DNA from: a virus
Virus record (IMG/VR): IMGVR_UViG_3300037502_002729
Location: 32,001-96,000 of that record
DNA length: 64,000 nt
Direction: 5' to 3' (one strand)
Shown: positions 1 to 64,000 of the stretch, piece by piece
How the letters are laid out: every line of letters begins with the position of its first letter
How positions within the stretch are numbered: the stretch's first letter is position 1
Notes under the pieces: model-generated
What the model saw: only the letters and a program-made list of their open reading frames with translations
Told to the model about the DNA's origin: nothing
The model's database searches: none
Program-made: the position numbers and the translations under genes

Positions 1-10
1 AGATTTCATT

Positions 11-340
11 ATGGATGAGTTTGGTGATTTGGATGAGCCAAATCCTGAAAATTTAAGAATTAGAATGAAGTTGTTTGATATAATTGAAAAGTATTATAAG
101 AATAATGATGAATATAATTGGGAATATAGAGATTACCCAAAAGTTTTTGATGGTTCACTTGTGAAGATATATTTAAATCCAGAAATTGATTTTGATGATG
201 CAGATGTTAAAGTAATCTTGATTGATAAAAAGACAAAAAATAAATATACTGGAAATATGCCTGTTGATGAATTATATAATAATATGTTTAATTATAAATT
301 AGACCTATTTTTGAATAATAGTGATGCAGAAGAAGTATAA
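11..340 (+). CDS. Hypothetical protein (frame open to window edge, may be 5'-truncated)
   Basis: 109-aa ORF followed by a terminator hairpin; no recognisable motif. Confidence 0.6.
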   Translation: MDEFGDLDEPNPENLRIRMKLFDIIEKYYKNNDEYNWEYRDYPKVFDGSLVKIYLNPEIDFDDADVKVILIDKKTKNKYTGNMPVDELYNNMFNYKLDLFLNNSDAEEV

Positions 341-343
341 ATA

Positions 344-378
344 AAAAACCCCCTACTTTATTATGGTAGGGGGTTTTT
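344..378. terminator. Bidirectional intrinsic terminator
   Basis: AAAAACCCCCTAC-loop-GTAGGGGGTTTTT between convergent genes. Confidence 0.8.
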
Positions 379-384
379 AGATTG

Positions 385-597
385 TTATTTTTCAATAAAC
401 ATATTTGTTACATTTACTGGAAATCTTGCAACAGGATAAGTTTTTTCATCCTCATCTTTCTGTTTAACCTCATAGTACCCATCATAGATTTTTACTGTTG
501 GAACTGAACCAAATTTACATATAATAGTACCTTCTGGTTTTGGTCCATCATAAAGTCTTACAGTTTTTTCTGTTGTGTTGAAAAGTAGTGTCTGCAT
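385..597 (-). CDS. Small hypothetical protein
   Basis: 70-aa ORF with A-rich leader. Confidence 0.7.
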   Translation of the reverse strand: MQTLLFNTTEKTVRLYDGPKPEGTIICKFGSVPTVKIYDGYYEVKQKDEDEKTYPVARFPVNVTNMFIEK

Positions 598-667
598 TTT
601 GTTTTGTTTTTAAATGTTTATGTGACGTATTTGTCTTAGTTTAAATATATGCAATATAGAAATAAAA

Positions 668-1114
668 TCAATATAACAATGGTTTTACATCCCCAAATTT
701 AAATGTATGATTTGAATCAAAGGTAATATCTTCAATAATAGTTACATTCATATTAAAGAATAATTTATCAAAATCATCAATTGTTGCATTTTTGTTATTA
801 TCAGAATACTCCAAATAAAATTTTATAACTTCTTTTGGTGTATATTTGCCAAATTGGAAATCCAAATGTTTTTTATTTAGTAAATATTTATATCCCATTT
901 TGGTTGAGCCAATAATGTTATATAATTTATTCTTTGAGACAGAAAAATAGGTTGATTCACCCTTAACTTTAATTAAATTGTGTGTATTATTTGCATATCC
1001 AATTATCTCACCAAATGTTTGATATCCAGAAATAAATATATAGAGACCAACATCAATAGTTGATATTGGTTCTCCTATATAATATTCACCATCTTTATAT
1101 CTAATTAATATCAT
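668..1114 (-). CDS. Hypothetical protein
   Basis: 148-aa ORF, ATGA overlap with upstream gene. Confidence 0.65.
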   Translation of the reverse strand: MILIRYKDGEYYIGEPISTIDVGLYIFISGYQTFGEIIGYANNTHNLIKVKGESTYFSVSKNKLYNIIGSTKMGYKYLLNKKHLDFQFGKYTPKEVIKFYLEYSDNNKNATIDDFDKLFFNMNVTIIEDITFDSNHTFKFGDVKPLLY

Positions 1115-1764
1115 CCCACAACATTTAAAAGTTCTTCAGTGTGGTGATCAAACCCCATATCTGATGCAATAGGTTGTTTGTTTAATAAAGCAACAACTTC
1201 TGTCAAATTGTATGGTCTAAATTCTGGGTGTCCATCCATCCCCACATCAATTCTTTTCCCTTTTCCAAACCTTTTATTGGTTGTAAGGTGGCAGTGTCCA
1301 TGTAGGTGCATTATGCCCTTATTTAAGCCATTCCAGGATGCTATGGGGTAGTGGCATAATACAAACTTATTACCATCAACATCAAGTTCAACATAGGAAT
1401 TAACACTCATAAACAACCTCTGGATGTCAGACTTGTTCTTTTCAATATGCTCATCATGATTGCCTAATACTAGGTGTATGTTTTTACATATTAGCCTATC
1501 ATAGAACTCTTGGATTGAATCAAATCCACCAAATGACCAATCACCCAAGCATATTAATAAATCATCCTGGTTGACAACTGCATTTATGTTATTCACAATA
1601 GCAGCATTCATTTTGTCTAATGTTTCAAAATCCCGGGTATTGTTTATGGGGATTTCACCATCTTTGGTTCTCCAATTGGTTGTACCCCTACATATATTCT
1701 TGTGGTTATAGTGGGGATCACTAAATACCCAGATTTGCCTTTCTTTTTTTAATTTTAATTTCAT
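1111..1764 (-). CDS. Calcineurin-like metallophosphoesterase
   Basis: Motifs SDPH, LGD, GNHD, HYP, HGHCH; start moved to MKLKL at 1764, downstream of a TATATTTG promoter element (1787-1794). Confidence 0.9.
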   Translation of the reverse strand: MKLKLKKERQIWVFSDPHYNHKNICRGTTNWRTKDGEIPINNTRDFETLDKMNAAIVNNINAVVNQDDLLICLGDWSFGGFDSIQEFYDRLICKNIHLVLGNHDEHIEKNKSDIQRLFMSVNSYVELDVDGNKFVLCHYPIASWNGLNKGIMHLHGHCHLTTNKRFGKGKRIDVGMDGHPEFRPYNLTEVVALLNKQPIASDMGFDHHTEELLNVVG

Positions 1765-1839
1765 TTGTGTTATGTTTTGTGGAGTACAAATATACAAAAA
1801 AAAATACAATAATGCTATATTTATAGAAAAAATAAAATT

Positions 1840-2424
1840 ATGAAAAATACTTTTAGATTAACAGAATCAGATTTGGTTAGACTTGTGAAAAGGGTTACTA
1901 ATGAAAACAGAATATTAGAACAAAAATCAGGTAAATCATATAATATATATTTAGCTGGACCTAATGTTTTTAAAAAAGATGCCATTGAGGATTTAAATAA
2001 AATGAAAGAAATTTCAAAAAAATATAATCAGATTGGTAATGCACCCATTGATAATGAAGTTGACTTCACTAAAGTTGGTGCAGCAACTAGAATATTCCAT
2101 GGAAATATTGAGATGATGGATATGTGTGATGTTATTATTGCAAATCTTGAGCCATTTAGAGGTCCAAATGTTGATGATGGCACAGCTTTTGAATTAGGTT
2201 ATGGTTATTCAAAAAATAAAATTATGTATGGGTATATGACTCATTCAGATAGGGAATTAAAAGATATTACTGCTGATTTATATGGAGATGATGAAAAATT
2301 TCCACATGTTGAGAATTTTAAATATCCAAGAAACTTGATGATTGTTGATTCTATTCGTTCTTCAGGTGGCAACATATTCAAAACATTTGAAGAGTGTGTT
2401 AAACACTTGGTTGAAAACCATTAA
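1840..2424 (+). CDS. Nucleoside 2-deoxyribosyltransferase family protein with N-terminal extension
   Basis: IYLAGP...D.GTAFELGYG...NLMI motifs; first ~28 aa precede the enzyme domain. Confidence 0.85.
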   Translation: MKNTFRLTESDLVRLVKRVTNENRILEQKSGKSYNIYLAGPNVFKKDAIEDLNKMKEISKKYNQIGNAPIDNEVDFTKVGAATRIFHGNIEMMDMCDVIIANLEPFRGPNVDDGTAFELGYGYSKNKIMYGYMTHSDRELKDITADLYGDDEKFPHVENFKYPRNLMIVDSIRSSGGNIFKTFEECVKHLVENH

Positions 2425-2439
2425 TTTTTTTGTAAAAAA

Positions 2440-2904
2440 CTACATAAACCAATAAGGGATATCTCTATTTTTCCAGGTAGCAAACCTTTTTTTGTCACCA
2501 ATATAATAGTTCCTATATGATTGGACATAATCATCTACTTTATATTGTTCTGGCATTGCAAGTGCAGGTTTAGTAAAACCAATATCTTTAATTTCTGGAA
2601 GATTATCTAAGCACCAATGAATCACATCTGTTGATTTATGGTGCTTTTTGTATCTATATGTGTATTCTTTTGATAGTTCAAGACCTAATTCACATAATAC
2701 TAAATAATTTGTTAATGAAGTTCTACACCAGATGGAACATGGGTGGTTCTTATGAGCCAATTTATATGGAACATCAACTACATCACACATATGATGAACA
2801 GAACATAACAATTGTGCAGTTTCCAATATCATCTTAACAACATGTTTATCACAATGATATTGGGCATTTAGTTGTGGATTTTCATCCAGAAAGAAAATGT
2901 TCAT
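2440..2904 (-). CDS. Pyrimidine-dimer DNA glycosylase / endonuclease V-related protein
   Basis: MNIFFLD...DKHVVKMILETAQLL...HKNHPC...EYTYRY.K.H...AMP...YRNYY signature. Confidence 0.75.
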   Translation of the reverse strand: MNIFFLDENPQLNAQYHCDKHVVKMILETAQLLCSVHHMCDVVDVPYKLAHKNHPCSIWCRTSLTNYLVLCELGLELSKEYTYRYKKHHKSTDVIHWCLDNLPEIKDIGFTKPALAMPEQYKVDDYVQSYRNYYIGDKKRFATWKNRDIPYWFM

Positions 2905-2971
2905 ATGTTTTTTTTTGCAAAGATACTAAAATTTTATAAACTACATAATATTTATAATAAAACTTAAAATT

Positions 2972-3520
2972 ATGAATTCTTATTTTTTTAAAATAACAGA
3001 TCAAGAGCAAAAAGACATTTTAGCAAAACATAGGGAACTATATAATGGATATCTTTCTATGCAGCCAAAAGTTAATCCACAAAGGATTTCAATGTATGAT
3101 GATATTTCTGATAAGCAAGGATTTACTTTAAAAAATTCTGATTTAATTAGAGAAGGTAAAACTGGCATGTGTTCTGAATGTGGTGGTAGAATGTATGAAG
3201 GTGAATGCTCTGAATGTGGCTCAATGAATGAAGGTTGGAATACAGAAGACATTGACAATGAAAATAAAATGGATTTTATTGAAATGGATGAAATGTATGA
3301 TGATATGGATGAAACTATCTATGAATTTGAGTATGATGAATATGACGAAATGAGTCCAATGGTTGAAGCATTTGTTAGAGAATCTAAAAAATTAATTTTA
3401 TCTGAATCAAGAAAAAAGAAATCTAAAAAAATTATTAATGAAAATTATATAAAAAATAATCCTATTAATGACAAATTAACTGAAATCAAAAACTTTATGC
3501 ATAGGATTGCAAAATATTAA
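2972..3520 (+). CDS. Hypothetical late protein with double CSECG zinc-knuckle motif
   Basis: CSECGG..CSECGS; acidic middle; TATTTATA at 2949-2956. Confidence 0.7.
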   Translation: MNSYFFKITDQEQKDILAKHRELYNGYLSMQPKVNPQRISMYDDISDKQGFTLKNSDLIREGKTGMCSECGGRMYEGECSECGSMNEGWNTEDIDNENKMDFIEMDEMYDDMDETIYEFEYDEYDEMSPMVEAFVRESKKLILSESRKKKSKKIINENYIKNNPINDKLTEIKNFMHRIAKY

Positions 3521-3523
3521 AAA

Positions 3524-3826
3524 ATGGAAATTAAAGAACTTACAGCATTTTTTGTTGATAAAGAAACAAATATACTTGATGTTACATTTAGATTAATTGA
3601 TGATTCTGATGATACTATTAGACAGGATCAAATTGATTATGATTTGGCAGAAGAGTATGGGTATTCAATAATTCCAAATCAATTATCAATTCCAGATGAT
3701 GAGTTACCTGATTCTGAAATTGATGAATTTGAGGATATTGATGTTGATAAATTAGAATTAATAAATTTCTTAACTGAATATTACACAGTTAATCCAAATT
3801 TATTACCAAAACCACAAAATTATTAA
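3524..3826 (+). CDS. Acidic hypothetical protein
   Basis: 100-aa ORF in tight operon. Confidence 0.7.
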   Translation: MEIKELTAFFVDKETNILDVTFRLIDDSDDTIRQDQIDYDLAEEYGYSIIPNQLSIPDDELPDSEIDEFEDIDVDKLELINFLTEYYTVNPNLLPKPQNY

Positions 3827-3828
3827 TT

Positions 3829-4053
3829 ATGAAATTTAAAAAACAATTTGGAGAACAAGAAGAAGCACCAGCATCAAATGGTGGAACACCAGCATCAAAA
3901 TGGGAATCAGGAGCAACAAGAGGCAAAGCCAATCCTATTGATAGCAAATCAAAATGGGAATCAGGAGCAACAAGAGGCAAAGCCAATCCTATTGATAGCA
4001 AATCAAAATGGGAATCAGGAGCAACAAGAGGAAAAGCCAATCCTTTAAATTAA
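3829..4053 (+). CDS. Microprotein made of three SKWESGATRGKANP repeats
   Basis: 74-aa ORF, 2 nt after previous stop. Confidence 0.7.
   Translation: MKFKKQFGEQEEAPASNGGTPASKWESGATRGKANPIDSKSKWESGATRGKANPIDSKSKWESGATRGKANPLN
3894..4044 (+). repeat. 54-bp tandem repeat, ~2.8 copies
   Basis: Units start at 3894, 3948, 4002; one synonymous difference in unit 3. Confidence 0.95.
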
Positions 4054-4061
4054 ATAATAAA

Positions 4062-5060
4062 ATGAAACAATTCATAATAACTGAGCAAGAGAAGTATAAT
4101 ATCTTAAAACAATATGGATTGTTTGAACAAAACAAAACATACCCATATAGAAGGCCTGGTGAACAATATTATACACCACCAACTGGACCATTTGCACCTC
4201 CACCAACAAAAGATGAATGGAAGTTAAGTGGAATGCCAACAAAAGAAGACTGGGAAGATTGGTTAATTACAATGTATGAGCCAAGAATAAAAATTCCAGT
4301 TCCTATTTTGGGTGAAATAAAAATGAGTGTAATGGATATTGCTTCAATTTTTGCAAACCTTATACCTTATATTGGTCCATATGTTTCAATAGCATTAGAT
4401 GCTAGTAGTGCTGCTTACTTTACAAGTAAAGGGAATAATTATGAGGCTGGGTTAAGAGCATTATTTATGATAATACCAGGAGTACAACTTCCAATAGTTC
4501 AAAAATTTGGGAAAGAAAAATTAATAAAACTTTTAGCAAAAGTAGAAAATTTAAAGGGAGATGTTAATTTAGCATCAAATTTATCAAAAGAAGAAATGAG
4601 AGATATTGTTTATATATTTAGATATTTTAGACAAAATAAAGAATCAATTAAATTAATATTATCAAAAAGTGCAAAAATAATTGTATCTCTTGGACGTCTT
4701 TCTAAAATAATGTCAGGAATGACAATTGCTCAGTTTATGAGCGCAATGCATAGATTGTACAAAATAAACCCAAAACATCATTTATTTACTAAAGGTAGTA
4801 AAGTTTTATTAAATATATTTACACAATTTGGAATACCTTTTGGGTTATACAAAGGTTGGGATTATTTTTGGAATAAATATGCTTCTGAATATGAAAAACT
4901 TAAAAAGAATAACTATGATAAAGTTGGAAAAAAAACTAGTAATGAGATTATTTTAGATATAATGGAAGCTGGTGAGGATTTTTATTTAAAAGAAGAAACA
5001 ATGGAACAATTTTTTAACTCAATATATGAGTCTAAAGAAGACCAAAAAAACTTTAAATAA
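4062..5060 (+). CDS. Hypothetical protein with hydrophobic helical hairpin (possible head/ejected protein)
   Basis: Likely start MKQFIITEQ at 4062; segment DIASIFANLIPYIGPYVSIALD...EAGL..LF.IIPG. Confidence 0.65.
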   Translation: MKQFIITEQEKYNILKQYGLFEQNKTYPYRRPGEQYYTPPTGPFAPPPTKDEWKLSGMPTKEDWEDWLITMYEPRIKIPVPILGEIKMSVMDIASIFANLIPYIGPYVSIALDASSAAYFTSKGNNYEAGLRALFMIIPGVQLPIVQKFGKEKLIKLLAKVENLKGDVNLASNLSKEEMRDIVYIFRYFRQNKESIKLILSKSAKIIVSLGRLSKIMSGMTIAQFMSAMHRLYKINPKHHLFTKGSKVLLNIFTQFGIPFGLYKGWDYFWNKYASEYEKLKKNNYDKVGKKTSNEIILDIMEAGEDFYLKEETMEQFFNSIYESKEDQKNFK

Positions 5061-7555
5061 TGGAAAAAAATATTTTATTAGAAATAAATAGAAATTTAGA
5101 ATTAATGGGAGGTAAACAATTGTTAACAGAAGCTAAATATCCAACCTTTAATCCAAAGATATCAGATAACATTATTGATAATTTAAAATCATTTGAGGGG
5201 TATATTACTAAACAAAATTTAAGGTATAAATTACCACAAATAAATGATTTAATTAAAAAATTAGATGACAACTATCCAAAATCGCTTGAAATAGCAAGTG
5301 AGTTCATAAATAATCCAATTTTTACTTATGGTGAAAAAATATCATTTTTTTCTAATTTATTTAAAATTAATTATAATAATTTAAATCAAATAGTTGAAGC
5401 TTATACTAATATAAGAGGTACTATACAGGATAGAGAATTATTTTTGAATTCTTATGTAAAATCCTTTCCTGAATCAGATGTTGGAAATTTTTTTAAAAAA
5501 ATAATTCCATTATTGTCTAAAACAAATAAAAATCACAATAGAAATATAATTAAATTTTATGAAAAATTTTATGATTTTGTTAAAAATAAAAATATAAACA
5601 TAGATTTAGGACAGTTAAATCAAAAAATAGATGCTATTTTTAGTAATCCTAATATAGCACAAAATGTCAAATTTAATTTGTTACTAAAATTAACAGGTTT
5701 AAATAAAGAAAAAATATATGAATTTTATGGTAAATTACTAAATTTATATAACAAAAGCGAAATAAATACACGAGTTAAAACTAATATAAATCATTTCTTA
5801 GAAACAGGTGATGAATTAAGTAGAACTAGATTACAAGATGTAAAAGAAATAAAAAAATTATTTGAAGAAATTAATATTAATGATGGTGCAAGTATGTCTG
5901 CTATATTAGCCTATTTGCCTTTTTTTTATAAAAAAGGTGCATTTGGTGGTAGGATAGGTGCATTAAAGGGTACAGGTGCAAAGGTATTAGGTGAAAAAGC
6001 TCTAATACTTTTTGCAAGATTATTTCCAATACATATTAAACATTTGTATGATGCTTTATCTATTTTTTTTATTTCTCAAAAAAGAAGTAAGGCAGCAATA
6101 GAAGGTAAACTAATTAGTATTATTAATGATTGGGGAACAGCACTTAATTCTATTGAAATTTATAATGATAGTATTAAAAAAGGTATTTTTCCAGCTAAAC
6201 CACCAAACTTCAATGAAATTAAGTTTAAATATGAAAAACAAATAAAAAATTTATTGGGTGGGTACATTCTTATAACAAATAAAACATTAGCTCAAACTTT
6301 AATCCCAGAATTAAAAAAAATAATAGATGTTATAAATACAAATAAACAATTTAAATATGATAAATTAGATTTAATACAAATTTTAAATGAACAAGTTAAG
6401 GAGTTGACTGAAGCAAGTACTGATGCTAAAGTTCCAATAAAATTTATTGAATTTTTAGATACTTTAGATTCAATCCAAATTGATCCTAACATTAGACCAG
6501 CCAGTAAAAAAGAGAAAATTTTTGATTTGATGTTTTCAACATATCATATGCCTATTGATGTTAATAATTTGAAAAAAACTTTAACAGAACGTATAAAAAA
6601 TATAGTAAGTGCTGATAACCTCAAAAAAATACTCACAAATGGTTTAAAGACAGTTATCTATGGAGCACCAATTAATCCTATATTGATAAGAAGATGTTTT
6701 AAAATTTATAAAGATGAGATAATAAAAAATAAAGGTAGAAAGGGATTTCCAAAACTTTTTTACCAAGTTAAAATTATATTACATGCTTATTTGACATATG
6801 TGTTTGTCTCAATAATTATTAGGTTTTTATATGGTATTTTTATTACATTAGCTAATGCAATTACTTTATATCCTAGATGGCTTTTTGACCAACAATATAA
6901 TTTAGAAAGTAGTGATAATTCTAAATGGCAAGGGTTAGTGAATAATAATTATGAGAAAGCAATTATAGAAGCAAAAAATAATAATGAATCATTTATTAAA
7001 ACATTTCTTTTTTATGAACTTAAAAAAAATATATTACCAATATTAGAAAATACTATTAATTCAACAGCAGATAAAGATTTTACAAATGTTCTAAAAAGTT
7101 TTGGATCAGAATGGTATAAATTACTTATACCACCTGAATTATTAAATTTTGAAACAGGTATTATGTCTAAAGTATGGAAAATTGCTATTGGGTATATAAC
7201 AAAAGAAGATTATAGTAGTTTTATTGCTGCAATAAATGATGTTTTATATCGCATAAAAGAAGATTTGCTTAAAAGTCTTAGAAATATAAATTTAAATCAA
7301 ACAAACACAACATCTACTACAAACCAAACCATTTATAAAACATATAATTATGATTCTATGTATAATAAAACCTTTGTTCCTTATTTTACATATGAAAATA
7401 TAAAGTCAATTAAATTAAATAATATTGATATTAGTAGAAACGTAATAAAAAATCAAAGAGGAGGTATTATAATAAAAGATGTTCAAAGAAATGATGTTGA
7501 AAATATTGTAATAACAAGCAAATATAATAATAACATATATAAACTAAAAAATTAA
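5060..7555 (+). CDS. Large hypothetical protein with hydrophobic segment (possible head/ejected protein)
   Basis: 831 aa, TAATG-coupled; N-term LLEINRNLELMG..LLTEA; hydrophobic stretch ~aa 570-605. Confidence 0.7.
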   Translation: MEKNILLEINRNLELMGGKQLLTEAKYPTFNPKISDNIIDNLKSFEGYITKQNLRYKLPQINDLIKKLDDNYPKSLEIASEFINNPIFTYGEKISFFSNLFKINYNNLNQIVEAYTNIRGTIQDRELFLNSYVKSFPESDVGNFFKKIIPLLSKTNKNHNRNIIKFYEKFYDFVKNKNINIDLGQLNQKIDAIFSNPNIAQNVKFNLLLKLTGLNKEKIYEFYGKLLNLYNKSEINTRVKTNINHFLETGDELSRTRLQDVKEIKKLFEEININDGASMSAILAYLPFFYKKGAFGGRIGALKGTGAKVLGEKALILFARLFPIHIKHLYDALSIFFISQKRSKAAIEGKLISIINDWGTALNSIEIYNDSIKKGIFPAKPPNFNEIKFKYEKQIKNLLGGYILITNKTLAQTLIPELKKIIDVINTNKQFKYDKLDLIQILNEQVKELTEASTDAKVPIKFIEFLDTLDSIQIDPNIRPASKKEKIFDLMFSTYHMPIDVNNLKKTLTERIKNIVSADNLKKILTNGLKTVIYGAPINPILIRRCFKIYKDEIIKNKGRKGFPKLFYQVKIILHAYLTYVFVSIIIRFLYGIFITLANAITLYPRWLFDQQYNLESSDNSKWQGLVNNNYEKAIIEAKNNNESFIKTFLFYELKKNILPILENTINSTADKDFTNVLKSFGSEWYKLLIPPELLNFETGIMSKVWKIAIGYITKEDYSSFIAAINDVLYRIKEDLLKSLRNINLNQTNTTSTTNQTIYKTYNYDSMYNKTFVPYFTYENIKSIKLNNIDISRNVIKNQRGGIIIKDVQRNDVENIVITSKYNNNIYKLKN

Positions 7556-7559
7556 TAAT

Positions 7560-8243
7560 ATGAATTATATTGAAAAACATTTAAATTTATCAAAAAATTT
7601 AAATAAATTATTAAATGAAGAAATATGTAAAAATGGAAAAAATAATTTAAACAATTTGCTAAATAATGGTTTTTTTTTAAAAAAAAATATACTAACTGAA
7701 GCAGCAATTGAACCAGTAGAAGGTTTATTAATTAAATATAGAAATTTTTATTACAAAAATATTGCAAAAAAAATTTATAATGAAAAAATAAGTTATACTG
7801 GTTTTAGTGATGTTAAAATTTATAACCATTCTAATATTTTACAAAATCCAAATTATTATTTTATATTAACTTTTAAAACAGGTGATACTGGGACTTATTC
7901 TGCTGATACTAAAGTGATGTTATATAATTTACCAAAACAAAGATTTTTTTATTATGAATATGATAATAGTTCTGTTGCAAAATGGAAAAAACCAATTATA
8001 GGATATACACCTTTAGGAAGGGGAACAGAACTTGATTTTTATGAAGATTCAATTGATGCTTTAGTTCTTTCTGCAACAACAAAAGAAGTGAATTTTGGTG
8101 TAGAAAAATTTAAAATGGATCGTTTATCACCTTCACCTGATTGGTCAAAATCATTCCCAGCAAGTAAAATATTTGAAGATTTTGATGAATATTCAGAAGA
8201 TTTGTTAAGAGCTAAAAACCAAGTAATTAAAAAAATAACATAA
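7560..8243 (+). CDS. Hypothetical protein
   Basis: 227-aa ORF at operon end; LLNE and ILTEA motifs near N-term. Confidence 0.65.
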   Translation: MNYIEKHLNLSKNLNKLLNEEICKNGKNNLNNLLNNGFFLKKNILTEAAIEPVEGLLIKYRNFYYKNIAKKIYNEKISYTGFSDVKIYNHSNILQNPNYYFILTFKTGDTGTYSADTKVMLYNLPKQRFFYYEYDNSSVAKWKKPIIGYTPLGRGTELDFYEDSIDALVLSATTKEVNFGVEKFKMDRLSPSPDWSKSFPASKIFEDFDEYSEDLLRAKNQVIKKIT

Positions 8244-8310
8244 ATCTTACAGATAGCATCTGTTGATTATAAATCGGATTTTTTAAAAAGAGGAGGTGTT
8301 CAAAATTTGG

Positions 8311-8346
8311 AAAAGGTTGGTGATAAGCCAACCTTTTCTTTTTTTT
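8311..8346. terminator. Intrinsic terminator
   Basis: AAAAGGTTGG-tgataag-CCAACCTTTT then T-run, between convergent genes. Confidence 0.8.
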
Positions 8347-9014
8347 TAACCCTTCTTTGACATAATAACTTTATCAATTATTCCATAAGCCAAAGATTCA
8401 TTTGCATCTAGCCATAAATCCCTACTAGCATCAGTTTTAACAACTTCTGGATCTTTTCCACAATATTGACCTAGCAAGGTGAACAAAATATCATTTGTTT
8501 TTTGCCATTCTTTCATTGTGATTTCAGCATCTTGAATATTCCCAACAGCACCCCCAGAACTCTGGTGTAACATTGTTTTGGAAAACCGCAAGGAACTTCT
8601 CTTTCCTTTTGTTCCAGCACCAAGCAATATTGAACCCATTGATGCAGCCATTCCTGTGTTCACTGTGGCCACATCACACTTAATGTAGTCCATAACATCA
8701 ACAATTGATAAACCTGCCTTCACAGAGCCACCAGGGCTATCTATATGCAATGTTACATCAGATGAATCAGATGAATCCAAGAACATAAGTTGAGCCTGGA
8801 TTATGGTGGACATTCTATCTTCAACTGGACCTGCCACCCATATTAACCTATCTCTCATCAATCTTGAGAAGATATCAATTTGTGTTGCCCTCATTTCCCT
8901 TTCTTCAAGGATATAAGGTGTCATAGATGCAGATACATTTTTTTCAAAATAATCCAAATGGGATGATGGTTTTCCCAAGTGATCCACATAATAAGATTTA
9001 AATTCATTCTTCAT
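8346..9014 (-). CDS. clpP: ATP-dependent Clp protease proteolytic subunit
   Basis: DIFSRL, IDSPGGSV, AASMGS (catalytic Ser), MLHQ (His), RDLWL (Asp), YGIID. Confidence 0.96.
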   Translation of the reverse strand: MKNEFKSYYVDHLGKPSSHLDYFEKNVSASMTPYILEEREMRATQIDIFSRLMRDRLIWVAGPVEDRMSTIIQAQLMFLDSSDSSDVTLHIDSPGGSVKAGLSIVDVMDYIKCDVATVNTGMAASMGSILLGAGTKGKRSSLRFSKTMLHQSSGGAVGNIQDAEITMKEWQKTNDILFTLLGQYCGKDPEVVKTDASRDLWLDANESLAYGIIDKVIMSKKG

Positions 9015-9048
9015 ATTATCCTTTTTTCAAAATATAATAAAAAATAAA

Positions 9049-9537
9049 TTAATAAGCAAATGATGATTTATAATCTTCCCATATTTTTATAATGGATGAA
9101 TCATTTGATAGAAATGATGGTGTTCTTGGTGTAAACCTTAAAGGCATTTTGGCTTCATCTGGTGTTTTATCCCCCTTCTTTAGGTTACAAGGTAAACAGC
9201 AAGTTATTAAATTATTCCAAGAATTTTTACCCCCTCTTGATTTTGGAATTATATGGTCAATTGTTAATTCTTTTTTTGACCCGCAATAAGCACATTCATT
9301 ATTATCTCTTTTATATATACGTTGTCTATTAACTCTTAAATTCTTCATCTTATGTGAGATATATTTAAGAAGCCGGATTATCAATGGTTTTTCATAATGA
9401 GTTGTTTCTGTTCTTATAACTTCAAAACCATTCTTTATAATTTCAGCTTTTCCCTTAATCACCAATATAATAGCTCTTTTTAGTGTTGTAATATTAAGTG
9501 GTGTATAATCTGAATTTAGAACAAGTATTGTTTCCAT
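9049..9537 (-). CDS. HNH endonuclease (McrA/HNH_5-like)
   Basis: LVLN..Y.PL N-term; RD...CAYCG...LTIDHIIPKSRGG...W.NL..CC..CN..KG. Confidence 0.92.
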   Translation of the reverse strand: METILVLNSDYTPLNITTLKRAIILVIKGKAEIIKNGFEVIRTETTHYEKPLIIRLLKYISHKMKNLRVNRQRIYKRDNNECAYCGSKKELTIDHIIPKSRGGKNSWNNLITCCLPCNLKKGDKTPDEAKMPLRFTPRTPSFLSNDSSIIKIWEDYKSSFAY

Positions 9538-9564
9538 ATTTTTTTATTAAAAATATAATAAAAT

Positions 9565-9601
9565 AAAAAAAGGGTTGCAAGTATTTTGGCAACCCTTTTT
9601 T
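9565..9601. terminator. Intrinsic terminator upstream of the HNH gene
   Basis: AAAAAAGGGTTGC-loop-GCAACCCTTTTTT. Confidence 0.8.
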
Positions 9602-9603
9602 AA

Positions 9604-9687
9604 TTATAAGTTTATGGCTTGAAGCCGTGTTTGCAATTTCAACATCCGATTTTCTCCAAAAAGACATAACATGTTTGATATTTTCAT
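9604..9687 (-). CDS. Putative 27-aa leader peptide MKISNMLCLFGENRMLKLQTRLQAINL
   Basis: Translated by hand; stop directly precedes the terminator; TATTTATT motif ~20 nt upstream. Confidence 0.4.
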   Translation of the reverse strand: MKISNMLCLFGENRMLKLQTRLQAINL

Positions 9688-9784
9688 ATTATATATTGTT
9701 ATATTTAATAAATATTTGTTTATAAAAAAGTGTGTATTAATTTGGATATAAAAAAAATATAATTATATTTATACTAAAAAAAAT

Positions 9785-10108
9785 ATGGAACTTACAAAAG
9801 AACAACTAGTAGAAAAAATAAATGCTGGTGAAAAAATGGTTGTGGACTTCTATTCAAATAATTGTGGTCCTTGTAGAATTTTAAAACCTATGTTTGAGCA
9901 TTTGGCAAACAAATTAAAAAATAATAATTCTGATGTTTCATTATACACATTTAATATCCAGACTGATGTTAATTATGCTGTTAATGAAGTTGGAGTTAGG
10001 GGTGTCCCAACAATAAAGAGTTACTTGGAAGCAAAGGAAAAAGAAACAATTGTTGGATTGCCAAGTATGTTTGAATTAGAAGGGTTAGTTACTGCATTAA
10101 ATGGATAA
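9785..10108 (+). CDS. trxA: Thioredoxin
   Basis: VVDFY...CGPC...GVPT. Confidence 0.9.
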   Translation: MELTKEQLVEKINAGEKMVVDFYSNNCGPCRILKPMFEHLANKLKNNNSDVSLYTFNIQTDVNYAVNEVGVRGVPTIKSYLEAKEKETIVGLPSMFELEGLVTALNG

Positions 10109-10138
10109 TAAGTATATTTATATATAAATATATAGAAT

Positions 10139-11044
10139 ATGCTACGTATAAGTGAAAATGAAAAAAAATATATAAGGTCTTTATACTATACTAAAAATAT
10201 AAATGAGCAAGGCTCTGCTGATTCACCTAGGTCTTTTATGAATCCTACTCAATATTCTAGGTATAATGAAAAAGAGGCAAAAGAATTAATAGACACATAT
10301 AATAATGTTATTACTAGATATGATGTTAGTACATCAAATGGTATTCATAACTTATTAAGTGATGCACAACTTACAGCAGCATTTGCAACTGGTGGTGTTG
10401 CTGATAATTATATTGGTTTATTACATTCACTTTATTGGTTTTATGAGGGTTTAAATTTACCTGAAAATGATGAGAATAGGACTAAAAAATTTATACTTGG
10501 TGTTATTGAATTAGTATTGGCTGTGCCAGGTTTTGCTGAATTAACGCCAGTTGCAAAATGGAAAGATACTATAGTGAATCAACCAGTTGTTCATTCAATA
10601 GATAAAATTAATAATATATTTACTCCATTTTGGAGGAAAATAGAAGATTATTTTAAAACTATTAATAAATCATTAAATGATATGCTTGTTTTCTTTTTAG
10701 AAATAAATTTTGATTTATTGGCAAATATATGCAAATTTCTTTTAGATAAATTTGATGCTATAAATTCTTGGTTTTTTAAAATGGTTGAATATATGAAAAC
10801 ATTAGGGGGTGGTGTTTTGAAAAAAGTTGAATCTAGTGCAAATGTTTATGTTACTGGTCAAAATGCTGAAAACTTAAAAAGTGGTGTAGAAACAATCCTA
10901 ACAAGTCCTAATCCAAAAGTACAAACTAATCCAAATGTGTATTCCCTATCAAATATACCAATGAATGCACAAGATTCAACAGATCCTGCACAATACCAAC
11001 CAAAACAGAACCCTACTCCGCAAAAAATCACCAAAAAATTCTAA
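10139..11044 (+). CDS. Hypothetical late protein with hydrophobic helical hairpin
   Basis: N-term ISENEKKYIRSLY..INEQ; TATTTATA at 10115-10122. Confidence 0.65.
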   Translation: MLRISENEKKYIRSLYYTKNINEQGSADSPRSFMNPTQYSRYNEKEAKELIDTYNNVITRYDVSTSNGIHNLLSDAQLTAAFATGGVADNYIGLLHSLYWFYEGLNLPENDENRTKKFILGVIELVLAVPGFAELTPVAKWKDTIVNQPVVHSIDKINNIFTPFWRKIEDYFKTINKSLNDMLVFFLEINFDLLANICKFLLDKFDAINSWFFKMVEYMKTLGGGVLKKVESSANVYVTGQNAENLKSGVETILTSPNPKVQTNPNVYSLSNIPMNAQDSTDPAQYQPKQNPTPQKITKKF

Positions 11045-11097
11045 TCATTATTTGAATGGTGCTTAATTTTTACTATTTTTAAAAAAAAACTAAAAAT

Positions 11098-11811
11098 ATG
11101 ACAGACAACAAGGCAATTTTGATTGGACACTATGGTGGAGATAATACACATAGTTTGGCAGCATGGAGTTCAACTTTCTTAGATTTGGAAATACCTATGC
11201 CAGAGAATATAGATGAAAGGGTTGATGCAATTGTTGACTATATTGTGAACAATTCAAAGAAGATTAGGAATGTGGAACAATTATTGCTTTATTTGGGACA
11301 AGAAGGGCATAATTCGCCTTTTAGGTTTAGCGCCTTACACTTTGTCACAACAACAGAAATAGCCACTCATATTCAATTTTTAAAGCATTCTGTGGCATTA
11401 TTAGCAGAGAATGCAGAATCAGCAAGATATAAGGAATTAAAAGAAGATAAATTCTATTTGCCAAAAGATTGGCTTGAGTTTGGAGAAAAAGGTAAATTTT
11501 GGTATGATACATTAAATGCTCAAAGTGAGAAATTGAATAAAATGTATCATAATTGTTTTAAAGATTTGGTTGAAGCAGGAGTGCCAAAAGCAAGAGCAAA
11601 GGAATCTGCTAGATTTTTCAAGATGTATAACTCACAGCTAAATAGTAATAAGTTCCTATCATTTGATGGGTTTGTCCAAATCTACAAGAAAAGATGTTTG
11701 GAATCACCATCACAATATGAGATTGGTAATGTTGTTGAACAAATGCTTAATCAGATTAAAGAAATACCTGGAAACCCATTTAAATATTCATTAAAAGCAT
11801 TTGGCTTATAA
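11098..11811 (+). CDS. thyX: FAD-dependent thymidylate synthase-like protein (divergent motif)
   Basis: GHNSPF, QFLKH...ESARY, FYLP, GVPKARAKESAR, SQYEI. Confidence 0.8.
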   Translation: MTDNKAILIGHYGGDNTHSLAAWSSTFLDLEIPMPENIDERVDAIVDYIVNNSKKIRNVEQLLLYLGQEGHNSPFRFSALHFVTTTEIATHIQFLKHSVALLAENAESARYKELKEDKFYLPKDWLEFGEKGKFWYDTLNAQSEKLNKMYHNCFKDLVEAGVPKARAKESARFFKMYNSQLNSNKFLSFDGFVQIYKKRCLESPSQYEIGNVVEQMLNQIKEIPGNPFKYSLKAFGL

Positions 11812-11843
11812 AAAAAAGGGCTTATATCACTATAAGCCCTTTT
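11811..11843. terminator. Bidirectional intrinsic terminator
   Basis: AAAAGGGCTTATA-loop-TATAAGCCCTTTT. Confidence 0.8.
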
Positions 11844-11861
11844 CTATTTTGGCAAATTTGA

Positions 11862-12083
11862 TTATTTACCTTTTTTTGCAACTTTTGGAGTTTCAACTGG
11901 TGTTTCAGTAGGTGTAATAACTGGGGTTTTTGAGATAAAAGACCACACAGCACCAATTAATGTAGAAAGACCACCAATGATTTCAGTTACAACTGTTTCA
12001 TCAACAAGGCCTTTTGTAACTAGAATACCACCAAAGAATGTAAGTAAATGTCTAACAACTCCTAGAATCTGTTCTTTAGTCAT
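11862..12083 (-). CDS. Small two-TM membrane protein, holin-like
   Basis: MTKEQILGVVRHLLTFFGGILV...IIGGLSTLIGAVWSFISK with basic tail; likely start 12083. Confidence 0.6.
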   Translation of the reverse strand: MTKEQILGVVRHLLTFFGGILVTKGLVDETVVTEIIGGLSTLIGAVWSFISKTPVITPTETPVETPKVAKKGK

Positions 12084-12160
12084 TTGTTTTTTTTTTAAAA
12101 AAATGTTTAGATATAACAATATTGTTATATTTATAAATATATAAAAAATTGTAAAAATTT

Positions 12161-13738
12161 ATGAATAGTTTTAATTTATTTAGATTAGATGAGGGTGCAG
12201 CTAGGAAACCAAAATATATTTCAGAAAATGAATTCCAATTTGTTTATGATTGTATTAAGGGAAAATATAAGAGTATTGTAAGTGAGGCAGATAAAGATAA
12301 ATTGCGGGACAAAATATTAAGTTATTTGACTGTAGAAACTACTTTTGAGGAAAATGTTAATTATGGTAATTGTGAAGCTGCTATGGCATATATTAAAAAA
12401 TTAAAAAAAGATAATCCTAATAGTGAAGATTTATCAAAAGTTCAATTATTTTGTAGTACAGTACCAAAATTTATGAATGAATGGATTCAAAAAATATTTG
12501 ACAATATTGTACAAGAAAAAAACTACCTTCTTCGTAAAAATTTCATTTCATTACATATAGATATTTTTATTGATTTTTTTACAAATAGGGAAAGCGCAGA
12601 TATTGTTAAAAAAACACCAAAAAGTTCACTTTATGATAGTTTGGTTGTATTGTATGATTCAAAATTTGATAAAAAAAATAGTTTAATCTCATTTGAATTT
12701 AATAATGAAACTAAAAATTTTATATTTAAATTATTAAAAATTTATTTAGGTATTAACCAAAAAAATCAACCTAAAAGTAAAACTTATGGGCATAATGATT
12801 GTAGAAGGTTAGATACAACAATTAGAAAACTTTTATGTGCAATAACTCATAGTAGACGGTCCCCAGATTATTTTAAATTTGAAAGAGGGTTTGAACATTC
12901 AAATCAATTTAAACCATTTAAAGGTGGTATTGCTTATAATATATCCACAATTGATGATTTAAATGCTGCTGGACAAATTGAAAAATATAGTGATGAAAAA
13001 GAAGAATCTATTACTCAACAAAAAGTATATGTTGGATATATTAATTTATTAAAAATAATGTTAGCAAGTGATAGTATTAAAGAATTATATAAAAATTGCC
13101 ATCAAGAAAATGAAAACTATACTAATTGCAAAGTTAATAATTCAAAGGTTAAAGAAGAAGTTAGAGAAATTTTTAATAATACAGTTTTTTTACAAATAAT
13201 TAATAATGAAAAAATGACAAAAGGTGATGTAATGGTGACTAATCCTGTTTCTTTATGTAGAAATTATGAAGAAAATGTTTTAGTTAAAGATGATATTTTA
13301 GAATTAAAATACTTCACCATAAAGGATATTGTAGATAAAGATTATATTGTTCATATAACAAGAATATTAGAACCAGATTTTAAAAAAATATATGCCAATA
13401 TTGATTATAATACTTTTATTAAAAATAATGGAGGTGATTCTAATTTTTTTATTAAATTTTTTAAAGAATTAATCTCTACTATAATAGAGATTTCCCAAGA
13501 AAAAATTGAAAAAGATTTTGAACAAATTAAAAATACATTTTCAAACTTAAATGGTTTAATAATTGCAGGACCAAAGTATGTTAAAAATGAAAATTGGAGA
13601 ATTTTTATAGATAGGGGTACTGGTAAACAAAGAGGTATTGGTGTGGCTATTAATGTAGAGTTACCACCAGATTTTGCAACTAAAGCAAGAGATATTTATT
13701 ATGTTAAATCAAGGAATCTTTTCTGTTTCAAAAACTAA
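12161..13738 (+). CDS. Hypothetical protein
   Basis: 525-aa ORF; TATTTATA at 12128-12135. Confidence 0.7.
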   Translation: MNSFNLFRLDEGAARKPKYISENEFQFVYDCIKGKYKSIVSEADKDKLRDKILSYLTVETTFEENVNYGNCEAAMAYIKKLKKDNPNSEDLSKVQLFCSTVPKFMNEWIQKIFDNIVQEKNYLLRKNFISLHIDIFIDFFTNRESADIVKKTPKSSLYDSLVVLYDSKFDKKNSLISFEFNNETKNFIFKLLKIYLGINQKNQPKSKTYGHNDCRRLDTTIRKLLCAITHSRRSPDYFKFERGFEHSNQFKPFKGGIAYNISTIDDLNAAGQIEKYSDEKEESITQQKVYVGYINLLKIMLASDSIKELYKNCHQENENYTNCKVNNSKVKEEVREIFNNTVFLQIINNEKMTKGDVMVTNPVSLCRNYEENVLVKDDILELKYFTIKDIVDKDYIVHITRILEPDFKKIYANIDYNTFIKNNGGDSNFFIKFFKELISTIIEISQEKIEKDFEQIKNTFSNLNGLIIAGPKYVKNENWRIFIDRGTGKQRGIGVAINVELPPDFATKARDIYYVKSRNLFCFKN

Positions 13739-13968
13739 TTATTCTTTTTTGCATTAAAAACTTCTGCAAACTTTTCACTTGCAACAAAACCTAATCCAGC
13801 AATTGCCAACCAAACCAAACCTTCAAAAACATAGTTAGTTATTGTAAAATCTGAAAATAAATCAACAATTGATGCAAATATGATTGTCATTGATGCTGAA
13901 ATACCTATTGATCTTTTACTTGAAATTTCCCCATTTGCTGTCAATAATGATTTAAAAAACTTTTTCAT
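13735..13968 (-). CDS. Small two-TM membrane protein, holin-like
   Basis: 77 aa, ISSKR followed by two hydrophobic helices; coupled to the M23 gene. Confidence 0.55.
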   Translation of the reverse strand: MKKFFKSLLTANGEISSKRSIGISASMTIIFASIVDLFSDFTITNYVFEGLVWLAIAGLGFVASEKFAEVFNAKKNN

Positions 13969-15131
13969 TTCATAATACTAATTATTCTATTTATTTCAGT
14001 TATTAGTTGTTTTGATATAATCTTATTTTCAAATTTATAAGGTTCAGTAAATGATTTTGATATATTTGACAATGAAAAATCATAAGGTTGATTTAATGAA
14101 TTTGTAATATTTGATGATGAGAAATCATAAGGGCTAACAAATGACTTTGTTTGTGATGTGGTTGGAAAAGTATATCCTGTATCAACATCATCATTTTTAG
14201 AGAATTTATATGGTTCTGATTGTTTTTTTTGTTTTTCTTTTAGTTTTATTTTAGATGTTAGCCCTAAAGTAACTGTTACATCAATATATGAATTTTCTTG
14301 TGAAAAACTAGCAATTAAGTCTCCTAATACTGCATTTTTTTTATTAAAGTTTATATCTTCTGAGCATATTTTTACTATATAATTTTTTGAATTATGAGAA
14401 ACTGATATTTTATGGCAATTACTAGATGATGTGTTATTTACCTTACATGTTTTGAATTTACAATAAAATTTTGTAGCATCAGGGTTATACATGTAATCAC
14501 TACTAAAATTATCTTCACTAGAATTAAATGAATTTTGAATAATACTACCTATTTCTGTTAAACTATAATTTGGTTTGTCCTTTACTGATTCAACAGTTAT
14601 ATTATTTTTTGTATTTTTTCCACTAAAATCATATGAATCATCTTTTAGTTTTTGACTAAAATCATATGAATCATATTTAACTATAGGTTCATTATTAACA
14701 TCTTTTGGTATTAGTTGCCCACTTATCACATCTTCAGGATTCAAAAATTCCCCCCTTCTAATTACTTCAAAATGTAGATGAGCACCAGTTGTATGACCTT
14801 TACCAGGGTCATTTTGATCACCCCCACTTAATCCAATAAGTTGACCAACTTTAACAACATCTTTAGGCTTAACTAACACTTTTCTCAAATGACAATATTT
14901 TGTAACAATATCATCATTATGTTTTATCTTAATGAATCCACCACAAGTACTCCTATTTGGATCACTATCTATAACAACCCCATCTGCTGGGGCAAAAACT
15001 TCAGTTCCAGATTTAACACCAATGTCTAAACCTTTGTGTTTTTTATTACCCCTAACTGCATTAAATTTAGAGGTTATTAGACTTTTTTGATAGTTCTTTA
15101 TTGGTGGATATAGAATATTTTCAATCAACAT
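13965..15131 (-). CDS. M23 family peptidase (peptidoglycan hydrolase) with C-terminal extension
   Basis: HKGLD, YCHL, TGAHLHFE. Confidence 0.9.
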   Translation of the reverse strand: MLIENILYPPIKNYQKSLITSKFNAVRGNKKHKGLDIGVKSGTEVFAPADGVVIDSDPNRSTCGGFIKIKHNDDIVTKYCHLRKVLVKPKDVVKVGQLIGLSGGDQNDPGKGHTTGAHLHFEVIRRGEFLNPEDVISGQLIPKDVNNEPIVKYDSYDFSQKLKDDSYDFSGKNTKNNITVESVKDKPNYSLTEIGSIIQNSFNSSEDNFSSDYMYNPDATKFYCKFKTCKVNNTSSSNCHKISVSHNSKNYIVKICSEDINFNKKNAVLGDLIASFSQENSYIDVTVTLGLTSKIKLKEKQKKQSEPYKFSKNDDVDTGYTFPTTSQTKSFVSPYDFSSSNITNSLNQPYDFSLSNISKSFTEPYKFENKIISKQLITEINRIISIMK

Positions 15132-15166
15132 AATTTATATATTTTATATATAAATATAGTAAATGA

Positions 15167-15772
15167 TTAAACTATTTTTTTAACATCAATCAAATCACAT
15201 AATTTTTTTTGGTATTCATCAATATTTCTACTTTCTTTTAATTGTTTTAGTAATTTTAAGTCCTTATTTATTATGTGTTGATTTTCATTTATTATCTTCT
15301 TAACATAATGGACATATGTTTTATTTTCAGCATATATTCTATACAAGAAATCAAAATAATCATCCCTTGACTTTTCTTTATTTCTAAATAAAAATTCTTG
15401 AAATAATTTATAATCTTTAACACTATCTATCCAGCAATTATAAGTTGAATAATTTTTATTAACCCCTACTGCAACAGTTGGTCTTCTTTCAGGGTAACGC
15501 ATACCAAATAGATTGTTGTTTTCAACAAAAATTTGACTAGACATATATCCACTTTCTAATATTGCTTGGGCAAAAACAATGTCTGGATATTTTATATTAT
15601 TTTCAAGAATTTCAAAATATAGAAAAACTAATTCAACATTATTTTCCTCCATTAATTTTGCTTCATCTATTTTCAAAGAGGGAATTTTATTTTGTTGAGG
15701 TTTAAAACCTACTACTTGCCCAAATAAGCAAATATTTCCAATTACACATATTGTGTATAATATTTTTTTCAT
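15167..15772 (-). CDS. Glucosaminidase (GH73-like) protein with N-terminal signal/anchor
   Basis: AQAILESGY...NNLFGM...YAE motifs; hydrophobic N-terminus. Confidence 0.8.
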   Translation of the reverse strand: MKKILYTICVIGNICLFGQVVGFKPQQNKIPSLKIDEAKLMEENNVELVFLYFEILENNIKYPDIVFAQAILESGYMSSQIFVENNNLFGMRYPERRPTVAVGVNKNYSTYNCWIDSVKDYKLFQEFLFRNKEKSRDDYFDFLYRIYAENKTYVHYVKKIINENQHIINKDLKLLKQLKESRNIDEYQKKLCDLIDVKKIV

Positions 15773-15805
15773 AAAATTATTTTTAAAGTTTTATATAATA
15801 AAATA

Positions 15806-15830
15806 GAAGAGTCATATAATATGACTCTTC
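15806..15830. terminator. Hairpin directly downstream of tmRNA
   Basis: GAAGAGTCATAT-a-ATATGACTCTTC perfect inverted repeat. Confidence 0.7.
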
Positions 15831-15833
15831 ATT

Positions 15834-16255
15834 TGGTGGAGACGCAGGGAATTGAACCCTGGTCTTGCTCGTAATTAAGTAAATAGACTACATGTTTATT
15901 CCATAGATTCTGTATGGACACATAAGACAGTTCATATTTTGCCATTTGATCTGCCAACTGTGGAGGGTTCACTTCTGCTATTTGCATAGACTAACAGGTA
16001 GCACCCCTAACCAAAACCTTTGACACAATAAGTAGTATCACACTATGAGGCTTCTGTTCCTAGGTTATATGCCCACCGACCTGGGGTTGTTATGACTACT
16101 AAGCCGCAACAACAGCATCTTCACGTACAAGACCTAAAGTTGCTAAAGTTTCTAAAGTGTTGCCATTTAAAGGCTTGAACCAGTTGTTAATGAGGTTAAT
16201 TCAGCCCCAACATGCCTACTTACACAATCCACGCCAATCGATACCTTTCGTCCCC
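15834..16255 (-). ncRNA. ssrA: tmRNA
   Basis: 5' GGGGACG pairs with 3' CGTCTCC-ACCA with G3:U wobble; T-arm CAGGG-TTCAATT-CCCTG; internal tag ORF 16164-16099 GNTLETLATLGLVREDAVVAA then TAG TAG, after TAAAT. Confidence 0.95.
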
Positions 16256-16264
16256 TTGTCTTTG

Positions 16265-16324
16265 TATAAATACCTCACTTGTTTTGAGAATACAAATATA
16301 CATCCCTTTTTTTGATTTTCCAAA
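16265..16324 (-). promoter_or_regulatory. Tandem promoters for tmRNA: Bacteroidota sigmaA-type and TATTTATA late-type
   Basis: TTTG(16324-16321)-N20-TATATTTG(16300-16293); TATTTATA(16272-16265) ends 10 nt before the mature 5' end. Confidence 0.65.
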
Positions 16325-16397
16325 TGTTTTTATATAAATTTTATTAGAAGTTTACAAAAATTATTTTTATATTTGCATTTAATAAAAACAAAAAACT

Positions 16398-17258
16398 ATG
16401 TTAGTAGCACATATGCCAATTCCAAAATCAAATCTTATTGATTCTATATTTTCTTTATTGAAAAAAAATAATGGGAAATTTAAATCAGAGAAACAATCTA
16501 ATTTTTTAATAACTCAATTAAAAATGCATAATGGGTTTTTAGGTTATGTTAATAATGGCAAAATAAAAAATCCTATATTTGTTGAATATGATAAATATGG
16601 TATTACAAAACTATTAAAGAAATTAACTGGTTCAAATATGATTGAAATTATTTTTGAGAGGAATGCACAAAGTGAATTACATCCTAAAGATGTTATAATG
16701 CTAAAAAAAATTGAATCAATTTTGATTGAGCAACAACCAAAAGAAACTATTACAAATAAAAAACAATATAGGTTATCAACATATGAACTTGCAAAAAATG
16801 TATATAGTTTAGCAAAAAACAATAATGGACTTTTTAAGTCAGAGGCACAAGGAAATTTCTTGATTGAACAACTAAATTTATCTGATGGATATTTGGGTCA
16901 AACAAATGGGATTAAGTATAAAAACCCAATTTTTGCAGAATACAATAAGGAGGGTATTACAAAGATATATAAACAAATGGCTGCTTCAACTAAGGTTGAA
17001 ATAATTTTTGAGAGAAAAGTTGAAGGTGAGTTGACATCTCTTGAGGTTAAAGCCCTAGCTTCTTATAAAAGGAAATTGAAAAAACTTGAAAAGGAATTGA
17101 AGGAAAGAATGACATCTTTTTTGACTGGGGATTTCAATAGTAGTGGGGATCCTTCAACATATACAGAAGATATCATTGAAATGTATAATAGGGATAATGA
17201 TGTGAAAATAAAAGCCATTGAACATATTAAAAGTGAGATTGCCAAACTTGAAAAATAG
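16398..17258 (+). CDS. Hypothetical protein with internally duplicated ~115-aa domain
   Basis: Two copies of NNG.FKSE.Q.NFLI.QL...G.LG...KNPIF.EY.K.GITK...EIIFER; TATATTTG at 16368-16375. Confidence 0.75.
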   Translation: MLVAHMPIPKSNLIDSIFSLLKKNNGKFKSEKQSNFLITQLKMHNGFLGYVNNGKIKNPIFVEYDKYGITKLLKKLTGSNMIEIIFERNAQSELHPKDVIMLKKIESILIEQQPKETITNKKQYRLSTYELAKNVYSLAKNNNGLFKSEAQGNFLIEQLNLSDGYLGQTNGIKYKNPIFAEYNKEGITKIYKQMAASTKVEIIFERKVEGELTSLEVKALASYKRKLKKLEKELKERMTSFLTGDFNSSGDPSTYTEDIIEMYNRDNDVKIKAIEHIKSEIAKLEK

Positions 17259-17294
17259 TTTGGTTGTATATTTATAATTGAAATTAACTATGCA

Positions 17295-17699
17295 ATGGAA
17301 AAAGAAAAACTAAAAAAAATATTTGAATTCATTGAAGAGAAGGAAGGGCATAAATTTCCAATTATATGGAAATTAATTAATAATATCCCATTTACAAAAG
17401 AAGAATTAAATATTGAAGGTGATTTGGATTTATCATACACTACTAAAATAACCTCTTTACCCCAAGGCTTGAGAATTGAAGGTGATTTTTATATTGATTA
17501 TTCATATGTTGAACTACCAAAAGGATTAGAAGTTGGTGGTGATGTGTATGTAACAGGCACATACTTGGAGGATTACACAAAGGAACAGGTAATGACAATG
17601 ATTTATCCTGGTTTTATAAAAGGTGATTTAATTTATAATATGGGTGATTCTTATGAGAATGATGGGGATGAGGATGAAAATGATGATGGGTTTCTATAA
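17295..17699 (+). CDS. Capped variable-LRR family protein (array A, 2 repeats, acidic tail)
   Basis: MEKEKLKKIFEF N-cap, LPxGLxVxGDxY units, PGFIKG C-cap. Confidence 0.85.
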   Translation: MEKEKLKKIFEFIEEKEGHKFPIIWKLINNIPFTKEELNIEGDLDLSYTTKITSLPQGLRIEGDFYIDYSYVELPKGLEVGGDVYVTGTYLEDYTKEQVMTMIYPGFIKGDLIYNMGDSYENDGDEDENDDGFL

Positions 17700-17711
17700 A
17701 TTAAAAATACA

Positions 17712-18089
17712 ATGAAAAAAGAACAATTAAAAAGAATATTTGAATTCATTGAAGAGAAGGAAGGGCATAATGTACCATTTTTATGGAAATTTAAAAATAA
17801 TATACCATTAACAGAAAAAGATTTGAATGTTAATGGTGATTTGAATTTATCTGATTCAAAAATAAAATCATTACCAGAAGGTTTAAAAGTTGGTGGTGAT
17901 TTGTATTTAGATGGTTCATATGTGGAATCATTACCAAAAGGATTAGAGGTTTATGGAGATTTATATATAGCAGATACAGTCTTAGCCTCTAAATCTAATG
18001 ATGATTTAATAGTAATGATAAAACCTGGATTTATAAAAGGAGAAATAATAAATAATGAAGAAGAATATGATGAAGGATATGATGATTGA
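17712..18089 (+). CDS. Capped variable-LRR family protein (array A, 2 repeats, acidic tail)
   Basis: Same caps and repeat. Confidence 0.85.
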   Translation: MKKEQLKRIFEFIEEKEGHNVPFLWKFKNNIPLTEKDLNVNGDLNLSDSKIKSLPEGLKVGGDLYLDGSYVESLPKGLEVYGDLYIADTVLASKSNDDLIVMIKPGFIKGEIINNEEEYDEGYDD

Positions 18090-18106
18090 TTTAAATTAAA
18101 AATAAA

Positions 18107-18517
18107 ATGGAAAAAGAACAATTAAAAAGAATATTTGAATTCCTTGAAGAGAAGGATAACAAGAGAGTACCCCTAACATGGAAATTAATCAATGATTTTG
18201 ATTCAATAGATGATAAAGATTTATTTTATGATGATAATTTTGATTTATATGGTGCAAGAGTAAAAAGATTACCAGACAATTTTACTGTTAAAGGATATCT
18301 TGATTTAAGATTGACAAAAATAAAAACTCTCCCAGATAATTTAACTGTTGATGGTGATTTATACCTAACGGCTTTAGAAATAGATTCAGTTCCAAAAAAT
18401 CTAAAAGCACACTCAATGTTTGCAAAATACACAACTCTATCTGAAAAATATTCATACAAAGAAATTAAGGATATGATAAAAGAAAAGGGTGGTGAAGTTA
18501 AGTTTTTAACAATTTAA
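18107..18517 (+). CDS. Capped variable-LRR family protein (array A, 3 divergent repeats)
   Basis: MEKEQLKRIFEFLEEK N-cap; LPDNFTVKGYLDL/LPDNLTVDGDLYL; divergent C-cap. Confidence 0.8.
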   Translation: MEKEQLKRIFEFLEEKDNKRVPLTWKLINDFDSIDDKDLFYDDNFDLYGARVKRLPDNFTVKGYLDLRLTKIKTLPDNLTVDGDLYLTALEIDSVPKNLKAHSMFAKYTTLSEKYSYKEIKDMIKEKGGEVKFLTI

Positions 18518-18542
18518 TTACCTATATTTATAGAAAAAAAAT

Positions 18543-19355
18543 ATGAACAAAGAATTATTAAAAGAAGTGTTATCAATTCCATCATATAGTGGCAGGGAAC
18601 TAAAATTAGTTAATTACATATGTGAATTTCTAAAAAAGAATAATATACCATATGAGGTAGATGAGATGCTCAACATATATTGCACAAAGGGTGAAACAGA
18701 AACCTATCCTTGTGTTGTAGCACACACAGATACAGTCCACAACAACACTTATATAGATGTTAGAACTGAACTAAGGGAAAATTCAAAAGGTGTCTTAAAA
18801 GAGGCTTATAAGGGTTATAATAAGATTGGGCAACCAACTGGAGTTGGGGGTGATGATAAAGCTGGTGTTTTTGCCTGTTTGACTTTATTGACAGAATTAC
18901 CAGTTTTAAAGGCTGCTTTTTTTGTATCAGAAGAAATTGGGTGCATTGGTTCATTGGCAGCAGATCCAGAATTTTTCAAAAATGTTGGCTATGCCATACA
19001 GTTTGATGCTCCATTTGATTGGATGGTGACTGAAATTTCATCTGGTGTTCCTTTATTTAATAGGGATAGTGAGTTCTTCAATAAGATTAATAGTGTATTA
19101 GTAGAGAATATAGCCCCCAAGTATGGTTCACATCCTTATACAGATGTATATGCTTTAAAGAAGTTATTTGATTTTAGTTGTCTTAACATATCTATTGGGT
19201 ATTATGATTATCATACACCAGATGAGTATGTTGTTTTAGAAGATGTGGAGAATGGAATTAAAATAGGAAGGGAAATGATTGCAAGTTTAGGTTATAAAAA
19301 ATATGAAAAGAAACATATACCAGTTATAAGGCCTTTTTTAAGGGAAAAGGGATAA
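18543..19355 (+). CDS. M20/M28-like zinc peptidase
   Basis: AHTDTV, GGDDKAG, SEEIG, QFD, YHT metal ligands. Confidence 0.85.
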   Translation: MNKELLKEVLSIPSYSGRELKLVNYICEFLKKNNIPYEVDEMLNIYCTKGETETYPCVVAHTDTVHNNTYIDVRTELRENSKGVLKEAYKGYNKIGQPTGVGGDDKAGVFACLTLLTELPVLKAAFFVSEEIGCIGSLAADPEFFKNVGYAIQFDAPFDWMVTEISSGVPLFNRDSEFFNKINSVLVENIAPKYGSHPYTDVYALKKLFDFSCLNISIGYYDYHTPDEYVVLEDVENGIKIGREMIASLGYKKYEKKHIPVIRPFLREKG

Positions 19356-19367
19356 AAAGGAAGGGGG

Positions 19368-21380
19368 TCAATTGACCCCCTTTTTAATTATAACATTTTC
19401 ATCTTCAACAACCAAATTGTAAGGTTCATTTTCTTTAATGAAGCCATTTAAAACCTCATCAGATATTAAATCCTCAATCTTATCTTGGATTGCTCTCTTA
19501 ATTGGCCTTGCACCATAAGTTTCATCAAATCCAACTTTGCTAATTAAATCAATAATAGATGAATCAAAGGAAACAATGTAATTAGATTCTGTTAATCTTG
19601 TAATTAGTTTGTTAAGTTCAATTTCAGTTATCTTTTTAACATTCTCATCATTCAATGTATTGAATACAATGGTATCATCAATACGGTTCAAGAATTCAGG
19701 TGAAAAGAACTTTTTCAATTCTTTCATTAGCATTTCTTTTTTAGCAACTTCATTGCCATATTTGGATGATGTGAAACTAATTCCAGTTCCAAAGTCTTGG
19801 AATTTTTTAATACCCAAGTTTGTTGTTAAAATGATGATTGTATTTTTGAAATTAATAGTTTTACCTAAACTATCTGTTAGATGACCTTCATCCAATATCT
19901 GCAATAACAAATTAAAAACATCCTTGTGGGCTTTTTCAATCTCATCAAATAAGATAATTGAATATGGGTTATTCTTAACTTTTTCAGTTAGTTGACCACC
20001 TTCATCATGACCAACATAGCCTGGAGGTGAACCTATTAATCTTGATATGGTGTGTTTTTCTTGGTATTCACTCATATCAACCCTAATCAATGATTTCTCA
20101 TTTCCAAATAATTGTTTGGCTAATTGCTTTGCTAAATGTGTTTTACCAACTCCTGTGGATCCTAAGAATATGAAACTACCTACTGGTCTATTTGGGTCTT
20201 TAATGTTAAGCCTATTTCTTTTAATAGACCTTGTAATAGATTCAACAGCAGCATCTTGACCAATAAGGTTTTCTTTAATTTTCTTATCTAAATTTATTAA
20301 TTTTTGTTTTTCATCTATGTTCATTTGTTCTAGTGGAATATTTGTCATAATAGAAACCACAGAATAAACATCCTCAATATCAATCTTTCTCTTATTCTTT
20401 AAATTATTTTCTTCAAACTTTTTTGTTTCAGAATCAAGTTTTGTCAATAACTTCAATTCTTTATCTCTAATTTCAGCAGCCAATTCATATTCTTGGTTGA
20501 TAACAACTCTTGTTTTTTCTTTCTTCAAATCATTAATCTTTTCTTTTAATATTTGAATTGATTCTGGTATCTTGACATCAACTTGGAGTTTTGCACCAAC
20601 TTCATCAATAATATCAAAAGCCTTATCAGGGAATGCTCTATCATTAATATATCTATCAGCCATCTTAACACATAATTCTATAACATCATCACTATATGAT
20701 GCCTTATGGAAGGATTCATATTTGTCAATAGATTGTTTAACAATTTTTATTGTTTCACTTATTGAAGGTTGTTCAAGTTTGATTTTTTGAAATCTTCTTG
20801 CTAATGCACCATCTTTTTCTATTGATTTTTTGAATTCATCAAATGTGGTTGCACCAATACATTGAATTTCCCCAGATGCCAATGCTGGTTTAAATATGTT
20901 TGCACCATCCATAGCATTAGATGAATTACCAGATCCAATTAATGTGTGTATTTCATCAATGAATATAATAACATTTGGGTTTGCAATTAACTCATCAAGA
21001 ATTACCTTCATCCTTTCCTCAAACTGACCCCTATATTTGGTACCAGCAACAACAGATGTTAAATCTAAATTTACAATTCTTTTGTTTAGTAGATTTTGAG
21101 GTCCTTCACCTTTTGAAATCATTAAGGCAACGCCCTCAATCAAGTTTGTTTTACCACAACCAGCATCACCAAGAATTAATGGATTGTTTTTCTTGCGTCT
21201 TGATAAGACTTGAGCCAATCTCTTAACTTCTTTTTCCCTACCAATTGACATATCTAGTTTCCCCATTTCAGCCAATTTGGTTAAATCTCTACTAAAATTG
21301 TCCAATACTGGAGTTTTTGAACCAGAGGTGTTTTTCTTACCTCTTGTTGTTTTTTCATCATCAAAATAGTCAACATTCAT
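19368..21380 (-). CDS. clpC: ClpC-type AAA+ chaperone lacking the N-terminal Clp repeat domain
   Basis: GDAGCGKT/FIDEIH, UVR-like QEYELAAEIRD, GSTGVGKT, RVDMSEY, RLIGSPPGYVG, GISF loop, GARPIKR. Confidence 0.9.
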   Translation of the reverse strand: MNVDYFDDEKTTRGKKNTSGSKTPVLDNFSRDLTKLAEMGKLDMSIGREKEVKRLAQVLSRRKKNNPLILGDAGCGKTNLIEGVALMISKGEGPQNLLNKRIVNLDLTSVVAGTKYRGQFEERMKVILDELIANPNVIIFIDEIHTLIGSGNSSNAMDGANIFKPALASGEIQCIGATTFDEFKKSIEKDGALARRFQKIKLEQPSISETIKIVKQSIDKYESFHKASYSDDVIELCVKMADRYINDRAFPDKAFDIIDEVGAKLQVDVKIPESIQILKEKINDLKKEKTRVVINQEYELAAEIRDKELKLLTKLDSETKKFEENNLKNKRKIDIEDVYSVVSIMTNIPLEQMNIDEKQKLINLDKKIKENLIGQDAAVESITRSIKRNRLNIKDPNRPVGSFIFLGSTGVGKTHLAKQLAKQLFGNEKSLIRVDMSEYQEKHTISRLIGSPPGYVGHDEGGQLTEKVKNNPYSIILFDEIEKAHKDVFNLLLQILDEGHLTDSLGKTINFKNTIIILTTNLGIKKFQDFGTGISFTSSKYGNEVAKKEMLMKELKKFFSPEFLNRIDDTIVFNTLNDENVKKITEIELNKLITRLTESNYIVSFDSSIIDLISKVGFDETYGARPIKRAIQDKIEDLISDEVLNGFIKENEPYNLVVEDENVIIKKGVN

Positions 21381-21434
21381 ATCTTATGTTTTTTTTATAA
21401 ATATCATACAAATTTTGGACTAATCCAATAGTTT

Positions 21435-21537
21435 TGACAAATTGTCAGGAAAATAATATATTATATGACATTTTGGCATATAATGACACCTATAACTGAC
21501 GTTTTGTCATATAAAAATAATTTGGCATTAAATTTGA
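21435..21537. promoter_or_regulatory. Three phased TGAC-N5-GTCA palindromes plus sigma54-like element between divergent clpC and hsp20
   Basis: TGACAAATTGTCA 21435, TGACATTTTGGCA 21466, TGACGTTTTGTCA 21497; TGGCATTAAATTTGA 21523-21537. Confidence 0.6.
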
Positions 21538-21579
21538 CTTCCTCATAAAAAAAATAAACAATTATAAAAAAACAAAATT

Positions 21580-22011
21580 ATGAAAAACAAAGATTATTTA
21601 GCAGAGTTATTATTTGGATCATTTAGTCCATTTATTATTTCATCAAACTCACCTTACAACCCTTTTAGTTCATTAGACCAAAACATTTCATCACAATCAA
21701 CCCAAAGTCATAGTATTTTTGGTGATGAGTATGATATTGAAACAACAAAAGATGGGGCATATGTTTCCTTTGAAGTTCCAGGTTATACAAAAGACAATTT
21801 AGAAATTGTTTTAGAAAACAAGGAAATAAATATAATTGGAAAAAGGACATATAACAAGAAGGGGGATACCAAAACAATAAAACACAGGTTTAAGTTGGGT
21901 AATTACCAAATTAATGAGGCTAACATTGAGGCAACAGTTTCAAATGGAATTTTAACATTATTTTTACCAAATTATGTTGAAACAGGTAAAAAAACAATAT
22001 CCATTTCATAA
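21580..22011 (+). CDS. Small heat-shock protein (Hsp20/alpha-crystallin)
   Basis: FEVPGY.K..LEI...IEATVSNGILTLFLP. Confidence 0.88.
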   Translation: MKNKDYLAELLFGSFSPFIISSNSPYNPFSSLDQNISSQSTQSHSIFGDEYDIETTKDGAYVSFEVPGYTKDNLEIVLENKEINIIGKRTYNKKGDTKTIKHRFKLGNYQINEANIEATVSNGILTLFLPNYVETGKKTISIS

Positions 22012-22038
22012 ATGCTATATATTTATATTAAAAAAAAT

Positions 22039-22503
22039 ATGAAAAATTTCATTCCCCTACTTATACTATTCTTAATGTTCTCATGTGAGAAGGATGTAAT
22101 TACATTACAACAAGTTGTGTTAAATAAAAAAATAAATGCTGTTGAGTTGTCAATTGATTCTACAATAAAATATTCTAGTCTAAATGAAGATTGGTTTTCA
22201 ATTGCCTCAAATGCAACTCATAGAATTTCAACTAAATTTTATCATAATGATAGTTTGGGCAATATAACAAACTTAACATCTATGATTATAGATAGTAATT
22301 ATGTTGTTAAATATCAGTTAGATTCTTTATCAAAAAGCAAGATTACTATTTTGGATAAGAATAAAGAGGGGAATGATTTAGGTTTACTTTTTAATATAAA
22401 GACAACAACACCTGAATTTGGTTTTGTGTATGTTAAAGTCTATAACAAAAATTGTGATTCTATTTTCCATTACAAATATCCTTTTATTGTTTCTACACCT
22501 TAA
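22039..22503 (+). CDS. Putative lipoprotein
   Basis: MKNFIPLLILFLMFS-C-EKD lipobox; start 22039 after TATTTATA 22020-22027. Confidence 0.7.
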   Translation: MKNFIPLLILFLMFSCEKDVITLQQVVLNKKINAVELSIDSTIKYSSLNEDWFSIASNATHRISTKFYHNDSLGNITNLTSMIIDSNYVVKYQLDSLSKSKITILDKNKEGNDLGLLFNIKTTTPEFGFVYVKVYNKNCDSIFHYKYPFIVSTP

Positions 22504-22592
22504 ATTAGACTAATTATTTTTACTAAGTCTCCAAAATATTTTATATATTTTTGGAGGCTTTTTTTATTTTATATATTTATATAAAAAAAACT

Positions 22593-22835
22593 ATGGCAAT
22601 CACAAAAGAAATTATAAGTGGCACAAAAATCATTAATGAAATAAAATCTAGTAATGTCAAAAAGACTGAATACAATTTAGAAACAAAGAAATTGCTAGTA
22701 GAATTCAATAATGGAATTAAATATGAATATGATGATGTCCCACACAAAATATACACACAATTTAGAATGGCAGAATCCCAAGGCAAATTCTTTAGTTCAA
22801 ATATTGCAAAAAGTTATAAATACACAAAGAAATAA
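22593..22835 (+). CDS. KTSC domain protein
   Basis: SSNV...Y......L.VEF.NG..YEY..VP..IY..F..AESQGKFF..NI. Confidence 0.88.
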   Translation: MAITKEIISGTKIINEIKSSNVKKTEYNLETKKLLVEFNNGIKYEYDDVPHKIYTQFRMAESQGKFFSSNIAKSYKYTKK

Positions 22836-22837
22836 GA

Positions 22838-23581
22838 ATGGAAAATAATATATTAAAAAGTTTTGTTGTTAAAGATACATTGAATCCAAAAGTTTGGGAT
22901 CATCCCAATGATATAAAAAAGGCAAAAATAAAACCAGAAATCAAAAAAGGTTTATTGGATATTGCAAATGAATTTATTGAATTTTTGGATGAGGATGTTT
23001 TTGTTGAAGATATAATATTAACTGGTTCCCTATCCAATTATAATTGGTCAGAATATTCTGATTTTGATTTGCATATAATTATTGATTTGAATCAATTTGA
23101 GGATGAAGGTGAGATTTATTTAAAATTATTTTCAGCAAAGAAATTAATTTTTAATGATAAACATAATTTAACAATCAAAGGTTATGATGTGGAAGTTTAT
23201 CCTCAAGATGAAAAAGAAGAACACACAGCAGAAGGTCAATACTCATTAATGAATGAGGAATGGTTGGTTGTGCCAAAAAAAGAAAAGCCCCCAGTTAATA
23301 AAACAAAATTAAAATTAAAAATAAACCATTGGGTTGAATTTGTTAAGAAGACATTAAAAGATGCAGATGAGGCATCATTAAAAGTTTCAAAAACAAAAAT
23401 AAAAAAATTAACAGATAAATTAAGAAAGTTTAGGAAAGGTGGTTTGGAGAAGGGAGGGGAATTCTCAAATGAAAATTTAGTTTATAAATATTTAAGAAGA
23501 AGTGGCCTATTAGATAAGGTGTTTAATTATCAATATAAGAAAAGAACAAAGGAACTATCTATTGAGAATGAAATTTATTAA
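22838..23581 (+). CDS. Pol-beta superfamily nucleotidyltransferase
   Basis: LTGSLSNYNWSEYSDFDLH and VEVY motifs. Confidence 0.8.
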   Translation: MENNILKSFVVKDTLNPKVWDHPNDIKKAKIKPEIKKGLLDIANEFIEFLDEDVFVEDIILTGSLSNYNWSEYSDFDLHIIIDLNQFEDEGEIYLKLFSAKKLIFNDKHNLTIKGYDVEVYPQDEKEEHTAEGQYSLMNEEWLVVPKKEKPPVNKTKLKLKINHWVEFVKKTLKDADEASLKVSKTKIKKLTDKLRKFRKGGLEKGGEFSNENLVYKYLRRSGLLDKVFNYQYKKRTKELSIENEIY

Positions 23582-23644
23582 ATTTTATTTTTTGCATATT
23601 AATATTTGACATTATAGATATATTTATATATAAATAAAAATAAA

Positions 23645-23839
23645 ATGGCAGTAGTTAGTGCAAATACTTTTTATGAATACACCAAAGGTATGTTGGGTTT
23701 TTTTGATGGAAGTCCTATAACTGGGACAACACAAGTACCACATCCACAAGCAGTTGTTATAAATACAACAGGTGGGACTGATACAGTTATTGAATTGTCA
23801 GCAGTTGCATTAGGTGGAATAAATGGCTTAAATAATTAA
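23645..23839 (+). CDS. Small putative virion protein
   Basis: 64 aa, Gly/Thr-rich; TATTTATA at 23621-23628. Confidence 0.6.
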   Translation: MAVVSANTFYEYTKGMLGFFDGSPITGTTQVPHPQAVVINTTGGTDTVIELSAVALGGINGLNN

Positions 23840-23852
23840 AAAAATATAAAAA

Positions 23853-25151
23853 ATGAGTAGATTAAAACCAATAGGTAGTGAAAAACTACAAGGTGATGCA
23901 AAGTTAAATAGAATGTTAGAGATTGCTATGTACAAGGAAGTTGATAAAGAAAATATCAATGAAACTAGTTCAAAAGAATATGACATTCAATTGATGGATG
24001 GTAATATATATGCAGTTGTCAAGGAAAAATTGGGCTATATAATTAAAAAAGGCATAAATGAATCTTCATTAGATTATATTGACCCAATTAGGAATAGAAA
24101 ATATTATAGATCATATTCTCAAGCATTTAAAAAATTAAATTTAATAACAAAAGAACTAAATGAGTTATATGATAACCCAAATGGTATATCATTGTTTGGT
24201 GAGCAAAAGAAATTTACATTAAAAACGCCAAAACCAGCTCAACCAGATAATGAAATGGGTGATATGCCTGCACCACCACCAGAACCACCTGCTGTGCCAA
24301 GTCCAGAATTACCCCCATCCCCATTGGAAGGTGGTGAAGGTCAAATGCCACCACCTGCTGAACCAGGTATGGAAGGTGAAATGCCAGATATGGAAGGTAT
24401 GGATGATGAAATGCCAGATATGGAAGGTATAGATGGTGATATGCCAGATATGGAAGATGAACCAATAGATTCAAAACAAGACAAGGGTGATGAGGAAGTT
24501 ACATTTAAAACAATCCAAAAACTAACAGGAAGATTAACACAAAAGATTAGAACTTTGGAAAATGAGGAAGGTTTAACATCTGAAGAAGTTAAGTATGTTA
24601 TTAATATGGTTATATCCTCATTAAATATTGACATTCTTGATGAAGAAGATATTGATGATATTATTTCAAAATTTGAAGGAGGTGGAGAAGAAGGTGATAT
24701 GGATAATGAATTACCTGATATGGAAGGGATAGATGACACAGAGGGAATGCCTGATATTGAGGGTATGGATGATATGGGTGGTGAAATGCCAGATATGGAA
24801 GGTATGCCTGATATGGAAGGAATGCCACAACAAGGGGGTGAAGAATATACACCAAAAAAGAGGTATAGTGAGTCTAAGATTGATAATATTATTTCAAAAT
24901 ATTTTGAATTAAGCCCTCAAGAAAAATTAATATCTGAACAAAAGAAAAGAAAATTAGAAAAATCATTAAATGAAAATTTAAAATCAATTAAAATTTTATC
25001 TGAAACAGAAAAACAATATTCTGCTGCAAATAATTTCTTAAATAAGTTTAAAAGATTTGAAGTTATAGGTAAGACTAACTTGGGTAATATTATGTTGAAA
25101 CTAAATGAAAACACTATAAAAATAACAAAAAAAGGACAAATCATAAAATGA
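23853..25151 (+). CDS. Putative head-associated protein with acidic Pro/Met low-complexity repeats
   Basis: Multiple MPDMEG units, PPPP tracts, several I/L-x-E sites. Confidence 0.65.
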   Translation: MSRLKPIGSEKLQGDAKLNRMLEIAMYKEVDKENINETSSKEYDIQLMDGNIYAVVKEKLGYIIKKGINESSLDYIDPIRNRKYYRSYSQAFKKLNLITKELNELYDNPNGISLFGEQKKFTLKTPKPAQPDNEMGDMPAPPPEPPAVPSPELPPSPLEGGEGQMPPPAEPGMEGEMPDMEGMDDEMPDMEGIDGDMPDMEDEPIDSKQDKGDEEVTFKTIQKLTGRLTQKIRTLENEEGLTSEEVKYVINMVISSLNIDILDEEDIDDIISKFEGGGEEGDMDNELPDMEGIDDTEGMPDIEGMDDMGGEMPDMEGMPDMEGMPQQGGEEYTPKKRYSESKIDNIISKYFELSPQEKLISEQKKRKLEKSLNENLKSIKILSETEKQYSAANNFLNKFKRFEVIGKTNLGNIMLKLNENTIKITKKGQIIK

Positions 25152-25540
25152 ATAGATTAGTTTTTATAAATTCTCTTGGTGTTAATTATAAAGGTGATTT
25201 TTTGTATGAATTTATCTTTTCATCTTCTGATTCAGTTTGGGGTGAAAACTGGGAGGCAAAACCATCAAATGGTTATCCAAAACCACCAGAATTAAAATAT
25301 ATTAAAAAAGTTGGACAATTATTATCAGAAGATGTATCATTGTATTTGATACAGAACTCTGATTATTTTTCTATGATTGATTCTGTTGATGGTGTTATAG
25401 CATTAGGATGGGAAGTTAATGAAGATGTCAAAAATAGATTGGTATTTAAGTTTGGGGAAACTGAACAAGAAATAAAAAATAAACTCTATGAAAGAGATTT
25501 AGTTTTGGAATTTGAAAAAACCATAGTATATGAAAATTAA
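25148..25540 (+). CDS. Hypothetical protein
   Basis: 130 aa, overlaps neighbours in late operon. Confidence 0.7.
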   Translation: MNRLVFINSLGVNYKGDFLYEFIFSSSDSVWGENWEAKPSNGYPKPPELKYIKKVGQLLSEDVSLYLIQNSDYFSMIDSVDGVIALGWEVNEDVKNRLVFKFGETEQEIKNKLYERDLVLEFEKTIVYEN

Positions 25541-26309
25541 TAAAAAAGTATTAACCTTATTGGAGGAGGGTTTTTCTATAAACACTTTAAAAGGTATGAG
25601 TGATAATAATATAAATTATTTATACTCAAAGTTGTTAGGTGAGCAATCAACCACAACAAAAGGAAGCATCTCAACTAAAAATGAACCAAAGGCTATGCAA
25701 TTAGCAGCCAAAGGTTATAATGTTAGATTAGAGAAAAGAGAAATGGGTGAGGCTAAAAAGTCTAAAGCCAATCCTTGGGCTATTTGCACAGCACAATTAA
25801 AGAAAGAATTTGGCACATCTGAAAGAAGTGAGTGGACAAAAGCACAAAAAAACAAATATGAAAGATGTGTTATGGATGTTAAGGGTAATTCAAAAAAAGA
25901 TATGAAGGAATCAAATATGATTGATTCTTTTATTGAAGACCAAATGAATAAAATGGTTGAATCAAAATTAAGACCACAAGTTACAAAGAGAGGTTTGTTA
26001 AATCATTTAAAAGAACAAGCCCCTGACACAAAGCCAGTTGTAAAACCAGCTAATCCAAAAATAAAACCATCAAGGAGAGATAACCCATTCCAAAACCCAC
26101 GCCCAGGTGTAAAAACTGTTCCAAAAGCAGATACTACAACAAAGCCAGTTGTAAAACCAGCTGATCCAAAAATAAAACCATCAAGGAGAGATAACCCATT
26201 TCAAAACCCACGCCCAGGTGTAAAAACTGTCCCAAAGGCAATATCACCAGATAAAGCAAAAAATGCTATTATTGATAACATCATGCAATTAATAAATTTT
26301 GAAGGATAA
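25530..26309 (+). CDS. Hypothetical basic protein with 37-aa tandem duplication
   Basis: NPWAIC...YERC motif; two TKPVVKPA.PKIKPSRRDNPFQNPRPGVKTVPKA copies. Confidence 0.7.
   Translation: MKINKKVLTLLEEGFSINTLKGMSDNNINYLYSKLLGEQSTTTKGSISTKNEPKAMQLAAKGYNVRLEKREMGEAKKSKANPWAICTAQLKKEFGTSERSEWTKAQKNKYERCVMDVKGNSKKDMKESNMIDSFIEDQMNKMVESKLRPQVTKRGLLNHLKEQAPDTKPVVKPANPKIKPSRRDNPFQNPRPGVKTVPKADTTTKPVVKPADPKIKPSRRDNPFQNPRPGVKTVPKAISPDKAKNAIIDNIMQLINFEG
26028..26240 (+). repeat. 111-bp-period direct repeat (2 copies)
   Basis: Copies start at 26028 and 26139, near-identical. Confidence 0.9.
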
Positions 26310-27655
26310 TGAAGAACATAGACAAACTAATCAACAAAAAATTAAGAGAACAATTAGAATACACTGGTCCTGAACGCATGGATCCTAGATTGGAGAAAAA
26401 ACTTGCAGACCCAAATTCTATGTTTGGACAAAACCCCGCCTTAAAGAGGGGGGCATTAGATGTTCAAAAACTATATAGCCGTTCATTTAATGATGTATTA
26501 AATAGGGTTAGAAGAATTGCAGGTAAAGAAACTTTAACAGCAAATGAATTAGTTTCAATTGTAACATCAAGAGTATATCAGAATGCTGCTGCAATTCAAC
26601 AATTAGAATCTAGGTATAGTGATGAACTAGTTGAACTAGCAATTAGTGAAACATTAAATGAAATGGAAGTTAGTGATGATGAGTTTATCATTAATGCTAC
26701 TTTAGGAATGCCAGGCAATGATGTTGTTGGTAAAATGAGAAAAGAAAAAGATAAAATTAAACAAGAATTATCACCAGAAGAAGAAGAAGAATTATCAAAT
26801 GAAGTTTTCAAAAGGGATATTATCAATGCTATCATTGGTGGGGTTGCAAGGAAAACTCATTACATATATGAGAAGCCAGAGGTTAAAGCACAATTAGATG
26901 CAATTAACCCAAAATTATACCAACTATACTCAACAACAGTTCCTTTAATTGATGCATTATATTTCTTGAATGAAGGTATGATGGATATGGCAGCAAAAGG
27001 TGGTGGAGTTTCAGCTGCTGTTGATGTTGATGATGAAGAAGATCCAGAAACTGGTGAAACAAAGACTGTAATCAATGCAACAGCATTTATGTTTCCAATA
27101 TTATGTCATGAAATTGCAAAGGGGATTGAAGAGGCATTAGCAAAGCATGGTTATCCTAGTGATGATAATATGGCTAATATGACATTAGGTCAAGCAGACA
27201 CATTAAAATCAGAAACAGAAGGTTTAAGAATTGGTCCAGCCATTTTGGAAAAAATAAGAAATATTTTACCTACCGAATTATTTGATAAATCAGATATTGG
27301 TTTGATTAGGTTTTTCTTTGTTGAGTTATATAAAACACCAGCAGATGAATTTATTAATTTAATGAAATATGTAATATCAGATACACCATCTGACCAAGAC
27401 TATGCAAAAAGAGAATTTGATGGATTAATTGAACAAGCTAAAGTTAGTAAAGAGAGATATCTTGATTACTTACAAAGCCAATATATGGATGATATGGATA
27501 TAGATGATGAAGATGCTTATGATGGTAGTGGATTTGCTCCTAATCAAGCACCAGATGATTATACTGGTGGTAAGCAAACAAATTTTGACCCCTCAGATTT
27601 TGAGGACATATCACTTGATGAGTTATTGAAAGATTTAAATATTAGAAGAAATTAA
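26309..27655 (+). CDS. Hypothetical protein upstream of terminase
   Basis: 448 aa; contains LCHEIAKG (incomplete zincin-like motif); acidic C-term. Confidence 0.7.
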   Translation: MKNIDKLINKKLREQLEYTGPERMDPRLEKKLADPNSMFGQNPALKRGALDVQKLYSRSFNDVLNRVRRIAGKETLTANELVSIVTSRVYQNAAAIQQLESRYSDELVELAISETLNEMEVSDDEFIINATLGMPGNDVVGKMRKEKDKIKQELSPEEEEELSNEVFKRDIINAIIGGVARKTHYIYEKPEVKAQLDAINPKLYQLYSTTVPLIDALYFLNEGMMDMAAKGGGVSAAVDVDDEEDPETGETKTVINATAFMFPILCHEIAKGIEEALAKHGYPSDDNMANMTLGQADTLKSETEGLRIGPAILEKIRNILPTELFDKSDIGLIRFFFVELYKTPADEFINLMKYVISDTPSDQDYAKREFDGLIEQAKVSKERYLDYLQSQYMDDMDIDDEDAYDGSGFAPNQAPDDYTGGKQTNFDPSDFEDISLDELLKDLNIRRN

Positions 27656-27669
27656 TAAAAAAAATATTT

Positions 27670-27704
27670 AAAACCCCAATCTTTAATTAGGTTGGGGTTT
27701 TTTT
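27670..27704 (+). terminator. Intrinsic terminator
   Basis: AAAACCCCAAT-loop-GTTGGGGTTTTTTT. Confidence 0.8.
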
Positions 27705-27734
27705 ATTTTGTGTGTATTTATAAAAAAAGAGAAT

Positions 27735-29486
27735 ATGACAAGAGACCAAGTATTAATTGAATCTGCTAAATGCATAAAAAGTACACCATACTGTTTAAAG
27801 ACTTATTTGCAGACATATGATAATACTGTAAAAAAATATGTTCCATTAGATTTATTTCCAGACCAGATTAAACTAATTGAGGATTTTGATACATATAATG
27901 AAAATATAGCACTAAAATATAGACAAGCAGGTGTGTCAACAGTAACTGCTGCTTGGATATCAAAAAGGTTGGCATTTGCAAATAGAAATAAACCTGAGAA
28001 AATATTGATTATTGCAAATAAATTGGATACTGCTGTGGAAATGGCAAATAAAGTTAGGCATTTTACAGAACAATGGCCAAATTGGGTTGGTATTGGATTT
28101 TCATCAGAAAAAAACTCTGCAAGGCATTTTAAATTGAATAATGATTGTGAGGTTAAGGCAGTAGCAACATCAAAAGACGCATTAAGGGGTTATACCCCCA
28201 CCACATTAATATTTGATGAGGCAGCATATATTGATGCTGATCCTGACTTCTGGGCAGCATCTATGGCATCCCTATCAACAGGTGGTAAAGTTGTTGTGAT
28301 ATCAACACCTAATGGATATGACCCAATATATTATGAGATATATGATCAAGCATTGCGTAATGTTAATGATTTTAAAATCACAGAAATGGTTTGGTATAGA
28401 GATCCAAGATATACCAAAGATTTGTATATGGTGAAAACAAAAGATATGATTCATTATCTTTTGAATAAAGAAGAGTATAGCAAAGATGATATAATTGATT
28501 TATCACATGAGAGTTCTTATGATAGAGACCATCAGAGAGTTATTGAATATATTGAAGAAGGTTATAAGCCATGTTCATCTTGGTATGAAGGAATGGTTAA
28601 AAAACTTAAATATGATAAGAGAAAAGTATCACAAGAGATTGAGAGTAATTTCTTGGGGTCAGGGGATAATGTATTTGATTCTGAATTATTAATGAATATA
28701 TCAAAAAACTATTTGGCAAATCCAATATCAAAATTGATGGGAAATAGTTTATGGATGTTTAAAGAACCAGAAAATGGTCATAGGTATGTTGCAGGTGTTG
28801 ATGTATCAAGAGGAGATTCAGAAGATTTTTCTGTAATTCAAATAATTGATTTTGATGCTCAAGAACAAGTTTTGGAATATGTTGGCAAAATACCTCCGGA
28901 TATATTGGCTGAAGTTGTTTATAAATGGTGTTCATTATATAAGGCATTTGTTGTTGTTGATTTAACAGGCGGAATGGGTGTGGCAACATCTAGGAAACTA
29001 CAAGAAATGAATTATCCAAGTTTATATTATGATAATATTGATTCAGGAAATAAATGGAAATATGACCCAAAAATAAATGAAAGAATACCAGGAATAAATT
29101 TTAATAATAAAAGAGTTCAAATGATTGCTTCATATGAGGAAGCTCTAAGACATAACTTTAAGATTTATTCAAATAGACTATACAATGAAATGAATACGTT
29201 TATATATATAAATGGAAGACCAGATCACCAAAAAGGACATCATGATGATTGTATTATGGCAATTGCTATGGCAACATTTGTTGCTGAAAAATCATTCCAG
29301 AATTTGGAAAAAGTAACAAACCATACAAAAGCAATGATTAATTCTTGGAGTACTTTTACAAACACATACACAGAACAATCTTTATTTTTTAACCCAATGA
29401 TTCCAAGTAGTGGACCTAGAAAAATAAAAAATGAACCAAATGTAAATGATTATCAAAAATATAATTGGCTATTTGGTGTTAGATAA
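27735..29486 (+). CDS. terL: Terminase large subunit (T4 gp17-like)
   Basis: KYRQAGVST, LIFDEAA, ISTPNG, AGVDVSRG, HDDCIMA; start 27735 after TATTTATA 27715-27722. Confidence 0.93.
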   Translation: MTRDQVLIESAKCIKSTPYCLKTYLQTYDNTVKKYVPLDLFPDQIKLIEDFDTYNENIALKYRQAGVSTVTAAWISKRLAFANRNKPEKILIIANKLDTAVEMANKVRHFTEQWPNWVGIGFSSEKNSARHFKLNNDCEVKAVATSKDALRGYTPTTLIFDEAAYIDADPDFWAASMASLSTGGKVVVISTPNGYDPIYYEIYDQALRNVNDFKITEMVWYRDPRYTKDLYMVKTKDMIHYLLNKEEYSKDDIIDLSHESSYDRDHQRVIEYIEEGYKPCSSWYEGMVKKLKYDKRKVSQEIESNFLGSGDNVFDSELLMNISKNYLANPISKLMGNSLWMFKEPENGHRYVAGVDVSRGDSEDFSVIQIIDFDAQEQVLEYVGKIPPDILAEVVYKWCSLYKAFVVVDLTGGMGVATSRKLQEMNYPSLYYDNIDSGNKWKYDPKINERIPGINFNNKRVQMIASYEEALRHNFKIYSNRLYNEMNTFIYINGRPDHQKGHHDDCIMAIAMATFVAEKSFQNLEKVTNHTKAMINSWSTFTNTYTEQSLFFNPMIPSSGPRKIKNEPNVNDYQKYNWLFGVR

Positions 29487-29497
29487 ATTAAAATATT

Positions 29498-31354
29498 ATG
29501 GAGAGCAATAAAAATCAAAATTTAACAGTTTGGCAAAGGTTATCTGCAACTTTTGGTCCAAATTCATTATTAAGTCAAGATGTTCCAACATATAAGTTTG
29601 ACAAAAAAGAATTGTTAAGAACTCAAAATAAACTTGATTATGAAAGGGAACGTTTACAAGCACAACAATCATTCTACTTATCAAACCAATGGGCAAAAAT
29701 TGACAATCATTTATATACACAAGCAGTTTACTATGAACCAACAAGATTGGCCTCAGTTTATGATTTTGAATCAATGGAATTTACGCCAGAAATAGGTGCA
29801 GCATTGGATATATATGCAGAAGAGTCAACAACAACAGATGAAGATGGGCATATGTTGCAAATATATTCTGAATCAAAAAGAATAAAATCAGTATTGGCTG
29901 ACTTATTCAATAACATTTTGGATATAAATACATCATTACCAATGTGGACAAGAAATACTTGTAAGTTTGGTGATAATTTTGTCTTTTTAAAATTAGATCC
30001 TGAGAAAGGTATTGTTGGTTGTAATCAATTACCAAATATTGAGATTGAAAGATTAGAGCCAGGTAGTTCAGAAAAATCTCCAAATTATGGTGAAATGTCA
30101 TCAAGCAATGAAACATTGAAATTTAAGTGGAAGAATAAACAAATGGAATTCCAACCTTGGGAAATTGCACATTTTAGAATATTAGGTGATGATAGAAAAT
30201 TACCATATGGAACATCATTATTGGAAAAAGCAAGACGTATATGGAAACAACTTTTGTTGGCAGAAGATGCTATGTTGATTTATAGAACATCAAGAGCACC
30301 AGAAAGAAGGGTGTTTAAGGTGTTTGTTGGAAATATGGATGATAATGATGTTGAAGCATATGTACAACGTGTTGCAAATAAATTTAAAAGGGAACAAATT
30401 GTTGATGGTAAAACAGGAAATGTTGATATGAGATTTAATCAAATGGCTGTTGACCAAGATTATTTTGTTCCAGTTAGGGATCCAGGTCAAGTAAGTCCAA
30501 TTGAAACTTTACCAGGTGGAACTAATTTAGGTGAAGTTGCTGATATTGAATATATACAAAAGAAATTGGTAACAGCACTAAGAATTCCAAAAACATTTTT
30601 AGGGTTTGAAGATGTAGTTGGTGATGGTAAAACATTGTCATTACAAGATATTAGATTTGCAAGAACCATAAATAGAATACAAAAATGTATGATATCTGAA
30701 CTAAACAAGATTGCAATTATACATTTATTTTTGTTAGGGTTTGAAGATGAACTTTCAAATTTTACATTAGGTTTAACAAATCCATCAACTCAAGCAGATT
30801 TATTAAAAATTGATATATGGAAAGAAAAAATTGGTCTATATCAACAAGCAGTTGCTGATCCTGGAACAGGTATTGCCCCAACATCTACAACTTGGGCTAA
30901 AAAACATATTTTTGGTTGGTCAGATGAGGAAATTAGATTAGATTTACAACAACAAAGAATTGAGAGAGCAGCTGGTGAAGAATTAAAACAAACACCATTA
31001 ACTATAAAGAAAACTGGATTATTTGATAATATTGACAAATTATATGGTGCAGTTAGTGGTACAACAACTGGTACACCACCACCACCTCCACCCCCAGGCG
31101 GAATGGATATGGGTGGAATGGATTTGGGTGGAATGGATATGGGGGCACCTCCACCTCCTCCAGCACCAGAATTAGGTGGTGGAGAAGCACTACCACCACC
31201 TGAACCTGGATTGGCTCCAGAGTCAAGAATACGTAATTTGAATATTCTTCTTGAAAATAATACTATTGATAGTGGCGGTTATAAATCATTAGAAAAAAGT
31301 AGAAAATCTTTAGGTGTTATTGAGAAAGAATTAAAAAAGTTATTAAACTTATAA
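29498..31354 (+). CDS. Portal protein (T4 gp20-like)
   Basis: PYGTSLLE.AR..WKQL.L.EDAMLIYR.SRAPERRVF...DYFVP...IETLPGG..LGE..DIEY. Confidence 0.93.
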   Translation: MESNKNQNLTVWQRLSATFGPNSLLSQDVPTYKFDKKELLRTQNKLDYERERLQAQQSFYLSNQWAKIDNHLYTQAVYYEPTRLASVYDFESMEFTPEIGAALDIYAEESTTTDEDGHMLQIYSESKRIKSVLADLFNNILDINTSLPMWTRNTCKFGDNFVFLKLDPEKGIVGCNQLPNIEIERLEPGSSEKSPNYGEMSSSNETLKFKWKNKQMEFQPWEIAHFRILGDDRKLPYGTSLLEKARRIWKQLLLAEDAMLIYRTSRAPERRVFKVFVGNMDDNDVEAYVQRVANKFKREQIVDGKTGNVDMRFNQMAVDQDYFVPVRDPGQVSPIETLPGGTNLGEVADIEYIQKKLVTALRIPKTFLGFEDVVGDGKTLSLQDIRFARTINRIQKCMISELNKIAIIHLFLLGFEDELSNFTLGLTNPSTQADLLKIDIWKEKIGLYQQAVADPGTGIAPTSTTWAKKHIFGWSDEEIRLDLQQQRIERAAGEELKQTPLTIKKTGLFDNIDKLYGAVSGTTTGTPPPPPPPGGMDMGGMDLGGMDMGAPPPPPAPELGGGEALPPPEPGLAPESRIRNLNILLENNTIDSGGYKSLEKSRKSLGVIEKELKKLLNL

Positions 31355-31376
31355 TATTTATAAAAAAAAGAAAAAT

Positions 31377-32081
31377 ATGAAATTTGGCAAATTAAAAACA
31401 ACCATTGAGAATGATCTTTCAGAATCAATAAAAGATAGAAAGGTTTTTAAAGAAAATATTAAAAATTTTAAAAAGCATATATTAGGTGATAAAAATTTAT
31501 CCAAACTATATGTTCTATATGGTGATTTATCTAAACCTAGGGGTTTGAATGAAGTTGATGCAAAAAATTACTTGGATGAAGGTATTGATTGGGCAAAAAA
31601 GTTGATAAAAAAATCAAAAACACCATTGATATTAAATGGTTCAAATAACAATAATTATGAAGACATTGATAAATTGGTTTACGAAACAATCAATAATATT
31701 GATGAGCAGATTAAGGTTAAAAATAGAATATTGGAGACAATAAAAAAACCATTAGTTACTAATGAAAATATTATTAATATACCAATAAAATCTATGGTTA
31801 AGATTGCAAATAACAAAATTAGTGAGTATATAAATACTCTAAATGAGGAAACAAAAAAAGAAATATTAATACTTTTGAAAGAAGATAAAAATAAATTAAA
31901 CTTGGATTTTAATCAATTAAAAGAAGATGTTAGTAAAAAATTAAATGATTTATTGATTACTGAAAAGAATAGTGATGTTAGTTCAAAAATACTAAAAGCA
32001 TTAGAAAAAGTTAATTCTGATAAATTTGATATATTAAATTATTATGAATTAAAAACATTAAATAAGTCTTTAAATAGTTAA
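31377..32081 (+). CDS. Hypothetical head-module protein
   Basis: Between portal and protease; TATTTATA 31355-31362. Confidence 0.7.
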   Translation: MKFGKLKTTIENDLSESIKDRKVFKENIKNFKKHILGDKNLSKLYVLYGDLSKPRGLNEVDAKNYLDEGIDWAKKLIKKSKTPLILNGSNNNNYEDIDKLVYETINNIDEQIKVKNRILETIKKPLVTNENIINIPIKSMVKIANNKISEYINTLNEETKKEILILLKEDKNKLNLDFNQLKEDVSKKLNDLLITEKNSDVSSKILKALEKVNSDKFDILNYYELKTLNKSLNS

Positions 32082-32140
32082 TTATAATTTGATAATTATA
32101 TTGTTTTTATTTATATTTTGATATAAATAACAAACAATAC

Positions 32141-32581
32141 ATGAAAAATGGAAAAAAAGTTAAACTTAAATTATTTAATGAGTTAAAAATATTTTATGGG
32201 ACAATTGACCACATTGAACTAAAATCAATATATATCAATATTCAATCATGGATTAAACCAAAGAATGAAAATGATAATTGGAAAAAAATAATATGCACAC
32301 AATCAAGGGAAATTAAACATACAATATTAGATGCTAATGATTTGAATTTGTTTCATAAATCAACAATAGTTGATTTGGATGTTAGATATAGTGGTATTAA
32401 TTTAGATAAAAAATCATTTATGAACCTTGAAATAACCCTATTTGCTAAGAATGGGGTTTCTTTTAAATCCCCTGAATTAAAAGAATTTGTTAAAAAAATG
32501 ATTAGGCATATTTATGCAAAAAACTTATCAAAAAACAAATATTTTGATTTTTATTTAACAAAAAAAGAATTAACTGTTTAA
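32141..32581 (+). CDS. Hypothetical protein
   Basis: 146-aa ORF. Confidence 0.7.
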   Translation: MKNGKKVKLKLFNELKIFYGTIDHIELKSIYINIQSWIKPKNENDNWKKIICTQSREIKHTILDANDLNLFHKSTIVDLDVRYSGINLDKKSFMNLEITLFAKNGVSFKSPELKEFVKKMIRHIYAKNLSKNKYFDFYLTKKELTV

Positions 32582-32618
32582 AATAAAATATTTTAATATT
32601 TATATATTAAAATATAAT

Positions 32619-33320
32619 ATGAAAGATTTAAGAATTCTTGAAGCCAATGAAATAGGGCATGGTATTCTAATTGAAATGGATGCTGGGTGGGTTAATCCAA
32701 AAGATGAGTTGAACCTTGATTTAATAAGAGAAAATAAGAAATTAGATTATAGCAAACCTTTTGAGTTTTATGCTGTTTTGCAAAAACATGATGTTCCAAA
32801 TAGGAATGGCAGAACATATCCTGAAAAGATATTAAAGAGGGAAGCAGAAAGATATAAAAAGATTATTGAAAAAGGTTTATCAACATCAGAATTAAACCAC
32901 CCAGAATCATCCCTTATTGACTTGGATAGGGTTTCCCATTTAATTACAGATGTTTGGTGGGATAGCAATATCCTAATGGGGAAGTTATTGTTATTGACCT
33001 CTCCTGCCTTCCATGAGAGGGGCATAGTTTCAACCAAAGGAGATATTGCAGCAAACCTAATGAGGCAAGGAGTAAGCCTTGGAATTAGTTCTAGGGGGGT
33101 TGGATCATTAAAGAAAGTTGGGGAGAAAAATGAGGTTCAAGATGACTTTGAACTTATTTGTTTTGATTTGGTTTCATCACCATCAACGCCAGGGGCATAT
33201 CTATTCTCAAACAAGGAAGATAGACATAAGTATGATGAAAAATTGGAAGAGGAAAAGAAAATTGAACCAGTTAGTAATGTATTAAAATTAATGTCTAAAC
33301 TTGATAGTTATTTAAAATAA
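32619..33320 (+). CDS. Prohead core protease (T4 gp21-like)
   Basis: NRNGRTYP, ELNHP, VSH, GISSRGVGS, DLVSSPSTPGA. Confidence 0.93.
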   Translation: MKDLRILEANEIGHGILIEMDAGWVNPKDELNLDLIRENKKLDYSKPFEFYAVLQKHDVPNRNGRTYPEKILKREAERYKKIIEKGLSTSELNHPESSLIDLDRVSHLITDVWWDSNILMGKLLLLTSPAFHERGIVSTKGDIAANLMRQGVSLGISSRGVGSLKKVGEKNEVQDDFELICFDLVSSPSTPGAYLFSNKEDRHKYDEKLEEEKKIEPVSNVLKLMSKLDSYLK

Positions 33321-33333
33321 AATTTAAAATAAA

Positions 33334-34113
33334 ATGCAAATAGGACAATTAAAAAGAATAATTGATTTCTTAGAAAATAAAGAAGGAAAAACACCTAAAG
33401 ACAAAGGTAATTTAAGATGGAAAATGGTATTTAATGAACCATTTACAAAAAAAGAATTAAATATTAAAGATGATTTGTATTTAAATTTTTCAAATATAAG
33501 GTCATTACCAGAAGGATTTAAAGTTTGGGGTGATATAAATTTGGCTAAATCCCATATAGAATCATTACCAGAAGGATTGAAAGTTGGGGGTAGTTTGCGT
33601 TTGGGTTATACAAATATTGCCTCACTCCCAAAAGGTTTGAAAGTTGGGGGTGATTTGGAATTGCTTGAAACAAACATAACTTCACTCCCAGAAGATTTGA
33701 AATTTGGTGGTAATTTGGATTTATCAGGCTCTAAAATAATGTCATTACCAGATAATTTATATATTAGGGGTAATTTAGGTTTAGTTAGATGTGAAAATTT
33801 AACTTCATTACCAAATGGATTAAAAGTTGCTGGTAATTTGAAATTAACCTTTGCAAAAATAAATTCATTACCATATGATTTACAAGTTGGTAATTATTTG
33901 GATTTATCATATACTAACATAACCTCATTACCACAAGGCTTGAAAGTTGGAGGTAGATTCAATGTGTCAAATACAAATATTGAATCCTTACCAAAAGGAT
34001 TGAAAGTTGGTGAAAATTTACTTATTTACAGGTCAAATTTGAAAAAATATACTGATGAAGAATTAAGAGAAATGGTTAAACCAGGTTTTATAAAAGGAGA
34101 AATATTTAGATAA
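33334..34113 (+). CDS. Capped variable-LRR family protein (array B, 9 repeats)
   Basis: LKRIIDFLE N-cap; 9 LP units; KYTDEELREMVKPGFIKGEIFR. Confidence 0.88.
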   Translation: MQIGQLKRIIDFLENKEGKTPKDKGNLRWKMVFNEPFTKKELNIKDDLYLNFSNIRSLPEGFKVWGDINLAKSHIESLPEGLKVGGSLRLGYTNIASLPKGLKVGGDLELLETNITSLPEDLKFGGNLDLSGSKIMSLPDNLYIRGNLGLVRCENLTSLPNGLKVAGNLKLTFAKINSLPYDLQVGNYLDLSYTNITSLPQGLKVGGRFNVSNTNIESLPKGLKVGENLLIYRSNLKKYTDEELREMVKPGFIKGEIFR

Positions 34114-34165
34114 TGAATTAAGAGAAATGGTAAAACCAGATGGTTATGTAGGTAAAATATATTAA
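34112..34165 (+). pseudogene. Orphan C-cap remnant of a deleted LRR gene
   Basis: Reads NELREMVKPDGYVGKIY* with no N-cap or repeats. Confidence 0.75.
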
Positions 34166-34166
34166 A

Positions 34167-34757
34167 ATGGAAAAAGAAACACTAAAAAGAATATTTCAAT
34201 TCCTTGAAGAAAAGGAAGAACATAGTGCACCATTATTATGGAAACATAAAAATAATATGCAAATAACAAAAGAAGAGTTGAATTTTAAAGGTGACTTACA
34301 TTTAGAAAATTCACCAATAACCTCCTTGCCAGATGGGTTGAAAGTTGAGGGTGATTTGATGTTAACCTTTTCAAAAATAGCCTCATTACCAGATGATTTG
34401 CAAGTTGGGGGTGATTTAAATATAATTGGTTGTGAAGCCATAACCTCATTACCAAAAGGATTAAAAGTTGGCAAAGGCATACAATTATATGCAAAAAGAA
34501 TAGTTTCCATTGGGGAAGGATTATTTGTTAATGGAGATTTAAATTTATTTAATAGTCAAATAAAATCATTACCCCAAGGTGTTAAAATTGTGGGGGAGTT
34601 AGTTTTATCCTTTACAAAAATAGAAACATTACCAAAAGGTTTGATAGTTAAAGGTGGTTTGGAGATTTCTGGATCACCATTAGAAAAATATTCAAATAGA
34701 CAATTAAGAAAAATGGTTGAACCTGGATTTATAAATGGTCCAATAGTTAGAGATTAG
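34167..34757 (+). CDS. Capped variable-LRR family protein (array B, 6 repeats)
   Basis: Same caps and repeat. Confidence 0.88.
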   Translation: MEKETLKRIFQFLEEKEEHSAPLLWKHKNNMQITKEELNFKGDLHLENSPITSLPDGLKVEGDLMLTFSKIASLPDDLQVGGDLNIIGCEAITSLPKGLKVGKGIQLYAKRIVSIGEGLFVNGDLNLFNSQIKSLPQGVKIVGELVLSFTKIETLPKGLIVKGGLEISGSPLEKYSNRQLRKMVEPGFINGPIVRD

Positions 34758-34760
34758 ATA

Positions 34761-35234
34761 ATGGAAAAAGAGAAGTTAAAAAGAATATTTGAGTTCCTTG
34801 AAGATAAGGAAAATCTAAACCCCCCATTCTTGTGGAAATGGAAAAATAATATACCATTAATAGAAGAAGATTCAAATGTTAAAGGTGATTTGAATTTAGC
34901 ATTTTCAAAAATAAGATTTTTACCAGAAGGTTTGAAAGTTGCTGGTGATTTGGATTTGCAAGATTCATATGTGAAATCATTACCAAAAGGATTGGAAGTT
35001 GGTGGTGTTTTGAATTTAATAGGTACTTATATGACAACATTACCAGAAGGATTGAAAGTTGGGGGTAGTTTGAATATAGCACATTCAACTATATTATCAC
35101 TACCAAAAGGATTGGAAGTTGGAGGTGATTTATATATTAATGGCACAAAATTAACAAAATATACAAAAAACCAATTAAGAGAAATGGTTAAACCTGGATT
35201 TATAAAAGGAAAAATATATACAGGATATGAATAA
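34761..35234 (+). CDS. Capped variable-LRR family protein (array B, 4 repeats)
   Basis: Same caps and repeat. Confidence 0.88.
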   Translation: MEKEKLKRIFEFLEDKENLNPPFLWKWKNNIPLIEEDSNVKGDLNLAFSKIRFLPEGLKVAGDLDLQDSYVKSLPKGLEVGGVLNLIGTYMTTLPEGLKVGGSLNIAHSTILSLPKGLEVGGDLYINGTKLTKYTKNQLREMVKPGFIKGKIYTGYE

Positions 35235-35886
35235 AGAATCTCTAAAAAGGATATTTGATTTCCTTGAAGCCCAAGAGAATAAAACACCCAATTCCAAAGG
35301 AAACCTTAGATGGAAATTAATTTTCAATGAACCATTAACAGAAGAAGAATTGACTGTTGATGGTGATTTGAATTTAAATAATACACCCTTAACCTCATTA
35401 CCAAAAGGATTAAAAGTTAGGGGTTATTTGAGTTTATCAAACACAAAAATAACCTCATTACCAGAAGATTTGAAAGTTGTTGGTAGTCTATATTTGGATC
35501 ATAGCTTTATAAAATCATTACCAAAGGGATTAAAATTTGGGGGTGATTTTCATTTAGCACATTCTAAAATAACCTCATTACCAGAAGGATTGAAAGTTAA
35601 TCATAGCTTGTATTTAAATGATTGTGAAGATTTAATCTCACTACCAAAAGGATTAAAAGTTGGTGGTTGGTTGAAATTACCAAATACAAAGATAACCTCA
35701 TTACCAGAAGACTTGGAGGTTGGTGGATCTTTGAATTTACGTTTTTGCACAGAATTAACTTCATTACCAAAAGGATTGAAAGTTGGTGGTGATTTGTATA
35801 TTCGTGGAGCGTATTTATCAAAATATACAGATGAAGAATTAAGAGAAATGATTAAACCTGGATTTATAAAAGGAGAAATATATTGA
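35227..35886 (+). CDS. Capped variable-LRR family protein (array B, 7 repeats)
   Basis: Same caps and repeat. Confidence 0.88.
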   Translation: MNKESLKRIFDFLEAQENKTPNSKGNLRWKLIFNEPLTEEELTVDGDLNLNNTPLTSLPKGLKVRGYLSLSNTKITSLPEDLKVVGSLYLDHSFIKSLPKGLKFGGDFHLAHSKITSLPEGLKVNHSLYLNDCEDLISLPKGLKVGGWLKLPNTKITSLPEDLEVGGSLNLRFCTELTSLPKGLKVGGDLYIRGAYLSKYTDEELREMIKPGFIKGEIY

Positions 35887-35888
35887 TA

Positions 35889-36353
35889 ATGGAAAAAGAG
35901 AAGTTAAAAAGAATATTTGAGTTTCTTGAAGAGAAGGGAGAACATAGATTACCACTTAAATGGAAATTAATAAATAATATATCATTAATAGAAGATGATT
36001 TAAATGTTAAAGGTGATTTAGACTTTTCATATTTAGATATAGCCTCATTACCAGAAGGATTGAAAGTTGTAGGTGATTTATCTTTAAGAGGTTCAAAAAT
36101 AATCTCACTACCAGAAGGATTAGAAGTTGGTGGTGATTTGATGTTATATAAATCAGCAATTGAATCATTGCCAAAAGATTTGATAGTTGGGGGTGGTTTG
36201 AGTGTAGCATATTCAAGTATATTCTCACTACCAAAAGGATTGGAAGTTGGAGGTGATTTATATATTCATGGAACAGATTTAACAAAATATACAAAACGAC
36301 AATTAAGAGAAATGATAAAACCAGGTTTTATAAAAGGTAGAATATATGACTAA
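35889..36353 (+). CDS. Capped variable-LRR family protein (array B, 4 repeats)
   Basis: Likely start MEKEK at 35889. Confidence 0.88.
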   Translation: MEKEKLKRIFEFLEEKGEHRLPLKWKLINNISLIEDDLNVKGDLDFSYLDIASLPEGLKVVGDLSLRGSKIISLPEGLEVGGDLMLYKSAIESLPKDLIVGGGLSVAYSSIFSLPKGLEVGGDLYIHGTDLTKYTKRQLREMIKPGFIKGRIYD

Positions 36354-36436
36354 CAGAAATACAAAAACTAAAAATAATATTTGATTTAAACTAAAAAAAT
36401 AACTATATTTACACAAACAAATAAAAAACAATACCT

Positions 36437-36646
36437 ATGGATGAAAAATTCTTTGTTGCAAAACTAACTTTTAATTTACCAGATGAAAACACTGGCAAAT
36501 TAAAAAAAATAAGAGAAGAAAAATTGGTGAAGGGTTATTCTGTAACAGATGTGGAAGCCAAAATAACTGAAAAGTATCAAAATTTCACACAAGAATGGAG
36601 AATAACTGCTGTGTCTGAATCAAAAATTGATGAAGTTTTCCAATAA
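36437..36646 (+). CDS. Small protein resembling DUF4494 family
   Basis: FFVAK.......GK.KK..E..LV...SVT..EA.......I..V.ESKIDEV pattern recalled from Bacteroidota DUF4494. Confidence 0.6.
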   Translation: MDEKFFVAKLTFNLPDENTGKLKKIREEKLVKGYSVTDVEAKITEKYQNFTQEWRITAVSESKIDEVFQ

Positions 36647-36667
36647 AAACTAATTGTTTTTCCTTTT

Positions 36668-36699
36668 AAACCCCTAGCATTTTATGTTGGGGGTTTTTT
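36668..36699 (+). terminator. Intrinsic terminator
   Basis: AAACCCCTAGCA-loop-TGTTGGGGGTTTTTT. Confidence 0.75.
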
Positions 36700-36774
36700 G
36701 TTTTTAAAAAAAAATACTACTAATTAGTATTTTTTTGCATTTGCATATATTTATAATAAAAATAAATAAAAATT

Positions 36775-38370
36775 ATGCAACCTGAAAAAAATTTAGTAGA
36801 AGAAGCACTAATTCAAATGAAACAAATTGAAGATGTGCTTTCAGAAAATGCAAAAGGAATACTTTCTTCAACAATGAAGGAAGAAATCGAAGAATTGGTT
36901 AAGGAATCTTTAAATGAGCAAGAAGATATTGAAGATGATGACACTAATTTAGATATGGAAGATGATGTAGAAGATATGGAGGATGAAATGGATATAGAGG
37001 ATGAAGATGAACTAGATATAGAGGATGAGGATGAAATGGATATGGAAGATGACAATGATGTCATTGACATGAGGGGATCTTCAGAACAAGAATTATTAAA
37101 AGTATTTAAAGCAATGGATGATGAAGATGGTATTATTGTTAGTAAAGATGGTGATGACATTTCTTTAACTGATGATGATAATGAATATTTAATAAGATTG
37201 GGTGAACAAATAAGTGAGTTTGGTGATGAGGATTATGAAGATGAGGATGAAATGGAAATGGATTTTGAAGATGAGGATGAAATGGAAATGGATTTTGAAG
37301 ATGAGGATGAAATGGATATGGGTTTTGAAGATGAAATGGAAATGGATGGTGATTATGATGATGAAATGGGTGAAATGTATGAAGATGACACTCAATCAAC
37401 CATTGATAAAATTTTTGAAAGAACTAATACCAAAAAATCTAATATCATTTATGAAATTGAAGTAGATGAGCAAATTGATTTGGATGATGAAGATGAGTTT
37501 GATATGGAAGATGATATGGATATGGAAAATGATATGGATATGGAAGATGATTTAAACAACATTGAAGTTGATTGTGATAATTTTTCAGTTAGTGATTTCA
37601 TAAAAGAACATGGAATTAAAGACGCTTCAAAAATATTAAAAGTATTAGAAAATAATGGATGCGTAGCAAGTAAAGGTGAAACATCAGAAGATTATAATTA
37701 TTTAGGTGAGGCTAAAAAGGCTTCCAAATTTAAGTATAATATGCCTAAAAATGGTTTTAATGAAAAAATGAAAGAAGGTCCTAAAAAAATGGGGACAGGA
37801 AAAGCTAAGTTTAACTATGATAAATCTGCTGCAAATGTTGATGGTAAGATGAAAAAAGTTAATACTGGTAAAAAACAAGAAACCAAAGAAGCATCAAGAA
37901 CTTATGGTATGGGAAGCAAAGCAGGTAGAGGCCTTAGAAAAGGTATAACACCAAATAGAAACATTACATATGAATCCCTAGAAGCAGAAATTTCTCAATT
38001 AAAACAAAAAAATAATGAATATAAAAAATCATTAAATGTATTTAGGGATAAATTAAATGAAGTTGCTGTGTTTAATGCAAATTTAGCATATGCAACAAGA
38101 TTGTTCACTGAACACTCAACAACTAAAAAAGAAAAAATAAACATTTTGAGACGTTTTGATAATGTTCAATCACTACAAGAATCAAAACAATTGTTTAATG
38201 CAATAAATAGTGAATTGTCAAAAGAAACAAATACGTCTTTAAATGAGTCTGTTAATCGCAAAATTTCAAATGTTGCATCAACAGGTTCATCTGCTAACTT
38301 GATTGAATCCAAGACTTATGAAAATCCTCAATTTTTGAGAATGAAAGATTTAATGGGTAAATTAGGTTAA
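36775..38370 (+). CDS. Prohead scaffold/core protein (gp22-like position)
   Basis: Directly upstream of MCP; very acidic D/E/M repeats, coiled-coil C-term, many L/I-x-E sites. Confidence 0.75.
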   Translation: MQPEKNLVEEALIQMKQIEDVLSENAKGILSSTMKEEIEELVKESLNEQEDIEDDDTNLDMEDDVEDMEDEMDIEDEDELDIEDEDEMDMEDDNDVIDMRGSSEQELLKVFKAMDDEDGIIVSKDGDDISLTDDDNEYLIRLGEQISEFGDEDYEDEDEMEMDFEDEDEMEMDFEDEDEMDMGFEDEMEMDGDYDDEMGEMYEDDTQSTIDKIFERTNTKKSNIIYEIEVDEQIDLDDEDEFDMEDDMDMENDMDMEDDLNNIEVDCDNFSVSDFIKEHGIKDASKILKVLENNGCVASKGETSEDYNYLGEAKKASKFKYNMPKNGFNEKMKEGPKKMGTGKAKFNYDKSAANVDGKMKKVNTGKKQETKEASRTYGMGSKAGRGLRKGITPNRNITYESLEAEISQLKQKNNEYKKSLNVFRDKLNEVAVFNANLAYATRLFTEHSTTKKEKINILRRFDNVQSLQESKQLFNAINSELSKETNTSLNESVNRKISNVASTGSSANLIESKTYENPQFLRMKDLMGKLG

Positions 38371-38397
38371 AAAATAAATAAAAAAATAAATAAAAAA

Positions 38398-40170
38398 ATG
38401 GGAGCATTATTAGAATCAGGTCTTGTTGGTAATATTGGGTTAAAACACCTAAAAGTTATCAAAGAAGATACTATTAACAAATGGAATAAATTAGGATTCC
38501 TTGAAGGTCTTAAAGGCCACCTAAAAGAGAATGTTGCACAGTTGTATGAAAACCAAGCATCATATCTTATCAATGAAGCTGCTAGTACATCTGATACTGG
38601 TGCATTTGAAACAGTTGTTTTCCCAATTGTGAGGAGAGTATTCTCTAAATTATTGGCTAATGATATTGTTTCTGTACAAGCAATGAACTTACCTATTGGT
38701 AAATTGTTCTTCTTTGTGCCACAAATTCAAGAATATAATGGTACAGAGCATTGGGCACCTTATGGTTCACCAAATGCTGTAGATGGTCAAACTCCAAGTA
38801 CTGGTTATACATCAACAGCAAAAAATCTATATGATAGATTTTATGAGGGTACTGAGCCAGGTTTAAATCCAGAAGGACTTTATGATTATTCAAGAGGTCA
38901 ATATAGTGAAATAACTGCAAGTGCAACAACTGTTATATGGAGTGATGGTCAATTAATCCCAGGTGAATATTCTGGTAATAATAGAAAAGTTTTATTAGTT
39001 ATGTCAGGTTTTTCTAGTGATGGTGCTGGAAAATTGATTGGACCCGAAGGTCAACCAATGGATACAGAAACATTCTTAGCTAGTTTACAAGTGTTAGGTG
39101 TTACAGGAAATGCAACAACATCAGCTAATACATCAAATCCATATTTATTTAGAGTTGTTACTCAAAAATATGGAAAAGGTATTGTTCAATATGGTGCAGA
39201 TAATACATTAGCTTTCCCTGGTTCTAAAACAGCTGGTGGAACATTCTATGATGTTTGTGATTCTGTTGGTCATATATACTTAGAAGTTGATTTACAAGTA
39301 CCAGTTGAAATTGGTCAAACTTCACTTGATGGTTATACTGGTTCAACAATTACATCAACAACTGCTGCAGGTAATGCTTTTGTTACAAAATATAAAATTT
39401 ATAAGAATTTAGAATTTGAAGATAAAATTGGTGAGGTTTCTTTTGATTTACAATCTGTTACAGTTTCTGTGACTGAAAGAAAATTAAGAGCTCAATGGTC
39501 ACCAGAAATGGCACAAGATGTTGCTGCATTCCACAATATTGATGCTGAAGCAGAATTAACTGCTTTATTGTCAGAGCAAATTGCAGCTGAAGTTGATAGA
39601 GAAATTCTTCGTGATCTTAGAAAAGGTGCTGCTTGGAACTTACGTTGGGATTATAATGGATGGAGAAAACTTGGTTCTGCTGCAATTCCTTATACTCAAA
39701 AAGATTGGAATCAAACATTGATTACAACAATCAACCAAGTATCAGCACAAATTCACAAATCAACACTAAGAGGTGGTGCAAACTGGATTGTTGTTTCTTC
39801 TGAAGTAAGTGCAGTTTTTGATGATTTGGAATACTTCCACGTATCAAATGCTTCACCAGAGCAAGACCAATACAATATGGGTATTGAAAGAGTTGGTACA
39901 TTAGCTGGTCGTTACCAAGTGTATCGTGATCCTTACTTCCCAGCAAACCAAATTTTGATGGGACACAAAGGAACATCTTTACTTGACACAGGTTATATCT
40001 ATGCGCCTTATGTACCTCTACAATTAACTCCAACAATGTATAACCCATTCAACTTTACACCAATTAAAGGTATAATGACAAGATATGCTAAAAAGATGGT
40101 TAATAACCGTTTCTATGGCCGTATCACAGTTGATGGTGTTAGAACATTTGACTTAAGAGAGTTAAGATAA
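38398..40170 (+). CDS. Major capsid protein (T4 gp23-like)
   Basis: FPIVRRVF, VSVQAM..P.G, RKLRAQWSPEMAQD..A.H.IDAEAEL, YAPYVPL, F.P.KGIMTRY; probable maturation site LINE/A. Confidence 0.96.
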   Translation: MGALLESGLVGNIGLKHLKVIKEDTINKWNKLGFLEGLKGHLKENVAQLYENQASYLINEAASTSDTGAFETVVFPIVRRVFSKLLANDIVSVQAMNLPIGKLFFFVPQIQEYNGTEHWAPYGSPNAVDGQTPSTGYTSTAKNLYDRFYEGTEPGLNPEGLYDYSRGQYSEITASATTVIWSDGQLIPGEYSGNNRKVLLVMSGFSSDGAGKLIGPEGQPMDTETFLASLQVLGVTGNATTSANTSNPYLFRVVTQKYGKGIVQYGADNTLAFPGSKTAGGTFYDVCDSVGHIYLEVDLQVPVEIGQTSLDGYTGSTITSTTAAGNAFVTKYKIYKNLEFEDKIGEVSFDLQSVTVSVTERKLRAQWSPEMAQDVAAFHNIDAEAELTALLSEQIAAEVDREILRDLRKGAAWNLRWDYNGWRKLGSAAIPYTQKDWNQTLITTINQVSAQIHKSTLRGGANWIVVSSEVSAVFDDLEYFHVSNASPEQDQYNMGIERVGTLAGRYQVYRDPYFPANQILMGHKGTSLLDTGYIYAPYVPLQLTPTMYNPFNFTPIKGIMTRYAKKMVNNRFYGRITVDGVRTFDLRELR

Positions 40171-40221
40171 TTAAAATGTCCACTTTTTTTACTAAAAAAC
40201 TGGACATTTTAAAGGATAATA

Positions 40222-40254
40222 GAAAGGGTTGCAAGGTTTTGCAACCCTTTTTTT
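40222..40254 (+). terminator. Intrinsic terminator after MCP
   Basis: AAAGGGTTGCAA-loop-TTGCAACCCTTTTTTT; a second hairpin at ~40174-40210. Confidence 0.85.
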
Positions 40255-40337
40255 AATATCTTTTCCCATAGAGGTGAATATAGTTTATATATTATAGAAA
40301 AAAACATAATAGTTTTATATTTATAAATAAAAAAATT

Positions 40338-40691
40338 ATGGAAAACAAGCCATCATTTATAAATGAGGATCTTGCTGTTTGGTTTGGGACAAAGAAGAAA
40401 CCAAAAGGTAGCAACCAACCCAAAGGACCCTGGGTTAATATATGTAGAAAAGATTCAAGTGGTAAACATCCGCCTTGTGGAAGGGAGTCAGATAGTAAAG
40501 GGGGTTATCCAAAATGTAGAGCAGCAGGTGTTGCTGGAAAGATGAGTGATGCAGAAAAAAAAGCTGCCTGTGCCAAAAAGAGGAGTGCTGAAAAAAAGAA
40601 CCCAAAATCTGGAACAGGCAACAAACCAACAATGGTTTCAAATGAAAGTATTGAAAGAATTATTTTAAAAGTTCTAAAAGATTTTCAGTAG
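40338..40691 (+). CDS. Small basic Cys-containing late protein
   Basis: INE-DLAVWF...WVNIC...PCGR...YPKC...KKR; TATTTATA 40318-40325. Confidence 0.7.
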   Translation: MENKPSFINEDLAVWFGTKKKPKGSNQPKGPWVNICRKDSSGKHPPCGRESDSKGGYPKCRAAGVAGKMSDAEKKAACAKKRSAEKKNPKSGTGNKPTMVSNESIERIILKVLKDFQ

Positions 40692-41559
40692 AACTATTAA
40701 TAGTTTCTAAAATACATGAATTTGCAAAAGAACAATTTGCTATCTGTTCATTTTCATATTTTCCATTTTTTTTGAGTTTTCTTTTTGTAATATCTCTCAT
40801 TGACATAGAGTAAATACAAGTAGTTGATTCAATCCCATTTTCAATTTCTGTCAATAAGAATGAAATATAAGTGTATTGTTTTGGGCAAACATATATCTCA
40901 ATATTTATTTCACTATTCAATGGAATACTTGAGAAGTCTAATTTTTTAAAAACAAATTCATTGCCATCTCTATATACAAAAATTTTTGTTTTACTAATTT
41001 CATATTTAGATTCAAGTATAGTCACTTTTTCATTAAAAGCATATCCTATCTCTAATAATAGGATTATATGTATCATTTGTTGAACAGTAATGGTTTTTAC
41101 AACTTTTGGAGTACTATATGTCTTAAATATTTGTGTTAAATTTTTAGTTAAAATGCAATTATATAAATCTTGAAAAATAGGATCAATCTTGTTTAAAAAG
41201 TAAAAAAGGGGGTATTTTATATTTGAATCCATAGTTTTAAAAAGAGTAGCATTATCATAAATGTTTGGTAAATGCATATCACTTCTTGCATTAAGGTAAT
41301 TTTTTGCCTCAATAATATATATTATATTATTTAGAATAGAAATATAATCACCTCTTATTGCAGATGCTATACGACTATTAGGCATTATGGTTTTTGTAGT
41401 ATTTTTAAATTGTTTGTGGAAAGATTTTCTTATCTTAGTAATACCATCTTTTGAATCAAAATTAGTGATTTCATCATCACTTAATCCATTAGTATTCTGC
41501 AAGTAATTTAAGATTTCTTTTTGGTTAACTTTCCAAGGAATATTTTTACTTTTACCCAT
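40660..41559 (-). CDS. Hypothetical protein, possible PD-(D/E)XK nuclease
   Basis: GDYI...IIEAKNY motif; start MGKSK at 41559 below a Bacteroidota-type promoter. Confidence 0.5.
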   Translation of the reverse strand: MGKSKNIPWKVNQKEILNYLQNTNGLSDDEITNFDSKDGITKIRKSFHKQFKNTTKTIMPNSRIASAIRGDYISILNNIIYIIEAKNYLNARSDMHLPNIYDNATLFKTMDSNIKYPLFYFLNKIDPIFQDLYNCILTKNLTQIFKTYSTPKVVKTITVQQMIHIILLLEIGYAFNEKVTILESKYEISKTKIFVYRDGNEFVFKKLDFSSIPLNSEINIEIYVCPKQYTYISFLLTEIENGIESTTCIYSMSMRDITKRKLKKNGKYENEQIANCSFANSCILETINSSTENLLELLK

Positions 41560-41577
41560 TTTATTTTCTTGTTTATG

Positions 41578-41608
41578 CAAAGATATAAAAAAAATAATTA
41601 AATACAAA
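41578..41608 (-). promoter_or_regulatory. Bacteroidota sigmaA-type promoter
   Basis: TTTG-N19-TATCTTTG. Confidence 0.7.
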
Positions 41609-41644
41609 AAAAATATCACTTATTTAAGTGATATTTTTTAAACA

Positions 41645-42022
41645 TTAAAAACTTTCAACCTTCACTAAGAAATTTTCTTTTAGGTAATTTGATAAATCAT
41701 AGAATATATCAAATTTTGATGCCATCTTGTCATCAAAAGCCTTCACTATTTCCAAATGCGTGTTTTGGTGGGAAATAAAAAATTTAAACACCTCATATTC
41801 ATATATGATACAAACATCTCTATCAATAATATTGATATAAATGTTATCCTCCTCAAGATATACCAATCTTTCTGGGGATTTTGATGAATATGCTAATTTT
41901 GCATCAGGATGATTAATTAGTTTAAGACATATATTCTTGCAACGTATGTCATCTTCTGATGGATCAACCATTGCTAAAATATTTTGCTTAAATGAAGCAA
42001 TCAAATCATTTAATAGTTTCAT
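41645..42022 (-). CDS. Hypothetical protein
   Basis: 125 aa with own promoter and downstream hairpin (~41607-41639). Confidence 0.7.
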   Translation of the reverse strand: MKLLNDLIASFKQNILAMVDPSEDDIRCKNICLKLINHPDAKLAYSSKSPERLVYLEEDNIYINIIDRDVCIIYEYEVFKFFISHQNTHLEIVKAFDDKMASKFDIFYDLSNYLKENFLVKVESF

Positions 42023-42043
42023 AGTTTTTATTTTGTTTCACTG

Positions 42044-42074
42044 CAAATATACAACAAAATTTCATAAAAACAAA
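42044..42074 (-). promoter_or_regulatory. Bacteroidota sigmaA-type promoter
   Basis: TTTG-N19-TATATTTG. Confidence 0.7.
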
Positions 42075-42497
42075 TCACTCTTTCTTCCACTTTCCACCTA
42101 ATTGCTTATAACGTTTTGCTGCTGCACCATTGCAATATGCACTAGGACATACCTTATATCTTGATTTTGCCCAACTTAAACATTGACTCCATAATTTTGG
42201 ATTTTTGGGTTTGTTCTTTTTGGCTTTAGCTTCTGTTAAATTTTGGTCATCATTCTCATTGAATTCATTCATCATAAAATCAAATACTTGATCCATATTT
42301 TCTTTTGCAACACTAATGTGGTCATCAGCCCAATCATGCCCATTTTTTATTAACTCATTCACCTCATCTGGTTGCAGTTCAAGCAATAATTCACATTGTC
42401 TTTTTATTTGTTTTAAATTACCAAAGAACATATAGTTTTCAGTTGCTTGTTCCTTTATGGCAGTTTCAATAATTCTTTTAATTCTTGGATTAATCAT
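42075..42497 (-). CDS. Hypothetical late protein with basic C-terminal domain
   Basis: LTEA-K...NPKLW....AKS.YKV.PSAY.NG...KRYK.LGG.W; TATTTATA 42518-42511. Confidence 0.7.
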   Translation of the reverse strand: MINPRIKRIIETAIKEQATENYMFFGNLKQIKRQCELLLELQPDEVNELIKNGHDWADDHISVAKENMDQVFDFMMNEFNENDDQNLTEAKAKKNKPKNPKLWSQCLSWAKSRYKVCPSAYCNGAAAKRYKQLGGKWKKE

Positions 42498-42653
42498 ATT
42501 AATTTTTATTTATAAATATCATTAAGGTCTATTTTGATTAAGGCTTCCATATTTTGATTTTAAGATACTTTTTGTTTTAGCCTATTACTATGTCATATTT
42601 ATTAAAATCTATTGTCTTGGTTAAATTGTATGTGGTTAAATGGGATTTAATGA

Positions 42654-43193
42654 CTATATCTTAATTATTCCTTTTATATATCCAGGTTTAACCATTTCTC
42701 TTAATTCATCATTAGAAAAATTGCCTAAACTATCCTCAGTACTTATATTTAAGTAGCGATTAACTATTAACCCTTTTGGTAACTTATTTATTGGTGTATT
42801 CATTATTCCTAACCAACCATCAATGACTAGCCCTTCTGGTAGTGAAGTTATTTTTGTATTATGTAAATACAAAGAATTACCAATTTTAATATCATGTGGT
42901 ATGTTTTTTATGTTGGAGTGGGATAAATACAAACTACCACCAACTTTCAACCCTTTTGGCAATTCTTCTATTTTTGAAAATCTAGTCTGCATATCACCTT
43001 TAACTTCCAAATTATCTGGCAATGATTTTAATGTTGAATCTGTTAAATCCAAATCACCATTAACAACTAAATCATCTTTTGTTAGGGGTTCATTAAATTT
43101 TAATTTCCAAATAAAGTTATCTCTATCTTTATGTTTTTTCTTTTCTTTCTTCTCAAAAAAATCAAATATTTTTCTTATTGTTTCTTTTTCCAT
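42654..43193 (-). CDS. Capped variable-LRR family protein (array C, 5 repeats)
   Basis: Same caps and repeat. Confidence 0.88.
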   Translation of the reverse strand: MEKETIRKIFDFFEKKEKKKHKDRDNFIWKLKFNEPLTKDDLVVNGDLDLTDSTLKSLPDNLEVKGDMQTRFSKIEELPKGLKVGGSLYLSHSNIKNIPHDIKIGNSLYLHNTKITSLPEGLVIDGWLGIMNTPINKLPKGLIVNRYLNISTEDSLGNFSNDELREMVKPGYIKGIIKI

Positions 43194-43813
43194 TATCTAA
43201 ATATTTTACCTTCAAATTTTCCCCCATTTAAATTTTTATTACTTCTTATTTCTTCATCTGTATATTTTTTGGCAAGGGGGGTGTTTCTTATGCCTATATC
43301 TCGTCTAACATATAAATTATTTGGAAAATCTTCTATTTGTGTAGAAATAATACCAAAATTACCTCCAACGTATAAATTATCTGGAAGTTCTTTTATTTTT
43401 ACACAATCAGATAAATTTAAACTACCCCCAACATATAATTCACTTGGGAGTTTTATTAATTCTTCACAAGAATCCAAATCTAAATAATCATCCACATATA
43501 TTTTATCTGGGAGTTTTGTTATATTTAAACCTGCTAAATCTGCCCAACCTTCAACACGTAAATCACCTGAAAGTTCTTTTAAATTTTTACAATCTTTCAC
43601 CATCAAATAACCCTTAACATTAAATTTATTTGGTAATTTTTTTATAGGCATTTCGTATAAATACAAATTATCATTATGTGTAAATTGAACATCATCAGGA
43701 TAATTTTCTAGGTCATACATTAGGTTAAGTTTTCTTAACTTAATATAGGAGGGGACTTTATTTTCTTTCTTTTTAATAAAATCAAGTATCTTTTTTATTG
43801 TTTTTATTTCCAT
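43193..43813 (-). CDS. Capped variable-LRR family protein (array C, 6 divergent repeats)
   Basis: Likely start MEIKTIKKILDF at 43813; TPLAKKYTDEEIR C-cap. Confidence 0.82.
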   Translation of the reverse strand: MEIKTIKKILDFIKKKENKVPSYIKLRKLNLMYDLENYPDDVQFTHNDNLYLYEMPIKKLPNKFNVKGYLMVKDCKNLKELSGDLRVEGWADLAGLNITKLPDKIYVDDYLDLDSCEELIKLPSELYVGGSLNLSDCVKIKELPDNLYVGGNFGIISTQIEDFPNNLYVRRDIGIRNTPLAKKYTDEEIRSNKNLNGGKFEGKIFR

Positions 43814-43817
43814 CTTC

Positions 43818-44396
43818 TTAATATATGCTCCCATTTATGTATCCAGGATGAATCATTTTTGCAATTTCATCATCATCAAGTTTATATATGGATGTTCCAT
43901 AAACATGTAAATCTCCACCAACTATTAAGCCTTTTGGTAAGGACTTTAAGTTTTTACAATTTCTTAAATTTAAATCACCACCAACTTCTAATCCTTCTGG
44001 CAATGATTCTATTTTTGAATGTTTTAAAACTAAATTATAATCAACTTTCAAACCTTTTGGTAATTTAGTTATTTCTGTACCACCTAAATCCAAACCTTCA
44101 ACTTCCAAATCCTCTGGTAATGATTTTATTCTTGAACTAGCTAAAAATAAACCCCTAACTTTCAATCCTTTTGGCAATGAAGTTATGCTTGATTCATAAA
44201 GGTATAAATTACCATCAACATTTAACCCTTCTGGTAATGAGGTAATTTCTATTCTTTCTAAATCCAAATCACCTTTAACATTTAATTCTTCTTTGGTTAA
44301 TGGGATATTATTTAATAATTTCCATTTAAATGGTGCATTATGCCCTTCCTTCTCTTCAAGGAACTCAAATATTCTTTTTAATTGTTCTTTTTCCAT
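43818..44396 (-). CDS. Capped variable-LRR family protein (array C, 6 repeats)
   Basis: Same caps and repeat. Confidence 0.88.
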   Translation of the reverse strand: MEKEQLKRIFEFLEEKEGHNAPFKWKLLNNIPLTKEELNVKGDLDLERIEITSLPEGLNVDGNLYLYESSITSLPKGLKVRGLFLASSRIKSLPEDLEVEGLDLGGTEITKLPKGLKVDYNLVLKHSKIESLPEGLEVGGDLNLRNCKNLKSLPKGLIVGGDLHVYGTSIYKLDDDEIAKMIHPGYINGSIY

Positions 44397-44992
44397 TATC
44401 TTATTATGTCTCCTTTTATAAATCCAGGTTTAATCATTTCTCTTAATTCATTATTTGTGTATTCTAATAATGCTGTATTTTTAATAATCAACTCACCTTT
44501 AACTTCTAACCCTTTTGGTAATGAAGTTATTTTTGAACGCTGTAAATGCAAAATATCACCAACTTTCAACCCTTCTGGTAATGATTCTATATCTGCAAAA
44601 ACTAAACTTAAACTACCACCAACTTTCAATCCTTTTGGTAGTGAAGTTATTTTTGTATTGTGTAAATACAAAGAATTACCAATTTTAATATCATCTGGTA
44701 TGTTTTTTATCCTAGAGTAGGATAAATCCAAAGTACCACCAACTTTCAAGCCTTTTGGTAATTCTTCTATTCTTGAAAATCTAGTAAGCATACCACCTTT
44801 AACTTCCAAATTATCTGGCAATGATTTTAATGTTGAATCTGTTAAATCCAAATCACCATTAACAACTAAATCTTCTTTGGTTAGGGGTTCATTAAACTTT
44901 AATTTCCAAATAAAGTTATCTCTATCTTTATGTTTTTTCCCTTCCTTTTCTTCAAGGAATTCAAATATTCTTTTTAATTGTTCTTTTTCCAT
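44396..44992 (-). CDS. Capped variable-LRR family protein (array C, 6 repeats)
   Basis: Same caps and repeat. Confidence 0.88.
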   Translation of the reverse strand: MEKEQLKRIFEFLEEKEGKKHKDRDNFIWKLKFNEPLTKEDLVVNGDLDLTDSTLKSLPDNLEVKGGMLTRFSRIEELPKGLKVGGTLDLSYSRIKNIPDDIKIGNSLYLHNTKITSLPKGLKVGGSLSLVFADIESLPEGLKVGDILHLQRSKITSLPKGLEVKGELIIKNTALLEYTNNELREMIKPGFIKGDIIR

Positions 44993-45399
44993 TATTTAAA
45001 TATTTTTCCTTTTATAAAGCCAGGTTTAATCATTTCCTTTATTTCATCCTTTGAGTAATGTATTAATGGAGTTCTATTAATAATAATATCCCCCCCAACT
45101 TTCAATCCTTTTGGTAAATCTTTGATGAATTTACAACTATCCAAAAACAAATCACCCTTAACTTCCAATCCATCTGGCAATGAGGATATAGTTGAAAATA
45201 GCAAATCCAAATCACCCCCAACTTTCAACCCTTCTGGTAATGAGTTTATTTCAATAGACCTTAAATCTAAATCACCTTTAACATTTAAATCTTCTTTGGT
45301 TAATGGGATATTATTAAATAATTTCCATTTAAATGGTGCATTATGCCCTTCCTTTTCTTCAAGAAACTCAAATATTCTTTTTAATGCTTCTTTTTCCAT
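44992..45399 (-). CDS. Capped variable-LRR family protein (array C, 3 repeats)
   Basis: Same caps and repeat. Confidence 0.88.
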   Translation of the reverse strand: MEKEALKRIFEFLEEKEGHNAPFKWKLFNNIPLTKEDLNVKGDLDLRSIEINSLPEGLKVGGDLDLLFSTISSLPDGLEVKGDLFLDSCKFIKDLPKGLKVGGDIIINRTPLIHYSKDEIKEMIKPGFIKGKIFK

Positions 45400-45863
45400 T
45401 ATCTAAATATTATTCCTTTTATAAACCCAGGTTCAATCATTTCCCTTAATTCTTCATCTGTGTATTCTAATAATGCTGTCTTTTTAATATATAAATTAGC
45501 ACCAACTTCCAATCCTTTTGGTAAGGAGGTTATTTTTGTATTTATTAAATCCAACCAAAACCTAACTTTCAAGCCTTTTGGTAATGAGGTTATTTTTGTA
45601 TTATATAAATTCAAATAACCACCAACTTTCAAATCTTCTGGTAATGAGGTTATATTTGTATCTCTTAAACTCAAAAACCCACTAACTTTCAATCCTTCTG
45701 GTAATGATGTTATATTTGTTTTATTTAAAAATAAACTACCTTTAATATTTAAATCACCTTCTGTTAATGGTATATTATTAAATAATTTCCATTTAAATGG
45801 TGCTCTATTCTCTCCTTTCTCTTCAAGGAATTCAAATATCCTTTTTAGTTTTTCTTTTTCCAT
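45399..45863 (-). CDS. Capped variable-LRR family protein (array C, 4 repeats)
   Basis: Same caps and repeat. Confidence 0.88.
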   Translation of the reverse strand: MEKEKLKRIFEFLEEKGENRAPFKWKLFNNIPLTEGDLNIKGSLFLNKTNITSLPEGLKVSGFLSLRDTNITSLPEDLKVGGYLNLYNTKITSLPKGLKVRFWLDLINTKITSLPKGLEVGANLYIKKTALLEYTDEELREMIEPGFIKGIIFR

Positions 45864-46261
45864 TATCTTATTATGTCTCCTTTTATAAATCCAGGCTTTA
45901 TCATATCTCTTAATTCTTCATTAGTATAATCTTCTAATGGAGTATTTCTAATAAATAAACTACGCCCAACTTTCAAACCTTTTGGTAATAAGGTTATTTT
46001 TGTATTATATAGACTTAAATCATCACCAACTTTCAATCCTTCTGGCAGTGAAGTTATACTTGAGTTGTCTAAATACAAAGTACCCTTAACTTCCAATCCA
46101 TTTGGCAATGATGTTATATTTGATAATTGCAAATCACCATTAATTTCCAAATCTTCTTTTCTTAATGGCATATTAGTTTTCAACTTCCACACAAGTGGTT
46201 GGTTAAGATTTTCCTTTGTTTTAAGGAACTCAAATATTCTTTTTATTTTTTCTTTTTCCAT
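45863..46261 (-). CDS. Capped variable-LRR family protein (array C, 3 repeats)
   Basis: Same caps and repeat. Confidence 0.88.
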   Translation of the reverse strand: MEKEKIKRIFEFLKTKENLNQPLVWKLKTNMPLRKEDLEINGDLQLSNITSLPNGLEVKGTLYLDNSSITSLPEGLKVGDDLSLYNTKITLLPKGLKVGRSLFIRNTPLEDYTNEELRDMIKPGFIKGDIIR

Positions 46262-46965
46262 TATCTAAATATTTCTCCTTCTATATATCCAGGTTTTACC
46301 ATTTCTCTTAATTGGTCATCTGTGTATTTTCTTAATATGCTTTTTTCTATATATAATTTTCCATAAACTTTCAAACCTTTTGGCAATGAGGTTATATTTG
46401 TATCTCTTAAATACAAACCTCCACCAACTTCCAATCCATTTGGCAATGAGGTTATATTTGTATGTGATAAAGTCAAATAACCACCAACTTTCAATCCTTC
46501 TGGCAATGAGGTTATTTTTGAACTGGTTAAACCCAAATTACCATTAACTTTCAATCTTTCTGGCAATGAGGTTATTTTTGTATTCTCTATATGCAAAGAA
46601 CCCCCAACTTTCAAACCTTTTGGTAGTGAGTTTATATCCGCATATGATAAATTCAAAGAACCACCAACTTGTAAATCATCTGGTAATGAGATTATTTTTG
46701 AAAAGGTTAACATCAAATCACCATCAACTTTTAAACCTTCTGGTAATGAGGTTATGTTTGAATTAGTTAAATATAAATCACCACCAACTTTCAAACCTTC
46801 TGGCAATGAGGTTATATTTGCGTGTCTTAAACTCAAATCACCTTTAACATTTAAATCTTCTTTTGCTATTGGCATAGCCAATTTAATCTTAACTGGTAAT
46901 GGTATAATGTGTTCTCCTTTCTCTTCAAGAAACTCAAATATTCTTTTTAGTTTTTCTTTTTCCAT
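46261..46965 (-). CDS. Capped variable-LRR family protein (array C, 8 repeats)
   Basis: Exact 60-bp period visible (tggcaatgaggttat at 46381, 46441, 46501, 46561). Confidence 0.9.
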   Translation of the reverse strand: MEKEKLKRIFEFLEEKGEHIIPLPVKIKLAMPIAKEDLNVKGDLSLRHANITSLPEGLKVGGDLYLTNSNITSLPEGLKVDGDLMLTFSKIISLPDDLQVGGSLNLSYADINSLPKGLKVGGSLHIENTKITSLPERLKVNGNLGLTSSKITSLPEGLKVGGYLTLSHTNITSLPNGLEVGGGLYLRDTNITSLPKGLKVYGKLYIEKSILRKYTDDQLREMVKPGYIEGEIFR

Positions 46966-47369
46966 TATCTATATATTTCTCCTTTTATAAATCCAGGTTT
47001 AATCATTTCCCTTAATTCTTCAGCTGAATATTTTATTAATGCACTATCATCAATATATAAATTTCTTCCAACTTCCAATCCTTTTGGTAAAAACTTTATA
47101 TCTGTTTCAATTAAATCCAAATGACCACCAACTTTTAGTCCTTCTGGTAAATACTCTATAAATGTATAGGCTAAATCAAGCCAACCACTAACTTGCAATC
47201 CTTCTGGTAAGGTTTCAACTCCTGTATTACTTAAATCCAAATCACCTTTAACATTTAAATCACCTTCTGTTAATGGTATATCATTTTTATACTTCCATAA
47301 GAATGGTGCATTATGTTCTTCCTTCTCTTCAAGGAATTCAAATATTCTTTTTAGTGCTTCTTTTTCCAT
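46965..47369 (-). CDS. Capped variable-LRR family protein (array C, 3 repeats)
   Basis: Same caps and repeat. Confidence 0.88.
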   Translation of the reverse strand: MEKEALKRIFEFLEEKEEHNAPFLWKYKNDIPLTEGDLNVKGDLDLSNTGVETLPEGLQVSGWLDLAYTFIEYLPEGLKVGGHLDLIETDIKFLPKGLEVGRNLYIDDSALIKYSAEELREMIKPGFIKGEIYR

Positions 47370-47372
47370 TAT

Positions 47373-47774
47373 CTAATATATATTTCCATTTATATAACCA
47401 GGTTTTATCATTTCTCTTAATTCATCATTTAAAAGTTTTGTTAATTCTGTTCCTCCAAGAAATAAATCACCCTCTACTTTTAAACCTTTTGGTAGTGAGG
47501 TTATTTTTGTATTAGCCAAAGACAAATCACCACCAACTTTCAAGTCTTTTGGTAATGAGGTTATATTTGTATTTCTTAAAATCAAAAAACCACTAACTTT
47601 CAACCCTTCTGGTAATGAAGTTATATTTGATTGAAACAAATTCAAATTGCCTTTAACATTTAAATCATCTTCTGTTAATGGTATATTATTTTTAAATTTC
47701 CATAAAAATGGTGTTCTATGCTCACCCTCCTCTTCAAGGAACTCAAATATTCTTTTTAATGTTTCTTTTTCCAT
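47373..47774 (-). CDS. Capped variable-LRR family protein (array C, 3 repeats)
   Basis: Same caps; TAATG-coupled to the upstream structural gene. Confidence 0.88.
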   Translation of the reverse strand: MEKETLKRIFEFLEEEGEHRTPFLWKFKNNIPLTEDDLNVKGNLNLFQSNITSLPEGLKVSGFLILRNTNITSLPKDLKVGGDLSLANTKITSLPKGLKVEGDLFLGGTELTKLLNDELREMIKPGYINGNIY

Positions 47775-49279
47775 TATTTTTTATTTACAATAAAGAATGC
47801 TAATTGTTTTTTATATGTTGAAACTTCCCCAGCAATATGAACTTTTAAATCAATAAAATATTTATTTGGGATTTTATCCCTTGTGTCAAATATAAAATAA
47901 TATTCATTTGGGCTTCTATTTATTTCTGTCCAATCTTGCACTTGCACCTCTGTTTCACCCTCCTTAACATAAACCCTATAATATGCTTTAACCCCTGTCA
48001 ATAATTCATCTGTGCTATATGCCTTCTTTATAATAACCCCAACCTTCCTAATATCTGTGTTAAGGATTTTCTCCCCTTGCATAACATTATAAAAATCAAA
48101 ATTATATGATTCATTTTCTGTTGTTTTTGTTCCGGTCTTAATTTTATTATTCATATCATATAATACAAATTCATTTTCAACATTTGGCAAGGTTATTCCA
48201 TTTAAGGTTAATCCACTCCATACATCTGTAAATACCATTGGTGCTGTGTATCCACTAAACACATTTGGAATAGAAACTTCATAAACCCCTTTTGTCACCA
48301 ATTTTGTTGATAAGTTTGTACAACCTGTAACAACATCACCATCACCATCAAAAATATTAACAATAGGATTTGAATCCAAATTTATGTAATTTCCATCATC
48401 TGTAATAAACAAATATAGTTTATTTATTTTATTTTTCACAAAATTATTTCTATCATCTTTTACCAAATCATCATATGTGGTGATAAGATATGGTTCATAG
48501 AATGTTTGTGTATGCCTTGAAAAAAAGCCCACAGCATAGCTTTCTGTTAGCCCTGTTGCATTTTCATAAGAAGGTGGATAAGCAATACCCCAACCAGCAT
48601 AAGATGTTGTAGCACCTGTTAGAATGTCATTTATCTCATTTGTCATATCAAAAGAAATATCTTCATTCCCAAATTCAAAATGCTGTGTATCAAGAATGGT
48701 TAATCCACTATAATTAATAGTAGTTCCTGTATTTTTATTGTTATAAATTCCTGATTCTGTCCAGCCACTTATGGTCTTACCACTAAACCAATTGGATGGA
48801 GTTGTGGTAAATGAATTATCATCTTTAATGACAAGGGGATATTTTGCGCCTGACTTTGAGTTTAAGTTTTTTGAATAATCTGTATAATCATACCCAACCC
48901 CTTCATCCCAATATTGCACATATCCGGTATTCCCGCTACTTAAAGGAATTCTAAATAAATTCAAATCAAATGAGGATGCTCTTCTCTTTTGACTAGGCAT
49001 TTGACCATTTAATAATGTTTTATCAAATGATGCTGTATTTTTCATCACTAGTGTATGTGTTGCACTACTTAATGAACCACTAAAAATGATATTATCATTA
49101 ACTTTATTAATTAATGGTTGTAAATCAAGATTAAATATTAATCTTGTTGGGCCATATGTTGGGATTAAATAATCTGCTGCACCATAACACAATTCTATAA
49201 CAGGATTTCTACCTGTATTAATTTTTGAATTTGAGATTAATGTGTTATTTTGACTAAAATAAGAAAGATGAATTGACAT
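47774..49279 (-). CDS. Putative virion structural protein
   Basis: 501 aa, beta-rich S/T/G/N composition, WDEGVG and FFSRHT motifs; TATTTATT upstream. Confidence 0.6.
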   Translation of the reverse strand: MSIHLSYFSQNNTLISNSKINTGRNPVIELCYGAADYLIPTYGPTRLIFNLDLQPLINKVNDNIIFSGSLSSATHTLVMKNTASFDKTLLNGQMPSQKRRASSFDLNLFRIPLSSGNTGYVQYWDEGVGYDYTDYSKNLNSKSGAKYPLVIKDDNSFTTTPSNWFSGKTISGWTESGIYNNKNTGTTINYSGLTILDTQHFEFGNEDISFDMTNEINDILTGATTSYAGWGIAYPPSYENATGLTESYAVGFFSRHTQTFYEPYLITTYDDLVKDDRNNFVKNKINKLYLFITDDGNYINLDSNPIVNIFDGDGDVVTGCTNLSTKLVTKGVYEVSIPNVFSGYTAPMVFTDVWSGLTLNGITLPNVENEFVLYDMNNKIKTGTKTTENESYNFDFYNVMQGEKILNTDIRKVGVIIKKAYSTDELLTGVKAYYRVYVKEGETEVQVQDWTEINRSPNEYYFIFDTRDKIPNKYFIDLKVHIAGEVSTYKKQLAFFIVNKK

Positions 49280-49297
49280 TTTTTTTATTAATAAATA

Positions 49298-50800
49298 TCA
49301 ATTTATCCTAATTTTTTTGCTTAATATTTTTTTAGTTGCTAATGATAATTCATTTAGTAGATTATTTATTGTTGATCCATCTTCTGTAACTGAAACTGGG
49401 GGCAAACCTGGGAATGGATGAGCATGTGTTATTAAAAATCTAACAATTAGATTAATAAGTTCCAATAATTCTTCTCCCCTCACAGAAGATGATGTATTTG
49501 GATATATATTATCAATTATTTTATCTTGCTCAATACCATATAATGATTCATTTAATTCAATTTTTCTTTTATTTGGTGCAGGTTCTGATTCATGAGATAA
49601 TATATATATTTCATCAGCACCAATTAATGTTGATGTATTTATCTCATCCAAAATTTGTGATTGTATCACATCAACCACTTGATCCAATCTTGGAGGTTCT
49701 GTGCTACCTTTTGAGTAAATAAACCCATATCCTCCTTGTTTTTCAAACTTATTAAATTTAATCTGGTTATAAATATCCACCAAATTTTGTGGGGGTAGTT
49801 TACCAAATCCACCTGTTAATCTTATTTGTGTTGCAAAACCAGGCCTAAAAAATATTGGATATTTAATTTCATTTGGCAAAAATAATTGTGTACCATCATC
49901 TAATTTTAATAAATTATCACAATTTGAAATAAAATTATTTATAAATGCTATTGTTTCAACTTTAGTTAATTGATTAAATGAAGTTCTTGCTCTAATTGAT
50001 TTCAAATCATCAATTGAACTATTTACAGTTAATTTATCAATGGCAACTCTTTCATTTTGATTTAAACTATATAAGTTTATAACACCATTGAATTTTTCTG
50101 TTGAATCTGGGTTTTGAATTATCCATTCAATCAAGAATTTTGTGGACAATATTTTGGATTTAGTAAATTCAAGTTCTGCTGGGGGTAAGACAACTTTACG
50201 TGTGTCATATTGTGATACTTGAACAAATGCTCTATTTTCATTTGGTGTTGGAAATTCTCTTGGATTTAATTGTCCTTTATATTTTCCTGAACGTAATAAT
50301 ACATCATTTTCCTTAACAATTATGTCTGATGAACCCCTACCAATAATTCCATTATCTTTAGGTTCAACAAATAAACCTTTTGTCTTTGATTTTCTATATG
50401 TCCCATCTAAGTTTTTTAAACTTAAACCTTTAGTGAATCTTCTACCAGAACCTGTTTTAATTCTTGCCTCTGTTGCACTAGTTAAATTATTCCTCATTGG
50501 TGAAGTGAAATCAGCCTGGATAAAATATTGGTTATCAAATTTAAAGTCTTTGTTTGCAAAAATAACCAACACCCTTTCCCCAACTTCAATAGGTGCATTT
50601 ATATAATATGGCAAAAGAGGTTTGAAGATGAAAGGGTCTCTAGGCCCCCACATATCTACATTTACATTAAAAGGTGGATCTGTAATAGAATTTAAGATAG
50701 CATCATTTCTATCAGAATCAATTTCAGCACGGACACGACCAATCATATCAGGGTCTTCAATATGTGTTATAGTTGCTGGGAATAATATTCTATTATCCAT
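49298..50800 (-). CDS. Putative baseplate hub/spike (gp5/VgrG-like OB fold)
   Basis: N-term EDPDMIGRVRA...P..GERV; C-term VRGEEL...HAHP. Confidence 0.6.
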   Translation of the reverse strand: MDNRILFPATITHIEDPDMIGRVRAEIDSDRNDAILNSITDPPFNVNVDMWGPRDPFIFKPLLPYYINAPIEVGERVLVIFANKDFKFDNQYFIQADFTSPMRNNLTSATEARIKTGSGRRFTKGLSLKNLDGTYRKSKTKGLFVEPKDNGIIGRGSSDIIVKENDVLLRSGKYKGQLNPREFPTPNENRAFVQVSQYDTRKVVLPPAELEFTKSKILSTKFLIEWIIQNPDSTEKFNGVINLYSLNQNERVAIDKLTVNSSIDDLKSIRARTSFNQLTKVETIAFINNFISNCDNLLKLDDGTQLFLPNEIKYPIFFRPGFATQIRLTGGFGKLPPQNLVDIYNQIKFNKFEKQGGYGFIYSKGSTEPPRLDQVVDVIQSQILDEINTSTLIGADEIYILSHESEPAPNKRKIELNESLYGIEQDKIIDNIYPNTSSSVRGEELLELINLIVRFLITHAHPFPGLPPVSVTEDGSTINNLLNELSLATKKILSKKIRIN

Positions 50801-51011
50801 TTTGTCTTTTATTATATTCTTTTAAAATTGTATTATATAACTCTTCAATTTGATCCAACTCATAAGTTAAATTTATAACAACATTCTTTGTTATATTAAA
50901 ATGATTACTTAAATTGTCAAGCATTTTGACAATATTAGAATTACTTTGTTCCTTTAAATTTTTTGAAAATTCAATGGCATCATTAATGTGATTATTTTCC
51001 ATATTATCCAT
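50793..51011 (-). CDS. Small coiled-coil hypothetical protein
   Basis: Start at 51011 or 51002; tightly coupled to neighbours. Confidence 0.6.
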   Translation of the reverse strand: MDNMENNHINDAIEFSKNLKEQSNSNIVKMLDNLSNHFNITKNVVINLTYELDQIEELYNTILKEYNKRQNG

Positions 51012-53043
51012 GTCTTTTTTTGGCAAAAACTCTACCTGTTAGTTGGGGATCAATAAACCCATCCACAGCTCCATTTGCAATTTCCTCATTATCCATTCCA
51101 TTAATTATAGATTCAGCAAATAACAATACTCTATTTGGTGTTCCATCTAATAATGGTTCAGTGGGTAAACCTAAACTTTGCATTTCAGAAATTACATTTA
51201 TTTTTGCACGTTCATTTGAAAATCCTGGTAAAAATTGTGCACCAATCAATAATGGTGGTGGAATTGGTATAATTGCTGCTTTGTTTAAAATATTTATAGA
51301 ATTTAATATTTTTCCAATACTTTCAACAACACTCTTACATTTTTTAAAATCAGTTACTGTTGATATAATTCCAAGTAGTGCTGAACTTAGTGCCAATATT
51401 ATTTGTTTTTGTTTTTTTGTGTAATTTTTAAATACACCTCCAATAACCCTTGAAACTAATTTCTTCAATTTCTTTTTTAATTCATTAAAAAGTTCTTTTA
51501 CAAAGATTTCTAAAACTCTAGTTGTTACATTTTGTAAATATGTTTTATACTTTTTTGCAAAAATTTCACTATCATCTACAATTTCTTTTGTGAAGTTTGT
51601 GATATTTTCATCATTTTGTTTAATAAACTTATCTGCTTGGGTTTTTAATTGTTTATAATTATTTCCAATTGTTTTTTCAATAACTTGGCCTAATGTCATA
51701 ATTGGCAATAAAACTTTTGGGGATATAATTGATTCCATCATTGCCTTAACAAATGCAAATAGTGTTGAATTATTATTCTTTAAATTATTATTATTTAATA
51801 TATTCAATACCCCATTTGTTATAGCATCACTTTTTTGATTAGGTGTTGATAATTCATTGATGTTTGCAATTATTTCTTTTGCATAATCCACAATACCATC
51901 ATAATCAATAGGTTGGTTCTCAACACCACAACTATCAAAACTAACAATCTTATTTATATAATTGTTTATTAGACTATCAATATCTCTTAATTCTATTTCT
52001 GAAAATGTGAAAAAGTCATCACTATTATCATCTAATTCTGGAATTTTTGCAATTCCACTAACATCAATTGAATCACTATTGTCAAAACATTTGCCACAAA
52101 ATCTTTCAAGCAAAATCATAAATTTTGACTTACCACCAAGTTCAGTTGGGGATGTACTTTGAGTTATATCTGCACCATCAAGGATGTAGTTAATTATGTT
52201 TTTTGTTAAATTATTAAAATCAAAAACATTAATGCTACTATAATAATCAAAAATAAATTTACTATAATAATTGAATTCATCATTATCACTTAATAATGTT
52301 ATTGCAATAAAATCTCCTGTCTCCCCTAAATCATTTGTTGTGGTATAATTAAAGTCAAACAAAGGCAACCCAGAATTACCTCTATAAACATCTCCATATT
52401 TATTATAAAAACTTTCACCAGGCTTTATAAGCCTATTATAAATTTCATAATTTAAAGGAAACCCAATTTGACCTCCAAAATTTTTATATGTATTATTATC
52501 AATTCCATCCTTAATAGATGCTGCCTCTAATTTCTCATAAAAGAAAACACCAGCAGTTGAGTTTGGATCTTTTTTTAGATTTTTCCATAAATCTAAATTT
52601 TTAATTGGTATAAATACTTTATTAGTTACTTGTATATTAGGGGATTCAAAATCTGAAAATTTCAATGTTGGGAATGTTTGCTCATCTCTACACCCTAATA
52701 AATTAATACATTCTTCTGCTAATATGTTTTTTATTTCAGGTAAATTTCTTCCAATAATACTAGAAAATAATTTTAATAAATTATTATTTGTATTATCACC
52801 TTCTCCATCTATTTTTTTTATAAAACCAATTAACTGGTCAAATAATTTTGGGGTTTTGTTTTTTTTTAAGTTTTTAACTGAATTAGAAATATTTATTGCA
52901 TTGTTTACACTTGATACTTTTTTATCAAAAAATATCTGTGCTTGTGCCCTTGCTTGTTCTGATGCTTTTGTACTAGCCAAATAAGTTGAATAAGCATCAA
53001 TTTGCTTTGTTATTTTCTTATATTCATTTAATAAACTTGGCAT
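51004..53043 (-). CDS. Large hypothetical protein (possibly structural)
   Basis: 679-aa ORF in the operon leading to the baseplate-like gene. Confidence 0.65.
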   Translation of the reverse strand: MPSLLNEYKKITKQIDAYSTYLASTKASEQARAQAQIFFDKKVSSVNNAINISNSVKNLKKNKTPKLFDQLIGFIKKIDGEGDNTNNNLLKLFSSIIGRNLPEIKNILAEECINLLGCRDEQTFPTLKFSDFESPNIQVTNKVFIPIKNLDLWKNLKKDPNSTAGVFFYEKLEAASIKDGIDNNTYKNFGGQIGFPLNYEIYNRLIKPGESFYNKYGDVYRGNSGLPLFDFNYTTTNDLGETGDFIAITLLSDNDEFNYYSKFIFDYYSSINVFDFNNLTKNIINYILDGADITQSTSPTELGGKSKFMILLERFCGKCFDNSDSIDVSGIAKIPELDDNSDDFFTFSEIELRDIDSLINNYINKIVSFDSCGVENQPIDYDGIVDYAKEIIANINELSTPNQKSDAITNGVLNILNNNNLKNNNSTLFAFVKAMMESIISPKVLLPIMTLGQVIEKTIGNNYKQLKTQADKFIKQNDENITNFTKEIVDDSEIFAKKYKTYLQNVTTRVLEIFVKELFNELKKKLKKLVSRVIGGVFKNYTKKQKQIILALSSALLGIISTVTDFKKCKSVVESIGKILNSINILNKAAIIPIPPPLLIGAQFLPGFSNERAKINVISEMQSLGLPTEPLLDGTPNRVLLFAESIINGMDNEEIANGAVDGFIDPQLTGRVFAKKRHG

Positions 53044-53047
53044 ATAT

Positions 53048-53416
53048 TTATTTTAGTGTATAGTTGTTATTAGAATCATTTGCAATATCTTTGTCTAGTA
53101 AATTTTGTAACAATGATTCATCTAAATCAGCAAAAGAATAAGATGTTTCATCCTTGCTCATCTTCTCCCATATGCTTGATTGAAGTTTAGATAAACTTAA
53201 CTTTTTCTCAACACAATCATTTATAATTTTTTGTTGTTTTTCAATAACTGGTCCAATCATTGTCATATCTTCAGGATCCTTCAACATTGCCAACATTTTA
53301 TTTTGAATGCGTACAGCAGTTGTCCTCTGTTCAACAAGTTCATTATAAATCTCTTGCATTAGATTTAAAATTGATTCTTTATTAAAAGCAATTTCTTTTT
53401 TAAATGGTCTAGGCAT
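53048..53416 (-). CDS. Hypothetical helical protein
   Basis: 122 aa, directly downstream of the sigma-like gene. Confidence 0.65.
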   Translation of the reverse strand: MPRPFKKEIAFNKESILNLMQEIYNELVEQRTTAVRIQNKMLAMLKDPEDMTMIGPVIEKQQKIINDCVEKKLSLSKLQSSIWEKMSKDETSYSFADLDESLLQNLLDKDIANDSNNNYTLK

Positions 53417-53418
53417 AA

Positions 53419-54144
53419 TTATACAATTTTATTTACAATAAAAATATAAAGAGATTTGAATTTTTTTAGGGAAACTCTAATCTCTTTTGTTGTTAAATTT
53501 GTCATCTCTCTCAATGACAATAATATTAAATTTTTATTAAATTTTGAATTATCTGTTGATGTAAATATTGTTTCATATTTTTCAAAAACATCAATTAAGG
53601 CTAAACCTAATTTTTTCTCATTATCATTTAAATTTTGTGTATCAACAAAATCTTTTAACTTTATAGTATATTGAAGAATTACACTATCTAAATCCAACAC
53701 ATCATCATCTATATGATAACTCATATCTGGTCTATCCTCTAATGAAGCTGATATATCTTCATATGATACTTTTCTATTAGTTTCTTTTTGGTCTTTAAGA
53801 ATTTGTCCCATTAAGTAATTCTTACAGATTGTTCCAAAATATGAATATGCTTTTTTATTTTTGGATGGCTTAAACTTATCAACTTTAGTCATAAGAAAAG
53901 AATGGACATCGCTATGAATCTCATTGAAGTCCATATCTTTTCTATATAATCTATATCGTCTAATTATTGACGATATCATCTTGTCTAATGGTTTTCTAAG
54001 AAATTGGTTGTATATGTTATTTTTTTCTTGAAAAGTTTTTGCAGTTAAAAAATCAATAACAGCATTTTCTTCCCTTATGTCAAAATAATTTTCTTTTGGT
54101 TTTTTCTTTGTTTTCTTAGCCTCATCAATAATTTGGTTTATCAT
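53419..54144 (-). CDS. Putative late-transcription sigma factor (T4 gp55-like)
   Basis: NYF near N-term and region-2-like KFKPSKNKKAYSYFGTICKNYL. Confidence 0.65.
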   Translation of the reverse strand: MINQIIDEAKKTKKKPKENYFDIREENAVIDFLTAKTFQEKNNIYNQFLRKPLDKMISSIIRRYRLYRKDMDFNEIHSDVHSFLMTKVDKFKPSKNKKAYSYFGTICKNYLMGQILKDQKETNRKVSYEDISASLEDRPDMSYHIDDDVLDLDSVILQYTIKLKDFVDTQNLNDNEKKLGLALIDVFEKYETIFTSTDNSKFNKNLILLSLREMTNLTTKEIRVSLKKFKSLYIFIVNKIV

Positions 54145-54950
54145 TAAGATTGTGCAATTTCGTATTTTATTTCTCTATCTGTTGTGAAAAAATATTCTTT
54201 TTTTGCAGTTTGAAGCCAAAACTTAACCTCATCTTCAGTAATATTATTCTTATCAAACTTGTAATTCCAAAAAATTGACCCCTCCCTTAAATTTGTATGT
54301 TTGTATCCTAGTCTAGGTATGGTCATAATTTGTGCACCATTATAAGTTAACCTCAATAAAAATTCATATCCAAATGTTAATTTTATTGAAGGTTTAAATC
54401 CACCCATCTCAATAAATATATCTTTTTTCAAAATAATTCCAGATGTTTGGAAATTTTGATAATCATGCAAAATATCATTTGTCAAAACTCCCATTTCTTG
54501 GGTGAAGTTTGCAGCAAAAGTTGCTTCATTTGTAAACCCAGCAAAAACATCCTTGGAATCAACATCAACAACAACTGGAAGAAAAGCATTATATTCTGGA
54601 TATGCTTGGGCATATTTTTTGAAATTCTTAAACCATATATTTGAATACTCATCATCAAATTCAAAAAAACTAACCCAATTAGAACTAGCATTATTGACAC
54701 CATAATTAATTTGTGCACAATAATTTGGTTCATTTTCCCAAACTAATTTTTTAACATTTAATTCTTTAAAATCAAAATTATTTAAAAACTCAACAAGTGA
54801 ATCTTCTTTTGTATGTACAATAACTAATTCATCAAAGTCATTTTGTTGTTTCTCTAGTGAGGTTATTGCCTTTTCAAAGAATAAATCAAAATCTTTGGCT
54901 CTTGATGATTTGATTGGTAATATTACAGATACTGATAATTTTTTGTCCAT
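54144..54950 (-). CDS. Glycosyltransferase family 2-like
   Basis: SVILP, INYGV, EFDDEY, GGF, YEFLLR. Confidence 0.75.
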   Translation of the reverse strand: MDKKLSVSVILPIKSSRAKDFDLFFEKAITSLEKQQNDFDELVIVHTKEDSLVEFLNNFDFKELNVKKLVWENEPNYCAQINYGVNNASSNWVSFFEFDDEYSNIWFKNFKKYAQAYPEYNAFLPVVVDVDSKDVFAGFTNEATFAANFTQEMGVLTNDILHDYQNFQTSGIILKKDIFIEMGGFKPSIKLTFGYEFLLRLTYNGAQIMTIPRLGYKHTNLREGSIFWNYKFDKNNITEDEVKFWLQTAKKEYFFTTDREIKYEIAQS

Positions 54951-54951
54951 T

Positions 54952-55998
54952 TTATATTTTGTTTAATTGTTCTTCAAATGCATTTATTCTATTTTCAAAA
55001 TAGCCACTAAAACAATCAATGATTGTTGATTTGAATTTATCTTTGTCCTGGTATTCTTTTGATGTGTTTTCAATCTCATCATATAATTCAGGTGTAATAC
55101 TATCTTCAAGCCAGTTTTGAATAAATTCAGCAATATAATCAACCATTTTTAACTTGTCTTGAATCCATATGCCATTCTTATCATTCATCCATTCTGGAAT
55201 TAAATCAGGGATTTTGCCAATTACAGGAATTCCACAAGACATTGATTCTAATGGGAATGTTCCAAATCCACTAATATCATCAATCCAAACACTTAAAAAA
55301 CAATTCTTTAAAGAATTGGCAAATTCAGTATGGGATAATCCTCTCATATCCCTAAATGTAAACCACCTAAATTGGGGATATTTTAAATAAAATTCTTTTA
55401 CAATATTAATTGTATCACTTTGTTCTCTTGTATGCATTGCAATAATTGGCATTGGTGGCAGTTTTGGTTTTGTGAAAATGTCAGAAATAATTGGTTTGAT
55501 TATATCAAATGATATTTTTTTCATATATGAATCAATCCTTTCTTTTTGTTTTTCACTTGTTGTAATACATTTAAGAAATCCAAATGATGTCCATGCTTGT
55601 CCTGGTTGAAGTGTGTCTAATACATATGAATATGATTGAGCCAAAACAATTCTACCACAAGGTAAATCTTTAATTTGTTCCATTATAAATCCATATATTT
55701 CTGGAAGAACAATAAAATCTTCAGGGCTTATCTCTAGGCTTTCCCCCTCAATGGACCGGTGGGGCAATTTTGACATATACTCCTCACCAAGCCAAGAATC
55801 TACACCAGTATAATCTTTTTTCTCATGGAGAATAATTGGGTTAAACCCATTTTCTTTTAAAGTTAAAGCAACATCATAGATATATTTTATTGAAGCCCTT
55901 GCATTTCCTTTTGTGTCTTGGGCAACAAAATAAATCCTTGATTTTTTATCCTTTAGAATATTTAAAGAATTTTCAATTTTTGATTTTAAGTCATTCAT
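54952..55998 (-). CDS. GT-B (GT4-like) glycosyltransferase
   Basis: SGFGTFPLESMSCGIPVIG. Confidence 0.75.
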   Translation of the reverse strand: MNDLKSKIENSLNILKDKKSRIYFVAQDTKGNARASIKYIYDVALTLKENGFNPIILHEKKDYTGVDSWLGEEYMSKLPHRSIEGESLEISPEDFIVLPEIYGFIMEQIKDLPCGRIVLAQSYSYVLDTLQPGQAWTSFGFLKCITTSEKQKERIDSYMKKISFDIIKPIISDIFTKPKLPPMPIIAMHTREQSDTINIVKEFYLKYPQFRWFTFRDMRGLSHTEFANSLKNCFLSVWIDDISGFGTFPLESMSCGIPVIGKIPDLIPEWMNDKNGIWIQDKLKMVDYIAEFIQNWLEDSITPELYDEIENTSKEYQDKDKFKSTIIDCFSGYFENRINAFEEQLNKI

Positions 55999-55999
55999 A

Positions 56000-56278
56000 T
56001 TAATAGTGGTTTATTATTTTTTTATTAAGTAAAGTATTAAATGCTATTTTGAATGGAATAGTTAAATCATTTGCAGAGGTCAACCCCAATTTATCATCAA
56101 TATCATCAGCCTCTGTCAGTACAACATCTAACATTAATTTTACAAGTTCATATTTTATTATATTTATTTTTGTTTCAGTTTCCCCTGTTGTTGTTAGTGT
56201 TGATGTTTCACTCATATCAACATATTTTTCAATAACATCCAAATCAATATAATAATGATCTCCAAATACTTTTAGCAT
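56000..56278 (-). CDS. Hypothetical protein
   Basis: 92 aa in operon. Confidence 0.65.
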   Translation of the reverse strand: MLKVFGDHYYIDLDVIEKYVDMSETSTLTTTGETETKINIIKYELVKLMLDVVLTEADDIDDKLGLTSANDLTIPFKIAFNTLLNKKIINHY

Positions 56279-56862
56279 ATTTCTAATATTTTTTCTTTTA
56301 ATTCATTTATTTTTTTAATACTATGTTTTGACTTAATATTTTTGTTATATTCTTGCTCATATTTTATAACAATTTTATTGTTAGGCATTTCTAATAATAA
56401 GATAGGATTTGCTGTAAGTAAAACATCTATTGAATCAAGCATATTATTTTTTGTTTGTTCACTATAAAACATTATATTCTCAATCAAACAAGAAAACTTT
56501 GAAAGGAAAAATAATGTTGCAGGTTTGGATTTTCCAATTTCATCTGAGACAATCACAATTTCATATTTATCTCTCATATCAATATAGAAATCATTCAAAT
56601 CATTCATTCCAGTATATTCAATAGATGCTGCGTGACCAAATATTTCCATAGGATGTTCAACATATAAAAAATTATATAAATCTTCACTAGTTTCAAACTT
56701 AAAATGATTCATAAGGTTTAAAGAATCAATTGGGTAAATTATCTCATATTTAAACCCACCAACTTCATCTTCTTCATTTGATATATAGAATTTATCATAA
56801 ACTTGCTCTATCTTTCCAAGAGTATCTCTTAAAACTCCATTCAAATCAATTGCTATCCTCAT
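56272..56862 (-). CDS. HAD-like 5'(3')-deoxyribonucleotidase family protein
   Basis: IAIDLNGVLRD (DxN in place of DxD), C-term YNK. Confidence 0.65.
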   Translation of the reverse strand: MRIAIDLNGVLRDTLGKIEQVYDKFYISNEEDEVGGFKYEIIYPIDSLNLMNHFKFETSEDLYNFLYVEHPMEIFGHAASIEYTGMNDLNDFYIDMRDKYEIVIVSDEIGKSKPATLFFLSKFSCLIENIMFYSEQTKNNMLDSIDVLLTANPILLLEMPNNKIVIKYEQEYNKNIKSKHSIKKINELKEKILEIC

Positions 56863-57577
56863 ATTTTTTTAATATTTTTGTTATAAGGGGATTTCTAACA
56901 ATATCTTTAACATCAAATTCATGGTGAGCAATGTCCTCAACATCTTGTAATCTTAGCATAGCATCATATAAACCTGTTCCCCTTTTGTCTTTATATCTGT
57001 CTGTTTGTTCCAAATCTCCAGATATAAAGAATTTAGTATTAAAACCAATTCTTGTCAATAGTAATTTCATTTGGTTTGGAGTTGTATTTTGTGCTTCTTC
57101 CAAAACCAATATGGTGTTATCAATATTTAAACCCCTCATATAAGCAAGAGCCATAACCTCAATAACCTCCATATCCATTAATTTCTCACGAATATTTTTG
57201 CCAATGATTTTATTTAAAAGATAAAAAGATGGATAAATATATGGATCCATCTTCTCATTAACTGTCCCTGGCAAAGCACCTAGTTTTTCTTCTGCCTCAA
57301 CAGCTGGTTTAACAATTACCAATTTGTCATATGTATTGTTTGGGTCTGCAAGTAAATCAATTGCTGCTTTCATTGACATATAACTCTTGCCTGTTCCAGC
57401 TGGGCCAACACAAATTGTTATTTGGTGATTTAATAATTTGTCATAATAAATTGCTTGGTTGTCATTTAGGAATTTTTCTTTTGTTTTCTTTTTTAGCAAA
57501 CTGCAAATTTGGCTTTTTCTTGATTGGGGAGCTAACTCAACCTCATCTTCTTTTTTCACAAATCTTCTTCTTGTCAT
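56846..57577 (-). CDS. phoH: PhoH-family ATPase
   Basis: GPAGTGKS, LG.LPG, AYMRG, EEAQN, LTRIG, GDLEQ, VRNP. Confidence 0.95.
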   Translation of the reverse strand: MTRRRFVKKEDEVELAPQSRKSQICSLLKKKTKEKFLNDNQAIYYDKLLNHQITICVGPAGTGKSYMSMKAAIDLLADPNNTYDKLVIVKPAVEAEEKLGALPGTVNEKMDPYIYPSFYLLNKIIGKNIREKLMDMEVIEVMALAYMRGLNIDNTILVLEEAQNTTPNQMKLLLTRIGFNTKFFISGDLEQTDRYKDKRGTGLYDAMLRLQDVEDIAHHEFDVKDIVRNPLITKILKKYEDSN

Positions 57578-57611
57578 TAAGTTGTTTTTATTTAATAATA
57601 AATAATGGAAA

Positions 57612-58607
57612 CTAAAATTTAACTATTAAATTTTGATTGTTAAATTTATGTAACCAATATTCAATCATCTCATCAAGCATTGTTTCAAATGTATATTTTG
57701 GCTTCCAATTTATTGTTTTCCTTAATTTTGTGGAATCACCTTTTAAATCATTTAATTCTTCTGGTCTATAAAATTTCTCATCTTGGACAACATAATCCAA
57801 GTAATTTAAATCCAAAGCACCAAAAACATATTCACATAATTCTCTAACTGAATGGGATACCCCTGTGGCACACACAAAGTCATCAGGATTGCTTAATTGC
57901 AATATTGACCACATAGCTTCAACATAATCTTTTGCGTGTCCCCAGTCTCTTGTAGCATCCAAATTCCCAAGTTTTAAGGTGTTACTTAAACCTAGTTTTA
58001 TCTTAACTGCTTCTTTAACCACCTTGTTTGTAACAAAATTTGTTCCTCTTCTTGGGCTTTCATGATTAAATAGAATTCCATTTGATATGAACATTCCATA
58101 AGAATTCCTATAATTCCTTGCAATATTATATGCAAATACCTTTGAACATCCATAAGGGGACACTGGTATGAGGGGGGTTGTTTCCCTTTGATATCCATCA
58201 GCATCAATTGAGTTGCCAAACATTTCAGATGATGATGCCTGGTAAACTCTAATATTTTTATCAATCAATTTAACTGCTTCAAATACATTCAATGCACCAA
58301 TACCTGTTGCATTTGCTGCATATAATGGTTGGTCAAATGATATTCTTACATGAGATTGAGCTGCCAAATTATATATCTCATTTGGTCTAACTTCTTGTAT
58401 AACTCTAATCAATGAAGATAAATCAGTCAAATCAGCATAATGCAATTTTAACTTATCATAAACATTATTTAATCTTGATGTCTGATTCTCAGCAACAGAA
58501 TTTCTCTTTAATAATCCATAAACCTCATATCTTTTATCAAGTAGTAATTCAGATAGATAAGATCCATCTTGACCATTAATTCCAGTTATTAATGCTATTT
58601 TATTCAT
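57612..58607 (-). CDS. gmd: GDP-mannose 4,6-dehydratase
   Basis: ITGINGQDGSYL, YNLAAQSHV, QASSSE, SPYG.SK, LFNHESPRRG, RDWGHA.DY. Confidence 0.96.
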   Translation of the reverse strand: MNKIALITGINGQDGSYLSELLLDKRYEVYGLLKRNSVAENQTSRLNNVYDKLKLHYADLTDLSSLIRVIQEVRPNEIYNLAAQSHVRISFDQPLYAANATGIGALNVFEAVKLIDKNIRVYQASSSEMFGNSIDADGYQRETTPLIPVSPYGCSKVFAYNIARNYRNSYGMFISNGILFNHESPRRGTNFVTNKVVKEAVKIKLGLSNTLKLGNLDATRDWGHAKDYVEAMWSILQLSNPDDFVCATGVSHSVRELCEYVFGALDLNYLDYVVQDEKFYRPEELNDLKGDSTKLRKTINWKPKYTFETMLDEMIEYWLHKFNNQNLIVKF

Positions 58608-59748
58608 TTATTAATGATGTTATATTTTCAATGTTTTTAAGTGTCAAATCTTGGTGATTTGGAACATAGAAACCATAGTTATCAACTATTTCACAATTTG
58701 GTAATGAACCTTTTCCATAAATTTTAGTCCACATAGGCTTTTTTGACATATCCCCAGCAATTAATGGTCTAATCTCAATATTGTTGTTTAGTAATCTATC
58801 AACAATTTTATTTCTATTTTCATCAATAATAGGATATGCAAAATTTGAAATAAAATGTTCTTTTTTATCCAAAACATTAATCTTGTTATATTTAATTCTT
58901 TTTTTATACTCTTTGAAATTTATATTTCTTACTTGTGAATATTTTTCAAGTTTATCAATAGCTTTTAAACCAATAAATGCTTGTAAATCTGTTGACCTAA
59001 CATTAAACCCTGGTAAGTAGAATGTATATAATGAATCAAATTCATTTATGTTATTTTCATTCCTAAATTTATTTTGAATATGTTTTGGTAAATCTCTATC
59101 CCAGCCATGACTTCTCATCATTAGTAATGCATAATAAAAATCTTTATCATTTGTATTTATAAATCCACCCTCAATTGTACTCAAATGGTGTCCAAAATAT
59201 GTTGAAAAAAATGATGCAAACCCAAAAGACCCAAGATATTGATTATTATATTTTGAACCCATACTTTCACAAACATCCTCCAATAATATAACATCATATG
59301 TTTTGCACAAATTTATAATCTTTTCCATATCTGGAACTAAACCCAAAGGTGAAACTAAAATAAATGCAGAAGGATTATGTTCAATAAATAAAGTTTCCAA
59401 ATGTTGTAAATCACAGGATAAATCATATAAATTGCAATCACATAAAATTGGTTGTAATCCCAATAAAATTGGGGAACTAACATCAGTTGCCCAACTTAAC
59501 CCAGGAACAATTATCTTATTGTTTTTTAGTGTATTTGTATGTTTTAATGCTGCTAAAGACAAAAGTATTGCAGATGAACCTGAATTAACATACACAGAAT
59601 ACTTTGTACCAATTTTATTAGCCCATTTACTTTCTAACTCCCAAGTTAATTCACCTTTTGTTAATTTAGGTATTTCACCTTGAGTTAACCATTCTACTAA
59701 AGATTTTATATCATCTTTATCAATTGTATCACTTACTAATTTTATCAT
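58600..59748 (-). CDS. colD: DegT-family PLP enzyme, ColD-like GDP-4-keto-6-deoxymannose 3-dehydratase
   Basis: NSGSSA, EDVCESMG, STYFGHHLSTIEGG (His where aminotransferases have Lys), RSHGW. Confidence 0.75.
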   Translation of the reverse strand: MIKLVSDTIDKDDIKSLVEWLTQGEIPKLTKGELTWELESKWANKIGTKYSVYVNSGSSAILLSLAALKHTNTLKNNKIIVPGLSWATDVSSPILLGLQPILCDCNLYDLSCDLQHLETLFIEHNPSAFILVSPLGLVPDMEKIINLCKTYDVILLEDVCESMGSKYNNQYLGSFGFASFFSTYFGHHLSTIEGGFINTNDKDFYYALLMMRSHGWDRDLPKHIQNKFRNENNINEFDSLYTFYLPGFNVRSTDLQAFIGLKAIDKLEKYSQVRNINFKEYKKRIKYNKINVLDKKEHFISNFAYPIIDENRNKIVDRLLNNNIEIRPLIAGDMSKKPMWTKIYGKGSLPNCEIVDNYGFYVPNHQDLTLKNIENITSLINE

Positions 59749-60646
59749 AATATGAGTTGTAAATTAATTTTATTCCTTCTTCCAAAGATGTAAATGTAAA
59801 ATTAGGAAATATATTTTTAAACACCTTTGTTGAAACATCTTTTCTATATTGACCATTTGGTTTTGACTTGTCCCAAATTATTTTCATTTTTTCATTTTTT
59901 GTTGCTTTTAATGCTAATTTAGACATTTCTAATATTGATATATTTTCATTAGTTGCAACATTAAAACTACTAATGATATTTTTTTCAATTATTTCCTTAA
60001 TTATTTTAGCAAAATCATTAGCATACATAAACTGACGTAATGGTGTGCCATCTCCAAAAAGTGTTATTTCATTTAAATTATTCTTATTAGCATAATATAT
60101 TTTTTTAATTAAAGCTGTTAAAAAATGACTTTTATCCTCATTATCTTTATCCCCAATTCCATATAAATTACAAGGAATTAAATACTGATAGTTTAAATTA
60201 TATTGTTGGTTATAGGCATCAATTTGTGTAGCCATTAAACGTTTTGAATAAGCATATGTGAAGTTAGTTTTAGTTGGTGGTCCATTATGCAACATATATT
60301 CATCTAATGGATAAGTGTCAGACACATCTGGGTATATACAAGTACTCAAAATCCCAATAAATCTTTTAATATTAAATAACCTAGATTGCTCAATCACCAA
60401 TGTGTTCATTAATGTATTTTCCCTCAAGTAATCAGCTGGGTAATTTATATTATCTATAATACCCCCAACTCTTGCAGCTAAATGCACAACAATATTTGGG
60501 GTATGTGTTTTAAACATTTTAATAACATCAGTTTCTGATGTTAAATCAAAATCTTTTGATGATATATATATAGCATTGGGTAAAATCTTTTTAAGATAAC
60601 TACCAACTAATCCTGAACCACCTGTTACTAATATTTTATCTTCCAT
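59729..60646 (-). CDS. fcl: GDP-L-fucose/colitose synthase (epimerase-reductase)
   Basis: GGSGLVG, HLAARVGGI, STCIYP, YAYSK, PCNLYG, GDGTPLRQF. Confidence 0.9.
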   Translation of the reverse strand: MEDKILVTGGSGLVGSYLKKILPNAIYISSKDFDLTSETDVIKMFKTHTPNIVVHLAARVGGIIDNINYPADYLRENTLMNTLVIEQSRLFNIKRFIGILSTCIYPDVSDTYPLDEYMLHNGPPTKTNFTYAYSKRLMATQIDAYNQQYNLNYQYLIPCNLYGIGDKDNEDKSHFLTALIKKIYYANKNNLNEITLFGDGTPLRQFMYANDFAKIIKEIIEKNIISSFNVATNENISILEMSKLALKATKNEKMKIIWDKSKPNGQYRKDVSTKVFKNIFPNFTFTSLEEGIKLIYNSYYDKISK

Positions 60647-60659
60647 ACTAAATTTTTAT

Positions 60660-61439
60660 TTATAATTTTATCCAGCCTTCACAATACAAATCATCTGTGA
60701 TAAAACTAGAATTAGATAATCCAAACCAATTTTTTGGGGCAATTACTTGTTTATTTGAATATTCATTTAACCAAGCACCCCACCAACTAAATGTTGAATT
60801 TGCAATTATATTATTCTTACACATTGACATTAAATATAAATCCTCATAGTCTAAATTGTTCTCAACAAAAATACAATTATCCAAAAAATTAAAATTAGAT
60901 TTACACCAAGATATATCGTCTGAAATGATAAAATATAATACATCTAACCCAATAATATTAATTGCTTTTTTATAAAAATCCATATTTTGAACTGGATGAA
61001 CATTTTGTAATCCTACATAATCGCCTCTTCTAATGTGAATGGAGCATATATTCTCATTTTCTAAATTGGGGTATTTTTCATATAATTTATCTTTTACTGA
61101 TTTAGTAGGGGATAGTAAATTTTTTATTTGTTTTTTATTTTTGTTAAAATATTTTTCTGACTGGAAATACCCATCTATTATTGTTGGCAACTTAAAATCA
61201 GGTATTTTGTGGTAGTGGAAATGTGGCTCATAATATATATTATCATATGAAATATGATCATCTAATTTGATGTTTCTAAATATATTACCTAAATAAAATT
61301 CTAATGGTTTATGTACAACTTGAATATAATTTGGGTTTATACCATAATTGACATTTAAATCTATTGATTTAGAGTATCCAGCAGCTACTTGAAACAAGTA
61401 ATTGCCTAACCCTCCCTTTAATCTTGAGGATATTAACAT
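60660..61439 (-). CDS. GT11 alpha-1,2-fucosyl/colitosyl-transferase
   Basis: GGLGN.LFQ, GYFQSEKYF, HIRRGDY, NSTFSWWGA. Confidence 0.92.
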   Translation of the reverse strand: MLISSRLKGGLGNYLFQVAAGYSKSIDLNVNYGINPNYIQVVHKPLEFYLGNIFRNIKLDDHISYDNIYYEPHFHYHKIPDFKLPTIIDGYFQSEKYFNKNKKQIKNLLSPTKSVKDKLYEKYPNLENENICSIHIRRGDYVGLQNVHPVQNMDFYKKAINIIGLDVLYFIISDDISWCKSNFNFLDNCIFVENNLDYEDLYLMSMCKNNIIANSTFSWWGAWLNEYSNKQVIAPKNWFGLSNSSFITDDLYCEGWIKL

Positions 61440-62251
61440 TATTTATTTTCTTTTAATTTATTATATATAATATCATCAGGTAATATATATTTTTTTGATT
61501 CATTAAAATTATGTACTACTGATTCTAATTTTAGATTATATAAATCCTCATTTAAGTTAAAGATAATGTCTGACAAATCATCAATGTTGTTAAATGTTAT
61601 AATCCCATTTAAATCAAAAAAATCACCTATAGATGGACATCCCCAATAAATAGGTATTGTGCCAGTTCTAAAACAATCAATTAATTTTTCAGTAAACCAA
61701 TAATCTCTCTTACAGTTTTCAACAACTATATGAAATCTATAATCTTTTAAACCATCTATTTTAAATGGTATAGGATTATACCCTCTACCGTAAACATTTA
61801 TATCACTCCCATATTTTGATATAATATTATGTCTTAATATATGCCCATCAGTTGATTTTTTACCTGAAGAGATAATACTTATATTCTTTTTTTTATTATA
61901 AATTTTTTGATCACTAAAATTAATCCAACAACAGCCAAATGGTACCATTTCAAAAGGTTCACCTATATCTAATAATTCTTTTTCATGTGTAAAAACTTTT
62001 TTAAAATTTTTAATATTATTTATGACATAATCATAACTAAAGTTATTAATACACATTGGTTCTATTAGCCAAGCATAAGATTTTCCATTATTTATTGCTC
62101 TTGATAAAACTAAGTCTGTATATACAATAGTATCTTTATTATAATCTATGTTTTCTCTATCCCAAACAAAATTTTCTGATTTTTGAAAATCAGAGCAATA
62201 TCCTAAAACACTATGTGAAAAAGATGCATCTAATAATTTTACATTATCCAT
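61439..62251 (-). CDS. GT10-like fucosyltransferase
   Basis: YRFHIVVEN...WFTEKL.DCF..GTIPIYWG. Confidence 0.78.
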   Translation of the reverse strand: MDNVKLLDASFSHSVLGYCSDFQKSENFVWDRENIDYNKDTIVYTDLVLSRAINNGKSYAWLIEPMCINNFSYDYVINNIKNFKKVFTHEKELLDIGEPFEMVPFGCCWINFSDQKIYNKKKNISIISSGKKSTDGHILRHNIISKYGSDINVYGRGYNPIPFKIDGLKDYRFHIVVENCKRDYWFTEKLIDCFRTGTIPIYWGCPSIGDFFDLNGIITFNNIDDLSDIIFNLNEDLYNLKLESVVHNFNESKKYILPDDIIYNKLKENK

Positions 62252-62268
62252 AAATTATTTTATTAAAT

Positions 62269-62892
62269 TTAAAATTTAGTCCAGGCTTCCCAAACAAAGG
62301 GGTAATCAAATTTAATTTTAAAACCATTAGACATTAATTTACTTCTAATCATATCTCTCCTTTCAATAGCCCTATCAACACCTAAATGATATTGTATTTG
62401 TATATTTTTAAAATTATTTATTAGATTATAATCTAACATATACTCCATTAGTGAATATTCATCACCTTCAATGTTAATTTGTATTAAGTCAACAAAATTT
62501 ATATTATTATCTAAAAGTATTTTATCAATAGGTATTGTATTGATTTTAACTACTTCACCTACTTTAAAAGTAGTTGATGATGCATCATTAGATTTATATA
62601 AATCTTTCTCAACTTCTTTTGAATCTATTGACACTCCGCAATTTAAAACTTTAATATTATTATTATTACTAAATTTACTAACTAAGTTATTGAAAAATTC
62701 AGGAACAGGTTCAACTAAAAATATTTTAGGTTTTAATGATTTTAGTTTTTTTAATAAAACTTCACACCATAAACCATTATATGCACCTAAATCTATTATA
62801 ACTGAATTTTCATTAAATTCATAATCTATGATATGAGTGTTATCCCCATTATCTAAGAACCATTTATTTATACTTATTTGATTATTTTCCAT
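62269..62892 (-). CDS. FkbM-family methyltransferase
   Basis: IDLGAYNG, VEP, INIEGDEY. Confidence 0.85.
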   Translation of the reverse strand: MENNQISINKWFLDNGDNTHIIDYEFNENSVIIDLGAYNGLWCEVLLKKLKSLKPKIFLVEPVPEFFNNLVSKFSNNNNIKVLNCGVSIDSKEVEKDLYKSNDASSTTFKVGEVVKINTIPIDKILLDNNINFVDLIQINIEGDEYSLMEYMLDYNLINNFKNIQIQYHLGVDRAIERRDMIRSKLMSNGFKIKFDYPFVWEAWTKF

Positions 62893-62906
62893 ATTATATT
62901 AATTTT

Positions 62907-63530
62907 TTATTTTATCAACCAATCATAATCAATAACTTTATTCTCAATATCACTATACCCATTAAGTTGTTTTGCTATGGCTTTAGATGTAGAATATACA
63001 TTGTAACTTTTTTGTATTCCAGCATAAGTAACATCAATTGGATTATTAAATTTTGACAACCTTTCTAAAATTACATCATACATATTCTGATTAATAGCAA
63101 CAAAGTGAGTTGTGAATGTATTATGTAATTTTACAATTTTTTCATTTACTTTTTTAGGGGGCAAATCACCCATATGTGTATTATGATTACCTCCCAAATA
63201 CAACATATCCCAATCATCTGGTAGAACATCAAAATATGAGTCTATATTTAACACTTCATTAGTAAAATAACAATCATCTTCAAGGATTAAAATATTTTTG
63301 TAATTACTATTCTTTGCCTCTTTAATAATTTCAATATTTGATAAAATCAATCCAACACATCCATTAGGTATTCGATAAGTGTTAATTATATTACTACCAT
63401 TAATTGCTTTGAAAAAAGATAAATTACCTAAATTATATTTGGCGCATTCAGATAAAATATGATTCTTTCTATCTTCTCTATGTTCTAAATTAATGCAATA
63501 CACTTTATCAAACCTATCAAATAATTTCAT
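62907..63530 (-). CDS. GT25-family glycosyltransferase
   Basis: CINL..R.DR, ILEDD, WDMLYLG; start MKLFD at 63530. Confidence 0.85.
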   Translation of the reverse strand: MKLFDRFDKVYCINLEHREDRKNHILSECAKYNLGNLSFFKAINGSNIINTYRIPNGCVGLILSNIEIIKEAKNSNYKNILILEDDCYFTNEVLNIDSYFDVLPDDWDMLYLGGNHNTHMGDLPPKKVNEKIVKLHNTFTTHFVAINQNMYDVILERLSKFNNPIDVTYAGIQKSYNVYSTSKAIAKQLNGYSDIENKVIDYDWLIK

Positions 63531-64000
63531 TTTTAAAATTTTTAGTAATAATTTTATGGTACAATTCTTTAATATTTTTATTAGCTTCTGTTGAAATAGT
63601 TCCTGTACTTTCATGATGAAAATAAACAAACATTGGCTTTTGTATTCTCTTGCCAACATAACCATTTAACCCCATTCTAATCCAAAAATCATAATCTTCC
63701 CAACCCATTAATGTTTCATCAAAACCATTACAAATATCAAAAGCCTCTCTATGAAACATAGAACAATTTACAATAAACGGACCATTCTTTAATTGTTCCA
63801 TAGACCATTCAGGTCTTTTCTCAATACCTTGCATTTCACCAATATGTATTGTATCACAATAAACTGGGCTAATCTTTTTATTTTTATTTAAAATTTTAAC
63901 ACAAGTATCAATATATTCTGGAATAATCATATCATCAGCATCTAATGGTAATATATATTGACCTATTGAATTTTTTATACCATTATTTCTAGCATTTGAT
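63517..64000 (-). CDS. GT2-family glycosyltransferase (5' end outside window)
   Basis: Frame open to edge: ARNNGI...LPLDADD...GFDE...EDYDFW. Confidence 0.85.
   Translation of the reverse strand, partial: SNARNNGIKNSIGQYILPLDADDMIIPEYIDTCVKILNKNKKISPVYCDTIHIGEMQGIEKRPEWSMEQLKNGPFIVNCSMFHREAFDICNGFDETLMGWEDYDFWIRMGLNGYVGKRIQKPMFVYFHHESTGTISTEANKNIKELYHKIITKNFKNEII

What the first reader, a model, noticed from the sequence alone, without database searches (positions are those of the whole stretch)
17295..47774. Repertoire of 18 capped, variable leucine-rich-repeat proteins in three tandem arrays (VLR/antibody-like architecture in a phage)
Seen: arrays at 17295-18517 (3 genes), 33334-36353 (5) and 42654-47774 (10). 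Each gene has a conserved N-cap (MEKExLKRIFEFLEEKE..W..N.PLT.E.L.V.GDL), then 2-9 modules of a mostly 20-aa/60-bp unit LPEGLKVGGxLxLxx(S/T/C)xITS (about 84 units, counted by eye), then a conserved C-cap (L.KYT.EELREMIKPGFIKG.I.R). The framework is nearly constant, while the x positions around LxL vary widely (D,Y,F,W,H,R,M,S...). Known: in LRR solenoids these positions line the concave ligand-binding beta-sheet; this is how lamprey VLRs and plant NLR LRRs diversify. No signal peptides or catalytic domains are visible. Inference: a library of small cytoplasmic binders on one scaffold with many specificities, e.g. inhibitors or decoys of host defence proteins, using about 9.4 kb of this window.
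Basis: partly seen in the sequence, partly recalled or inferred. Interest (0 to 1): 0.92.

Follow-up and report, generated by a model that had tools for sequence, protein, structure and literature searches.

The report
Variable LRR protein family in jumbo phage
A large T4-like phage carries dozens of small leucine-rich-repeat proteins built on one scaffold whose predicted binding face evolves unusually fast, so they look like an inherited set of binders with many specificities, but what they bind is unknown.

Summary
The window has 18 co-linear genes in three arrays. Each has a conserved N-cap, 2-9 LP-anchored 20-aa units and a conserved C-cap (9,312 nt). The whole 107-kb record has 23 members. 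A 90%-complete relative of 270 kb has 41, which is 8.2% of its genome.

An AlphaFold2 model (pLDDT 92) and three PDB searches all give a leucine-rich-repeat fold. The closest matches are short bacterial LRRs (Vibrio FlrP, SspH1/SlrP/IpaH).

Variability sits at unit positions 10, 12, 14, 15 and 17, around the xLxLx strand. At moderate divergence dN/dS there is 1.54 (bootstrap 1.15-2.12), against 0.32 in the framework. Whole-gene omega is about 0.5, against about 0.11 for other genes.

Diversity is inherited: duplication, unit gain and loss, and gene-conversion patches. No reverse transcriptase was found, and nothing suggests VLR-type somatic assembly.

The capped family looks virus-restricted and unnamed. 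The "cytoplasmic anti-defence" reading is untested. Two arrays lie in virion-gene operons, one after the prohead protease and one after a CBM+Ig-like protein, so virion association is a close rival.

First-stage readers of this scan noted similar arrays on other genomes. Verdict: a real and unusual family, a new variant of a known kind.

The parts
17295..17699 (+). LRR paralog, array A1 gene 1 (134 aa, 2 LP-anchored units, acidic C-terminal tail, pI 4.2)
17712..18089 (+). LRR paralog, A1 gene 2 (125 aa, 2 units, acidic tail)
18107..18517 (+). LRR paralog, A1 gene 3 (136 aa, 3 units, divergent C-cap); 96% ortholog in G001
33334..34113 (+). LRR paralog, A2 gene 1 (259 aa, 9 units); starts 13 nt after the prohead protease gene
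34114..34166 (+). Spacer holding a relic C-cap fragment (reads ..NELREMVKPDGYVGKIY*), a footprint of a deleted or recombined paralog
   Evidence: read from the sequence
34167..34757 (+). LRR paralog, A2 gene 2 (196 aa, 6 units)
34761..35234 (+). LRR paralog, A2 gene 3 (157 aa, 4 units)
35227..35886 (+). LRR paralog, A2 gene 4 (219 aa, 7 units)
35889..36353 (+). LRR paralog, A2 gene 5 (154 aa from the ATG at 35889; ORF lister gives TTG at 35883; 4 units); 99% ortholog in G001
36668..36706 (+). Strong intrinsic-terminator-like hairpin ending the unit 'protease - A2 - 69-aa ORF'
42654..43193 (-). LRR paralog, A3 gene 10 (179 aa, 5 units); chimera: first 362 nt are 91% identical to 44396-44992
43193..43834 (-). 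Divergent LRR paralog, A3 gene 9 (213 aa, 5 units, 21-aa units, 3 Cys)
43818..44396 (-). LRR paralog, A3 gene 8 (192 aa, 5 units)
44396..44992 (-). LRR paralog, A3 gene 7 (198 aa, 6 units)
44992..45399 (-). LRR paralog, A3 gene 6 (135 aa, 3 units); no ortholog in G001
45399..45863 (-). LRR paralog, A3 gene 5 (154 aa, 4 units); the member that was modelled; no ortholog in G001
45863..46261 (-). LRR paralog, A3 gene 4 (132 aa, 3 units)
46261..46965 (-). LRR paralog, A3 gene 3 (234 aa, 9 units); passes the Pfam DUF5649 cut-off
46965..47369 (-). LRR paralog, A3 gene 2 (134 aa, 3 units); no ortholog in G001
47373..47774 (-). LRR paralog, A3 gene 1 (133 aa, 3 units); its start overlaps the stop of the upstream 501-aa gene
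17267..17276 (+). TATATTTATA box 28 nt upstream of array A1; the same box precedes about 20 other genes, including the putative scaffold gene at 36775
32619..33320 (+). Context: T4 gp21-like prohead protease (Peptidase_S77), directly upstream of A2
47774..49279 (-). Context: 501-aa protein directly upstream of A3; N-terminal carbohydrate-binding-module fold plus two Ig-like domains

Best explanation
Core, about 0.75-0.8 likely: this is an inherited multigene family of small capped LRR solenoids. It grew by tandem duplication, gain and loss of 60-nt units, and gene conversion between paralogs. Each paralog keeps the same hydrophobic framework and caps. Each presents a different set of side chains at unit positions 10, 12, 14, 15 and 17, on and next to the beta-strand that in LRR proteins forms the concave ligand-binding sheet. 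Those positions evolve faster than synonymous sites, so the family is best read as binders with many different specificities. Lean on site of action, about 0.4 likely: the proteins act inside the infected cell on host proteins, or on the phage's own late proteins, as inhibitors, masks or adaptors, for example against host defence sensors. They would be co-expressed with the operons in which they sit. Shown: gene structure, fold, variability pattern, dN/dS pattern, recombination footprints, family size and virus restriction. Inferred: that the variable face binds ligands, that the ligands differ between paralogs, and where the proteins act. The confidence below is for the whole statement, including the intracellular lean.
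For: Fold: AF2 pLDDT 92.2, pTM 0.82. Every top Foldseek and VIA hit is an LRR protein: FlrP 8z5u_0 at Z 13.8, rmsd 4.0, 144 residues aligned, plus SspH1, Leptospira LRRs and VLRs. A profile search of PDB sequences gives FlrP at E 2e-30 and SlrP/SspH1 at 1.5e-9. Variability: entropy is 3.1-3.75 bits at positions 10, 12, 14, 15 and 17, and below 0.75 at positions 1, 2, 5, 7, 11, 13 and 18, in 532 unique units. These positions are rich in D, N, Y, S, H, W, F and R. Selection: in 25 independent pairs with dS 0.15-0.6, omega is 1.54 at hypervariable positions (bootstrap 1.15-2.12), 0.79 at semi-variable positions and 0.32 in the framework. For G000-G001 orthologs, omega is 0.50 against 0.109 for 58 other genes (Mann-Whitney p 1e-5). 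It is still 0.49 against 0.12 when only low-dS genes are compared. Diverse surfaces: pI ranges from 4.2 to 9.3. Dynamics: arrays have 10 vs 6, 5 vs 3, 3 vs 2 and 5 vs 7 genes in two phages with collinear, mostly 85-99% identical flanks. There is one chimeric pair, exact patches of 131, 79, 55 and 45 nt shared between paralogs and across arrays, and a relic C-cap. No RT is present. For the intracellular lean: there is no signal peptide, transmembrane segment or enzyme domain. The LRR class is the one used for substrate recognition by IpaH/SspH/SlrP effectors. Uncapped LRR genes with the same unit lie just upstream of early recT/exo operons in Edwardsiella phage Edno5 and EBPR podovirus 1.
Against: No ligand is known, and binding is inferred from the fold only. 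dN/dS comes from a hand-written NG86 count on ungapped pairs in a 28% GC genome with gene conversion. It is not a site model on a recombination-free tree. Among the closest pairs (77-98% identity), omega at hypervariable sites is 0.72, not above 1. Family turnover between G000 and G001 does not exceed that of other genes: 12 of 22 family genes against 58 of 110 others have an ortholog of 85% or more. Against the intracellular lean: array A2 shares a transcription unit with the prohead protease, between portal and capsid genes. A3 is translationally coupled to a CBM+Ig-like protein gene, downstream of weak tail or baseplate-like leads. Longer relatives join the LRR module to Pro/Thr-rich linkers, which by general knowledge are commoner in surface-exposed proteins. 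The model's coordinates could not be read, so placing the variable residues on the concave face rests on DSSP plus general LRR knowledge.
Confidence: 0.4

Rival explanations
1. Virion-displayed recognition modules. The LRR proteins are made late and dock through their conserved caps onto the capsid or a fibre or baseplate protein. Their variable faces then serve as adhesins for variable host-surface molecules. This would resemble Hoc-type decoration or T2 gp38-type tip adhesins, but with dozens of alternatives.
For: A2 lies between the S77 prohead protease and the putative scaffold and capsid genes, in one transcription unit closed by a strong terminator. In phage lambda, by general knowledge, the corresponding slot holds the decoration gene. 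A3 starts on the stop codon of a 501-aa protein whose model has a carbohydrate-binding-module fold (8wab_B Z 16.2, 168 aligned; 7vbo_A Z 14.3) plus two Ig-like domains. Further upstream there is a sub-threshold baseplate-spike OB motif and a very weak tape-measure lead. These adjacencies recur in every relative fetched, but all belong to one clade. A1 carries the same TATATTTATA box as the putative scaffold gene. Relatives fuse the LRR module to Pro/Thr-rich linkers. A preprint on phage Goslar proposes LRR/beta-helix domains on virion fibres for host recognition (10.64898/2026.04.21.720040).
Against: No anchor partner has been identified. The cap profiles hit no other protein in two genomes. 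The hydrophobic pattern of the N-cap is what a structural cap needs. Known receptor-binding proteins are mostly trimeric and larger. Forty-one small monomers competing for one docking site has no precedent. Operon position alone is weak evidence, because accessory genes are often inserted into late operons.
Confidence: 0.3
2. Capsid-packaged internal proteins. The conserved N-terminus would be a T4-type capsid-targeting sequence. The proteins would be loaded into the prohead, trimmed by the S77 protease and ejected with the DNA to neutralise host defences at entry, as T4 IPI* does.
For: Five genes sit inside the prohead-core gene block, directly after the gp21-like protease. The N-terminal 16 residues are the best-conserved part of the protein. 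Another first-stage note on a different genome raised the same idea (e1-6004050).
Against: Across 229 N-caps the candidate P1 residue, position 11, is variable (2.3 bits). The conserved motif is F-L-E, whereas T4 gp21 is known to cut after (L/I)-x-E (the specificity is general knowledge). The N-cap profile matches no other protein in G000 or G001, while about a dozen unrelated proteins of this phage share a different leader type. The first helix is modelled as part of the cap. Eighteen of the 23 genes lie outside the head block.
Confidence: 0.08
3. Substrate adaptors for a phage-encoded Clp protease. The LRR face would select host proteins and the conserved caps would dock on the phage's ClpC/B-like unfoldase plus ClpP. 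This would be analogous to LRR-NEL or F-box substrate receptors.
For: The phage encodes ClpP (window 8346-9014), a double-AAA+ Clp ATPase lacking an N-domain (19368-21380) and a tmRNA (15834-16255). Array A1 is separated from the ATPase gene only by an M42/M20-like peptidase gene, in all relatives fetched.
Against: Only 3 of the 23 genes are near the Clp genes. The ATPase shows no clear IGF-type ClpP-docking loop on a simple motif scan. No interaction test was run.
Confidence: 0.05
4. Not a binder set. The proteins would be a structural or filler family, for example head-to-tail solenoid polymers. The variable positions would simply be unconstrained surface residues drifting under relaxed selection.
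For: Among the closest pairs, omega at hypervariable sites is 0.72, which fits near-neutral drift. Cap regions also show fairly high omega of 0.6-1.1.
Against: At moderate divergence omega at these positions exceeds 1, with a bootstrap interval that excludes 1. A 41-gene family taking 8% of a phage genome and kept intact (no stops inside the family matches in five related records) is hard to explain without function. Residue use at these positions favours D, N, Y, W, H and R.
Confidence: 0.05

Closest known systems
Short (20-residue) bacterial LRR domains: Vibrio FlrP (PDB 8z5u) and the substrate-recognition domains of SspH1, SlrP and IpaH effectors
   Same: Same 20-aa period and nearly the same unit (LPxGLxVxGxLxLxxTxI). 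Best structural and sequence matches. In the effectors the concave face binds target proteins.
   Different: No NEL ligase domain, no secretion signal (FlrP has a Sec signal, PMC13626733), and different N- and C-caps. Here the proteins are small and stand-alone, in tandem arrays of dozens, and are found in viral sequences.
Lamprey and hagfish variable lymphocyte receptors, and repebodies derived from them
   Same: A fixed LRR scaffold with caps, a variable number of modules, and hypervariable residues on the beta-strand face. VLRs appear among the fold and profile hits.
   Different: VLR diversity is assembled somatically from cassettes. VLR caps are disulfide-bonded LRRNT/LRRCT and the modules are 24 aa. 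Here every variant is a separate inherited gene, the caps have 0-3 cysteines, and the period is 20 aa.
Multigene repeat-protein families of large DNA viruses (LRR, ankyrin, FNIP and BTB families of giant viruses; poxvirus ankyrin/PRANC host-range genes)
   Same: Virus-encoded, tandemly amplified repeat-protein paralogs occupying several percent of the genome. Giant-virus LRR proteins appear as weak fold hits.
   Different: Those viruses infect eukaryotes, and many of those proteins link to the ubiquitin system. No homologous caps. The library search here found no report of such a family in a bacteriophage.
Pfam DUF5649 (PF18886) and PHROG 21719
   Same: DUF5649 passes its cut-off on one paralog (28.5 against 25 bits). 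phrog_21719 matches the repeat region.
   Different: Both are unnamed repeat models of unknown function. Neither covers the caps, and most paralogs fall below the thresholds.
Polymorphic internal-protein locus of T4-like phages (IPI-IPIII; IPI* blocks GmrSD)
   Same: A phage locus of variable small proteins with a conserved N-terminus. Part of the family sits in the prohead-core gene block.
   Different: Unrelated fold. The conserved N-terminal motif does not fit the (L/I)-x-E cleavage rule. Packaging is untested.

Membership tests
Leucine-rich repeat superfamily (fold) | Tandem 20-30-aa units with an LxxLxLxx(N/C/T)xL-type core that form a solenoid with a parallel beta-sheet on one face | tested here: met
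   AF2 pLDDT 92 with one short strand at xLxLx in each unit. All top Foldseek and VIA hits are LRR proteins. Profile search against PDB: E 2e-30 to 1e-9 for LRR proteins.
Leucine-rich repeat superfamily (Pfam models) | Score above the gathering threshold of a Pfam LRR model | tested here: inconclusive
   LRR_4 scores 22.1 against 27 bits, LRR_1 15.6 against 20.6, LRR_14 16 against 40. Only DUF5649 passes, on one paralog.
IpaH/SspH/SlrP NEL effectors | C-terminal NEL E3-ligase domain joined to the LRR | tested here: not met
   The proteins end 25-30 aa after the last unit and have no Pfam NEL hit. NEL-fused relatives exist only among longer bacterial proteins.
IpaH/SspH/SlrP NEL effectors | 20-residue LRR period | tested here: met
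   53 of 65 inter-anchor spacings are exactly 20 aa. Protein lengths cluster at 134, 154, 175 and 196 aa.
Variable lymphocyte receptors | Cysteine-knot LRRNT and LRRCT caps and 24-aa LRRV modules | tested here: not met
   0-3 cysteines per protein, an alpha-helical N-cap and a 20-aa period.
Variable lymphocyte receptors | Somatic assembly of one incomplete gene from flanking cassettes | not testable with these tools
   All 23 genes are complete ORFs with their own starts.
Diversity-generating retroelement targets | Reverse transcriptase with a template/variable repeat pair | tested here: not met
   No RVT_1 match in G000 or in the 90%-complete G001.
T4-type capsid-targeted internal proteins | N-terminal targeting peptide ending in a conserved (L/I)-x-E protease site | tested here: inconclusive
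   I9 is invariant, but the residue two positions later is variable (2.3 bits). The conserved motif is F-L-E. The S77 protease is present, but its specificity in this phage is unknown.

The most novel reading that the evidence does not exclude
The phage runs its own targeted-proteolysis system. The LRR paralogs would be a library of substrate receptors that hand chosen host proteins to the phage-encoded ClpC-like unfoldase and ClpP, alongside a phage tmRNA. This would be a prokaryotic-virus counterpart of LRR/F-box or LRR-NEL substrate selection.
Probability: 0.05. Interest if true: 0.9.

Novelty: new variant of a known kind. Interest (0 to 1): 0.66.

Why it matters
LRR scaffolds with variable faces underlie vertebrate VLRs, plant NLRs and receptor-like proteins, and bacterial effectors. 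A bacteriophage clade that spends about 8% of its genome on 20-40 such proteins would show phages using the same solution: many specificities on one inherited scaffold. That holds here only if the signal of diversifying selection on the putative binding face survives stricter tests.

The family is large (over 1,400 database relatives), looks virus-restricted and is unnamed, so it is a ready source of testable phage-host interaction modules. If the targets are defence proteins, each paralog is a candidate inhibitor. If the proteins are virion adhesins, this would be a new route to broad or flexible host recognition. The small, stable-looking, cysteine-poor scaffold may also interest binder engineers.

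Tried and rejected
1. Homo-oligomer or head-to-tail polymer test: complex prediction with three copies of the 154-aa member gave 'no answer' (score 0.00, mark 0.42). This is not evidence either way.

2. Modular targeting domain: N-cap and C-cap profiles against all ORFs of G000 and G001 hit only family members.

3. DGR mechanism: no reverse transcriptase found.

4. Cellular origin: a scan of 185,579 prokaryote species gave 7 loci. The four inspected (L077, L078, L080, L083) lack the caps. The pattern scan finds close relatives only.

5. Cultured phages: tblastn of the phage collection found only uncapped LRR genes, in Edno5 and EBPR podovirus 1. blastn of the head-gene region found nothing.

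6. Faster gene turnover than the rest of the genome: not supported.

7. Sigma-70 promoter scan: not above chance.

8. Neighbours 49298-50800 and 51004-53043: only sub-threshold Pfam and PHROG leads, and no PDB sequence hits. The 500-aa and 501-aa neighbours are not paralogs.

9. Literature: no paper on a phage LRR multigene family in the held library.

So there are no sample, host or expression data, and read laying was not used.

Full report
**What is there**

The window is bases 32001-96000 of a 107,342-bp IMG/VR virus record that CheckV rates 35% complete. It encodes a T4-type portal, a gp23-type major capsid protein, a large terminase and a gp21-like S77 prohead protease. It is therefore part of a T4-like jumbo phage with 28% GC.

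They total 9,312 nt. Each has three parts:
- an N-cap of about 45 aa that starts MEKExLKRIFEFLEEKE and contains a conserved Trp;
- 20-aa units of the form LPxGLxVxGxLxLxx[ST]xIx[ST];
- a C-cap of the form ..EELREMIKPGFIKGxIxR.

I count 83 LP-anchored units, 2-9 per gene. Fifty-three spacings are exactly 20 aa and eight are 21 aa.

Genes within an array are packed with TAATG stop/start overlaps. A fourth array of five genes lies upstream of the window, so the record has 23 members.

**Fold**

An AlphaFold2 model of the 154-aa member was built from 34 same-length relatives. It has pLDDT 92.2 and pTM 0.82. It shows a helical N-cap, one short strand at xLxLx and a second at xKVx in every unit, and a helix-hairpin C-cap.

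Foldseek against the PDB, and an independent VIA-align search of 48,161 chains, return only LRR proteins at the top. These are Vibrio FlrP (8z5u_0, Z 13.8, rmsd 4.0, 144 aligned), a Leptospira LRR (Z 12.0), SspH1, IpaH, internalins and VLRs. A profile search of PDB sequences gives FlrP at E 2e-30 with the same unit, and SlrP and SspH1 at 1.5e-9.

FlrP is a periplasmic LRR protein bound to the flagellar rod, and it has a Sec signal (PMC13626733). The phage proteins have a charged N-terminus and no such signal.

Pfam's LRR models stay below threshold. Only DUF5649 passes, on one paralog. PHROGs gives an unnamed family.

**Variability and selection**

In the 18 genes, positions 1, 2, 5, 7, 9, 11, 13 and 18 have entropy below 1 bit. 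Positions 10, 12, 14 and 15 have 3.1-3.7 bits.

In 532 unique units from 252 unique genes of related phages the pattern is the same, with position 17 added. D, N, Y, S, H, W, F and R are prominent at these positions. Positions 10-14 coincide with the modelled strand. By general LRR knowledge, the x positions of xLxLx face the concave surface. I could not read the model's coordinates, so this mapping is inferred.

dN/dS was computed with a Nei-Gojobori count that I wrote:

| Comparison | Hypervariable | Semi-variable | Framework |
|---|---|---|---|
| 47 independent close pairs (77-98% identity) | 0.72 | 0.51 | 0.29 |
| 25 independent pairs, dS 0.15-0.6 | 1.54 (bootstrap 1.15-2.12) | 0.79 | 0.32 |

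For orthologs between this phage and relative G001, whole-gene omega is 0.50, against 0.109 for 58 other genes (Mann-Whitney p 1e-5). The genome is a mosaic of low-dS and high-dS blocks. I therefore repeated the comparison with low-dS genes only, and it gave 0.49 against 0.12.

Caveats:
- AT-rich codon usage may bias the estimates.
- Gene conversion is present. The first 16 codons show raised dS and dN among close pairs.
- The test is a count, not a site model.

That criterion is not met.

**Family size and dynamics**

A database search found 1,453 relatives within the searched length range (84-270 aa), all unnamed. Their lengths cluster at 134, 154, 175 and 196 aa.

IMG/VR holds 61 related loci. 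Relative G001 is 270,075 bp and 90% complete. It is collinear with this record, and shared genes average 84% amino-acid identity. It has 41 members in nine loci, which is 8.2% of its genome.

Corresponding arrays differ between the two phages: 10 vs 6 genes (with one order swap), 5 vs 3, 3 vs 2, and 5 vs 7. The flanking genes are 93-100% identical. However, the share of family genes with an ortholog of 85% or more (12 of 22) matches that of other genes (58 of 110). Turnover is real but not exceptional for this genome.

Paralogs are mostly 65-80% identical in DNA, so the duplications are old. Recombination is nonetheless visible:
- one chimeric pair shares its first 362 nt at 91% identity;
- exact patches of 79, 55, 45 and 44 nt are shared within and between arrays, and there is a 131-nt identical junction in the array outside the window;
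- a relic C-cap sits in the spacer at 34114-34166.

No reverse transcriptase is present in G000 or G001. The diversity is therefore inherited and not made by a DGR.

**Distribution**

Protein-atlas clusters of the family are 85-100% viral, and the closest are 97-100% viral. BFVD holds 'Leucine-rich repeat [uncultured Caudovirales phage]' entries at 36-48% identity.

A scan of one genome from each of 185,579 prokaryote species returned seven loci. The four I inspected share the repeat but not the caps.

Longer relatives share the unit but not the N-cap. They are fused to PcfJ-like domains (PF14284) or to PF14496, which I recall from memory as the NEL E3-ligase domain, or to Pro/Thr-rich linkers with further domains.

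**Context and function**

Array A2 starts 13 nt after the prohead protease gene. It is followed by a 69-aa ORF and then a strong terminator, ahead of the putative scaffold and capsid genes.

Array A3 starts on the stop codon of a 501-aa protein. That protein's model (pLDDT 86) has an N-terminal carbohydrate-binding-module fold (8wab_B Z 16.2, 7vbo_A Z 14.3) and two Ig-like domains. Upstream genes give only weak leads to a baseplate-spike OB motif, a tape-measure protein and a gp55-like late sigma factor.

Array A1 has a TATATTTATA box 28 nt upstream. The same box precedes the putative scaffold gene and about 20 other genes. A1 is followed by an M42/M20-like peptidase gene and a ClpC/B-like ATPase gene. 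The phage also encodes ClpP and a tmRNA.

These adjacencies recur in all relatives fetched, but those relatives form one clade.

By contrast, uncapped LRR genes with the same unit lie just upstream of early recT/exo operons in a temperate Edwardsiella phage and in EBPR podovirus 1.

The evidence therefore supports a binder repertoire but does not fix where it acts. My odds:

| Reading | Probability |
|---|---|
| Intracellular action on host or phage proteins | 0.40 |
| Virion display as adhesins | 0.30 |
| Capsid packaging and ejection | 0.08 |
| Clp adaptors | 0.05 |
| No binding role | 0.05 |
| Open | remainder |

The capsid-targeting idea is weakened in three ways. The putative cleavage residue is not conserved across 229 N-caps. 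The cap occurs on no other protein. Other proteins of this phage share a different leader type.

**Comparison and novelty**

In structure and unit sequence these are short bacterial LRRs of the FlrP/IpaH/SspH class. They lack the NEL domain and have their own caps.

They resemble VLRs only in the principle of a variable face on a capped scaffold. The VLR caps, period and somatic assembly do not apply.

As a virus-encoded, tandemly amplified repeat family they resemble the LRR and ankyrin families of giant viruses and poxviruses. I found no report of such a family in phages in the held library. I rate it a new variant of a known kind.

Other first-stage notes of this scan describe similar arrays in this genome and in other genomes.

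**Limits**

The sample type, the host and the expression of these genes are therefore unknown. A Bacteroidota host remains an untested assumption.

Noticed in passing
window 8346-9014 (-), 19368-21380 (-), 15834-16255 (-): The phage encodes its own ClpP, a 670-aa double-AAA+ ClpC/B-like ATPase without an N-domain, and a tmRNA whose tag ends in ..AVVAA. Together they look like a phage-borne protein quality-control or degradation kit.
   Followed up: partly
window 47774-49279 (-): A 501-aa protein of no known family. Its model has a carbohydrate-binding-module fold (8wab_B Z 16.2) plus two Ig-like domains, so it is a likely polysaccharide-binding virion or adhesin protein. It has 529 database relatives.
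   Followed up: yes
window 49298-50800 (-), 51004-53043 (-), 53419-54144 (-): Weak, sub-threshold leads only: a Phage_base_V OB motif at residues 8-28 of the 500-aa protein, a tape-measure-like hit for the 679-aa protein, and a gp55-like late sigma hit for the 241-aa protein.
   Followed up: partly
whole record; e.g. window 1840, 5060, 10139; G000 7119-8675: About a dozen unrelated proteins begin with similar leaders (MK.I.TE.Q...L.E type). Longer LRR relatives from other phages carry a comparable leader (MNLQENIFRIKQMMGLLNEQ). This may be a capsid-targeting or processing signal.
   Followed up: partly
window 17267, 18523, 36746, 40316 and about 16 other sites: A TATATTTATA/TATAAATA box lies 16-35 nt upstream of many start codons on the coding strand. 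It resembles the T4 late promoter, but its temporal class is unknown.
   Followed up: partly
G000 vs G001, whole record: Synonymous divergence between the two phages alternates between blocks of dS 0.01-0.15 and blocks of dS 0.4-1.4. This indicates recent recombination between lineages. The shared LRR genes lie in low-dS blocks.
   Followed up: partly
L083 (Promethearchaeota MAG contig WJMJ01000107.1) 162-1212: Three tandem small LRR genes with the same 20-aa unit but a different shared N-terminus and C-terminus. This is a separate case of tandem capped mini-LRR genes.
   Followed up: no
L001 5944-6687 (Edwardsiella phage Edno5); L084 118-765 (EBPR podovirus 1): Uncapped LRR genes with the same unit sit just upstream of recT/exo early operons in two small phages. 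The EBPR ORF is largely unannotated in the record.
   Followed up: partly
window 17295-17699 and 17712-18089: Two A1 paralogs end in strongly acidic tails (..DGDEDENDDGFL and ..EEEYDEGYDD). The first recalls the acidic tips of single-strand-binding proteins. This is speculative.
   Followed up: no
G000 2113-6141 (outside the window): A cluster of several DNA methyltransferase-like genes with near-identical N-termini (MNVLSLFDGMSCGQIAL..), read from the sequence only.
   Followed up: no

What the first reader, a model, noticed from the sequence alone, without database searches (positions are those of the whole stretch)
33841..46722. Mosaic sharing of LRR modules between non-adjacent paralogs implies shuffling by recombination
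Seen: (i) the module GDLMLTFSKI.SLPDDLQVGG is near-identical in DNA at ~34350-34412 (+, array B) and ~46662-46722 (-, array C), with a relative at ~33841-33891, each flanked by different modules. (ii) 42838-43140 and 44637-44939 are near-identical over ~300 bp, yet the two genes have different extreme N-termini and different C-terminal halves. (iii) 44396 shares IK.TALLEYT with 45399 but its GFIKGDIIR end with 45863. (iv) KVSGFL.LR.TNITSLP.DLKVGG is in both 45399 and 47373. (v) 33334 and 35227 share KTP..KGNLRWK..FNEP. (vi) 34761 and 35889 share the last module and cap. Inference: the constant framework DNA (cattaccagaagg/aaagttggtggt) provides crossover points, so new combinations arise by homologous recombination or gene conversion; no dedicated recombinase is visible in the window.
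Basis: partly seen in the sequence, partly recalled or inferred. Interest (0 to 1): 0.78.

Follow-up and report, generated by a model that had tools for sequence, protein, structure and literature searches.

The report
Recombining LRR gene family in jumbo phage
A freshwater T4-like jumbo phage spends about a tenth of its DNA on dozens of small leucine-rich-repeat proteins whose caps, repeat modules and whole genes are demonstrably swapped by ordinary homologous recombination; the mechanism is well known from other gene families, but a family of this size has not, as far as I could find, been described in a phage.

Summary
All six observations hold at the stated coordinates. The window belongs to a 107-kb fragment of a T4-like phage. 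The fragment carries 23 paralogs in four arrays, 18 of them in the window. Each paralog is an N-cap, 2-9 twenty-residue LRR modules and a C-cap.

Mosaicism is real:
- N-cap and C-cap distances are uncorrelated.
- Identity between paralogs changes abruptly, for example C7/C10 at 94% over 304 nt and then about 50%.
- Single modules are shared out of register. One is 55 nt exact between arrays 49 kb apart on opposite strands.

The decisive evidence is a collinear sister genome (270 kb, 41 paralogs).
- Twelve of our genes have 94-99% orthologs there. Their few differences cluster in patches that match a neighbouring paralog exactly, which marks gene conversion.
- Ten genes have no ortholog there, and gene order differs.

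Neither genome has a reverse transcriptase or a site-specific recombinase. The sister encodes a UvsX-like recombinase.

Classical tree-incongruence (AU) and PHI tests were not significant, so the deep history is unresolved.

Function is unknown; a diversified binder repertoire is my inference. The scan noted similar LRR paralog pairs in another genome, which I did not test.

The parts
17295..18517 (+). Array A: three paralogs (A1-A3). A1 and A2 have acidic C-terminal tails.
   Evidence: A3 has a 96.8% ortholog in the sister genome; A1 and A2 have none.
33334..36353 (+). Array B: five paralogs (B1-B5), lying between the prohead protease gene and the scaffold and major capsid genes.
   Evidence: B2 (95%) and B5 (99.4%) have orthologs in the sister genome; B1, B3 and B4 have none.
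42654..47774 (-). Array C: ten paralogs (C1-C10). Eight of the ten gene junctions overlap by 1 nt. The array lies directly downstream of a 501-aa gene.
   Evidence: The sister genome has C3, C7, C4, C8, C9, C10 in that order and lacks C1, C2, C5 and C6.
34350..34412 (+). B2 module 2, the shared atypical module.
   Evidence: 59/63 nt identical to 46660-46722. The same pair is found in the sister genome at 56-57/60, so the event is old and independently assembled.
46660..46722 (-). C3 module 3, partner of B2 module 2, one module out of register.
33832..33951 (+). B1 modules 7-8. Module 7 is a relative of the shared module. Module 8 (33896-33950) carries a 55-nt exact match to module 1 of paralog Z2, which lies outside the window, 49 kb away on the opposite strand.
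   Evidence: The match is absent from the sister genome, so it is recent.
42837..43140 (-). C10 nt 54-357: a tract 94% identical to C7, ending inside module 4 at the SLP motif.
   Evidence: In the sister genome nt 170-305 of the two orthologs are identical at 136/136, against 123/136 here.
44636..44939 (-). C7 nt 54-357, partner of the C10 tract. C7 is a three-part mosaic: a C8-like first 54 nt, a C10-like body, and a C5/C4-like tail.
   Evidence: The full-length C7 ortholog in the sister genome is 98.1% identical, so C7 is not an assembly chimera.
45262..45399 (-). C6 nt 1-138, 95% identical to C8 nt 1-138 (44259-44396), followed by ordinary divergence.
   Evidence: Breakpoint test p=0.0002. 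C8 nt 60-100 matches C6 at 40/41 but differs at 6 sites from its own ortholog.
35057..35209 (+). B3 last module plus C-cap, 89% identical to B5 36185-36337.
   Evidence: clade support 97/94.

Best explanation
The arrays encode a phage-specific family of small capped LRR solenoid proteins. General homologous recombination keeps remodelling this family at three scales.
(1) Short-tract gene conversion of about 40-300 nt between paralogs, within and between arrays. It starts and ends in the better-conserved stretches: the 5' end of the N-cap, the SLPxGLKVGG framework and the 3' end of the C-cap.
(2) Unequal crossing-over at the conserved C-cap/N-cap gene junctions. This adds, deletes or reorders whole genes and changes module number.
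(3) Exchange of whole cassettes between co-infecting related phages.

Shown here: the mosaic tracts, the donors of several conversion patches, the turnover of gene content and order between near-identical genomes, the LRR fold, and the absence of any programmed diversification enzyme.

Inferred: that a phage UvsX-type recombination pathway does the work. Also inferred: that the outcome is a diversified repertoire of binding surfaces acting on variable host targets. The most variable residues are module positions 1, 3, 5, 6 and 8, which in LRR structures form the concave ligand-binding face.
For: Family and segmentation: 23 paralogs in four arrays, 12.0 kb or 11% of the 107-kb fragment.

Decoupled ends: the Mantel correlation between N-cap and C-cap distances is r=-0.20, p=0.91.

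Tracts with abrupt ends:
- C7/C10: 304 nt at 94%.
- C6/C8: 138 nt at 95%.
- Z2/Z3: 134 nt at 94%.
- Z3/Z4: 56 nt exact.
- Z2 module 1 / B1 module 8: 55 nt exact.
- B2 module 2 / C3 module 3: 68 nt at 94%.

Null models: 26 module pairs share at least 51/60 nt against 1.0 expected. The rate-corrected breakpoint test passes Bonferroni for 4 of 105 pairs.

Sister genome (270 kb, collinear):
- 12 orthologs at 94-99% identity and 10 genes without an ortholog.
- Mismatches between orthologs are clustered.
- Donors are identified. Z3 nt 545-588 equals Z2 at 44/44 but has 11 mismatches to its ortholog, against 5 in the other 544 nt (p=4e-10). The sister's C10 ortholog equals its C7 ortholog at 136/136. 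C8 nt 60-100 equals C6 at 40/41.

A 131-bp exact direct repeat spans two successive gene junctions.

Relatives differ in repertoire: one holds C3, C6, C8 and C10; another holds only C10.

Enzymes: no reverse transcriptase and no tyrosine or serine recombinase. A UvsX-like gene is present in the sister genome.

Fold: the AlphaFold2 model has pLDDT 92, and the top structural and sequence matches are LRR domains.

Variable positions are listed.
Against: AU tests on the 150-190-column cap alignments do not reject the conflicting clades (p 0.10-0.39).

A PHI-type test is not significant (p 0.13-0.56). Four-gamete incompatibility is about 0.5-0.6 at every distance, so the old history is saturated and cannot be told from a star radiation with homoplasy.

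Many of the significant triplets involve the fast-evolving ends of A1 and B4 and could reflect rate shifts rather than exchange.

The conversion patches were chosen after looking at the data, so their p-values are approximate.

The UvsX-like gene was found only in the sister genome; our fragment is about 35% of a genome.

Median exact runs in the framework are only 9 nt, which is short for RecA-type exchange.

pN/pS between orthologs is 0.36-0.61, so there is no sign of positive selection on point changes.

Function is untested.
Confidence: 0.88

Rival explanations
1. Whole-gene and internal-module duplication followed by independent divergence. Under this reading the shared motifs reflect selection for the LRR consensus, with no exchange between copies.
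For: Tree-topology (AU) and PHI tests do not demonstrate recombination. Much of the similarity between modules is consensus-driven, with a mean of 61%.
Against: This cannot produce abrupt drops from 94-100% to about 50% identity that include synonymous sites. It cannot produce exact 55- and 131-nt matches between otherwise diverged genes. It cannot produce ortholog differences confined to patches identical to a neighbouring paralog. Column-shuffle and rate-corrected nulls are exceeded.
Confidence: 0.03
2. The mosaics are chimeras made by short-read metagenome assembly across repeats.
For: The record is a metagenome assembly. Exact repeats of 131 and 79 nt exist. Logan contigs of four runs break at the repeats and cannot phase the array.
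Against: An independently assembled genome from another sample carries full-length C7, C10, C3, B2, Z3 and others at 94-99% identity, with the same mosaic junctions and the same B2/C3 shared module. Most mosaic boundaries have exact overlaps of 56 nt or less, and no assembler switch is needed to explain them. Unique pieces of C2, C3, C4, C6, C8 and C9 recur with 0-7 differences in runs from four studies.
Confidence: 0.04
3. Programmed diversification, by one of three routes: a diversity-generating retroelement, a shufflon or invertase system, or lamprey-VLR-like copy-choice assembly of an incomplete gene from silent cassettes.
For: The capped-LRR architecture with variable concave-face residues resembles VLRs.
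Against: Neither genome has a reverse transcriptase or a tyrosine or serine recombinase. Every paralog is a complete ORF with its own start, both caps and a stop, so there are no silent partial cassettes. Differences between orthologs are not biased towards adenines or confined to one variable repeat.
Confidence: 0.03
4. Most new combinations come from arrays of co-infecting related phages, a shared pan-repertoire, rather than from shuffling among the copies of one genome. This overlaps with the best explanation and differs only in the main donor pool.
For: Ten of 23 genes have no ortholog in a genome whose other genes are 95-99% identical. Backbone identity is itself patchy, with the major capsid gene at 83% and neighbouring small ORFs at 98%. 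C6 is absent from the sister genome but present at 94% in another relative. Array C words are held in 20 runs from 11 studies with only 47-93% of words.
Against: Several patches have exact donors inside the same genome, and the 131-bp junction repeat is intragenomic.
Confidence: 0.4

Closest known systems
Plant NLR / R-gene clusters (for example RPP8, PMC6771003) and other tandem LRR gene clusters that evolve by gene conversion and unequal crossing-over
   Same: Tandem LRR paralogs, patchy sequence exchange between paralogs, copy-number and content differences between near-identical haplotypes, and variation concentrated on the exposed xLxLxx residues.
   Different: Here the genes sit in a virus. 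They are tiny (125-259 aa) and consist of LRR plus caps only, with no NB-ARC or signalling domain. Exchange also crosses arrays on opposite strands 49 kb apart.
Short 20-residue bacterial LRRs of type III effectors (SspH1, SlrP, IpaH; PDB 4nkg, 4puf, 8gtk)
   Same: The same 20-residue period with an LP motif. These are the best natural structural and sequence matches, with SspH1 at 32% identity over about 120 residues.
   Different: There is no NEL ubiquitin-ligase domain and no secretion signal. The N- and C-caps are different. This family is found almost only in viruses.
Lamprey and hagfish variable lymphocyte receptors, and repebodies
   Same: A capped LRR scaffold with a variable number of modules and a hypervariable concave face. 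They appear among the fold and sequence hits.
   Different: VLRs are assembled somatically from silent cassettes into one incomplete germline gene. Here all copies are complete germline genes, and diversification happens on an evolutionary timescale.
Hyperplastic regions of T4-like phages and mosaic tail-fibre genes; paralogous repeat-protein families of giant viruses (PMC5753266). The T4-like part of this comparison rests on my own knowledge.
   Same: A recombination-proficient large virus with strain-variable accessory gene blocks and expanded repeat-protein families.
   Different: I found no description of a capped LRR family of this size (41 per genome) in a phage. Four literature searches returned nothing relevant.

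Membership tests
Leucine-rich repeat fold (LRR superfamily) | A tandem 20-30-residue unit with an LxxLxLxx(N/T/C) core that forms a curved solenoid with a parallel beta-sheet on the concave side. | tested here: met
   The 20-aa unit is xLxLxx(S/T)xIxSLPxGLKVGG, counted 110 times in 23 genes. The AlphaFold2 model has pLDDT 92 with regular strands in each repeat. Foldseek and PDB profile hits are almost all LRR domains.
Pfam LRR families (LRR_1, LRR_4, LRR_8, LRR_14) | Score above the curated gathering threshold. | tested here: not met
   All hits score 14-18 bits against cut-offs of 20-40. The family is a divergent LRR that Pfam LRR models do not capture.
Pfam DUF5649 (repeats of unknown function) | Score above the gathering threshold of 25 bits. 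| tested here: inconclusive
   C3 scores 28.5 bits. The six other paralogs tested have no hit.
NEL-type LRR effectors (IpaH/SspH/SlrP) | An LRR domain joined to a C-terminal NEL E3-ligase domain. | tested here: not met
   The proteins end about 30 residues after the last repeat in a family-specific C-cap. Only the LRR parts of these effectors align.
Diversity-generating retroelement | A reverse transcriptase with a template/variable repeat pair. | tested here: not met
   No RVT_1 match in the 107-kb fragment or in the 90%-complete sister genome.
Shufflon or invertase-type programmed rearrangement | A tyrosine or serine site-specific recombinase with inverted recombination sites. | tested here: not met
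   No Phage_integrase or Resolvase match in either genome.
VLR-type somatic assembly | One incomplete expressed gene plus many silent partial cassettes. | tested here: not met
   All 23 (and 41) copies are complete ORFs with a start, both caps and a stop, except one N-cap-only fusion in the sister genome. No cytidine deaminase was looked for.
Multigene family evolving by gene conversion and unequal crossing-over | Patchy identity tracts with identifiable paralogous donors, junction repeats, and differences in copy number and order between close haplotypes. | tested here: met

The most novel reading that the evidence does not exclude
The arrays are a germline-encoded, recombination-shuffled library of LRR binding proteins that the phage uses against variable host targets such as defence proteins. 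That would make it a viral counterpart of the NLR and VLR repertoires of cellular immunity. New specificities would arise by swapping modules and cassettes within the genome and across the phage population, not by point mutation.
Probability: 0.3. Interest if true: 0.85.

Novelty: new variant of a known kind. Interest (0 to 1): 0.6.

Why it matters
Phages are known to diversify receptor-binding proteins through retroelements and tail-fibre mosaics. A family of 23-41 capped LRR binders per genome, reshuffled between strains that are otherwise 95-99% identical, would be a different and very large investment, about 8-11% of the genome, in variable protein recognition.

If the targets are host defence or surface components, this gives a tractable system for studying a virus-side recognition repertoire. 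It would also be a natural source of small modular LRR scaffolds.

The recombination mechanism itself is ordinary.

Tried and rejected
- AU tests of conflicting clades on the N-end and C-end alignments: not significant, p 0.10-0.39, because the alignments are too short.
- A PHI-type four-gamete test on five alignments: not significant, because incompatibility is saturated (one search had a coding bug and is void).
- Triplet Fisher tests: 34 pass Bonferroni, but many are driven by the fast-evolving A1 C-end and B4 N-end. I rely only on the C7/C10/C5 triplet.
- Laying Logan contigs of four runs: the contigs break at the repeats. The listed joints have sides of about 30 nt and probably come from other paralogs or strains. 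They give no verdict on chimeric molecules or on array phasing.
- Shares of 0.47-0.73 of the array's words in other runs were not interpreted further.
- Capsid-targeting leader idea for the N-cap, with prohead-protease cleavage after (L/I)xE: the candidate Glu positions 11 and 15 are not conserved among paralogs, so it was not pursued.
- Point-mutational positive selection: pN/pS is 0.36-0.61 in all partitions.
- Cluster names of NCBI-sourced homologs: only 'hypothetical protein'.
- Four literature searches found no paper on a phage LRR multigene family.
Full report
**Context.** The window is bases 32001-96000 of a 107,342-bp IMG/VR virus record that CheckV estimates at 35% complete. GC content is about 28%. 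The portal, large terminase, prohead protease region and a gp23-type major capsid protein identify a T4-like myovirus. The capsid protein is closest to those of uncultured huge phages and of Microcystis and Flavobacterium phages. The size of its relatives (270-326 kb) makes it a jumbo phage.

**Anatomy of the family.**
- A motif scan found 18 paralogs in the window. Array A is at 17295-18517 (+, 3 genes), array B at 33334-36353 (+, 5 genes) and array C at 42654-47774 (-, 10 genes).
- A fourth array of five genes lies upstream of the window, at genome 14392-17084 (-).
- The 23 genes total 12.0 kb, or 11% of the fragment.
- In array C, eight of the ten gene junctions overlap by one base. Arrays B and C are embedded in head and tail gene blocks.

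**Fold and relatives.**
- Pfam LRR models hit only below threshold. DUF5649 reaches 28.5 bits for one member.
- An AlphaFold2 model of the 154-aa paralog C5 (45399-45863), built on 35 homologs, has mean pLDDT 92 and regular strands in each repeat.
- Foldseek returns almost only LRR domains. These include a flagellar-motor LRR protein, SspH1 (32% identity), IpaH, Leptospira LRR proteins, VLRs and repebodies.
- A profile search of PDB sequences gives the same picture.
- The most variable module positions are 1, 3, 5, 6 and 8, with entropy 3.0-3.6 bits. Positions 2, 4, 9, 12, 13, 16 and 18 are nearly fixed. From general knowledge of LRR structures, the variable positions are the exposed residues of the concave beta-sheet and the ascending loop.
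- The family is large, with 1451 metagenomic proteins at E<=1e-5, all unnamed. Its nearest ESM-Atlas clusters are 85-100% viral. Only five loci turned up in 185,579 prokaryotic genomes.
- A homolog in the temperate Edwardsiella phage Edno5 lies in the early region next to exo and RecT.

**Checking the six observations.** All six hold; details are in the observation check. The background matters for judging them. Whole paralogs are 70-77% identical in DNA. Modules average 61%, with the 99th percentile at 82%. Against this background the following stand out:
- The C7/C10 tract (304 nt, 94%).
- The C6/C8 tract (138 nt, 95%).
- The B2/C3 shared module (68 nt, 94%, one module out of register).
- A 55-nt exact match between module 8 of B1 (33896-33950) and module 1 of Z2. 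These lie in different arrays on opposite strands, 49 kb apart.

Shuffling codon columns among 95 modules gives 1.0 pair with at least 51/60 identical bases. The data give 26 such pairs.

**Is it recombination? The negative results first.**
- Trees of the N-end and C-end support different pairs. The N-end supports C7+C10 and the B1/B4/C7/C10 group. The C-end supports Z2+Z3 and B3+B5.
- AU tests nevertheless do not reject the conflicting clades, p 0.10-0.39.
- A PHI-type test is not significant, because about half of all site pairs fail the four-gamete test at any distance.
- The deep history of the family therefore cannot be resolved.

**The positive evidence.**
- N-cap and C-cap pairwise distances are uncorrelated, Mantel r=-0.20.
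- The triplet C7 = C10 (5') + C5 (3') gives p=3e-9.
- A breakpoint likelihood test scales each site by the family-wide mismatch rate. It finds 4 of 105 pairs significant after Bonferroni correction: C6/C8 at nt 138, Z3/Z4 at nt 54, Z1/B3 at nt 189 and B2/C2 at nt 87. It finds 29 of 105 at p<0.05.

**The sister genome.**
- The gene next to array C is 93% identical in protein to one in IMGVR_UViG_3300036770_004143 (270,075 bp, 90% complete).
- The two genomes are collinear across all four arrays. The sister carries 41 paralogs in about nine arrays.
- Twelve of our 23 genes have full-length orthologs there at 94-99% DNA identity. One (Z2) is orthologous only in its 3' part. Ten have no ortholog: Z1, A1, A2, B1, B3, B4, C1, C2, C5 and C6.
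- Gene order differs. The sister has C3, C7, C4, C8, C9, C10, and the orthologs of Z2 and Z3 are swapped.
- The 190 differences between orthologs are strongly clustered, and several clusters have exact donors:
  - The last 44 nt of Z3 are identical to its neighbour Z2. They differ from the Z3 ortholog at 11 sites, against 5 sites in the other 544 nt (p=4e-10).
  - In the sister genome, nt 170-305 of the C10 and C7 orthologs are identical at 136/136. Here they match at 123/136.
  - C8 nt 60-100 matches C6 at 40/41 and differs from its own ortholog at 6 sites.
- These are gene-conversion events that post-date the split of two very close genomes.
- A 131-bp exact direct repeat covers the Z2|Z3 and Z3|Z4 junctions. 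It had been noted earlier as e1-5991896. It shows that the C-cap/N-cap junction is a recombination handle for whole genes.
- More distant relatives show further turnover. One array holds C3, C6, C8, C10 and a chimera with a C5-like 3' part. Another shares only C10.
- 75 of 80 relatives whose neighbour gene is 55-61% identical have no family member at this position at all.
- The backbone is itself mosaic. The capsid gene is 83% identical, the scaffold gene 89%, and adjacent small ORFs 95-98.6%. Exchange between co-infecting phages is therefore evidently frequent.

**Assembly artefact?** This is unlikely.
- The sister genome, from another sample, independently contains the mosaic genes and the B2/C3 shared module.
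- Apart from the 131- and 79-nt repeats, exact matches between paralogs are 56 nt or shorter.
- Unique segments of six array C genes recur in contigs of runs from four studies with 0-7 differences.
- Those contigs cannot phase the array, so long reads remain the decisive check.

**Mechanism.**
- Neither genome has a reverse transcriptase or a tyrosine or serine recombinase. All copies are complete genes. Retroelement, shufflon and VLR-type mechanisms are therefore not supported.
- The sister genome encodes a UvsX-like recombinase (phrog_97, E about 1e-15 to 1e-16). Our fragment does not include it.
- Homology between paralogs is highest in the first 54 nt of the N-cap (82% identity, median exact run 14 nt). 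It is 73% (median run 9 nt) in the framework half of modules and 54% (median run 5 nt) in the variable half.
It also shows that caps and junctions matter at least as much. Breakpoints cannot be placed more precisely than between flanking mismatches.

**Function.**
- Function is untested. pN/pS between orthologs is 0.36-0.61 everywhere. Diversity is therefore generated by exchange rather than by selected point changes.
- I infer a diversified binder repertoire aimed at variable host molecules, with about 30% confidence.
- Co-transcription with late structural genes is compatible with a virion-associated or late cytoplasmic role. The early-region position of the Edno5 homolog hints at an intracellular role.

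**Verdict.** The recombination mechanism is ordinary. I found no description of such a phage LRR repertoire with strain-level turnover in four literature searches. The scan also noted LRR paralog pairs in another genome (e1-5825625, e1-5825630), which I did not examine.

Noticed in passing
window 38398-40170 and 40660-41619: The major capsid gene is only 82.8% identical in DNA to the sister genome, while flanking small ORFs are 95-98.6% identical. The 319-aa ORF at 40660-41619 is replaced in the sister genome, where only its first 63 nt match. Mosaicism therefore extends across the genome beyond the LRR arrays.
   Followed up: partly
sister genome G001:C1:205033-205371 (locus L173): A 112-aa protein carries the family's N-cap fused to an unrelated C-terminal part with no LRR modules. 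The N-cap may therefore be a portable module with its own role.
   Followed up: no
window 17295-18089: A1 and A2 carry strongly acidic tails after the C-cap, as does one sister-genome paralog at 233339-233809.
   Followed up: no
window 36775-38370: The putative scaffold protein between array B and the capsid gene is extremely acidic and contains internal tandem repeats of a DEDEMEMDFE-like unit. It is 89% identical to the sister genome, with 8 gaps.
   Followed up: no
window 3894-4031: An 84-nt exact direct repeat offset by 54 nt, at genome 35894/35948, indicates a tandem repeat just before or at the start of the 350-aa ORF at 4008-5060.
   Followed up: no
window 19368-21380: A 670-aa ATP-dependent (Lon-like) protease, phrog_4871 at E=4e-230, lies next to array A.
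   Followed up: no
L181 (Edwardsiella phage Edno5, 26924-27667 of MH898687.1): A 247-aa homolog of the family sits in the early region of a temperate phage, between the repressor genes and exo/RecT.
   Followed up: partly
genome 104400-107300 (outside the window, 3' end of the record): There are many exact direct repeats of 45-77 nt at spacings of 24-171 nt, a separate tandem-repeat region unrelated to the LRR arrays.
   Followed up: no
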